From an uncultured Clostridia bacterium (lineage in GTDB: Bacteria > Bacillota > Clostridia > Christensenellales > UBA1242), in the NCBI GenBank assembly GCA_947625955.1, contig CANQQH010000001.1, positions 1 to 38,824 on the forward strand: 38,824 nucleotides of DNA. The letters are read 5' to 3'. Shown piece after piece: positions 1 to 38,824 of this stretch. The stretch's first letter is position 1. Each line of letters begins with the position of its first letter. The notes beneath the pieces were generated by a model, which saw only the letters and a list, made by a program, of their open reading frames with translations, was not told the origin of the DNA and did not search any database. The position numbers were made by a program, and so were the translations under genes.

Positions 1-3
1 AGA

Positions 4-40
4 AAAACGCCATACAGCAAGTAGTGTTATGGCATTTTCT
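4..40. terminator. Terminator-like hairpin, copy A of an inverted pair (partner at 489-527)
   Basis: A-tract at 3-7, stem GCCATA (9-14) / TATGGC (28-33), 13-nt loop CAGCAAGTAGTGT, then ATTTTCTTTTC. The core at 10-32 equals the reverse complement of 497-518 apart from a single-base indel. The closing base pair is flipped (G-C vs C-G), which keeps the pairing. Confidence 0.45.
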
Positions 41-245
41 TTTCTTCACTCTTCATCCCAATCTTCGCTTATCTGCTGCTTTTCGTCGAAACAAAAGCTC
101 CTTTTTCGCAAAACCCTATCGGCTTTTGCATTATTTATCGCTTTGTTCTCCTCTCCCTCGTCGAAGAATGGTCTTATAGGCCGACAAGATGTTTCGCATC
201 TTGCCGTCAACGATTGGCCATTCTTCTCCTCTCCCCAAAAAACTT

Positions 246-342
246 TCGTTTTTCGGGGACCCCTCTTTCTTTCGTTTTTCGGGGACCACTCTTTCTCTCG
301 TTTGTCGGGGACCCCTCTTTCTCTCGTTTGTCGGGGACCCCA
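246..342. repeat. 26-nt tandem repeat, 3.7 copies, each carrying GGGGACC(C/A)C
   Basis: Units start at 246, 272, 298 and 324: tcgtttttcggggacccctctttctt / tcgtttttcggggaccactctttctc / tcgtttgtcggggacccctctttctc / tcgtttgtcggggacccca (partial). A period of 26 is not a multiple of 3, so the track ORFs crossing it change frame at every unit and are not coding. Confidence 0.9.
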
Positions 343-488
343 ATAAAAACATCAACAACAGGGTTATCGTTAACTTTGAATAAACAAATGAAAACGGAGT
401 AACCTTTAATAAGTTCACCCCTGTCGCCGCCTATTCAGCTGACTAGGGCAGCAAATAGTATTATATTTTTGAGATAAAACACAAATAT

Positions 489-527
489 AAAAAATCCCAT
501 AACACTACTGCTGTATGGGATTTTTTT
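489..527. terminator. Bidirectional intrinsic-terminator-like hairpin (copy B), probably ending the ftsH / ORF-192 transcript
   Basis: A6 (489-494), stem TCCCATA (495-501) / TATGGGA (514-520), 12-nt loop, T7 (521-527). It reads as hairpin plus U-tract on either strand and lies about 100 nt downstream of the minus-strand stop at 624. Confidence 0.6.
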
Positions 528-556
528 ATTTGCGCTTTTAGCCAAAAAGATGATGC

Positions 557-600
557 TAGTTGCGGTTTCTTCGGTGCGACGCGCAGGCGCGCCGCAACTA
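557..600. other. GC-rich stem-loop in the 3' UTR of the minus-strand ORF 624-1202
   Basis: 9-bp stem TAGTTGCGG (557-565) / CCGCAACTA (592-600) encloses a 26-nt GC-rich loop (gcgacgcgcaggcgcgcc) in otherwise AT-rich spacer. On the minus strand it is followed by ...CATCTTTTT. Confidence 0.35.
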
Positions 601-623
601 ATTCGTTTCGCGAATTTCAACCC

Positions 624-1202
624 CTAAACGGTGGTGGACATATAATCTAAGTACTTCCACAACGCCGTCTGGTTCGCGTTGATGAGAAGCGGACTGTTCG
701 AATAACTCTTTGAAACGTCGAAGCTTTCGGTGGTTGAAAAATACAAAGCAACTTGATGACTCAAAGTCGATTTCTCCACAATCATGATAAGTCCATAGAA
801 GTCAACAACCTTTGTGTTGCCGTGAACCTTCACGGTCACCGATTGCTTTTCCTTGAAGATCAGTTCAAGACAATAGTTGTCTTGCTTGTTTGAATAGCTC
901 CAATCGTCGAGCTCTTGGTCGTAGTCCTGCCCCGGCGTTGTGTCGATAACGTTCCCATGCACCATATAGTCAAAGATGCTGAGCTTGGTCATTCCCTTAT
1001 AGAGGTTCACAAGCTTTTTGTAGTGAGTTTGGTTGTTGGTTTCGTCGCAGCTTGTGCCGGCGGTTTCGTTCAAATACACAATAACCCTGTCTGGCGTGAG
1101 CCCGAGCCCGCTATCAACCTTTACGCACGCGAGCACAACGGTTGCAACAACTATAATGCCAACAATTATTGCTGATATTATCGAGAATTTTTTGAGAGTC
1201 AT
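624..1202 (-). CDS. Hypothetical membrane-anchored protein (192 aa), translationally coupled to ftsH
   Basis: The N-terminus [27 protein letters not shown] is a signal anchor or TM helix, and the rest is polar with no motif I recognise. Its ATG (1202-1200) overlaps the ftsH TAA (1204-1202) as TAATG. Confidence 0.7.
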   Translation of the reverse strand: MTLKKFSIISAIIVGIIVVATVVLACVKVDSGLGLTPDRVIVYLNETAGTSCDETNNQTHYKKLVNLYKGMTKLSIFDYMVHGNVIDTTPGQDYDQELDDWSYSNKQDNYCLELIFKEKQSVTVKVHGNTKVVDFYGLIMIVEKSTLSHQVALYFSTTESFDVSKSYSNSPLLINANQTALWKYLDYMSTTV

Positions 1203-3532
1203 TATTTGTCACCTTCATCAGTAGTATTTTTGTTTTGTGGCTTTTTGCTTTCTGCCTTTGGTTTGTCGCCCACTTCGGCTTTTGGCTCTGCCTTTTCGGT
1301 CTTTGGCTTTTCAGCTTTTTGCTCTGCCTTTGGCTCAACTTTATTTTCTTTTGGCTTGACCTCGCTTTCTGGCTTTTTCTCGGCTGCCGGTTGAGTTTTT
1401 GGCGCGGTTGTTTCATGTGTAACTTGCGCCGGTGAACTCTTTTGAGCCGAGGTTTCGCGTTCTTTTGCCCGCTTATCTGCCTCTTTCAAGAGGTTATCAA
1501 CATAGTCGCCAGCCGACGAAGAAGTTTGTTGCTTTTGCAAAGCGATTTTCTCAACTTTTGCCTTTTCGATTTCAGCTTTCTTCTTCTCGTCTTCTTCCTT
1601 CTTGCTCTTCAAACGCGAGTCGATAAATTCAACAACTTCTTCCTTTGTTGACCCTTTCAAGATCATGTCAACCTCGTCGGAGAAGATAGTTTCCTTTTCC
1701 ATCAAAACAGCAACCATGGTCTCAACTTCTTTCTTATGCGAAGAGAGGATTGCCCTTGTTTGCTCATAGCATTTGTCAATAATTTTCTTGATTTCGGCGT
1801 CGATCTTGCTGGCCTCGGTCTCGCTATAAACCGCACGAGTTTGATAATCTCTTCCAATAAATGGCTGGCTCGACTCACCATAGTGAACAAGCCCAAGCCC
1901 GTCGCTCATACCAAACTCAGTCACCATTCTGCGCGCAATCTCAGTTGCACGGCTAAGGTCGTTTGAGGCCCCGGCAGAAACATCGTCGAGGAAGAGCTCT
2001 TCCGCACCGCGTCCAGCCAAAAGCACGGAGATGGTGTCGAGAAGTTTGTTCTTTGTGTAGGAGTTATCATCGTTGTCAGGACGCGAGATGGTGTAGCCCG
2101 CTGCCCCGCCGCGTTGTATGATTGAAACCTCGTGAACAGGGTTCGAGTTCTTCACGCACTTTTCAACAATGGCGTGTCCACTTTCGTGGATTGCGGTTGC
2201 ATGCTTATCTTTCTCGCTAACAACGCGCGAACGCTTTTGGGGTCCCATTGTAACTTTTGTGATAGCGCTGTTGATATCGTCTTGACTGATTGTCACTCTC
2301 TTTCTGCGCGCCGCCAATATTGCCGCTTCGTTTAGAAGGTTTTCAAGGTCGGCACCAGTGAAGCCGCTCGTGACTCTTGCTATTTCTTTGAGTTTCACGT
2401 CACTTGCCAAAGGTTTGTTTTTGGCGTGAACGCGAAGTATTTCTTCCCTGCCCTTCACGTCTGGTGGGTTGATATAGATTTGCCTATCAAACCTGCCTGG
2501 ACGGGTCAAAGCTGGGTCAAGGATGTCGGCTCTGTTGGTTGCCGCCATAACGATGATACCTTCGTTGGTTTCAAAACCATCCATTTGAACAAGGAGCTGG
2601 TTGAGAGTCTGCTCTCTCTCGTCGTTACCACCGCCAAGTCCGGTGCCTCTTTGGCGACCAACGGCGTCGATTTCGTCGATAAACACGATGCAAGGCTTTG
2701 CCATTTTTGCGTTTTCAAACAGGTCACGCACTCTCGATGCACCAACACCAACATAGAGTTCCATGAAGTCCGAGCCGCTGATTGTGAAGAAAGGAACATT
2801 CGCCTCGCCGGCAACAGCTTTTGCAAGCAAGGTTTTACCAGTTCCAGGAGGTCCAACGAGCAAAACGCCCTTTGGGATTCTTGCCCCAATCTTGGTGAAC
2901 CTGTCTGGGTCCTTCAAAAATTGAATGATTTCTTCGAGTTCTTCCTTCTCTTCGTCGGCGCCGGCAACCTTGTCGAACTTAACCTTCGACTCAGCAACGC
3001 GCGCACGATTTTTTGTGAACTCCATTGAGCGACTGTTAACGCTGCGAATCTGCCTCATCACCATGACAACAATAACAATAAGAGTTACCGCCATGAGTAG
3101 TGGAAAGATGATGTTAAGAATGCTGAATGTGCTTGGCGTTCCAAGAACAACGGTCACATACGCCTTTGGAACGAAGTTCGGTTCGTCTTGGTGAGCGAGG
3201 TTGTATTCGTCGATGATTTGGTAGTGTTCAGCGAGAAGGTCGTTGAAGATCTGCGCGCTGTCGCTCCTGTTATAGAACCAGTACCACTTGCCGTCTTTCG
3301 TTTGAAATTCGATGCGAGAGTTCGACCTTTCAATCTTCTCTACCCTCTCAGCCATAAGCTCAGTTCTTAGAAATCCAATCTCAACCTCTTTGCCCTGAGG
3401 CCCTGAGTTGAGATACCAAAATACCAATCCCAGCCCGATGACAATTAAAATAAGAGCAAGTATTCTTCGAAAACTGCTCGGCCTTTTGACTTCGGTCTGT
3501 TGATTTTGTCCGCTTTTGTTTTCGTTTTCCAA
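1202..3532 (-). CDS. ftsH: ATP-dependent zinc metalloprotease FtsH with a long Lys/Glu/Pro-rich C-terminal tail
   Basis: Motifs present: Walker [18 protein letters not shown], Walker [33 protein letters not shown], zinc site HESGHA, and two TM segments. I place the start at TTG 3532-3530, 7 nt after AAGGAGGG (reverse complement of 3539-3546). The track's start at 3577 would translate through that SD. Confidence 0.95.
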
Positions 3533-3704
3533 ATTTAGCCCTCCTTGATAAAGCCAATAATAAATATATATTAACACAATATATTAATTATTTCAATTAT
3601 TTTATCAATTTTTTTCAATGCTTCGCCTTGCCTAACAATTGCTTTGCCACAGCACAAAAAATTCGCAAAATTCTACTCCCAAAACATAAATTTGGCTCAA
3701 AAAC

Positions 3705-4235
3705 TTAGCTTTGCCCAAAAACGAACAAAATAAATCTTGCAACCTGCTTCACGGCATGCAGCATGTCGTGATAATTTTTGGGCGAGGCTGCCACTTCTCT
3801 TGTGATGTTGTAGGTCACGGAAAGATCGCCAACCTCAACTTTTTCGCTTGAAAGCGAGGCGCAAACAATGCTGCCCTCGCGAACACATATGCCCGAGTTT
3901 GTGTTTGATAGGGCGCTATCGAAAACAATGATGTAGGGGCTCGCGTGAAACTTATAGATCAAGTCAACATATTCTTTAAGATTGCAGGGCTTGATGTTTG
4001 CTCTTATGTTGCCATAGATAAACTTGTTTAGGTCAAAGCATTTGAGCAAACTCCCCATGAGCGGTCCAAAGCTATCAAACCAAATCTTCGAGTTTCCAAC
4101 GCACAAGAAAACAACCTCCCTTTCTTTTGAGATCTTCTTGGCTTTTTCAAAGAGGCGGAACATATTGAAGTTTTCTTCTGCAATCAACCATTCTTTCAAC
4201 ATAAAAATCACCAAACCAATTATTGCCATCCACAA
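3705..4235 (-). CDS. yyaC: YyaC-like (DUF1256 / GPR-type endopeptidase family) protein
   Basis: VVFLCVGNSKIWFDSFGPLMGSLL and SPYIIVFDSAL...VEVGDL align by eye with B. subtilis YyaC (VVVCIGTDRSTGDSLGPLVG ... PFVIAVDACLG ... VGD). yyaC neighbours spo0J in Bacillus. The start is uncertain: the track start is a TTG with no SD, and internal ATGs at MLKEW and MFRLF are possible. Confidence 0.6.
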   Translation of the reverse strand: MWMAIIGLVIFMLKEWLIAEENFNMFRLFEKAKKISKEREVVFLCVGNSKIWFDSFGPLMGSLLKCFDLNKFIYGNIRANIKPCNLKEYVDLIYKFHASPYIIVFDSALSNTNSGICVREGSIVCASLSSEKVEVGDLSVTYNITREVAASPKNYHDMLHAVKQVARFILFVFGQS

Positions 4236-4315
4236 AAGTTACATTCAAAAAACGCAAAAAACACCTGAAAACAGTTCAAAAACAACAAAAAAATCAAAGT
4301 TTGGCGGTCAATTAC

Positions 4316-4345
4316 TTTACATTTCCTATTTTTCTATAATATAAT
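4316..4345 (+). promoter_or_regulatory. Candidate sigma-A-type promoter for cvpA
   Basis: TTTACA (4316-4321), 18-nt spacer, TATAAT (4340-4345). AGGAG (4361-4365) lies 5 nt before ATG 4371. Confidence 0.4.
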
Positions 4346-4370
4346 TATATTAATATTTATAGGAGCAATT

Positions 4371-5114
4371 ATGAACTGGATTGATATTATCATTCTGTTG
4401 ATATTGGTGTTCTTCGTTGGATGGGGCTTCTATAAAGGCTTGATATTCTCCGTGCTTTCGCTGTTCGGGAACTTCGTGAACTTTATCATTTCTCTTGCCC
4501 TGACCCGACCAGTTGCATCACTTCTCAATTCATGGTTTCATCTTGAAGGCGCATTGACAAACGGATTTGCCTCACACCTAACAAAGATGAGCGCTGGCTT
4601 CAACACAAACATCGTTGGAATGACCACAAGTGAGATACGCTCGCATGTTGCCTCAACCCTCACAGAGTCGAAGTTTCCAATGAAAAACCTCTTCAAAACT
4701 ATGCTGAGAATTGACGGTGACTCAATAATTAACAAAACAAGCCTGTCCCTTAACGATATATTGTCAAAGTCCTTTGCCCAATTCTTCACCCTTATCATTT
4801 CATTCGTTATTGTGTTCGTCCTTATCTGGCTTGTGCTCTTCCTCATCTCGCTCATTTCAAAGCAGGCAAAGAAGGTTGACGGAATAAGAATAACCGACAG
4901 AATCTTGGGCCTCGTCTTTGGAATAATCAAAGGTTCATTCGTTATTTGCGTTGTATTCGCAATTCTAGCTTTCTTCAATGAAAACGGTGTTCTTGCCCCA
5001 CTGTTCGACTATATCAAAGAATCCTCGCTTGGAAACTTCTTCTATTCAAACGTCAACTATCTTGTTGACAAATACATAAACTTCAAAATCGTTGTCAATG
5101 CGGTCAAAACCTAA
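4371..5114 (+). CDS. cvpA: CvpA-family (colicin V production) integral membrane protein
   Basis: MNWIDIIILLILVFFVGWGFYKGLI... is a typical CvpA N-terminus. The protein has several hydrophobic helices, and a strong SD precedes the ATG. Confidence 0.75.
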   Translation: MNWIDIIILLILVFFVGWGFYKGLIFSVLSLFGNFVNFIISLALTRPVASLLNSWFHLEGALTNGFASHLTKMSAGFNTNIVGMTTSEIRSHVASTLTESKFPMKNLFKTMLRIDGDSIINKTSLSLNDILSKSFAQFFTLIISFVIVFVLIWLVLFLISLISKQAKKVDGIRITDRILGLVFGIIKGSFVICVVFAILAFFNENGVLAPLFDYIKESSLGNFFYSNVNYLVDKYINFKIVVNAVKT

Positions 5115-5115
5115 A

Positions 5116-5142
5116 ATATGCGAATCTATCGCATATTTTTTC
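5116..5142 (+). terminator. Intrinsic terminator 1 after cvpA
   Basis: Stem ATATGCGA (5116-5123) / TCGCATAT (5129-5136), 5-nt loop, T6 (5137-5142). It begins 2 nt after the TAA stop. Confidence 0.75.
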
Positions 5143-5145
5143 TTT

Positions 5146-5172
5146 GCATGGCTCTGCCATGCTTTTATTTTT
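5146..5172 (+). terminator. Intrinsic terminator 2 (tandem) after cvpA
   Basis: Stem GCATGGC (5146-5152) / GCCATGC (5156-5162), 3-nt loop, followed by TTTTATTTTT. Confidence 0.6.
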
Positions 5173-5466
5173 GGTTGTTTACTTTTCAAAACAAGCAATC
5201 AAAAGCATTTGATAAGAACAACAAACAATCACTCTAAAAACCAATAAAAACACAAAATCATTGCCAGTTGGTTGCATAAATAAATGCACGCAGCAGTAAT
5301 CAAATAAAAAGCAACAATCCCAAAATGCAGCTTAATATATCTCCGCCCACATAATTAGTACAACAATAATTAATCATTATTAGTCTTTATTCCCACCCAA
5401 CCATAGTTTATAAAAGAAAAACCAAACTCACCCGTCAAAAAAAATAAATTGTTAAAAAGTTTTCCC

Positions 5467-5482
5467 GGTTTCATGTGAAACT
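5467..5482. promoter_or_regulatory. parS-like palindrome (best copy)
   Basis: GGTTTCATGTGAAACT against the Bacillota parS consensus TGTTTCACGTGAAACA. The 14-nt core GTTTCA-TG-TGAAAC differs from GTTTCA-CG-TGAAAC at one position, and both 6-nt arms are perfect. Confidence 0.5.
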
Positions 5483-5780
5483 GAAAAAACATCAACAAAC
5501 TTAGAACAACAGCTTGTTTTGCCCCAAAATGTCAAAATACCGAGACGCAAACAAAAAATCATGCCATCTAAAACGCAAGTTTCACAGTGGTCGCGATAAA
5601 TTATCGCCCAAAAGGGCAACTCGGCTTCTAGGCGGCAATTTCGCCGTCATTTGTTAATACAGGCAAACTTGCAATATCAATAAACACACACTTAGAATTA
5701 TTACAAAAAACGCAAAATGAAAGCTAAAACAACGCAAAATGGGGTTAATTCGCCCCTTTTCCAACATTGTTGTGAAAAAA

Positions 5781-5794
5781 GTTTCGCATGAAAC
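5781..5794. promoter_or_regulatory. parS-like site (2 core mismatches)
   Basis: GTTTCGCATGAAAC against GTTTCACGTGAAAC. Confidence 0.35.
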
Positions 5795-6264
5795 AACAAC
5801 TTCACAAAAGTATTCCATTGTATCAAAATAAACAATTGCATATATAAAATTTGAAAAATAATTCGCAAAAATTATAATAACACAGCTGCAAGTCATTGCA
5901 ATGAAACAAACAACAGATAACCAGCTTGTCGGTTTATAAGAAACATTAATTGCCATTATTACCCGCCCAGCATAAAACAGAACACGATTCAATCAAGTAT
6001 TGAAATTTGCAAGCCAACAAAGCCAGGTCATCAAGTGGTGGATTTTCCAAAACAACAAATATCGTTTTCTGTTTTGCCAGACAAAAAATGACAAAATTTG
6101 AGCCAGCAACGCTTTAATAAAACAGATTAGCAGCGCAAGCAAAAATCAACCCCTTCTAAAACCTGTGTTTTGGGGTGGTTGTGATTAATCACTTTAAGAG
6201 ATATTAAAAGTCTCTTCTAGGTGGCATTTTGGGCCTCGTTGACTTTTTGTGGTGAATTTGACCA

Positions 6265-6278
6265 GTTCCACATGAAAC
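6265..6278. promoter_or_regulatory. parS-like site (2 core mismatches)
   Basis: GTTCCACATGAAAC against GTTTCACGTGAAAC. Confidence 0.35.
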
Positions 6279-6384
6279 TCACAAAAAATACCATTTTCAC
6301 CCTATTTCAAAGTCAAAAAACGCAATATTTTTGAAAAACGCCATATTTTTGGGCTGTTTTAACGCTATTTTGAGTTAAATTTGC

Positions 6385-6416
6385 GAAAAATAAACACCCG
6401 ACTGGTGTCGGGTGTT
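6385..6416 (-). terminator. Intrinsic terminator of the parA-parB operon
   Basis: 10-bp stem AACACCCGAC (6393-6402) / GTCGGGTGTT (6407-6416), 4-nt loop. On the minus strand it is followed by TATTTTT, and it starts 15 nt past the parB stop. Confidence 0.8.
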
Positions 6417-6431
6417 ACTTCATTAATAGTT

Positions 6432-7337
6432 TTACTTGTTTATAATACTATAAATCCTGTCAAGGTCCTCAGGTGAATAGTAGTCAATATAAATTCTGCC
6501 CTTCTTGTCGTTGCCAATGATTGAAACCTTTGTTGCAAAAATGCGATTAAGGTTGTTTGCAAAGTCTTTGAGTTCAAGGCTCTGCTGTTCCTTCTTTGTT
6601 GACTTACCTGGTTTTGAAAGTTTCCTAACAAGCAATTCAAGGTCTCGCACACTCATTTTCTTTGCAATAACCATGTTTGCAAGCTCAATCTGCTGTTCCT
6701 TTGATTCAATGGTGATGAGCGTTCTTGCATGCCCTGCCGAGAGTTTTCCTTGCTCAATGAGCGCGATAATCTCTTCTGGCAATGTCAAGAGCCTAAGCGT
6801 GTTTGTGACAGCTGGGCGGCTTTTACCAATTTTATCAGCAACCACGTCCTGCGTTAGGCCATAGTTTTTGATAAGGTTACTTATTGCGCGCGCAGCTTCG
6901 ATTGGGTTCAAATCCTCTCTTTGCAAGTTTTCAATGATTGAGACCTCGCTGATTTGCTCTGCGGTATAGTTCTTAACGATAACAGGCACCTTTTTGAGCC
7001 CAGCCATTCTCGCGGCGCGGAATCTTCTTTCACCAGCAATGATTTGATATCTGCTGCCGTTTTTCTGCACTATAAGTGGTTGAATAATACCATGCACCTT
7101 GATTGATTGTGCAAGTTCTTTAAGCGCTTTTTCGTCGAAATTCTTTCTTGGTTGGTTTTCGTTTCTATCAATAAGGCCGATATCAACCTCAACAACAGTT
7201 TCTGCACCCTCGATAGGTTCAGCGTCTTGCTTATTTGTTTCAACGGGCGAATCAGCCTTTTTCTCTTCTATATCATACTTCTCATATTCACCAAAAAGTG
7301 AACCCAGGCCTCTTCCCAAACCTCTTTTCATGTTCAT
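6432..7337 (-). CDS. parB: Chromosome partitioning protein ParB / Spo0J
   Basis: The N-terminus is GLGRGLGSL, the ParB box is GERRFRAARMAGL, and an HTH region (QDVVADKIGKSRPAVTNTLRLL) is present. It lies immediately downstream of parA, and AAGGGG precedes the ATG. Confidence 0.95.
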   Translation of the reverse strand: MNMKRGLGRGLGSLFGEYEKYDIEEKKADSPVETNKQDAEPIEGAETVVEVDIGLIDRNENQPRKNFDEKALKELAQSIKVHGIIQPLIVQKNGSRYQIIAGERRFRAARMAGLKKVPVIVKNYTAEQISEVSIIENLQREDLNPIEAARAISNLIKNYGLTQDVVADKIGKSRPAVTNTLRLLTLPEEIIALIEQGKLSAGHARTLITIESKEQQIELANMVIAKKMSVRDLELLVRKLSKPGKSTKKEQQSLELKDFANNLNRIFATKVSIIGNDKKGRIYIDYYSPEDLDRIYSIINK

Positions 7338-7338
7338 A

Positions 7339-8148
7339 TTACTTTACCCCTTTGTTCTTACGCATAATTTTTTTATAGTCAACTTTGTTCTTATCAAAAT
7401 ATTCCTCAGTCAGTTTCAAATACGCCAAACTTCCTTGGCACGACTTATCATATAAATAAATTGGCATACCAAAGCTTGGCGCCTCAGCCAAACGAACATT
7501 TCTTGGAATGGTTGTGTTGAACACCGAACTTCCAAAAAACTTGCCAATTTCCTCAGCAACTTGCCTTCCAAGATTACTTCTGCTATCGCGCATAGTCAAA
7601 ACAACGCCTTCAACTTGAAGTTGAGGATTGAGCATTGTTTTCTTCACAAGTCGTATGGTGTTCATGAGCTGGCTCAAACCTTCAAGGGCAAAAAATTCGC
7701 ACTGTATTGGAATTATAACCCCATCAGCAGCCGTCAGCGCATTGACTGTTAGAAGTGCCAGAGATGGTGGGCAGTCAATAGTTATATAATCATAACTATT
7801 TTTTACTTCATTCAAAGCTTTTTTCAAAACATTTTCGCGCTCTTTCATATACACGAGTTCAACTTCAACACCAGCCAAATCAATATTTGCTGGCAAAATA
7901 TCAAGTCCCGGTATTTCAGTTTTGCGAATAACCTCTTTTGCGTCGGCGTTTCCGCTGATAACATCATAGATAGACCTAACGTCGCCAGTTTTGTCTTGAC
8001 CAAGACCGCTGGTTGCGTTGCCTTGCGGGTCAACATCAACAACCAAAACTTTTTTGCCCATGAGAGCCATATAGGTTGACATGTTGATGCAGGTTGTGGT
8101 TTTTCCAACGCCGCCTTTCTGGTTTGTGAATGCTATAATTTTTCCCAT
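7339..8148 (-). CDS. parA: Chromosome partitioning ATPase ParA / Soj
   Basis: Deviant Walker A NQKGGVGKTT plus DCPPSL and the rest of the ParA/MinD fold pattern. An AGAGG SD lies 8 nt upstream. Confidence 0.95.
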   Translation of the reverse strand: MGKIIAFTNQKGGVGKTTTCINMSTYMALMGKKVLVVDVDPQGNATSGLGQDKTGDVRSIYDVISGNADAKEVIRKTEIPGLDILPANIDLAGVEVELVYMKERENVLKKALNEVKNSYDYITIDCPPSLALLTVNALTAADGVIIPIQCEFFALEGLSQLMNTIRLVKKTMLNPQLQVEGVVLTMRDSRSNLGRQVAEEIGKFFGSSVFNTTIPRNVRLAEAPSFGMPIYLYDKSCQGSLAYLKLTEEYFDKNKVDYKKIMRKNKGVK

Positions 8149-8305
8149 AATGAAACCTCTTACTAAAATAATATAACATTTTTGACTTTTTGGCTAGCAA
8201 TTTTGATAAATATATATAAAATATATAATATTAAAATATACATGTGATTTTTTCCACAAAGCAGAACCACAAACAAGCAAACACAACAAACACCAAAATT
8301 GCAAA

Positions 8306-8345
8306 ACAAAAAAATAGGAGTTGATGAAAAATCAACTCCTAAAAA
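8306..8345 (-). terminator. Intrinsic terminator after rubrerythrin (bidirectional in appearance)
   Basis: Stem AGGAGTTGAT (8316-8325) / ATCAACTCCT (8331-8340), loop GAAAA, flanked by A-tracts and T-tracts on both sides. Confidence 0.75.
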
Positions 8346-8441
8346 CAAAAACTATAAAATTTGCTAAAACTTACAAAACTGAAATTTTATTTGTAAATTA
8401 CAAAGCAAATCTTGGAAAATTTTACAAATAAAAATTTCATT

Positions 8442-9044
8442 TTATTCAATTTGTTCTGCATCACCGGTGAGCGTTATTTTGATATAGCCTTGGTCAAAAC
8501 CGCATATTGGGCACTTTTTCCAGCCTTTTTTGAGAGTGTCCTCATGCCCGCAATTCATGCATTTGAGTTTTGACGCCTCATCAAAGGAATAAAGCGTTGA
8601 ATTTTTCAGCATTTGATAAAGGCTTGAAAGCACTTTTGCGTGGCACGCCTCAATTTTTGCAATCTGTTCAATCTTGGTTGCAATGTCGTCAAAACCTTCT
8701 TTTCTTGCAACCTTCGCAAAGTTTGGATAAACGCTGTCGAATTGCCTCTGTTCGTTCTCTGCCTTTATTTTCAGCATTTCAACGAGGTTCGAGTGTTGCA
8801 TTGGATAGGTTGCCTTTATCTCAACCATATCAACTCCGCCCTCGCACGCCGAGCCAATATAGTCATAGAAGACCTTGCCGTGCGCCATTTCATTTGTTGC
8901 AAGTTGTTTCAAAATTGTTGAAACCTGACTGAGTTTTTGCTGAGTTGCCATGTCCGCCATGTATTGATATTTTGCGCCATCCTGACATTCCGCAGCAAAA
9001 GCTCGTGTTAAATTTTTGAGTGTTTCACTATTTCTAAAATCCAT
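8442..9044 (-). CDS. rbr: Rubrerythrin (diiron ferritin-like domain plus C-terminal rubredoxin-type Cys4 site)
   Basis: Two ExxH motifs (NEMAHG, IEACHA) and CMNCGH...CPICG at the C-terminus. I place the start at ATG 9044-9042, 6 nt after GGAGG. The track's 9071 start would read through that SD. Confidence 0.9.
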   Translation of the reverse strand: MDFRNSETLKNLTRAFAAECQDGAKYQYMADMATQQKLSQVSTILKQLATNEMAHGKVFYDYIGSACEGGVDMVEIKATYPMQHSNLVEMLKIKAENEQRQFDSVYPNFAKVARKEGFDDIATKIEQIAKIEACHAKVLSSLYQMLKNSTLYSFDEASKLKCMNCGHEDTLKKGWKKCPICGFDQGYIKITLTGDAEQIE

Positions 9045-9181
9045 TTTTGCCTCCAACTGAATTATGCCCATACCGCTTTTGGCTATACAATTTTATTTGA
9101 AAAACAAGCATAAACAGTGCACTTTTCATGGTTTAGCAATGGCATTTTGCACTTTTTCGTTTTGAAGAGAGCCATATTCGT

Positions 9182-9208
9182 TTGACATTTAGTCTATTTT
9201 AATATAAT
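9182..9208 (+). promoter_or_regulatory. Possible promoter of the ABC exporter operon
   Basis: TTGACA (9182-9187) and TATAAT (9203-9208), but the spacer is only 15 nt and the -10 lies 11 nt from ATG 9220. No SD precedes that ATG, so the mRNA may be near-leaderless or the start may be elsewhere. Confidence 0.25.
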
Positions 9209-9219
9209 TTAATAATACA

Positions 9220-10845
9220 ATGAAAAACGCTAAAAAGAAGCAAAATGAATTTAGACCAATGAGTTACCTCAAAAAGTACACTCATTATGTTGTTTTGGGA
9301 CCAATTTGCAAAGCACTTGAAGCGCTGAGCGAAGTGTTCTCTCCGTTTATCATGGCAAAAATTATTGATATTGGCATTCCAAGCAAAGACAACAGCTACA
9401 TTGTGAAAATGTCGATAGTGATACTTCTCATCAACATCTTAGGTATGGTTTTTGCAATTCTCGGGCAGAAGTTTGCGTCGCTCACGAGTGAAGGCATGGG
9501 GCGAGATATGCGAAATGATGTTTTTGAGCACATCAACACCTATTCCTACTCAGAACTCGACAAGTTTGGAACGTCCACAATCCTCAACCGCACCCTCAAC
9601 GACACCTACCGAATCCACGAGGGCACGAGTGCAATTTTGCGAAATATCATGCGCATACCATTTCTTTTGCTAGGTTCGCTCGTCATGGCAATGTGCGTTA
9701 ACATCAAGCTTTCGCTCATCTTCCTTGTTGTTTCACCAATACTACTTTTCATTGTTTTTTATGTTATGAAAAAATTGCAACCTCTCATCACCGAGGGCAA
9801 AAAAAGGCTTGACACAACAACTCAAATCACAAGCGAAAACCTGACAGGCGTGAGGGTGGTGAGAGCTTTCAACAAGCAAAACTACTTTGGTGGCATACAA
9901 ATCAATCTTGGTGGCATTTCACAAGGTAATTTGCTGGCCTTCATCAACTATTTTGCGCAAATTTCTTCCGCTCTCGTCATGTTTGCGAGGATTATCACAA
10001 TCTTCACAAGAATGAAAATCTCATCAAACCGTATTAATGAACTCTTCGAAACAAAAAATAGCATAACATCCCCTCAAAATCCAGTCAAAATCGACCCAGC
10101 TTCACCAGACTTTGGCAAAGTTGAGTTTCAAGATGTTTGCTTCTCATATAGCAATCTCAAAAACATTGTCAACAACCTTTCGATAACTGTCAATCCGGGT
10201 GACACAATTGGAATTATCGGCGGAACAGGAAGCGGAAAAAGCAGCATTGTGAACCTCATTCCAAGGTTCTATGATGTTTCGTCGGGTGCCGTTTTGGTTG
10301 GCGGAAATAATGTTAAAAAATACGATGTTGAACAGCTTCGCGACATCATTGGTATTGTGCCGCAAAACCCAACACTTTTCACTGGCACAATCCGTCAAAA
10401 TCTTTCCTGGCGAAAACCTGACGCAACCGATGAAGAAATCATAAAAGCACTAAAAATTGCGCAGGCATATGACTTTGTTGCTGAATATCCCGAGTTTCTC
10501 GACCACCCAGTTCAGCGTGGTGGAACGAACTTTTCCGGCGGGCAAAAACAGCGCCTCACCATTGCAAGGGCGCTTGTTGGTAACCCACCAATTCTTATTC
10601 TTGACGACAGCACTTCCGCGCTCGACTTTGCAACTGACGCAAAGCTTCGAAAGGCAATAAAGACCATGCTGAAATCAACCACATTCATTGTTTCTCAGCG
10701 CACAAACTCAATCAAAGACTGTGATCAAATCATTGTTGTGGATTCGGGTAATATTCTTGATATCGGCACGCACGAGCAACTACTCGAAAGGTGCAGCTTG
10801 TATCAAGAGATTCACCAGTCTCAAAACAAAAAGGAGGCGCTATGA
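9220..10845 (+). CDS. ABC exporter half-transporter (TMD-NBD), degenerate-site subunit, with an unusually short TMD
   Basis: Walker A GGTGSGKSS, signature FSGGQKQRLTIARAL, Walker B ILILDDSTSALD (Asp replaces the catalytic Glu), and an H-loop position reading SQR. The start is uncertain: ATG 9220 or ATG 9259, and neither has an SD. Confidence 0.9.
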   Translation: MKNAKKKQNEFRPMSYLKKYTHYVVLGPICKALEALSEVFSPFIMAKIIDIGIPSKDNSYIVKMSIVILLINILGMVFAILGQKFASLTSEGMGRDMRNDVFEHINTYSYSELDKFGTSTILNRTLNDTYRIHEGTSAILRNIMRIPFLLLGSLVMAMCVNIKLSLIFLVVSPILLFIVFYVMKKLQPLITEGKKRLDTTTQITSENLTGVRVVRAFNKQNYFGGIQINLGGISQGNLLAFINYFAQISSALVMFARIITIFTRMKISSNRINELFETKNSITSPQNPVKIDPASPDFGKVEFQDVCFSYSNLKNIVNNLSITVNPGDTIGIIGGTGSGKSSIVNLIPRFYDVSSGAVLVGGNNVKKYDVEQLRDIIGIVPQNPTLFTGTIRQNLSWRKPDATDEEIIKALKIAQAYDFVAEYPEFLDHPVQRGGTNFSGGQKQRLTIARALVGNPPILILDDSTSALDFATDAKLRKAIKTMLKSTTFIVSQRTNSIKDCDQIIVVDSGNILDIGTHEQLLERCSLYQEIHQSQNKKEAL

Positions 10846-12659
10846 GTGAAAATTCGCAGATGAGTAGTGAACTTGTCCGCCAGAAAGAGACAAGACACTT
10901 CAAATCAAGATTCATGAAAAATAGAAGCGCTTTCCAAATTGTTTCGAAAGTGTTCAAGGTCGCAAGACCATATCGGCAATATCTCTATCTCACATTTTTG
11001 TTCGACTTTATCAACTCAATTGCCGAACTTCTTGTTCCAATTTTCTTGGGAAAAGCTATCGGCGCTGCGATTGGAAAGGGTAATGTTAACTTCAAACTTA
11101 TCACTATATATTCACTTGTGATGATTGGCTGCGTTTTAATAGCCGCTCTCTTCAACGCTCTTGGTTCGCTGACCATAAACGCCTATAACTATAAAGCCAC
11201 CTACAAGATTCGCGACCTGCTTTTCAAAAAAATAAATTCACTGCCGCTCTCGTTCATCGACACCACATCTCACGGTGACCTGCTTTCAAGAATGATAAAT
11301 GATATCGACGTTATGACCGACGGCTTCCTCGAAAGCTTCGCCGCTGTTATCTCGGGCATCGTGTCGCTTGTTGGAACGCTTGTTGCAATGCTTATTTTGA
11401 ATATTCCACTGGCACTTATCATTGTAACTCTAACGCCGCTGAGTATTATTTCGTCTGCCTACATCATCAAAAAATCCAAGAAATATTTCAATTTGGAAGT
11501 TCAGTCGCTCGGTGACCTTTCAGGTTATTTGGAAGAATATATTGCGGGCGAAAGAGTTGTTAAAGCTTTCAACCATGAACCTGAGAGCGTCAAAGATTTC
11601 GCAAAAATCAACCAAAACTACTATAAAATTGGTGAAAAATCGCAATTTTATTCAAATCTTTCTGCTCCAACAACAAGATTTGTTAATGGTATTGTCTATG
11701 GCGTGGTTGGTCTTTTTGGTGCGTTCCAAGCCATCCGCGGAATTATTAGTGTTGATATAATTTCAACATTCTTGTCGTATGCAAACTCTTTTGGAAGACC
11801 TTTCAATGAAATCAGCAGCAACATTTCAGACATACAATCTTCCTTTGCTGCTGCCGGGCGTGTTTTCAATATTTTGGAAGAGCCTGATGAAGTCAGCGAT
11901 GAGAATCTGCCAGACCTTCTCAGTTGCGACGGAAATGTTTCAATCAAGAACGTCAACTTCTCATATATTCCAAAAGTGAAGCTCATTCAAAACTTCAACT
12001 TGGAAGTGAAGCAGGGAATGAAAGTTGCAATCGTTGGCCCAACCGGGTGCGGAAAATCCACGCTCATTAACCTTCTCATGCGCTTCTATGACGTTAACAG
12101 TGGAACTATCAGCGTTAGTGGAAATAACATAAAAGAAATAACGCGTTCAAGCCTGAGAAATAAGTATGGAATGGTGCTTCAAGAGACCTGGCTTTTCAAC
12201 GCGTCCATTCGCGACAACATTGCCTATGGCAATCCAAACATTCCTCTCGACGAAGTCATCGCGGCGGCAAAATTAGCTGGTATTCACGAGTTTATTGAGA
12301 AGATGCCAAACAAATATGACACAATGGTCATTGAGGGCGGAAATAACCTCTCTCAGGGCGAAAAACAGCTGCTTTGCATTGCAAGAGTAATGCTACTGAA
12401 ACCGCCTATGCTCATACTGGATGAGGCAACGAGTAATATCGACACAAGAACTGAAATGAACATTCAAAACGCGTTCAACAACATCATGCATGGCAGAACG
12501 TCCTTCGTTGTTGCCCACAGGCTTTCAACCATAACCAACGCAGATATCATTCTTGTGATGAATAAAGGTAATGTTATTGAGCAAGGAACTCACCAAGAAC
12601 TTCTCGATAAAAAAGGCTTCTATTACAATCTCTATAATAGCCAATTTGCGAAGGTATAA
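10842..12659 (+). CDS. ABC exporter half-transporter (TMD-NBD), consensus-site subunit
   Basis: Walker A GPTGCGKST, degenerate signature LSQGEKQLLCIARVM, Walker B MLILDEATSNID, and H-loop VVAHRLST. ATG 10842 follows AGGAGG and overlaps the upstream TGA as ATGA. The track's 10791 start lies inside the upstream gene. Confidence 0.92.
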   Translation: MSENSQMSSELVRQKETRHFKSRFMKNRSAFQIVSKVFKVARPYRQYLYLTFLFDFINSIAELLVPIFLGKAIGAAIGKGNVNFKLITIYSLVMIGCVLIAALFNALGSLTINAYNYKATYKIRDLLFKKINSLPLSFIDTTSHGDLLSRMINDIDVMTDGFLESFAAVISGIVSLVGTLVAMLILNIPLALIIVTLTPLSIISSAYIIKKSKKYFNLEVQSLGDLSGYLEEYIAGERVVKAFNHEPESVKDFAKINQNYYKIGEKSQFYSNLSAPTTRFVNGIVYGVVGLFGAFQAIRGIISVDIISTFLSYANSFGRPFNEISSNISDIQSSFAAAGRVFNILEEPDEVSDENLPDLLSCDGNVSIKNVNFSYIPKVKLIQNFNLEVKQGMKVAIVGPTGCGKSTLINLLMRFYDVNSGTISVSGNNIKEITRSSLRNKYGMVLQETWLFNASIRDNIAYGNPNIPLDEVIAAAKLAGIHEFIEKMPNKYDTMVIEGGNNLSQGEKQLLCIARVMLLKPPMLILDEATSNIDTRTEMNIQNAFNNIMHGRTSFVVAHRLSTITNADIILVMNKGNVIEQGTHQELLDKKGFYYNLYNSQFAKV

Positions 12660-12831
12660 TCTCTTTTCTCACCGCATTGAATATAGATAATATTTGTTAT
12701 TAATAGTAGTTTTAGTAGTAGGGGCTGTTAATAAGTTAAAAACTCACTTTATGCTTGTTTTTTCCAGCGTTTCAAGTGTTGAAAAACTCTTAATAACTAT
12801 GTTGAAAAACTCGAAGTTTTGAACATAAATG

Positions 12832-13725
12832 TTAATAACCTATGGTAACGCCGTCGAAGTAGTAGGAGATGATGTCTTTGTAGTTCATCTTTGCCTCAGC
12901 TTGCTTGATGGCGTTTTCTTGTGAGAGCCCCACGCCGTGACCATAGCCCAGCCCAGAAAAGACAATATTGTTATTTGAAACTGAAATTGATTCTATTTTT
13001 GTTGACCTAAGTTTTGTTGAGCCAAGTTCAGCGCGGAAAGTCTTTGCGTCTATTTCTTTTGCACCAACCAAGAAGGTTAAACATCTCCCGCTTTCGCCAA
13101 TTTCACCTTTTTTGAAAGAGGTGATACTATTAACGCTCACTCCCATGTTTCTAAGCGCGGAAAGAACTTCGTCTTTTGGCGCACTATACTCCCAACGATA
13201 GTCTTTGGTGTTTTCTTCATCAGTTTTAACACTCTTGATATAGCCAAGCTCGTCTTTTGAATTGAAGCCTTCACTTAGGGCTGCTGTTTGCCCGCCAGCG
13301 TTTGAATGAAAGTAGGCGTCGATGAGTTCACCATTATACCTCACAACAATTCCCTTTGTTTCTTTGACCGCTTTTTTAATGTTGCTGTTGACCTTTTCTT
13401 TGCTGTATGCCTGAGCCTCGTTGATGTCGGTTGAAATGTCGGCATTTTCGTATTTTGACTTGCCTGTTTCAATGAACTTCATGACAAATGTACGCGCCAA
13501 AACAGCCTGCGCTTTGAGAGCCTCGATGGGTGAATCGTTGTCTATTTCGCCAGCAACCACGCCTTCAATATATTCTTCAAAATTAAGTTTTTCAATAGTC
13601 TCAGTTTGAGTGTTGAAAAGGCTTATTTCTTTTGGCGTTTTTTTGCAAGAACCAAACACAAAAAGTGTTGGAATAATAATGGCCAAAAGCAAAGTGAAAA
13701 TGATGGAGCGTTTGACTTTTTTCAT
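12832..13725 (-). CDS. spoIID: SpoIID/LytB-domain lipoprotein (stage II sporulation protein D family lytic transglycosylase)
   Basis: AQAVLARTFVMK, YFHSNAGGQTAA and GYGHGVGLSQENAI are present. The N-terminus has a lipobox-like FVFGSC after a hydrophobic segment. Confidence 0.85.
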   Translation of the reverse strand: MKKVKRSIIFTLLLAIIIPTLFVFGSCKKTPKEISLFNTQTETIEKLNFEEYIEGVVAGEIDNDSPIEALKAQAVLARTFVMKFIETGKSKYENADISTDINEAQAYSKEKVNSNIKKAVKETKGIVVRYNGELIDAYFHSNAGGQTAALSEGFNSKDELGYIKSVKTDEENTKDYRWEYSAPKDEVLSALRNMGVSVNSITSFKKGEIGESGRCLTFLVGAKEIDAKTFRAELGSTKLRSTKIESISVSNNNIVFSGLGYGHGVGLSQENAIKQAEAKMNYKDIISYYFDGVTIGY

Positions 13726-13829
13726 AGTTTTTTTTCCTCTTTCTTAGGTTTTGAAAAATATATATAATTTATACCTGGTTTATTAATTACTTGACGAAAT
13801 TTGGCTTTGCCATTAAAATTAATAATAAG

Positions 13830-16448
13830 ATGAAAAAGCAAAAGAAGATATTTATTGGATGTTTTATTGTTATAGCTGTTCTTGCGATAGTTATAACACT
13901 TGCTTTTTCACTTTCGAGTGGTAAAAATCAAATAACCATATCACTCTATAATCCAATAAAAAACGAAACAACGCTGATAAAACAAAAAAATTCGGCGGTG
14001 CTAAAAAAGGCAAGGCACCCAAATATCTCGGGCTATGAGTTTATCGGCTGGTTTTTCGATAACGAGTTTAAAAACAGGGCGGATGAAAACCAAATTTTTT
14101 CGTCTAATATTGGCTTAATTGCTGGGTATAGCAAGATTTTAACCAAGGATTCAAGCAACTTTGAAGTTCCAAATAATAAACTTTTAACAATTTCAACAAG
14201 CAATGGGCAAAAGATAACTCAGCACGAGATAAAAAAACTTGCCTCTTTTGTTTCCTATCTTGATCTTAGCAATGCCGAGATTGAAAATAATGAAATTGGA
14301 AGCGACACTTTTAGCTTTTCTAACATTTCAACATTAATATTGCCAAAGACACTCAAAACCATCGATGAGCGTGCATTTTTTAATGCCACTGAACTTGAAA
14401 ATATCGAGTTTAATAATGAGCTTGTTTCAATAAATGAAAGGGCTTTTGCAAACTGCTCAAATCTTGAAAATGTTGTTTTGCCAGAAAGTTTGGTTCGTCT
14501 TGGTGATGACGTTTTCCAAAACTGCAATATTGAACTAAAAATTGGCTCAAACCTCAAAAATTTTAATGCAAAGAGCCTGCAATATGCAAAAATTTCAAAT
14601 CTTGAATTATCTCTTCAAAACCCAAACTTTATTGAAACTGACGGCTGCATTTTCACGCGCGACATGAAACATCTTGTTTATGCCGTTAATGATAATGATA
14701 TAGAAATCAATGCAGCGATCATTGATGACTATGCGCTTTTTGAAAGTGACGCAAAAAGTGTAACAATAAAAGGCGCTCAAAGAATAGGAAAATACGCGTT
14801 TTCGGGCATGAAAAATCTGGAAGCTGTGAAAATTGAAAACTCCACCTCGTATGAAATTGACGAGTTTGCATTCTACGATTGTCCTAAACTCAAAACTATT
14901 GAACTTGGCTGTGGGCTTGGTGAAGTGAAAAATAGTGCTTTTGAAAATTGCCTGAGTCTCAAACAAGTGACTTTCATAAATTCGTTAAATGAAGATGTTA
15001 AAAAGCTCACAACAATTGGAGAGAAGGCTTTCGATGGCTGCAAAAATTTGCAAGAAATAAACCTGCCAGAGAGCGTTACTCAGCTTGGCAAAAACGCATT
15101 TGCAAACTGCGATAAACTGAAAAAAGTGACACTTTCACCTCAAATTATTGAAATTAAAGAGGAAACTTTCAAAAATTGCTATGACCTTGAAAATATTCTG
15201 TTGGCAGAAAATGTCTCTGCCATTGATAACTATGCATTTCTAAATTGCATAAGCCTTCAAAATATTTCGTGCTTTGAAAACATTTCGGTGCTAGGTGTTG
15301 GGGCTTTCAAGGATTGCGAAAAGTTGCAAAGCGTGGAACTGAACAAAGTGAAAATCATCTCTCCTGAGGCATTTATGAATTGCAAAAATCTTGTCTCTGC
15401 AAACTTTGAACTTGCGGAAAGTTTTTTGCAAAATGCTTTCTTTGGCTGCAAAAACATGAGAACTTTCACCTTCTATGAAAATGTGTCTAGCATTGATTTT
15501 AGTGCTTTTGATAACGCCGGGCTTGAAAGTGTTTCAAGTTTTTCAAACGCGTTTTATAGTGAAAACGGAGTTTTATATAACAATGAAAAAACTGCAATAT
15601 TGTTGTATCCTTTGCTAAAAAAAGATAGAATTTTTACAATTAAAGCAAATATTTTGCAAATTTTTTCTCAAACATTTTTTGAAAATACAAGCATTGAAAA
15701 GTTTGTTGTTGAGGAAGAAAACACAGCTTTTGCTTGCGACGACAATGGAGTTTTACTAAGCTACAATAAAGAGAAAATTATAAGATACCCAAACATCATA
15801 GATTCAACATATTATGTTAATGACAATGTCAAAATTCTTGGGAAAAAGGCTTTTGCAAATAATGAGCATTTGAAGACCTTGAAAATTCCAGCAGGGGTTG
15901 AAGAAATTGAAGTTTCATGTTTTGAAAACACATTACTTTTCAGCCTGGAAATCCCATTTGTTGGAAAGTCGAGAGATAAAGAAAAATTCATTGGCTATGC
16001 GTTCGGCGCTAGCGAATATATTGCGAATGAAAATTTTGTTCCATCCTCGCTTGAAAATGTTGTTGTCACTGATGACAGCTATATTGCGCCATACTCATTC
16101 TTTGGAGCAAAGAACCTCACTCAAATTGAAATAACGGCGAAGAATTATGTTGTAAATGAGTATGCGTTCTTCTCAACAGAAAGCCTCTCAATTCTCAAAA
16201 TTAACGGGGCAATACCTGAGATGAAGGAGTTTTCACTTGCAAACATAAAGCAAGAAAACCTTCAAATAACCTTTCACTTCAACGATGAACTTGAACTTGA
16301 CGACAATTGTATAAGCGGTCTGCCAAGTTCAACAAAGGTGTTGGTGAAAGGGCAGATAAAATACGAGCAGATTATGACTTTGAAGAGCAAATTCCAGCAA
16401 ATCTATGCGCCTTCCTACTATTGGCCATGGGAATTTTCAAGATATTAA
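13830..16448 (+). CDS. BspA-type leucine-rich-repeat surface protein with N-terminal TM anchor and one Flg_new-like module
   Basis: MKKQKKIFIGCFIVIAVLAIVITLAF is the anchor. It is followed by ...GYEFIGWFFDNEF... and then many repeats of the form I.LP.sL..Ig..AF..C..L. (e.g. LENVVLPESLVRLGDDVFQNC, LQEINLPESVTQLGKNAFANC). I prefer ATG 13830 over the track's TTG 13791. Confidence 0.85.
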   Translation: MKKQKKIFIGCFIVIAVLAIVITLAFSLSSGKNQITISLYNPIKNETTLIKQKNSAVLKKARHPNISGYEFIGWFFDNEFKNRADENQIFSSNIGLIAGYSKILTKDSSNFEVPNNKLLTISTSNGQKITQHEIKKLASFVSYLDLSNAEIENNEIGSDTFSFSNISTLILPKTLKTIDERAFFNATELENIEFNNELVSINERAFANCSNLENVVLPESLVRLGDDVFQNCNIELKIGSNLKNFNAKSLQYAKISNLELSLQNPNFIETDGCIFTRDMKHLVYAVNDNDIEINAAIIDDYALFESDAKSVTIKGAQRIGKYAFSGMKNLEAVKIENSTSYEIDEFAFYDCPKLKTIELGCGLGEVKNSAFENCLSLKQVTFINSLNEDVKKLTTIGEKAFDGCKNLQEINLPESVTQLGKNAFANCDKLKKVTLSPQIIEIKEETFKNCYDLENILLAENVSAIDNYAFLNCISLQNISCFENISVLGVGAFKDCEKLQSVELNKVKIISPEAFMNCKNLVSANFELAESFLQNAFFGCKNMRTFTFYENVSSIDFSAFDNAGLESVSSFSNAFYSENGVLYNNEKTAILLYPLLKKDRIFTIKANILQIFSQTFFENTSIEKFVVEEENTAFACDDNGVLLSYNKEKIIRYPNIIDSTYYVNDNVKILGKKAFANNEHLKTLKIPAGVEEIEVSCFENTLLFSLEIPFVGKSRDKEKFIGYAFGASEYIANENFVPSSLENVVVTDDSYIAPYSFFGAKNLTQIEITAKNYVVNEYAFFSTESLSILKINGAIPEMKEFSLANIKQENLQITFHFNDELELDDNCISGLPSSTKVLVKGQIKYEQIMTLKSKFQQIYAPSYYWPWEFSRY

Positions 16449-16522
16449 TTTTGCACAAGCACGCGAAAAATGCTTTGATAAAGCAAAATTTTGTGCTATG
16501 CTTTTTGTAAGGAGCAGACAAA

Positions 16523-17923
16523 ATGTTTATAAGAGTTCCAAATGAGGTTGTGAAGCTGGCAGAAATTTTTCAAAAGAAGGGTGAAAAACTCTATCTTGTT
16601 GGCGGCTACATTCGCAATCAGCTGCTTGGCATAAAGGATGACGAAAACATTGATATTGATGTTTGCTCGTCTTGCTTGCCTGAAAAAGTCTTGAAAATTC
16701 TGGAAAACTCGCCGTTTGAGGCAAACTATATGAGCAAGGAAATGGGCGTTGTTGAAATCAAAAACACTCTTCGCGTTGAGCACGCAACATTCAGGAAGGA
16801 AACCTATGAAAAAAGCGGCGCGCACACGCCAACAAAGGTCGAGTTTATCAAAGACCTTGAAGAAGACGCACTTCGCCGCGACTTTCGCTGCAATGCCATA
16901 TATTATGATATAATCGGCGATGAAATCGTTGACCCGCTCGACGGCGTTGGTGACACTGCAAAGCGCATTATTCGAACAACATTGAAGCCTGACGAGGTGT
17001 TCAAATCAGACGGTGAGCGCGTTTTGAGAATGGTGAGGTTTGCAGCAACTCTTGGCTTCAAGATTGACGACAAGACCTTTGAATCCGCAAAAAGGCACGC
17101 AAGCCGACTTGCAGATATCTCCATGTCGCGCAAAAGGGAAGAATTTAGCCGAATTGTTCTTGCCGACACGGAATACCCATTTTTGCCTGACAAAAAGTAT
17201 GCGCACGCGCGCGGACTCAATATGCTTGCTGAGCTCGACGCCATAAAATACATCATGCCTGTGCTCGACGAAATTCGACTTTCTGGGCTCATTGAAGACA
17301 GAAAAAAGCCACTTTTCGAGCATATTATGAACGTTTTTGCGTTTTCTGCGCCAGAAGTGAGGCTTTCGGCACTCCTTCATGATGTTGGAAAAGCAAGAGC
17401 ATATGCGGCGTATGGAAACTTCAATGGCGAAGAAGAATATGCGCCTGTTATCATTGAAAAAACGCTTGGAAATGAAGGACTCGGCTATTCAAAAAAAATA
17501 GTTGAAAGGGTAAAAAGAGTCGTTTTGGGTAACAATTTTAACAAAAGAGGGTTCGAAAATGCGAAAAACATCAGGCATTTCATTGTTGACAATTTCGACT
17601 GCATTGAACTCATTATAAAACTCAAAAACGCAATCGCGCAGGACAAGAGCAACAACACTCGCCGCTCAAAATCTGCTGAGCAAATAAATAAAATATATAT
17701 TAAGATGCAAAATAACAATGCACCAATAACTCTTGATAAGCTTGCAATCAAAGGCGATGTTTTGATAAAGAGCTTCCCTGAACTCAAAGTCAACAGAACA
17801 AGCGAACTTTTGAAAGCACTGCAATATAAATGCGTTGACGTTCCAACGCTCAACACTGAAAAGTGTTTGCTGGAACTGGCTGAAAAGATGATACACAAGA
17901 AAAATAGTATTTTCGTGAGGTGA
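16523..17923 (+). CDS. cca: CCA-adding tRNA nucleotidyltransferase (class II, with HD domain)
   Basis: The head-domain motif is LYLVGGYIRNQLLG...DIDVCS, with RDFRCNAIYY and an HD motif LLHDVGK. AAGGAG lies 8 nt upstream of the ATG. I cannot exclude a related poly(A) polymerase activity. Confidence 0.8.
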   Translation: MFIRVPNEVVKLAEIFQKKGEKLYLVGGYIRNQLLGIKDDENIDIDVCSSCLPEKVLKILENSPFEANYMSKEMGVVEIKNTLRVEHATFRKETYEKSGAHTPTKVEFIKDLEEDALRRDFRCNAIYYDIIGDEIVDPLDGVGDTAKRIIRTTLKPDEVFKSDGERVLRMVRFAATLGFKIDDKTFESAKRHASRLADISMSRKREEFSRIVLADTEYPFLPDKKYAHARGLNMLAELDAIKYIMPVLDEIRLSGLIEDRKKPLFEHIMNVFAFSAPEVRLSALLHDVGKARAYAAYGNFNGEEEYAPVIIEKTLGNEGLGYSKKIVERVKRVVLGNNFNKRGFENAKNIRHFIVDNFDCIELIIKLKNAIAQDKSNNTRRSKSAEQINKIYIKMQNNNAPITLDKLAIKGDVLIKSFPELKVNRTSELLKALQYKCVDVPTLNTEKCLLELAEKMIHKKNSIFVR

Positions 17924-17927
17924 TAAA

Positions 17928-18071
17928 ATGGTAGCATTGATGATAATTCTTTGTGCTGTTTCGCTAACTGCATCAATATTTTTGATTGCAAGATTCGGCA
18001 TCAAAAAGAAAGAAAACGACGAGTTTGTGAGCGCAGATTTGAAAGAAGAGGCAGACTCGCAAGAGAAATAG
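17928..18071 (+). CDS. Unlisted 47-aa single-TM micro-protein
   Basis: MVALMIILCAVSLTASIFLIARFGIKKKENDEFVSADLKEEADSQEK. The ATG lies 4 nt after the cca TGA and 7-8 nt after GAGG. It is below the track's length cut-off. Confidence 0.4.
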   Translation: MVALMIILCAVSLTASIFLIARFGIKKKENDEFVSADLKEEADSQEK

Positions 18072-18119
18072 ATTCGACAATATTTAATAAAATAAAGCAA
18101 AATATAACATAATAGTAGT

Positions 18120-19358
18120 ATGAAAAAGATAAGTTGTTTCATACTATTTTTTTTGTTTGCCGCCCTAATGGTCGTGGTTTTGAATTTTGAAAACCATGTT
18201 TTGGCAGTTGCCAGCACCCCGCAGTTTACGATTGAGTGCGAAGGAAATATTATAGAAGTTCAAAAAGCAAAAACAAAACTTAGTGGTGTGCGCGAGAAGG
18301 TGACTGAACTCGATTTTGAAGATAAGGTCAAGGTTCTTGGCTTTGCCTATGAAGTTACGCATAGTGAAGAGAAAGCAATAGAATATGTTTTTCCTGAGAT
18401 TGTTGAAGCGGTGAATGAGCTTGAAAAAAAGGTGAGAGTTTTGCCCGTTTCAGCAACGCTCAAAACACACGAAAATAGTGGTGATATTTTCGTTGAAAAA
18501 TCAAAAACGGGAATTGAGTTGGAAAAAACGGGTCTTTTTTTAGACATATTTTACAAATTAAATAATTTTTTTGAGGGTGAACACTTCAAAGCCGAAACAA
18601 AAGTCGTTGAGCCCAGCGCGGATGAAAGCGCCATGAAGAGAGCAACCTTTCTTCGAGGTGAGTTCAAAACAAGCTTTGCTTCAAGCAAGAGTGAAAGAAA
18701 AAACAACATTCGTTTGGCGCTTGCGAGCCTGGACGGAAAGGTGGTTTTGCCCGGGGAAGAGTTGAGTTTCAATAAAGCAACGGGCGAGAGGGGTGAAAGC
18801 GCAGGCTACCAAAAGGCGAAAATTATCAAAAACGGCACGTTCGTCTATGAGTTCGGCGGTGGAGTGTGCCAAGCAAGCACAACGCTATATAACGCCGCGC
18901 TTGTTGCGGGTCTCGACATTGTTGAGGTGCATCCCCACAGCCTGCCGGTTTCCTATGTTGAGCCGTGCTTTGACGCAATGGTGAACAGCGGGTCAAGCGA
19001 CCTTGCTATAAAAAACAACACTTCCCGCCCGATAATGATTGCAACCAAAGTGACTGAAAACGACTGCACCGTTAGAATCTATGGGGAGAAGAAAGACTTT
19101 GAGGTTGTGCGGCTGAGCGAAAAAACAGAAGAGCTTTGCGAGTTCGTGGAAGAAAAAACCACCGACTATGAGGCCTTTGGATTTGCTTCGGCACCGAAGA
19201 AAGGTGAGGAAAAGATTGTCAGCTTTTTCAAACCCGGCATAAAAGCAAAGGGCTCGCTCGCCTACTACAAAAACGGCGTGCTCTATAAAACCAAAGTCAT
19301 CCGCGAAAACACCTATAAGCCAACCAAACAGATTGTGCTTGTTGCGGAAGAAAAGTAG
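18120..19358 (+). CDS. VanW-family protein with N-terminal TM anchor
   Basis: The hydrophobic N-terminus is ISCFILFFLFAALMVVVL. The VanW-domain core is ...GEELSFNKATGERGESAGYQKAKII...GGGVCQASTTLYNAALVAGLDIVE...H. Confidence 0.8.
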   Translation: MKKISCFILFFLFAALMVVVLNFENHVLAVASTPQFTIECEGNIIEVQKAKTKLSGVREKVTELDFEDKVKVLGFAYEVTHSEEKAIEYVFPEIVEAVNELEKKVRVLPVSATLKTHENSGDIFVEKSKTGIELEKTGLFLDIFYKLNNFFEGEHFKAETKVVEPSADESAMKRATFLRGEFKTSFASSKSERKNNIRLALASLDGKVVLPGEELSFNKATGERGESAGYQKAKIIKNGTFVYEFGGGVCQASTTLYNAALVAGLDIVEVHPHSLPVSYVEPCFDAMVNSGSSDLAIKNNTSRPIMIATKVTENDCTVRIYGEKKDFEVVRLSEKTEELCEFVEEKTTDYEAFGFASAPKKGEEKIVSFFKPGIKAKGSLAYYKNGVLYKTKVIRENTYKPTKQIVLVAEEK

Positions 19359-19577
19359 CATTGGTTTTTGGCGTGGTTAAAGTGAACCTAAAACACCTCT
19401 AAAATGGTATGACGAAAAACACAAAAACTGGCGGCAGAATATTTAGGCAAAAAACATCGCTTTTGCTGTGACGCGCTGAGGCAGAATTTATTAATAAAAT
19501 ATATAAAAATCGGGTGGAAAAATTACTTGTTTTTTCACCTGATTTTATGTTAGAAAAAACGATAAAAATTGAATTTT

Positions 19578-19610
19578 TTGAGCCCAATTAATTGGGCTCA
19601 AATTTTTTTA
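19578..19610. terminator. Perfect-palindrome terminator between vanW-like gene and the giant gene
   Basis: TTGAGCCCAATT/AATTGGGCTCAA (19578-19601) followed by ATTTTTTT, with an A/T tract upstream as well. Confidence 0.7.
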
Positions 19611-19638
19611 TTTTTCTTGGAATTGAGGCCTATTTTGT

Positions 19639-19667
19639 TTGACTAAAAACGCGAAAAATGGTAGTAT
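19639..19667 (+). promoter_or_regulatory. Candidate promoter of the giant gene (extended -10 type)
   Basis: TTGACT (19639-19644), 17-nt spacer ending in TGG, then TAGTAT (19662-19667). This would give a ~250-nt leader before ATG 19924. Confidence 0.35.
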
Positions 19668-19923
19668 AGTAGCAAGTGGTGAAGGCCACGAAAAATATCA
19701 GGTTTTTTGAGAAAAAAGTTTTGCCAAAAACGGCACGCAATTTTCCTCAAAATGGGCACATGAAATTCGAAAAACAGCGTAAATTTCACAAAGTTTATGG
19801 TGTTTTTGCGATTTTCAGACCTTTTGTGTGCTTCGTTTATCGACAAGATGTACCAAATCTTGCAAAGCGAAGAGCAAATAAAAACAAAACCTGGTGAAAA
19901 AACTAAATCCAAAGGTGGAAATT

Positions 19924-22900
19924 ATGAGCGAACTTAATCAAGAGCAAACCCAGGAACAAAATCAAGAAAAGAAAGGGATGAAGAAAGGTGCAAAGATAAC
20001 TCTGCTTATTTTGAGCCTGCTCTTCTTCCTTGGCGCGATCATCACGCCTATTTTGATGTTCACGCTTCCTGGAAAAACAAATGTGCGGGAAACGCAAATT
20101 GGCGGATTCATTGTCAGGTATGACGCAGCCGCCAATGTGTATGACATCTTCCGCTATGTTGGCGACGACGTTGACGTTGTTGTTCCAGCGGAACTTGACG
20201 GCATCCCTGTTCGAGATATTTTGAGCGGGGCGTTTAGTGCAAGTTCTCGTGACGCGAACAGAAACATCAAAAGCGTCGAAATCGAAGATGGCATTCGAAA
20301 TATTGGCGACGGAGCTTTCAAAGACTGCGAAAGTTTGGAAAAACTTGTCTTCCCACAATCAGTTGGTGAAGTTGGTGCAGGTGCGTTTGAAGGCTCAGGT
20401 GTTCAAGAACTTGTTGTTGAAGACGCCTCACGCCTTCGCTTCAAGTCGGGTGCTTTGGAAGGTGCCGAACACCTCAAAAAGTTGACGATCACCGGCGCTG
20501 GTGAAGACAACACGATCGGCAAGGACTCGCTTGGCGACCTTTCTGGTAACATCACTGACGTTGAAATTGGAAAAGACGTTAACATTGGTGACGGCGCGTT
20601 TGCCGGCGCATCAAACCTCACAACGCTCTATGTTTACAATTACAGTGCTCTTGAAGTTAACGAATCTGCATTCGTTGGCTCAAACATCAACACCTTGGTT
20701 ATATATCATGCCGAAGACACTCTCACAAGCGACTTCATGCAAAAGTTCTTCGACGCAAAACTCAGCCGCCTTGCAAATGTTGTGCTCGATCCAGACATCA
20801 ACAAAATTGGCGCTGAGGCATTCATTAGATTCCCAACCCTTATTAGTGTTACTGTTGGAAACGGAACAAAGATTGATATCTCATCATTCCCAGCAGCAGC
20901 AGACATGCAAAAAGATTTCAGAATTCACTTCTCGGGCGAGGGTGAGTTCTCACTTGAAATCACACACGACACAAGGAGACCTTCCTACGACACCATCACC
21001 AGTGCGTTTGCAAACCTCTTTGCCGACTTCAACAACATCACAAGCTTGAAGCTCGACGAGAACTTCAAAGCAATAAGCAACAACGCGTTTGCAAACTTCA
21101 CATCTCTCAAACTTCTCGACTTTGGTGAGAGAAGCATGGTTGAAATCATTGCCGACAACGCCTTCGGTTCATATGATAGCGTTGAGGGCAGACTTGACGT
21201 TTTGGGCCCACGCGCCGACCACAACGCAAAGATGGATGCAACAATCGGCAGCGCAATCAACCCTGTTTATGCCGCATTCAACAAACAATATATTGATTAT
21301 TATAAGAGAAATTCCTATAACGGAAGCAGCGAACTTGGATATTATAGAGTTTCTCTCGACTACACCCACAAGTTCAGCGACAGCGATGTTATACCTGGTG
21401 CAGCTGTTCCTGAGATTTTCCCACTCACACTCTATGTTGGCTATGAAGATGTTCTTCTCGACAAGCTCCCAATCGGTGGTACCGACGACACAAGGTGGTA
21501 TGTTGAAGGCTACACCCTTGTTGGCTGGAAGCTCGCCGATGGTTCAAGCCTTTCAAACCAAACAATCGGCGACCTTGGTGAAGTTATCACTCTCTATGCT
21601 GTTTGGATCAGCGGAAACTACACAAGGTATAGAATTGAATACTATGTTCAAGACGTGTTCGACGAAGGCCTCTATGCAATCTATGGCAACCCATTTGTTG
21701 AAGGTGAGGGCGGACCTGTTTATAAGACCGGCACAACCGACACCATCATCGATGTTATCACCGACCCTGAGTATCAAAGCTATGTTGCAGAAATTGAAGG
21801 CTTCACATTTGATAGAAACAACAATCAAAATGTCACAAGAATTTCAATCAATGCGAACGGACAATCAGTTTTGAAACTCTACTACACAAGAAACAAATAT
21901 AAACTCTACTTCGACTTCAACGACAAAGCTAGCGACGGCTTCACTCCTGTTGACGAGAGCAAACTTTCTCTTGGCGACATCAAGACCGACGGCAATGGCA
22001 GATATATTGAAATCAAATATAGAGCACCATACACCGATCTTCTTGACCTTTCAAACGCAAGACCTGGTTATAGGTTCGATGGCTGGTCGTTCGACCCTGA
22101 GAACCGTGACCCAGCAAGAGTTGTAAACCCAACAACAACTCACGATTTTGCATCAGACAAAACTCTCTATGCAACCTTCACGGCTCAAACCACGACCTAT
22201 AAAATTGAGCACTATCTCGAAAACATCGCGGATGAGGGCTACACTCATGAGCCAAGGCTGGACAGCACCGTTCAAATTGCAACCGACGCAATGGTGAACC
22301 AAGAGGCTGACCATATCAACGGCTTCATCTTTGATACCGATAACGAACTCAACAATAATGGTGTGAGAGCGCATGGCTTCTTTGAAGGTGAAGAAGGGCA
22401 GACTATTATCAAATTATATTATAATAGAGAGCGCTACACCCTCGTGTTCGATGTGAACAAGGGCACAGGCTCAACCGAAATCAACGTTCAAGAAGGTTCA
22501 AGCCTTCGCCATGAGGACGTTAAGTTTGGCGACAAGTATTCAAACTTCTTCCCAACACTCACTCGCGATGGCTACACCTTTGACTCATTCAACACTCTTG
22601 CTGACGGAAGGGGCACAAAAATCACCAACGCTACTCTTGTTAATGAAGAAGCAATCGTTGGTAAAACTCAAACTCTCTATGCGATTTGGAAGGCGAACAC
22701 CTACACCGTTGTTTACCACGCAAACAACAGCTCGCTCGAAGAATTGACTGAAAGCGAAACAAAGACCTTTGATGTTTCGTTCAACCTCAAAATGAAGCCA
22801 GCAAACTTCGTTTATGCAGGTCACACATTCAAATATTGGTGCTTGAACCCAAGCGACGACGCGGGCTACGCTCACTATGACCAAAATCAAGAGGTAAGCA

Positions 22901-25900
22901 ACCTTTCAACTGAGGCAAACGGCACTGTTGACCTCTATGCAATCTGGACTGCTAACAATTATTATATTGTTTATCATGGCGGCGACCAAGGCGCATATGC
23001 TGAGCCTGAAATGGAAAGAACAACTGCAACATTTGGCGAGAGCTTCACATTGCGTGAGAACACCTTTGTGTTTGCGGGTCACAAGTTCCTTGGTTGGAAC
23101 AAAAACGAATCTCAAGCAAAAGAGGGCAGAGTTGAATATACTGATGGCGCAACAATTGAAGCAAACCTTTGCGAAGATTCTGGCGGCATTGTTAACCTCT
23201 ATGCTGTTTGGGAAGTGTTCAAGTTCACTCTCACCTATGATAAGAACGGCGGCAACATCAAGGGAGGCGCTGCAACCACACAAGAAGTGAACTACACCGA
23301 CACCATCAACCTTGCAAATGGTGACGAGCTCTTCGAACGCCCAGGCTACACTTTCGACGGCTGGTCAAGAAACAAAGCCAGCAAGCAATATAGCAGCAAT
23401 GCAAGCATCAAGATTTCTGAAATTGCAGGCAACACTCAAAATGGTGAGGCCATCACTTTCTATGCAATTTGGAAAACAATTTCATATAAATTCACAATCC
23501 ACAGCGGCCTTGAACAAGACAAAACAGCTGAAAGACACTTCACTGTTGAAGACTCAATTGACAGGGAGAGCCTTGAAGCCGAGTTTGGCAACACTGGCTA
23601 CTCAATCATCGGCTTTGCAACAAGCAAGGGCGGGGAGAACGTTCCAGGGCTTGAAGCAAACATCAGTCAATGGATTTTGAGCCAAGAAACAACCGAATTT
23701 GAGATTTGGGCACTTTGGACAGCAAATGTTGCAACCAACTATAACATCCAAATCTTCTTTGAGGAAGTTATTGAGAGCGGAAGGACTCAAACAAGATACC
23801 CACAAGCTCCAAACATCACCGACACAGAAACGGGCATGACTGGCAAATATGCAACACTCTCCGACGAAGCTGCAAGAGCAAAATATGCTTCTCAATATGC
23901 AAGCTTGTTCGTTGGTCATGTTCTCGACGAGGAAAAGAGCGAAACAAACAAGCAAATTGAAGGCAATGGGCAAACAACCCTCAAACTCTACTATAAACTT
24001 GCAACATATAATGTTAAGCTCAAAGAAAACAAAGCAGAACTTTCAACTGGTGCTATCACCGGCTTTGTTAACGACCAAGAAGTTCAAGTAACATATAAGC
24101 TCCCATATGGCAGTTTGCCAGAAACAGGGGATGTTAGCCGCCAAGGCTACACCTTCAAGGGCTGGTCAAAGACTGCAAATGGCGACGAAATGGTTACTAA
24201 CACAACAATCTATGAAACTGATAGCGACAGCGAACTTTTCGCAATCTGGGAAAAGAAGTCAATCGAATATTCAGTTGAATACTACAAGAAGAGCCTTGCC
24301 GGCGAATACGAGAAAGACATGGTGGAGAGCTACACAGCAAGTGCGCTTGTTGATACTCTTGTCACCGCGCAAAGCAAGACTTTCGACGGCTTCACACTAA
24401 ATGAAGAAGCCGAGGGCACACTCACATCGTCGAACAACAACGCCGAGGGTGTTACTCTCAAACTCTTCTATGACAGGCAAAACATCACTCTTGAATTTGT
24501 CTATGACGACGAGAGTGGTGAAGAACAAGTTGCAGGGCAATCAACAAAGCCATTTGGAACAAAAGAGAGCGTTGAATCTCTTGATATTCCAACCCCTAAA
24601 AAAGACGGCTACACCTTCGAATATTGGGTTGACGGCAACGGCGAGCAAATCAGCGAAGTTGAGTTCAAGACCAACGCCGAGAAGCCAAAAGCTCAATTTA
24701 GAGAGAACGCCTACACCATTGAAATTGAAGAAAATGGTGGAACTCTCGCAATCAATAATAAGGTGAGGATGACCGCGCTATATGTTTGGGAAGGCAACAG
24801 AATTGTTGTGAAATATACCGAGACCCTCGACCTTTCTGAAATTGCAAACAAACTTACAAGAACGGGCTACACCCTTCTTGGATTTGACTATACACAAAAA
24901 CTTGACGACCCAACCTATTCAGTTGAGGCCGACATTTCAAGCTTGCAAGTGGAAGATGTTGTTAAGGCTGCGCCAAACGCAGAGTCTCCATATCCTGAAA
25001 CAACAATCAACCTCTATGCAATTTGGCAAATAAATTCCTACACAATCACTTATAGATATGGCAGCGAAGGCGATGTTGTGGATGGACCTTTTGTGTATGA
25101 CACACTCCATGAACTTAAAGGAACCGACACATTCACTCGCACAGGCTATTCATATACCCACTGGAAAGAAGTTGGCGGGGAAGAAGGCCGCTATGAAGCA
25201 AGCACATCAATCAAGATTCCTGCTCACAACATGATTTTGACCCCTGACTGGATTGCAGCAAAGTTTGATGTTAAGTATGACGCGAACGCAAAAACATACC
25301 ACAAAGATAGTTCGCCAATCACCTCACGCGTTGAGGGTGCAACTCAAAACACAACCTTGACCTATGACGGAAGCGGCACAATCAAGCAAAACGGCTATAT
25401 CCTCAAAGGCTACACTTTCCAACATTGGAACTCAAAGGCTGACGACAAGGGCACAATCTACACCGAGAATCAACCTCTTGAAAGCGGCGCTATCAATCAA
25501 TTGTTTAACGATGCTGAGGCAGGTGTTGTAACTCTCTATGCAATTTGGCAGAGAAACACCTATGACCTTGTTATCGACGCAACAAGCAACACAAGCGCAA
25601 AACCATCAACCGCAACAAAGAAACTCACCTATGACGAAGAGTTCCTTTTGACCGACTCAATCCCTGAGCTTGCAATAACAGCAAAGGGCTATAAGCTCAA
25701 AGGCTACAACACCAACAAAGAGCAAGCAATTGCTGGAAATGTTGAGGACGGCTATTCAGCTGAAAACCTCAAAGTTGGCGTAAGAATCTTCAACCCAACA
25801 CTCAATGAGCAAAATCAATTTGTTCTCTATGCTGTTTGGGAAGAATCGGGCGATGTTGAATACTATATTGAGCACATCAAGGAAGACCTCACTGGTGGCT

Positions 25901-28900
25901 TCACAATCATTGATAAAGAAACAGCCTATGGCTTTGTTAATGCAAAAGGAGAGGCAACACCAAGGTCGTATCCTGGCTTCACCTATGCAAAGGGTCATGA
26001 GGGCGAAAAACCCGATGGCCAAATCGTTGCAGAAGGCGAGCCACTTACCCTCAAACTCTTCTACACAAGAAATACCTACACCGTTCACTTCGACCTCAAC
26101 GATTCGGGCAAGAGTGGAACAGTTAGCGGCGCATATAACGACATTCTTGAAGTGAAGTTTGAGCAAGTTATCAACGATAAGAGCGCGATCCCACAAATAA
26201 CCAAGAAAGGCTATAACTTCCTTGGCTGGTTCACCGAAAGAACTAATGGCGACGAGCTCGAAGCAGAAACAACCTACACTTGGGCAGACGAATCCACAAA
26301 AACATTCTATGCTCACTGGGAAGCAACAACCGCCAATTATAGAGTTGAGCACTATTTGCAACAGCTCGATGGCGAATATCCAGCAAGTGTGAGCGATCCA
26401 CAATATTATGACATCAAGAGTGACACAACCGACACTTCGATTACTCTTGGCTCAATTCAAAAAGAATTCGACGGCTTTGAATATAACCATTCAATCCCAC
26501 CAGAGCTTGGCAACATTGATGGCGACGGCAACAAAACAATCAAACTCTACTATCAAAGAAAGACCTATTCTCTTGAAATCCAGCTTGAAGCAGGCATCAA
26601 GGGTGTGACCGCCACAATCAATCCAGAAGCTGCAAGCTCAAGCAAACTCGTTTATGAAGGGGTCAAGTTTGACGCAAGCGTAACTCTTGAAGCTGAGCTT
26701 GCTTCAAAGGGCTACACCTTCGACGGCTTCTATGAGCAAGGTCAAGACAACAAGTTCATGGAAGGCTCAACCTTCAAAATGCCAAACCGCAACCTCACAC
26801 TCGTTGCAAAGGCAATTGAGAAGACCTATAACATCACCTTCGACGGCAACGGCGCAGACGCTGGCAGCGAAACTGTTTCGTTCACCAAGAAATACACCGA
26901 GAGCCTCACAACTCCATCAGCTGCTGCGTTCACCAAGACCGGCTATACTCTTGTTGGCTGGGCACTTGACACAGCTGCATCAAGAGCACAATGGGGCGTT
27001 AGTGCTGAAACAAGCGTGAAGGCAATTGTTGATGCAAAGAACACCGACCTCACCGACATCACGGTTTATGCTGTGTTCAGCCCAATCACATTCACCATTA
27101 TCTATAATAATAATGGCGGCAGCGGCGACATGGCAAGAAGCGTGTTCACCTATGACCAAGACGCGTTCCTTTCTGAGTGCACCTTCACCAAGACCGGCTA
27201 CACATTTGAATACTGGACAGCAGGCGCCGAGGAGAGCGACAAGCTCTATGACGACCGCGAAAACATCAAAAATAAATATGACACAAAGCAAGAAATAACA
27301 ATCTATGCTCACTGGAAAGCAAAAGACTATGTTGTAACCTTCGATTCCAACTATCAAGGCGGAACACAGGAAACAACAAAGCACTTCACATTTGATAGCA
27401 AGTCAAATCAAATGGCAAGCGCGCTTTCACGCACTGGCTATAACTTCAAAGGTTGGGCACTAAATCAATATGCAACGTCGGCCGACTTTGCGGCAGATGA
27501 AGTGCTTGAAGACAACACAATCTCTCCAAACGGCGACGCTGTTAGAGTCTATGCTGTTTGGGAAGCACACACAACAATTGTTACGTTTGAAGGCAACGGG
27601 GCAGAAGAGGGCAACATGCTCCCTCAAACTTTGACCTATGGCAAAACAAACGCCCTCAAACAAAAAGAATTTATCCGCGCGGGCTACAAGTTCATCGGTT
27701 GGACCGAGGATCAAGAGAAAGCTTCTCGCGGAGAGTTTGACTATGCCGACATGGCAAACGTTAACAACAAGCTCTATCGTGCAAACGAAGAGGGCACCAA
27801 CGGTGAGCCTGTAACACTCTATGCTGTTTGGGAAGCTTTGGACGGCATCACTTATAAGGTTGAGCACTGGTTCGAAGTTCTCAACGAGGACGAGCCAGAT
27901 GCAGCCATCAGCTTTGCTAAACTTCCAACCCAGGCCGACGACGAACTCACCGGCAAAACTGGCGAAATGGCAACCGCAAGCCATAGGACCGTAAAGGGCT
28001 TCCGCTATGAAGCCAACTACTCAAATGGCGACTATGTTGCCAAAGAGAGCGGCGAAATCCTTGGAAACGGCACCCTCGTTTTGAAGGTTTACTATTTGAG
28101 AGAAACCTACACTATCACCTTCGATAGCAACGTTAAGGGCGACCTCACCGGTTCAATTGGTGAGCTTCCAGGAAGCGTTGAACTCAAATTCGAGGAAAGC
28201 TATAAGAAAGTCTTGGCAGCCGTAATGACCCGCGAGGGCTATGAGAATGCCAAGTGGTATCTTGATGCCGACCTTGAAAGCGAAATTTTCGCAGAAACCA
28301 AGTATGACCCAGACAATGGCACAACCGTTTATGCAAAATGGGAAGCACAAGATGTTAACTATACAATAGTTTATAAAGTTGAGCAGCTCAATGGCACTTT
28401 CGAGGAAAGTGAAGTTCCTGCTAGCGATAAAGCAGACTCAAAACCTGTTGTTGTTCCAAGCAAAGACCTTGGCGACGTTGCTGGCAACTATAACGTTCCA
28501 GGAAGCAAGAGCCAAGTTATCCGCGCCGACGGAAAAACTAGAATTGAGTTTGAATACACTCTCAAAACAATCAAGCTCACTCTCACAAAAACAACGGGCG
28601 TTGAGACTTTCACAGCCTCAGCAGAAGAATATGAACTCGCTTTGACTGGCGACTACTATATGGTGAAGATTGGTGCAACCGTCACAATCGTTGCAACCGC
28701 ATCAAACGGCTACCATATCACTGGCTACACAAAGGCCGGCGAACCATATAGCACGCTCACATTCACCATGGGCTCAGAGGAACTCACAATCGTTGCAACT
28801 GCCGAAGAATATGAATACACAATCGTGTATCATGCTGGCAAGGGCACAGAGAGTTCGTCAATTGCAAACGGAACCGTTAAATACACAAAACAACTTGAAC

Positions 28901-31900
28901 TCAGCAATGGCACTGGCTATACATATGAAGGTCACCTCTTCGGCGGCTGGTCGCTCACTGAGGAAGACCAAAGCGTTGACTTCATGGGCGGAACTTCCTA
29001 TGCTGGTTCTGCACTCATCAAAAAGGCTATTGAGAAGAGCACTAACACTGGCTACGACGACACCACCATCGACCTCTATGCAGTTTGGGGCGCAGATTCA
29101 TATAGAGTAACCTACAAGAACACCGGCGACGACGGAAAGAGCGATATCACCAACAGCTATCAATTTGGTTCGCGTCAATCCGCACTTGGTGCAAACACCT
29201 TCTCAAAGAAAGGTTATCACTTTGAAGAGTGGAAAGATTCAAACGGCGAAACAAGATATCCTGTTGACCAAGAGTTCACCATTCCTGCAAAGAACCTAAC
29301 TCTTGAACCTGTTTGGATTGCAAACACCTACTATGTTCACTTTGAGCCGGGTGCCGGCGTTACTGGTGGACCAATGTCTGACCAAGAGTTCACCTATGGC
29401 GTTTCAAAGAACCTTTCATGGAACACCTATTCAAAGAAGGGCTACACCTTTGGCGGTTGGGAATATAACGGGCAAACCTTTGCAGATAATGATTCTGTTC
29501 GTGACCTCACCGACAAAAACGGCGAGACAATAACCCTCAACGCAAAGTGGAACCCTGCAACCTCGTCCTACAAGATCTACCACGTTGTTGAAAACAAGAA
29601 AACAACCGTTCCTGGTCATGGATTCATGCCAGAGGGTGACTACTATATCTATCAAGAAGAACCACTCACTGGAACAACCGACAGTATTGTTGACGCAACC
29701 GTAACTTCGGCAGTCTATGGCAAAATCGCTGGCTTCACATACAGTGAGGAGCTCACTTCAGCCCTTGGTAAGAAGAGCGGTCAAATCACTTCTGACGATA
29801 GCTTGGAGCTCATCCTCTACTACACAAGAGACCAAATCACAATCACTCTCAAACCTGATGCCGACAGCGGCGTTAGCGGCGACCAAGTTGAGCTTCAATT
29901 CTACTTTGAGGAGAGCGTTGTTCTTCCATATGCAGGATTCAGCAAGACTGGTCACAAGTTCGACCATTGGAAAGAAGAATCGAGCGAAACCACCTATCAA
30001 AAGGACGCTCAATTCAATGTTCCTGCCGAAGATATCACTCTTGTTGCTATCTTCGTTCCTGAGCAATATGAAGTAACATTCGAGAACCACGACGAAACTG
30101 GCTCATCAAGGAAAGAAACTGTCACCTATGGAACAGACATGCAGCAGCTCAACTCGCTCAACATTCCAAAGCGCACTGGCTATAAGTTCCTTGGCTACTT
30201 CGACCAAGAACAAGACGGCACAAAATACTTTGATGCCGATGGCTCAGTTGCTCTTGACGGCGGCAAGTGGGTAATTCTTGGCGAGACTACTCTCCATGCT
30301 CAATGGGAAGCAATTGAGTATATCATCTACTTTGATATCACCTCAGGCGCAACACCTGGAACAAAGCAAATAAATGCAAAATACATGGAAGACCTTCAAG
30401 ACCTTGAAGCAGTTCCAACCAGAACTGGCTATGACTTTGCAGGCTGGTTCTATCAAGGAACAAAATACTTCGATGGCGAAGGCAAGGCCGTTGAGAAAGA
30501 CGTTAACGGCAAGAAGTGGGACGTTGCTCTCAGCGTTCACATGCAAGCTCAGTGGACCGCTCATGAATATGACGTTCACTACGACAGAAATGGCGGGCTT
30601 GGCGGCACCGACATGGCAGACTCTCACCATGTTTATGGAACAAAGAGCAAACTTAGCGACTGCACCTACACCAAGGAAGGCTACACATTTGGTGGTTGGG
30701 CACTCACTCAAGAACTTGCAAATCAAAAGCAAAAAGCATTTGATGATGGGGCAGAAGTTGAAACCCTTGTTAGCGAGAATGGCGGAAGTCAAACTCTCTA
30801 TGCAATCTGGAATGCAAACAAATATAACGTCACTCTTGATAACCAAAGCGCAACAGTTTTGGGCCAAACCTCAATTGAAGTGACCTTTGGCGAAAAGAGC
30901 GCGAAGATAACTCGCCTTCCATCCAAGACGGGCTACACTCTTCTTGGCTACTTCACAACCCCTGAGGTTGGTGACCAAGATAGTGCTGTTCAATACTTCG
31001 ATGGCACTGGCGCGCAAATCAAAGAATGGGATAAAGTTGTTGGAGCAGAAGGCTTCACACTCTATGCTCATTTTGCCGCAGCAAATGTTAACTACACCAT
31101 TAAGTACTACACCCAAGACAAAGACGGCAGCGGCTGGACATATATGGCTGGTCAGGACGAGACCAAGCAAGCATCCGCCGACACAACCATCACCGTTGAA
31201 CTTGACAGCAACAAGTTCACAGGCTTCTCAGCTCCAACCGAGAGCCTCACTCTTGAAGTGAAGGCCGATGGCTCAGCTGAGTTTGAAGCACGCTACACAA
31301 GAAACAAATACACCTTGACCATTTCAAGAGAGAACGGCAAGGGCGTTAACAATGTTGTTTCATCAAAGGGCAGCAAGCAATCTGGAACTGCTGGTGGAAC
31401 CGACAGCATTGTTTATGAAATCTTCTATGATGTTGAATTTACATTGACGGCCTCAATGAAGACCGGCCACACCTTCCTTGGCTTCTATCAAGGCGAGGGC
31501 AAGGTTAGCACAGATAGCCAGCTCACCTACACGGCAACAATGGGCACCGAGGCAATCAACATTGAAGCTCGTTCAAGAATCAACACCTACACTCTCAAAG
31601 TCTATGAGCACAAAGACAGCGAGAAGTTCGTTACAAAGACTCTCAACTATGATGAGGAGTACGCTTTGTCGAACGAAGCAGGCTCGGATATCCGCGTTGA
31701 ACGCGCTGGCTACACCTTCAAGGGTTGGTCAACAACCAAGACTGGCGTTGCAACCTACACCGAGGGCAACACCGTTTCAATGCTCACCGCACAAGATGGC
31801 GGCACCTATGAACTCTGGGCAGTTTGGGAAGTTGGAACCTCAACCTACACTGTTCACCACATCTATGAAGGCTTGACCGACGACGACTACACCGGCTCAG

Positions 31901-34900
31901 GCAGCGAAGAAGAAGGCGAAAGCTTCACTATCACAACAAGCGATAGCGCAACAACCGACAAAGAGGTAACCGCTTCTCAAAACAAGAAGACCGGTTTCAC
32001 CTATAATGCTGAAAAAACAACGGCAGACGGAAAGGAAAAAGGCACTGTCACTGGTGACGGCAAACTTGAACTCACGCTCTACTATTCGCGTGATAAGTAT
32101 TCTGTTTCCTTCGATAAGAACACAGTTGGCACAACTGGCGACATCACCAACGACAAAGAGCTTCCATCACTTGAAGGTGTCAAGTTCGGCTCAAAGATTG
32201 GCGACAGACTCCCAGAAGCTCTTGAAAGAAATGGTTATGACTTCGCTGGTTGGTATGTTGAGCCAGGCAACTATTTGACCCCAGACTCAACAATGGATTG
32301 GGGTTCAGACACCGTTATCCATGCTGGCTGGACTGCTAAACAAAACACCAAGTATGCAATTGAATACTATATTGAAAGCGAGGGCGGGGAAGACGACGGC
32401 TTCACATTCCATTCAAAGGATGAGAACCTTGAAGGCACAACCGACCAAGTTGCACCAGTTGTTCAAAAGGAAATCAAGGGCTATCACTATGATAGTGCAA
32501 ATGAAAAGAATAAAGACAACGCCACAACAAAGGTCAATGGTAACGGCACAACAACTCTCAAAGTTTACTACGTGAAGAACGGCGGCATCAAAGTTGAGGT
32601 TAACGACCAAGAACTTGATGGCGAATATAAGACTGGCGATGAAGTAAAGATTCCAGCTGGAACTGTTACCCCTGAAACCGGCAAGCACGTTTCGGGCTAT
32701 GAATCTTCAACTCACCCTGATGTTCAGTTCGAAATCGACCCTGAAACTGGCGACGCAACATTCAAACTTCCAGAACTTGGTGAGGGCGAAACATTCGAGG
32801 TCGCTCCTAAGTTCGAAGACAACAAATATTTCGTGAAATTCAATGGCAACGGCGCAAGCAATCTTGAAGCAATGCCAAACCAAGAGTTCACCTATGGAAC
32901 AGAGGACAAACTCAATGCTAACCTCTTTGTTCGCGACGGCTATGACTTCGGCGGCTGGGCAGAAAGCGCTGAAAAAGCTGCCAGCGGCGAAGTGAAGTAT
33001 CAAAACGAAAACGAGCACATCCTCAACCTCAGCGAAACACACAACGCTGTTGTTGAAATCTTCGCAATTTGGACAGCAAGACAGTTCACTGTTCACTTCC
33101 ATGCAAACGGCGGAAGCGAAACAATGGATGACGAAACCTACACATTCATGAGCGAGAGCGAAACACTCAAAACAAATGAATTCACGCTCGTTGGTCATCA
33201 CTTCATGGGTTGGTCAGTTGATGCAGATGCAGCTTCAGTAACCTATGAAGACAATGCAAAGATCAACCTCATCACAAACTATAAAGCAGAGCTTGACCTC
33301 TATGCTGTTTGGGAAGCAAACAAAGTAAATGTTAAGTATGATGCAAACGAAGGAAGTGGCTCGGTTGAGGGCAGTGAACACACCTATGGTGAATCAAGCA
33401 CTCTTAACGATGCCGGAACTCTTTCACGCCCAGGCTACACCTTTGAGGGTTGGAACAGCGACCAAGAAGCTGCAAAGCGCGGCGAAGTTGAATTTGGAAA
33501 TGGTGAAACAATCACCGATCAATTCAAGAATGATGATGGTGATGAAGTAACACTCTATGCTGTTTGGAAAGCAAGAAATGACACTAAGTTCACAATTGAA
33601 TACTATCTTGAAGACCTCGATGCAACAAACGAGCTTGCTGGAACATATTCAAAGGTGGCTTCGCTCACCGAAGAGCTTGAGGGAACAACCGACACAACCT
33701 ATAACGTTCTCACAGCACCAACTTCGAAGTATTTCCAAGATGGCGTGAAGAAAGAGGGCGTTCTCCCTGGCTATAAGTTCACAAGTGTTGATGGTCAAGA
33801 GAAGCTCTCAGGCGTTATCTCAGCAACTGAGAAACTCGTTTTGAAAGTTTACTTCACTCGCGACACCGTTTCATTGAAGTTCGCAGCCGACAGCGAGAAT
33901 GAAGAAAATGCTGGCAAGCACCCAGAACAAAGCGTTCTCTTTGGCGCAAAGGTAGATTTGCCAACAAATGAGTTTGTCAAAGACGGCTACACCTTTGCTG
34001 GTTGGAGCGACGGAAAGCAAACTCATCAACCACAAACCAAGTTTGAAGTTCCTGGCGAGGGTCAAACCTTGACCGCCACCTGGACTGAAAACTCCTACAC
34101 AATTGCCTATGAGAAAGGAAATGGTGATTCTGGCGAAGAGACCTCTCAAACCGTTCACTATGAAGACGGCAGCGTTGCTCTCTCTGACGGCTCACACATG
34201 ACCAAGCTCGGCTACCACTTCGTTGGCTGGACAATCCAAGGCACTGAAAATGTTGTTAGCGGAACAATCAGCGTGAAAGAGCTGCTTCAAAAGAGCACAA
34301 TTTCTTCACCATATGCAAACAACTCTGAAATCACTCTTGTTGCGAAGTTCGATCCAAACACCAACACCAAGTACACAATCAAATATTGGAAGATGAGATA
34401 TACCGGTGATGGTTGGTTAGCAACTGAGCGCACAACTGAAAGACCTATTGCAACCATAACATCCGAAGGCACAACCGACGATAGCGTTTCTGTTTCACCT
34501 GCTTATAACTACACCGGCTATAAGACCCCAGACGCACAACAAATCACCATTGATGCCGACGGCAACACAACGGTTGACTTTGAATATTTGCCTCAAAGAA
34601 TAACCATCAGCTTTGAAGCCAACGACCCAAGCGGCTCGGGCGCTTCATTGCAAGGCGAAATGACAGCTGAAACCTATGCCTACGACGCAAACGCAACTAT
34701 CAAAACGAACGCATTTAAGTTCGAAAGCAACACCTACACATTCCTCGGCTGGTCAAAGACCGTTAGCCCTGCACTCAACGCTGCAATAGACTTTGGTGAC
34801 AATGACCCTATCAACTCAGTCATCGAGAGCATGAAGTCAAAAGATCTTGAACTTTCGCTCACTCTCTATGCTGTTTGGAAAAAGGGCGAGTCGGGCGTTA

Positions 34901-37900
34901 CAATTCAAGTGAAAACGCCTAACCTCGGCGTTGACGGAACCCCTAACGGGCAATACACAACAACAGCAAAGAATGTTGAAGTTAGAACTGGCGATCCATT
35001 CAACCTCAACGACGAAAAGATTGCCGAACTTCATCTCATCCCAGAAGGCTTTGAGAAGGGCAGCGTTCAAGGTGGAGAGATTGATAAAGTTGAAGGAAAC
35101 AAAACAATCGTTTTGACCCTTGTTCGCAAGACCTACACCGCAACCTTCAAATCTGGCGCAGTTGGCGTTGAAGACGGCAACCACACTCTCACTGTTCACT
35201 ATGGCGCAACTCTCAATCAAGCAATCGCTAACTACAAGATTGCAGAGGATAGCTATGGAATCTATCCATGCCCATATGAATACACCGGCCACAAGTTCTC
35301 AACTTGGAAAGTTGGCGGCGGGGATGTCAAGGGTTCTCCAACTCTCATCCAAGGCAACATCGATGTTACTGCCGATTGGGCAGCAATCACCCTTGTTGTT
35401 GAATACGCAGCCGACGGCGGTTCGTTCGTCAGCGGCAAGTCAAGCAAAGATGCAAGAGTAACCACTAACTACGACGCTGAAATTTCTCTTCCAAAAGCAA
35501 ACGAACTCTACACCAAGACTGGCTACACTCTCGAAGGCTGGAAGTATAACGAGGGCACCAAGCTTGCCTTCGGCGAAGACGGCTCAAAGAGCGTTAAAGT
35601 CAGCGAGATTGCCGATGCTCTTGGCCTCAACAAGGCAGCAAACGACGGCGAAACTCTCACTTTGACAGCTGATTGGAGAGAACACACCTACACTGTTCAC
35701 ATCGACTCTAACTTTGGCGAATTTGCCGCAAAAGGCAAACTTGAATTTCAAGACACCAAGAGCAATGACTTCGTTCTCAAATACACAGAGTCGGTAGTTC
35801 TCAACACAATTATCAAAGAGATCTCTCTTGAAGGTCACGATTTTGTTAACTTCTCATATGGCGGCAACGCAAAAGCTGTTAACTCTACCTTCACTCTTGC
35901 AGACTCTATCTCGAAACTCACAGCGCAAGACCAGGCAACTGTTAACCTTGTTGCCAACTGGTCAATCCACAGCTACACTCTCACAATAACAACGAACGCA
36001 GGCGAGCATGGAAAGGTTGAACTCTCAGGCGTTGACGGCCTCACAACAACCCTTGCCTATAACGCTTCGTTCACTGCGACAGCAACTGCAAACAAGCTTT
36101 CAGGTTATCACTTCGTTGGCTGGTATGAAGGAACCGACAACGAGGGCAGGCCTCTTGGCGCAGATGCAACTCTCACAATGAACATGCCTGCACTTGGCGA
36201 GGATGGCGCGACCTATAACGTTTATGCTTACTTCGAAGTTGACACCTATAATGTTGAATTCTCAATCACAGCCTACACCAACGACGAAACCGAGCAACTT
36301 GTTGGCGAATTCTCAGGCAACAAAGCAACGCTCAAAAAGCTTGTTGGTGGTGCGGCTCAGGAAGAAGCAGTTCAAACAATTAAATTTGGCGAACTATTCA
36401 CAGTAACCAAGGACGGCATTCAAAAAGGCTTTGACTTCATGGGTGTCAAGATTAATGGCAACCCAGTGGAAGGTAGTGCAGACTCGGGCTACAAAGTTCC
36501 TGCTCAAAGCGAGAACGGCGCAACAATCCATATTGAAGCAAGATTCTATGCTGTTGATTTTACTCTCTCATTCACTTCAACCGAAGAGGCTGAAATTCAA
36601 ACAAAAGGCTCACTGAAAGCAAGCTTCACAAAGACCTATAACATCTCCGACTTTGTTGAATCTGCAACAAGGAAAGGTTATGTTATCGACGGCTTCGATT
36701 TCAACAATAAGAACTATAAAGAGTCATTCACTCTCAACGACGAGTTCTTCGCTGAAATGGAAGACTATGGAACAAGCATCGAGTTCAAGGCTCACTGGAA
36801 AGCCGTTGAATACACCATCACCTATGATGCAAATGGTGGAAGCGGCACAGCAACCTCAACTCTTGACTACGCAACCGCTGGCACTCTTCACGACGGAACT
36901 GGCTTCACAATGTTTGGCTATAAGATTGTTGGCTGGTCAAAAGATAGCGGCAAAAACACAACAACTCTTGCCCTCAAAGCAAATGTAACAGGACAAGCTG
37001 TTGTTGAGGCTTGCGGCATCAGCCCAGAGCAAAGCGAGATCACTCTCTATGCTGTTTGGGAAGCAAAGGATGTAACCTTGACATTTGAAGCCCCAGACGC
37101 AAACGACAATGCAAGCTCATGGACAAATTGGAGCAATTCATTCGTTGAAGACGGAAAAGGCTTCATCTTCGCCACCAAGTTCGACGAGGCAATCCCAACT
37201 CTTCCAGAGCCTTCACGCACAGGCCACTCATTCCTTGGCTGGTTCGATACAGATGAAACCAAGATTGGCGAGAAAGTCAATGTTGAAGGGGGCACCTATC
37301 ATGCCAACTGGAAAGTTAACAAGTATAATGTGAAGACCTATGTTTATGCTCAAACTGGCAGCGAAGCAGCTGTTCTAACCAAAGCAGCAGCAAAGATCAC
37401 TGGCGAAACAAGCGTTGACTTTGGCAAAACAACAACTCTCACAGCAAATGCAAGCGAAGGCTACACATTTGTTGGCTGGTATGAAGGCAATGGCGTTAAC
37501 AGCGAGCAACTCACATCTAATGTTGAAGCCAATGTTCTCACAACCGACGAAATGGGTGTTGACGGCCTTGAATACACAGCTTTGGTGAAGGCAAACGCCT
37601 ACAAAATCACCGTTAACGCAGCTGGCGGACGCATTGCTCTCAGAGAGGGTGCTTCAAACCTTGGAACAACCCAAATCGATGCCTACTGGAACAGAGCGCT
37701 CAAACTTGAAGACAAAATTTTGAGCATCACAAAAGATGGCTACACATTCTTAAATGTTAGAAGCATTGACTCAAAGACCTATGGTCTTAGTGACGAAATT
37801 TTGAACCTTACTTCAAATGATGGTGGGGAAGTTGTGCTCACAGCTCAATGGCAAATCCACACCTACAACTTGAAAGTTCAAACTGAGGGCGGAACAGCGG

Positions 37901-38824
37901 CTAGCAAGGCATATATCGCATTTGCTGGCGAGGCCGTTGAAGGAACAACAACAACCGAGAAGACTGCGCAATATAACGCACAATTTAGAGTTGTTGCAGT
38001 CCCTGAGGCAGGCTACCACTTCATGGGATGGTATGCAACCACCACAGACGGCGGCAACTATAAGAGCGGCAGCACGACCTACACAGGCAACATGCCACCT
38101 CTAACCAACAACGGAGACGAATATGTTCTCATCGCCGTGTTCGAAATCGACACCTACACGCTCGAGCTCCATGTTGTTGCCTTTGGTGGCGACCAAGCGC
38201 TTGAAGGGGAATTTGGCAACACAGCATTGCCAAAAACAAGCTCTGTCAAGTTCGGCGACGATGCTCAAATCACCGCAACCGCAGCAGACGGCTTCACATT
38301 CAAGGGCTGGTTCAAGAACTCTAACTGCTCCGGAGGTGCAGTCAACACCGGAAAAGAATTTGAGTTCCACATTGACGACCAAGGCGAGAACGGAGCAACA
38401 ATCGACCTCTATGCGAAGTTTGTTGCCAACACCTACACCGTTTCCTACGACGCTAACTATGGCGATAAAGTAGGCGGCTCAGGTTCAACCGACACAACAA
38501 CTCACATCTTTGGTCAAAAATCTCAACTTGCACAATGCGGCTTCACCCTTCCTGGCTACTACTTCAAGGGTTGGAGCGAAACACAAGTCGAGGGCGAGAA
38601 ACTCTATGAGGGTGGCGAAGCTCTCGAAACCGACCTCAGCACAGTAGAAGGCGACGAAAAGACCCTCTATGCAATCTGGGGCGAGAATCAATATTCAATC
38701 AAGTATAACGGGCTTGACGATGTAACCGAGACCAAGGGCTACACAGAGTCCTTCACACCAAATAATGGCGCAACCCTTTCACAAGTTGAAGGCAAGCACT
38801 TCATTGGTTGGGCTCTCACCGACG
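19924..38824 (+). CDS. Giant modular cell-surface protein, 5' part only (6300 codons visible, 3' end beyond the window); putative adhesin or fibre
   Basis: I translated frame +1 by hand from ATG 19924. An SD-like AAGGTGG ends 5 nt upstream, and an in-frame TAA at 19879-19881 bounds the ORF. The product starts MSELNQEQTQEQNQEKKGMKKGAKITLLILSLLFFLGAIITPILMF... and runs without a stop to ...EGKHFIGWALTD at 38823. All + strand track ORFs from 20237 to 38473 are in frame +2 and none is in frame +1, as expected for one unterminated ORF. Confidence 0.95.
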   Translation, partial: MSELNQEQTQEQNQEKKGMKKGAKITLLILSLLFFLGAIITPILMFTLPGKTNVRETQIGGFIVRYDAAANVYDIFRYVGDDVDVVVPAELDGIPVRDILSGAFSASSRDANRNIKSVEIEDGIRNIGDGAFKDCESLEKLVFPQSVGEVGAGAFEGSGVQELVVEDASRLRFKSGALEGAEHLKKLTITGAGEDNTIGKDSLGDLSGNITDVEIGKDVNIGDGAFAGASNLTTLYVYNYSALEVNESAFVGSNINTLVIYHAEDTLTSDFMQKFFDAKLSRLANVVLDPDINKIGAEAFIRFPTLISVTVGNGTKIDISSFPAAADMQKDFRIHFSGEGEFSLEITHDTRRPSYDTITSAFANLFADFNNITSLKLDENFKAISNNAFANFTSLKLLDFGERSMVEIIADNAFGSYDSVEGRLDVLGPRADHNAKMDATIGSAINPVYAAFNKQYIDYYKRNSYNGSSELGYYRVSLDYTHKFSDSDVIPGAAVPEIFPLTLYVGYEDVLLDKLPIGGTDDTRWYVEGYTLVGWKLADGSSLSNQTIGDLGEVITLYAVWISGNYTRYRIEYYVQDVFDEGLYAIYGNPFVEGEGGPVYKTGTTDTIIDVITDPEYQSYVAEIEGFTFDRNNNQNVTRISINANGQSVLKLYYTRNKYKLYFDFNDKASDGFTPVDESKLSLGDIKTDGNGRYIEIKYRAPYTDLLDLSNARPGYRFDGWSFDPENRDPARVVNPTTTHDFASDKTLYATFTAQTTTYKIEHYLENIADEGYTHEPRLDSTVQIATDAMVNQEADHINGFIFDTDNELNNNGVRAHGFFEGEEGQTIIKLYYNRERYTLVFDVNKGTGSTEINVQEGSSLRHEDVKFGDKYSNFFPTLTRDGYTFDSFNTLADGRGTKITNATLVNEEAIVGKTQTLYAIWKANTYTVVYHANNSSLEELTESETKTFDVSFNLKMKPANFVYAGHTFKYWCLNPSDDAGYAHYDQNQEVSNLSTEANGTVDLYAIWTANNYYIVYHGGDQGAYAEPEMERTTATFGESFTLRENTFVFAGHKFLGWNKNESQAKEGRVEYTDGATIEANLCEDSGGIVNLYAVWEVFKFTLTYDKNGGNIKGGAATTQEVNYTDTINLANGDELFERPGYTFDGWSRNKASKQYSSNASIKISEIAGNTQNGEAITFYAIWKTISYKFTIHSGLEQDKTAERHFTVEDSIDRESLEAEFGNTGYSIIGFATSKGGENVPGLEANISQWILSQETTEFEIWALWTANVATNYNIQIFFEEVIESGRTQTRYPQAPNITDTETGMTGKYATLSDEAARAKYASQYASLFVGHVLDEEKSETNKQIEGNGQTTLKLYYKLATYNVKLKENKAELSTGAITGFVNDQEVQVTYKLPYGSLPETGDVSRQGYTFKGWSKTANGDEMVTNTTIYETDSDSELFAIWEKKSIEYSVEYYKKSLAGEYEKDMVESYTASALVDTLVTAQSKTFDGFTLNEEAEGTLTSSNNNAEGVTLKLFYDRQNITLEFVYDDESGEEQVAGQSTKPFGTKESVESLDIPTPKKDGYTFEYWVDGNGEQISEVEFKTNAEKPKAQFRENAYTIEIEENGGTLAINNKVRMTALYVWEGNRIVVKYTETLDLSEIANKLTRTGYTLLGFDYTQKLDDPTYSVEADISSLQVEDVVKAAPNAESPYPETTINLYAIWQINSYTITYRYGSEGDVVDGPFVYDTLHELKGTDTFTRTGYSYTHWKEVGGEEGRYEASTSIKIPAHNMILTPDWIAAKFDVKYDANAKTYHKDSSPITSRVEGATQNTTLTYDGSGTIKQNGYILKGYTFQHWNSKADDKGTIYTENQPLESGAINQLFNDAEAGVVTLYAIWQRNTYDLVIDATSNTSAKPSTATKKLTYDEEFLLTDSIPELAITAKGYKLKGYNTNKEQAIAGNVEDGYSAENLKVGVRIFNPTLNEQNQFVLYAVWEESGDVEYYIEHIKEDLTGGFTIIDKETAYGFVNAKGEATPRSYPGFTYAKGHEGEKPDGQIVAEGEPLTLKLFYTRNTYTVHFDLNDSGKSGTVSGAYNDILEVKFEQVINDKSAIPQITKKGYNFLGWFTERTNGDELEAETTYTWADESTKTFYAHWEATTANYRVEHYLQQLDGEYPASVSDPQYYDIKSDTTDTSITLGSIQKEFDGFEYNHSIPPELGNIDGDGNKTIKLYYQRKTYSLEIQLEAGIKGVTATINPEAASSSKLVYEGVKFDASVTLEAELASKGYTFDGFYEQGQDNKFMEGSTFKMPNRNLTLVAKAIEKTYNITFDGNGADAGSETVSFTKKYTESLTTPSAAAFTKTGYTLVGWALDTAASRAQWGVSAETSVKAIVDAKNTDLTDITVYAVFSPITFTIIYNNNGGSGDMARSVFTYDQDAFLSECTFTKTGYTFEYWTAGAEESDKLYDDRENIKNKYDTKQEITIYAHWKAKDYVVTFDSNYQGGTQETTKHFTFDSKSNQMASALSRTGYNFKGWALNQYATSADFAADEVLEDNTISPNGDAVRVYAVWEAHTTIVTFEGNGAEEGNMLPQTLTYGKTNALKQKEFIRAGYKFIGWTEDQEKASRGEFDYADMANVNNKLYRANEEGTNGEPVTLYAVWEALDGITYKVEHWFEVLNEDEPDAAISFAKLPTQADDELTGKTGEMATASHRTVKGFRYEANYSNGDYVAKESGEILGNGTLVLKVYYLRETYTITFDSNVKGDLTGSIGELPGSVELKFEESYKKVLAAVMTREGYENAKWYLDADLESEIFAETKYDPDNGTTVYAKWEAQDVNYTIVYKVEQLNGTFEESEVPASDKADSKPVVVPSKDLGDVAGNYNVPGSKSQVIRADGKTRIEFEYTLKTIKLTLTKTTGVETFTASAEEYELALTGDYYMVKIGATVTIVATASNGYHITGYTKAGEPYSTLTFTMGSEELTIVATAEEYEYTIVYHAGKGTESSSIANGTVKYTKQLELSNGTGYTYEGHLFGGWSLTEEDQSVDFMGGTSYAGSALIKKAIEKSTNTGYDDTTIDLYAVWGADSYRVTYKNTGDDGKSDITNSYQFGSRQSALGANTFSKKGYHFEEWKDSNGETRYPVDQEFTIPAKNLTLEPVWIANTYYVHFEPGAGVTGGPMSDQEFTYGVSKNLSWNTYSKKGYTFGGWEYNGQTFADNDSVRDLTDKNGETITLNAKWNPATSSYKIYHVVENKKTTVPGHGFMPEGDYYIYQEEPLTGTTDSIVDATVTSAVYGKIAGFTYSEELTSALGKKSGQITSDDSLELILYYTRDQITITLKPDADSGVSGDQVELQFYFEESVVLPYAGFSKTGHKFDHWKEESSETTYQKDAQFNVPAEDITLVAIFVPEQYEVTFENHDETGSSRKETVTYGTDMQQLNSLNIPKRTGYKFLGYFDQEQDGTKYFDADGSVALDGGKWVILGETTLHAQWEAIEYIIYFDITSGATPGTKQINAKYMEDLQDLEAVPTRTGYDFAGWFYQGTKYFDGEGKAVEKDVNGKKWDVALSVHMQAQWTAHEYDVHYDRNGGLGGTDMADSHHVYGTKSKLSDCTYTKEGYTFGGWALTQELANQKQKAFDDGAEVETLVSENGGSQTLYAIWNANKYNVTLDNQSATVLGQTSIEVTFGEKSAKITRLPSKTGYTLLGYFTTPEVGDQDSAVQYFDGTGAQIKEWDKVVGAEGFTLYAHFAAANVNYTIKYYTQDKDGSGWTYMAGQDETKQASADTTITVELDSNKFTGFSAPTESLTLEVKADGSAEFEARYTRNKYTLTISRENGKGVNNVVSSKGSKQSGTAGGTDSIVYEIFYDVEFTLTASMKTGHTFLGFYQGEGKVSTDSQLTYTATMGTEAINIEARSRINTYTLKVYEHKDSEKFVTKTLNYDEEYALSNEAGSDIRVERAGYTFKGWSTTKTGVATYTEGNTVSMLTAQDGGTYELWAVWEVGTSTYTVHHIYEGLTDDDYTGSGSEEEGESFTITTSDSATTDKEVTASQNKKTGFTYNAEKTTADGKEKGTVTGDGKLELTLYYSRDKYSVSFDKNTVGTTGDITNDKELPSLEGVKFGSKIGDRLPEALERNGYDFAGWYVEPGNYLTPDSTMDWGSDTVIHAGWTAKQNTKYAIEYYIESEGGEDDGFTFHSKDENLEGTTDQVAPVVQKEIKGYHYDSANEKNKDNATTKVNGNGTTTLKVYYVKNGGIKVEVNDQELDGEYKTGDEVKIPAGTVTPETGKHVSGYESSTHPDVQFEIDPETGDATFKLPELGEGETFEVAPKFEDNKYFVKFNGNGASNLEAMPNQEFTYGTEDKLNANLFVRDGYDFGGWAESAEKAASGEVKYQNENEHILNLSETHNAVVEIFAIWTARQFTVHFHANGGSETMDDETYTFMSESETLKTNEFTLVGHHFMGWSVDADAASVTYEDNAKINLITNYKAELDLYAVWEANKVNVKYDANEGSGSVEGSEHTYGESSTLNDAGTLSRPGYTFEGWNSDQEAAKRGEVEFGNGETITDQFKNDDGDEVTLYAVWKARNDTKFTIEYYLEDLDATNELAGTYSKVASLTEELEGTTDTTYNVLTAPTSKYFQDGVKKEGVLPGYKFTSVDGQEKLSGVISATEKLVLKVYFTRDTVSLKFAADSENEENAGKHPEQSVLFGAKVDLPTNEFVKDGYTFAGWSDGKQTHQPQTKFEVPGEGQTLTATWTENSYTIAYEKGNGDSGEETSQTVHYEDGSVALSDGSHMTKLGYHFVGWTIQGTENVVSGTISVKELLQKSTISSPYANNSEITLVAKFDPNTNTKYTIKYWKMRYTGDGWLATERTTERPIATITSEGTTDDSVSVSPAYNYTGYKTPDAQQITIDADGNTTVDFEYLPQRITISFEANDPSGSGASLQGEMTAETYAYDANATIKTNAFKFESNTYTFLGWSKTVSPALNAAIDFGDNDPINSVIESMKSKDLELSLTLYAVWKKGESGVTIQVKTPNLGVDGTPNGQYTTTAKNVEVRTGDPFNLNDEKIAELHLIPEGFEKGSVQGGEIDKVEGNKTIVLTLVRKTYTATFKSGAVGVEDGNHTLTVHYGATLNQAIANYKIAEDSYGIYPCPYEYTGHKFSTWKVGGGDVKGSPTLIQGNIDVTADWAAITLVVEYAADGGSFVSGKSSKDARVTTNYDAEISLPKANELYTKTGYTLEGWKYNEGTKLAFGEDGSKSVKVSEIADALGLNKAANDGETLTLTADWREHTYTVHIDSNFGEFAAKGKLEFQDTKSNDFVLKYTESVVLNTIIKEISLEGHDFVNFSYGGNAKAVNSTFTLADSISKLTAQDQATVNLVANWSIHSYTLTITTNAGEHGKVELSGVDGLTTTLAYNASFTATATANKLSGYHFVGWYEGTDNEGRPLGADATLTMNMPALGEDGATYNVYAYFEVDTYNVEFSITAYTNDETEQLVGEFSGNKATLKKLVGGAAQEEAVQTIKFGELFTVTKDGIQKGFDFMGVKINGNPVEGSADSGYKVPAQSENGATIHIEARFYAVDFTLSFTSTEEAEIQTKGSLKASFTKTYNISDFVESATRKGYVIDGFDFNNKNYKESFTLNDEFFAEMEDYGTSIEFKAHWKAVEYTITYDANGGSGTATSTLDYATAGTLHDGTGFTMFGYKIVGWSKDSGKNTTTLALKANVTGQAVVEACGISPEQSEITLYAVWEAKDVTLTFEAPDANDNASSWTNWSNSFVEDGKGFIFATKFDEAIPTLPEPSRTGHSFLGWFDTDETKIGEKVNVEGGTYHANWKVNKYNVKTYVYAQTGSEAAVLTKAAAKITGETSVDFGKTTTLTANASEGYTFVGWYEGNGVNSEQLTSNVEANVLTTDEMGVDGLEYTALVKANAYKITVNAAGGRIALREGASNLGTTQIDAYWNRALKLEDKILSITKDGYTFLNVRSIDSKTYGLSDEILNLTSNDGGEVVLTAQWQIHTYNLKVQTEGGTAASKAYIAFAGEAVEGTTTTEKTAQYNAQFRVVAVPEAGYHFMGWYATTTDGGNYKSGSTTYTGNMPPLTNNGDEYVLIAVFEIDTYTLELHVVAFGGDQALEGEFGNTALPKTSSVKFGDDAQITATAADGFTFKGWFKNSNCSGGAVNTGKEFEFHIDDQGENGATIDLYAKFVANTYTVSYDANYGDKVGGSGSTDTTTHIFGQKSQLAQCGFTLPGYYFKGWSETQVEGEKLYEGGEALETDLSTVEGDEKTLYAIWGENQYSIKYNGLDDVTETKGYTESFTPNNGATLSQVEGKHFIGWALTD
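19996..20061 (+). other. N-terminal TM helix / signal anchor of the giant protein
   Basis: Residues 25-46 (ITLLILSLLFFLGAIITPILMF) follow a Lys-rich segment (EKKGMKKGAK). Confidence 0.8.
20176..21168 (+). repeat. BspA-type LRR region of the giant protein (residues ~85-415)
   Basis: Repeats such as VVVPAELDGIPVRDILSGAF, IKSVEIEDGIRNIGDGAFKDCESLEKLVFPQSVGEVGAGAF, ITSLKLDENFKAISNNAFANFTSLKLLDF. This is the same repeat type as the 13830-16448 protein. Confidence 0.75.
21343..38824 (+). repeat. Array of ~50 InlB-B-repeat (Flg_new and divergent Flg_new_2-like) modules interleaved with ~15 MucBP-like beta modules
   Basis: I counted by hand about 52 G[YH]xFxGW-type motifs, each followed ~30-45 aa later by an [LVI]YA[VI]W-type motif (period ~250-265 nt). 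About 15 modules run from YxxE[HY]Y... to ...LKLYYxRxxY. The exact 19-mer ctctatgctgtttgggaag (LYAVWE) recurs at 23197, 25825, 27817, 33298 and 37045. Confidence 0.85.

Follow-up and report, generated by a model that had tools for sequence, protein, structure and literature searches.

Does the uninterrupted reading frame that fills about half of a contig from an uncultured Clostridia bacterium represent a real gene, and what kind of protein would it encode? The window analysed here is an entire NCBI contig of 38,824 bp, so the open 3' end of the gene is the end of the contig. On translating frame +1, we found 6,300 codons with zero stops from the ATG at 19924 to base 38824, preceded by an in-frame TAA at 19879-19881. 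This is the frame that a preliminary description of the same DNA had proposed, together with a Shine-Dalgarno-like AAGGTGG, which we located as part of the following pair of features.

19924..38824, + strand: giant coding sequence of 6,300 codons, complete at its 5' end and running off the contig at its 3' end.
19911..19918, + strand: Shine-Dalgarno sequence AAAGGTGG, 5 nt before the ATG, with AAAGGTG invariant in all five lineages compared.

The ATG at 19924 is the true start, since the start codons of four orthologous genes, all of which have the invariant AAAGGTG, line up with it. The visible product has a mass of 695 kDa, a pI of 4.6 and a Thr content of 10.9%. From the base composition, the chance of 6,300 codons without a stop is about 1e-148, and the other five frames contain 114-499 stops across the same region. 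The RSCU of the giant frame correlates with that of 10 neighbouring housekeeping genes at r=0.89, compared with 0.27-0.40 for the other frames. In these other frames the ORF lister reports 26 shadow ORFs with a length of 100 aa or more, and it leaves out the giant gene itself, as the preliminary description had pointed out. Its further warning that automated annotation would miss the gene holds for ORF lists that drop edge-running ORFs, from which such genes are lost entirely, but not for gene callers, which do call the orthologous partial genes.

Colinear orthologs with about 38% identity are found directly after VanW in four other uncultured Clostridia lineages. One of them (L016) aligns over aa 1-2828 at 37.7% identity and another (L017) over aa 5-3236 at 38.6% identity, both domain for domain. 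The L017 ortholog is complete, encodes 10,909 aa and lies within a 119.6-kb contig; it occupies about positions 25,731-58,460 of scaffold_195 in ENA ERZ28614544. The gene order ABC, ABC, SpoIID, LRR_5 protein, CCA enzyme, small peptide, VanW and giant gene is conserved in five lineages. Colinear orthologs occur in P0369, P0370 and P0372 as well. In relatives at a greater distance, which measure 6,509-7,239 aa and are colinear at the N-terminus, the protein ends in a non-repeat domain that they have in common. The orthologs were found by synteny walking through VanW and by an exhaustive HMMER search; a word-indexed search misses them, and with aa 1-480 as the query it returned only distant LRR_5 proteins of less than 850 aa. 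Two candidate relatives (L003 and L004) were rejected, as they carry ordinary proteins of 1,500-1,700 aa. An exact look-up gave no identical record for the 6,300-aa product, and the neighbouring proteins occur only on the source contig and on Logan fragments of 1.3-1.6 kb. When the last 300 aa were compared with genome, viral and metagenome contigs, they matched only relatives at 25-31% identity, with one 34-residue fragment at 57%. A literature search by accession gave nothing on the habitat of the lineage, which is contained in samples such as SRR29273042 and ERR4096272.

An assembly artefact, a chimera or a decaying pseudogene, in which repeats were mis-joined or function was lost, might also leave a gene that is incomplete at a contig end, and most of the relatives' contigs likewise break inside the gene: among the related genomes examined, six contigs end within it and two more just before it. 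However, the DNA self-similarity of the repeat array is negligible, with a longest exact repeat of 23 nt and only two HSPs of at most 80 nt and 76-80% identity. Repeat collapse is thus of no concern, since the repeats are 22% identical on average and share almost no DNA similarity. Colinearity over about 3,000 aa between independent assemblies of different samples argues against an artefact, as do the 18.9 kb without stops and the codon usage, which fits the host. The dN/dS ratio is below 1 throughout the gene: for a related pair it amounts to 0.11 in aa 1-250, and the stalk has 0.4-0.67, compared with 0.21 for VanW. An artefact or pseudogene is therefore effectively refuted. The giant gene is real, conserved and under purifying selection, and it documents a very large bacterial surface protein that is internally diverged and colinear across assemblies. 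Such giant genes systematically break metagenome assemblies.

A second gene in the window shares the design of the giant gene on a smaller scale.

13791..16448, + strand: 885-aa neighbour, the same design in miniature (Pfam, TM segment).

This protein has an N-terminal TM segment, one sub-threshold Flg_new match and seven LRR_5 stretches, and it is a conserved companion, by synteny, in all relatives, where it measures 889-924 aa. Signs of a nearby replication origin were looked for and gave no support for one: the GC skew is dominated by the composition of the giant gene, and six DnaA boxes were found where 8.2 were expected.

The region between VanW and the giant gene contains three putative control elements.

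19577..19602, + strand: terminator-like hairpin and T-run closing the upstream VanW unit (11-bp stem, five GC pairs, T-rich tail).
19639..19667, + strand: predicted promoter of the sigma-70/SigA type for the giant gene (TTGACT, 17 nt, TGnTAGTAT as an extended -10; consensus scan).
19675..19923, + strand: 5' UTR (leader), roughly 250 nt long and containing conserved blocks, its start coordinate deduced from the -10 element.

An equivalent of the terminator-like hairpin exists in L017. Both promoter hexamers and the AAAAATGnTAGTATA block are invariant in five lineages. The identity per alignment column between lineages is 0.54-0.65 for promoter and leader, against 0.33±0.07 for a shuffled null and 0.21-0.55 further upstream. 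We infer that 19639..19667 is the promoter of the giant gene, with transcription predicted to start near 19674. The gene would be transcribed alone, with a long leader and from a promoter that is strong and conserved, because its own promoter follows a terminator and is conserved across lineages. The leader matched no Rfam family, showed no convincing conserved fold (the RNAalifold consensus was weak and the covariation term unfavourable) and, on reading the sequence, contained no conserved uORF.

What, then, does the gene encode? We consider it probable that the product is a membrane-anchored cell-surface fibre, most likely for attachment; its topology, its fibre shape, the identity of its C-terminus and its role in adhesion are predicted from the features described below. 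The visible part would be the first 60-75% or so of a protein of about 8,500-11,000 aa.

19924..19995, + strand: N-terminal tail, aa 1-24, predicted to be cytoplasmic and containing the Lys-rich KKGMKKGAK (topology from the positive-inside rule).
19996..20067, + strand: single hydrophobic span I25-L48, a probable uncleaved signal-anchor (Kyte-Doolittle, conservation).
20095..21243, + strand: BspA-type leucine-rich-repeat domain, about aa 58-440, predicted to be membrane-proximal (Pfam LRR_5, 1e-26).

The Lys-rich N-terminus and the TM anchor of the preliminary description are both recovered. The Lys-rich stretch is K16-K24, in a KKGMKK-x-AK motif kept in 10 orthologs, and I25-L48, with 24 residues, is hydrophobic; Kyte-Doolittle analysis shows no second such span in the 6,300 aa. 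The best-conserved stretch is aa 21-40, where the 10 orthologs are 68% identical to the window protein, compared with about 33% in the stalk. An n-region followed by an h-region also suits a cleaved Sec signal peptide, and in that case the product would be a secreted or shed matrix or coat protein, either released or held non-covalently at the wall, and would build an extracellular matrix, a sheath or a scaffold for biofilm. In its acidity and its high Thr content the product resembles many matrix proteins, and no covalent wall-anchor motif occurs in the visible part or in the complete relatives, which would fit a shed protein. However, such strong conservation of a 24-residue span is unusual for a discarded segment, no conserved A-x-A site was found at the span in the 10 orthologs, and a conserved Pro follows it, so we regard shedding as unlikely. 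The span is likely the membrane anchor of the giant protein, retained rather than cleaved in view of its length, its conservation and the missing A-x-A site. In the anchored fibre that we favour, export would be co-translational and directed by the Lys-rich tail together with the single hydrophobic helix (aa 25-48), which would afterwards remain in the membrane as a signal-anchor of N-in/C-out topology.

The LRR_5 model (PF13306) matches with 93.7 bits against a cutoff of 27.7 (E=1e-26) in three stretches within aa 112-400, and an LRR_8 match is sub-threshold in Pfam. Identity in this domain across orthologs is 45-59%. The preliminary description had taken the BspA-type LRR for the head of the protein. 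The domain type stands, but its position probably does not: given that an N-terminal anchor is likely, the LRR would be located just outside the membrane, at the membrane-proximal base of the fibre and not at its tip. The LRR is the part usually expected to bind a ligand, and its placement inside the wall zone would be unusual for an adhesin.

Next comes the very long repeat stalk of the preliminary description.

21472..38824, + strand: stalk of 49 Flg_new-type domains, 15 'module B' domains and three other domains (de novo HMM map, Pfam).

The de novo HMM map contains at least 67 tandem domains, plus a partial domain at aa 6253-6300. The three other domains measure about 75-80 aa each; that at aa 2884-2959 is Flg_new_2, and those at aa 4222-4296 and 5072-5151 are without a family. 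Flg_new (PF09479) reaches 284.5 and 270.1 bits against a cutoff of 27, in 24 stretches (11 + 13), Flg_new_2 reaches 63 and 112 bits in Pfam, and TIGR02543 List_Bact_rpt reaches 97.2 bits against a cutoff of 20.95. Together with LRR_5, these HMM matches agree with the surface-repeat architecture proposed earlier. Among the families named in advance, LRR_5, Flg_new and Flg_new_2 were all recovered, but MucBP (PF06458) was not matched by sequence: it is below significance in all 15 module B copies (best E=0.079, in two copies) and is not among the matches of the whole-protein Pfam scan. Pairwise identity among the Flg copies has a mean of 22% and a maximum of 43%. Module B has no Pfam match and no match in a profile search of the PDB, and hhalign detected no homology between it and Flg_new. 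An AF2 model of three domains (aa 2047-2296), which is of moderate confidence (pLDDT 67), matches the InlB B-repeat and YwfG with Foldseek probabilities of up to 1.0, although the E-values are only 1e-3 to 3e-2 and the TM-scores 0.2-0.3. For this three-domain query, the probability is 0.97-1.0 against InlB 36-392 (E about 0.016-0.03, TM about 0.24) and 0.92-1.0 against the YwfG chains; Gram-positive pilins are matched as well. On the basis of this model, module B may resemble the MucBP/Mub protein YwfG at the fold level only. An internal LPETG occurs at aa 1398 within one of the Flg_new domains, and no TM segment comes after it.

Some 70 small, beta-rich domains are visible, of the Flg_new/InlB-B-repeat, MucBP-like 'module B' and Flg_new_2 types, and the full protein would probably have 90-120. 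The predicted result is a long thread that crosses the cell wall and reaches past it, in which the stalk would act as a spacer and as a fast-evolving exposed surface.

The apparently complete relatives P0369, P0370, P0372 and P0416 have neither a C-terminal LPXTG nor a C-terminal TM segment, and a C-terminal wall anchor is probably absent from the giant protein. The C-terminal domain of the relatives has no Pfam match, no known wall-binding domain and no catalytic-motif match. It is predicted to be all-beta (pLDDT 74, pTM 0.79), and its top fold matches, all right-handed beta-helices, are weak (Foldseek E of at least 0.016, TM 0.2-0.34); the best are PL3 pectate lyases, the PfbA adhesin, the RbmB lyase and phage tailspikes. 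Extrapolating from these relatives, which are 29-34% identical, we infer that the far C-terminal tip of the thread bears such a non-repeat, possibly beta-helix domain in the window protein too, whose own C-terminus lies beyond the contig. The likeliest targets of the fibre would be other cells, host glycoproteins or particulate substrate. The same folds could instead indicate a carbohydrate-active or lytic tip, a pectate-lyase-like or tailspike-like beta-helix that binds or cuts polysaccharide in plant fibre, mucin glycan or the envelope of another cell, which would make the protein a 'fibrillar enzyme' and not a pure adhesin. 'Fibrillar enzymes' with Flg_new stalks have been described (10.1101/2021.12.07.471604), and giant proteins have been linked to cell-wall degradation (10.1101/2023.11.21.568195). 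Since the fold matches are weak and come without a Pfam or catalytic-motif match, the window does not contain the domain, and beta-helices like that of PfbA may serve adhesion alone, we give a lytic tip only a slim chance. Both module B and the tip domain of the relatives are candidates for new domain-family definitions.

The membrane-anchored fibre proposed here would be a few hundred nanometres long and a major determinant of the cell's contact with its surroundings. Our data suggest that one uncultured Clostridia lineage kept a 25-33-kb N-anchored fibre gene at a fixed locus. A bolder proposal, which is possible but which we hold to be doubtful, is that this gene is the founding example of a distinct, vertically inherited family of N-anchored giant fibres, fixed in one poorly sampled lineage of Clostridia at a single locus that follows VanW and is near parAB. 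Such fibres would have a polarity opposite to that of classical fibrillar adhesins, with a conserved LRR base, a fast-evolving stalk of about 100 domains including a module B unknown to Pfam, and a distal beta-helix tip, and the 250-nt leader would perhaps be a new cis-regulatory element controlling a 30-kb mRNA. Current understanding is not overturned by these findings.

The window gene joins an already described class of giant gut-Clostridia repeat proteins. Proteins of 10,000-30,000 aa with Listeria-Bacteroides repeats and LRRs have been found in Clostridia gut metagenomes and read as adhesion proteins (West-Roberts et al., 10.1101/2023.11.21.568195). These share with the window gene the class Clostridia, the domain families, the proposed adhesion role and the fragmentation of assemblies. 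In size, 6,300 aa are visible in the window protein, compared with 10,909 aa in the L017 ortholog and 6,509-7,239 aa in other relatives. The published description is brief and mentions neither an N-terminal signal-anchor nor an LRR close to the membrane; module B, the location behind VanW and the conservation of promoter and leader are likewise absent from it. As bacterial proteins of 30,000-85,000 aa have been reported (10.1101/2023.11.21.568195), the earlier assignment to the size class of the largest bacterial proteins was overstated for a protein with 6,300 visible and an inferred 8,500-11,000 aa.

The Listeria InlB and other internalins have an LRR domain followed by a B-repeat (Flg_new), as in the window protein. 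The LRR of the window protein is the BspA-like LRR_5 and not the internalin LRR, and InlB has one B-repeat and GW anchoring modules, whereas the window protein has at least 49 repeats and no GW modules. The class 1 internalin model NF033189 internalin_A gives 53.1 bits against a cutoff of 1600, and only the B-repeat region aligns. BspA of Tannerella forsythia shares only the LRR module with the window protein, that is, LRR_5 repeats on an exported protein; it is a diderm protein of about 1,100 aa in which the LRRs are combined with Ig-like domains, and its sorting signal is a different one. BspA-family proteins mediate adhesion and co-aggregation. Mub/MucBP proteins (YwfG, L. reuteri Mub) likewise display small beta domains in tandem at the surface of Gram-positive cells. 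Both MucBP and Mub repeats occur in YwfG, and Mub proteins are LPXTG-anchored; module B falls short of Pfam MucBP significance.

Flg_new domains have a beta-grasp-like fold and are regarded as adhesin-like and host-associated. Their use as a stalk domain in fibrillar adhesin-type proteins has been described (Monzon and Bateman, 10.1101/2021.12.07.471604). The window protein has in common with fibrillar adhesins a stalk of tandem small beta domains, with Flg_new as a recognised type, a putative binding domain and surface export. In classical fibrillar adhesins the signal peptide and the distal adhesive domain are N-terminal and an LPXTG sortase anchor is at the C-terminus, whereas the window protein has a likely N-terminal anchor, a proximal LRR and complete relatives without LPXTG, and it is about 5-10 times longer than typical fibrillar adhesins.

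We found that the frame opened by ATG 19924 runs for 6,300 codons without a stop up to base 38824, as the preliminary description had claimed. The closest in-frame stop 5' of this ATG is TAA 19879-19881, and AAAGGTGG is located at 19911-19918 with a spacing of 5 nt. The chance of such a stop-free run, computed from the base composition, is ~1e-148, and the other five frames of the region have 114-499 stops. The RSCU of the frame correlates with that of the pooled neighbouring housekeeping genes (r=0.89, versus 0.27-0.40 in the remaining frames). In the mechanical ORF list, this region has 26 shadow ORFs of >=100 aa and lacks the real gene, as had also been described, because ORFs running off the end are left out. 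The neighbour proteins are all encoded on one NCBI contig, whose length is exactly 38,824 bp. The window is therefore the entire contig, and the open 3' end of the giant gene is the contig end. The visible product is 695 kDa and acidic (pI 4.6); it is rich in Thr, contains only 9 Cys residues and has the following features:

residues 16-24: Lys-rich KKGMKKGAK, seen in the sequence
residues I25-L48: hydrophobic span, the sole one in 6,300 residues
about residues 60-440: LRR_5 domain of the BspA type (Pfam, 1e-26)
24 stretches: Flg_new (Pfam)
7 stretches: Flg_new_2 (Pfam)

These three Pfam families are among those predicted from the sequence alone. In NCBIfam, TIGR02543 matches the protein and the internalin_A model scores far under its cutoff. 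Iterated HMMs built from the window protein itself gave a de novo map of the visible stalk, with 49 Flg_new-type domains and a second repeat domain (named module B) in 15 copies of 73-97 aa within 21619-35136 (+), for example at 26329-26568. The pattern of module B is Y-x-I-E-H-Y ... G-F ... L-K-L-Y-Y-x-R, and a Flg_new domain comes next in every case. Three more segments of ~75-80 aa are found, one of them a Flg_new_2 domain, and an incomplete domain at the contig end closes the visible stalk. No Pfam family matches module B significantly; MucBP, which the preliminary description had suggested for the Pfam scan, stays below significance (E=0.079, in 2 of the 15 copies). Neither a match among PDB sequences nor profile-profile similarity to the Flg_new copies was found. 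Module B is a candidate for definition as a new domain family.

For a Flg-B-Flg segment, AlphaFold2 gave a model of moderate confidence (pLDDT 67). Foldseek matches this model best to the MucBP/Mub protein YwfG and to the InlB B-repeat (probability up to 1.0); Gram-positive pilins and Cna-B come next. E-values are just 6e-4 to 3e-2 and TM-scores 0.2-0.3. The model fits a stalk that would be a thread of small β-rich domains. Since the Flg_new copies share a mean of 22% amino-acid identity (maximum 43%), self-BLAST of the DNA gives only two HSPs (<=80 nt, 76-80% identity) and the longest exact DNA repeat is 23 nt, repeat collapse or chimerism, a concern raised by the preliminary description, is not realistic for the visible part.

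We searched with VanW, the gene directly upstream, and looked up the contigs of its homologs. A giant gene lies directly 3' of VanW in four further lineages:

L016 (NCBI GCA_947595235.1): 3,228 aa, reaching the contig end
L017 (ENA ERZ28614544 scaffold_195): 10,909 aa, internal to a 119,611-bp contig
L021 (JGI 3300024269): 4,939 aa, reaching the contig end
L024/L025 (Logan): ~2,270 aa, reaching the contig end

The L017 gene is internal by coordinate arithmetic and hence complete. The window protein is colinear with those of L016 (aa 1-2828, 37.7%) and L017 (aa 5-3236, 38.6%) over all that is visible; single domains therefore have orthologs at matching positions, and the array is an old one. 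Six independent contigs from related genomes (L016, L018, L019, L021, L024 and L025) end inside the orthologous gene and two (L022 and L023) just after VanW; only the L017 contig contains it whole. DNA repeats that could account for such a break are absent from the visible part of the window gene.

We ran HMMER exhaustively with aa 1-1200 and obtained 151,227 library proteins at E<=1e-3, which makes the domain superfamily huge. Colinearity from the N-terminal end is limited to a few of them: P0369 (7,221 aa), P0370 (7,239 aa), P0372 (6,890 aa), P0416 (6,509 aa), the frameshifted P0388 (3,631 aa) and one 327-aa fragment. P0388 has an Arg/Pro-rich nonsense tail at its end (…RRPVQAEHPGLHRLPYPRERGRR…), which suggests a frameshift or mis-join in its source assembly. 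Window aa 1-2736 correspond to P0369 aa 1-2724, and aa 5149-5899 to aa 3931-4665; the window protein is therefore ~1,200 residues longer in mid-stalk. The counterpart of its last visible residue in P0369 is residue ~5,060 of 7,221. At least about 2,000 residues would thus be missing, or ~4,600 should the protein be similar to the 10,909-aa ortholog.

The four long relatives have in common a C-terminal region that is not made of repeats, and their last residues are similar; this speaks for their being complete. No LPXTG motif, C-terminal TM segment or Pfam wall-binding domain is present in any of the four. The last 275 residues of these proteins are predicted to be all-β (pLDDT 74, pTM 0.79), and the best structural neighbours, with weak scores (E>=0.016), are all right-handed β-helices (PL3 pectate lyases, the pneumococcal adhesin PfbA, RbmB and phage tailspikes). 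Among ten orthologs, residues 21-40 are the best-conserved part (68% identity to the window), followed by the LRR region (45-59%) and the stalk (~33%). A conserved A-x-A site is absent among them, and a conserved Pro comes after the N-terminal span. We infer that the span is an uncleaved N-in/C-out signal-anchor. The LRR would then form the base and the C-terminal domain the tip, a polarity opposite to that of a classical LPXTG fibrillar adhesin and at odds with the C-terminal wall anchor expected earlier.

For L021 and L024, the closest ortholog pair available (dS ~0.9, which makes the values approximate), dN/dS in the giant gene is 0.11 for residues 1-250 and 0.40-0.67 along the stalk; VanW has 0.21. 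The head and putative anchor are strongly constrained and the stalk is under weaker yet purifying selection; its fast evolution is expected of an exposed spacer. Two elements precede the gene:

19577-19602: terminator-like hairpin, upstream of the giant gene
19639-19667: putative promoter (TTGACT, 17 nt, TGnTAGTAT), 3' of the hairpin

The promoter elements and blocks of the ~250-nt leader are conserved in all five lineages, and L017 has an equivalent hairpin. Identity per column in promoter and leader is 0.54-0.65, compared with 0.33±0.07 in shuffled controls and 0.21-0.55 further upstream. Promoter and leader (19639-19923, +) are conserved though the proteins of these lineages are just 38-56% identical. 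The leader matched no Rfam family and showed no convincing conserved secondary structure.

The genes 5' of the giant gene encode FtsH, a DUF1256/YyaC-like protein, CvpA, ParB, ParA, rubrerythrin, two ABC exporters, SpoIID, an 885-aa TM and LRR_5 protein, a CCA-adding/poly(A) polymerase-family enzyme and VanW. The nearest relatives of FtsH are 68-70% identical and those named are "MAG: Clostridia bacterium"; the host is therefore from an uncultured, sparsely sampled Clostridia lineage. The 100.8-kb contig of a relative (L015) has the same gene order around FtsH. Several loci deserve mention:

5115-6431: AT-rich 1.3-kb stretch (GC ~0.36) between CvpA and ParB
9220-10845 and 10791-12659: ABC-exporter ORFs as listed, overlapping by 55 nt
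13791-16448 (+): 885-aa protein with an N-terminal TM segment, one weak Flg_new match and seven LRR_5 stretches
17928-18071 (+): 47-aa ORF for a single-TM peptide (MVALMIILCAVSLTASIFLIARFGIKKKE...)

The AT-rich stretch holds just one 112-aa ORF without a Pfam match, and the gap is ~590 nt in L015. The second exporter gene (GTG start as listed) probably starts further downstream than 10791, as in relatives, whose ORFs overlap by just a few bases. The 885-aa protein resembles the N-terminal design of the giant in miniature; its GC3 is 0.34 (0.46-0.48 in neighbours), its position is kept in all relatives (889-924 aa), and Met at codon 14 is probably its true start. The 47-aa ORF has 42-49-aa counterparts between the CCA enzyme and VanW genes in L016, L017 and L021, and likely encodes a real small membrane protein that would be lost to ORF-length filters. 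On the other side of FtsH, L015 has a second large Flg_new gene (17711-22319; 2,222 aa, off the locus end); the window stops short of the equivalent position.

We propose that the giant gene would be transcribed alone from the strong conserved promoter, and that export would be co-translational, led by the signal-anchor that stays in the membrane. The LRR module would lie at the outer face of the membrane, and a thread of ~70 visible domains (~100 inferred) would pass through the wall. With 80-90-aa domains at 3-4 nm each, the visible part would span ~0.2-0.3 µm, a rough estimate from typical domain sizes. The distal domain, possibly a β-helix, would contact the ligand. The B-repeat has a β-grasp-like fold, Flg_new proteins are regarded as adhesin-like and associated with hosts, and YwfG and Mub proteins are binding proteins. 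Flg_new domains act as stalks (Monzon and Bateman, 10.1101/2021.12.07.471604). Because of what is known of these families, the protein may mediate adhesion to host glycoproteins, other cells or particulate substrate.

Clostridia proteins of 10,000-30,000 aa with Listeria-Bacteroides repeats and leucine-rich repeats, read as adhesion proteins, have been reported from mammalian gut metagenomes (West-Roberts et al., 10.1101/2023.11.21.568195); predicted bacterial proteins as long as 85,804 aa are described in the same paper. By its domains and class, the giant gene belongs with these Clostridia giants and, given the 85,804-aa maximum, is outside the largest bacterial proteins, where the visible part had been placed. 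The core of the preliminary description, a giant exported, adhesin-like LRR and Flg_new repeat protein, is supported, while its anchor and polarity, MucBP assignment, size class and novelty are revised. The details added to the report of West-Roberts et al. are of moderate interest: module B without a Pfam family, a tip domain without a family assignment, probable N-terminal anchoring with a proximal LRR, and a fixed locus with a conserved leader.
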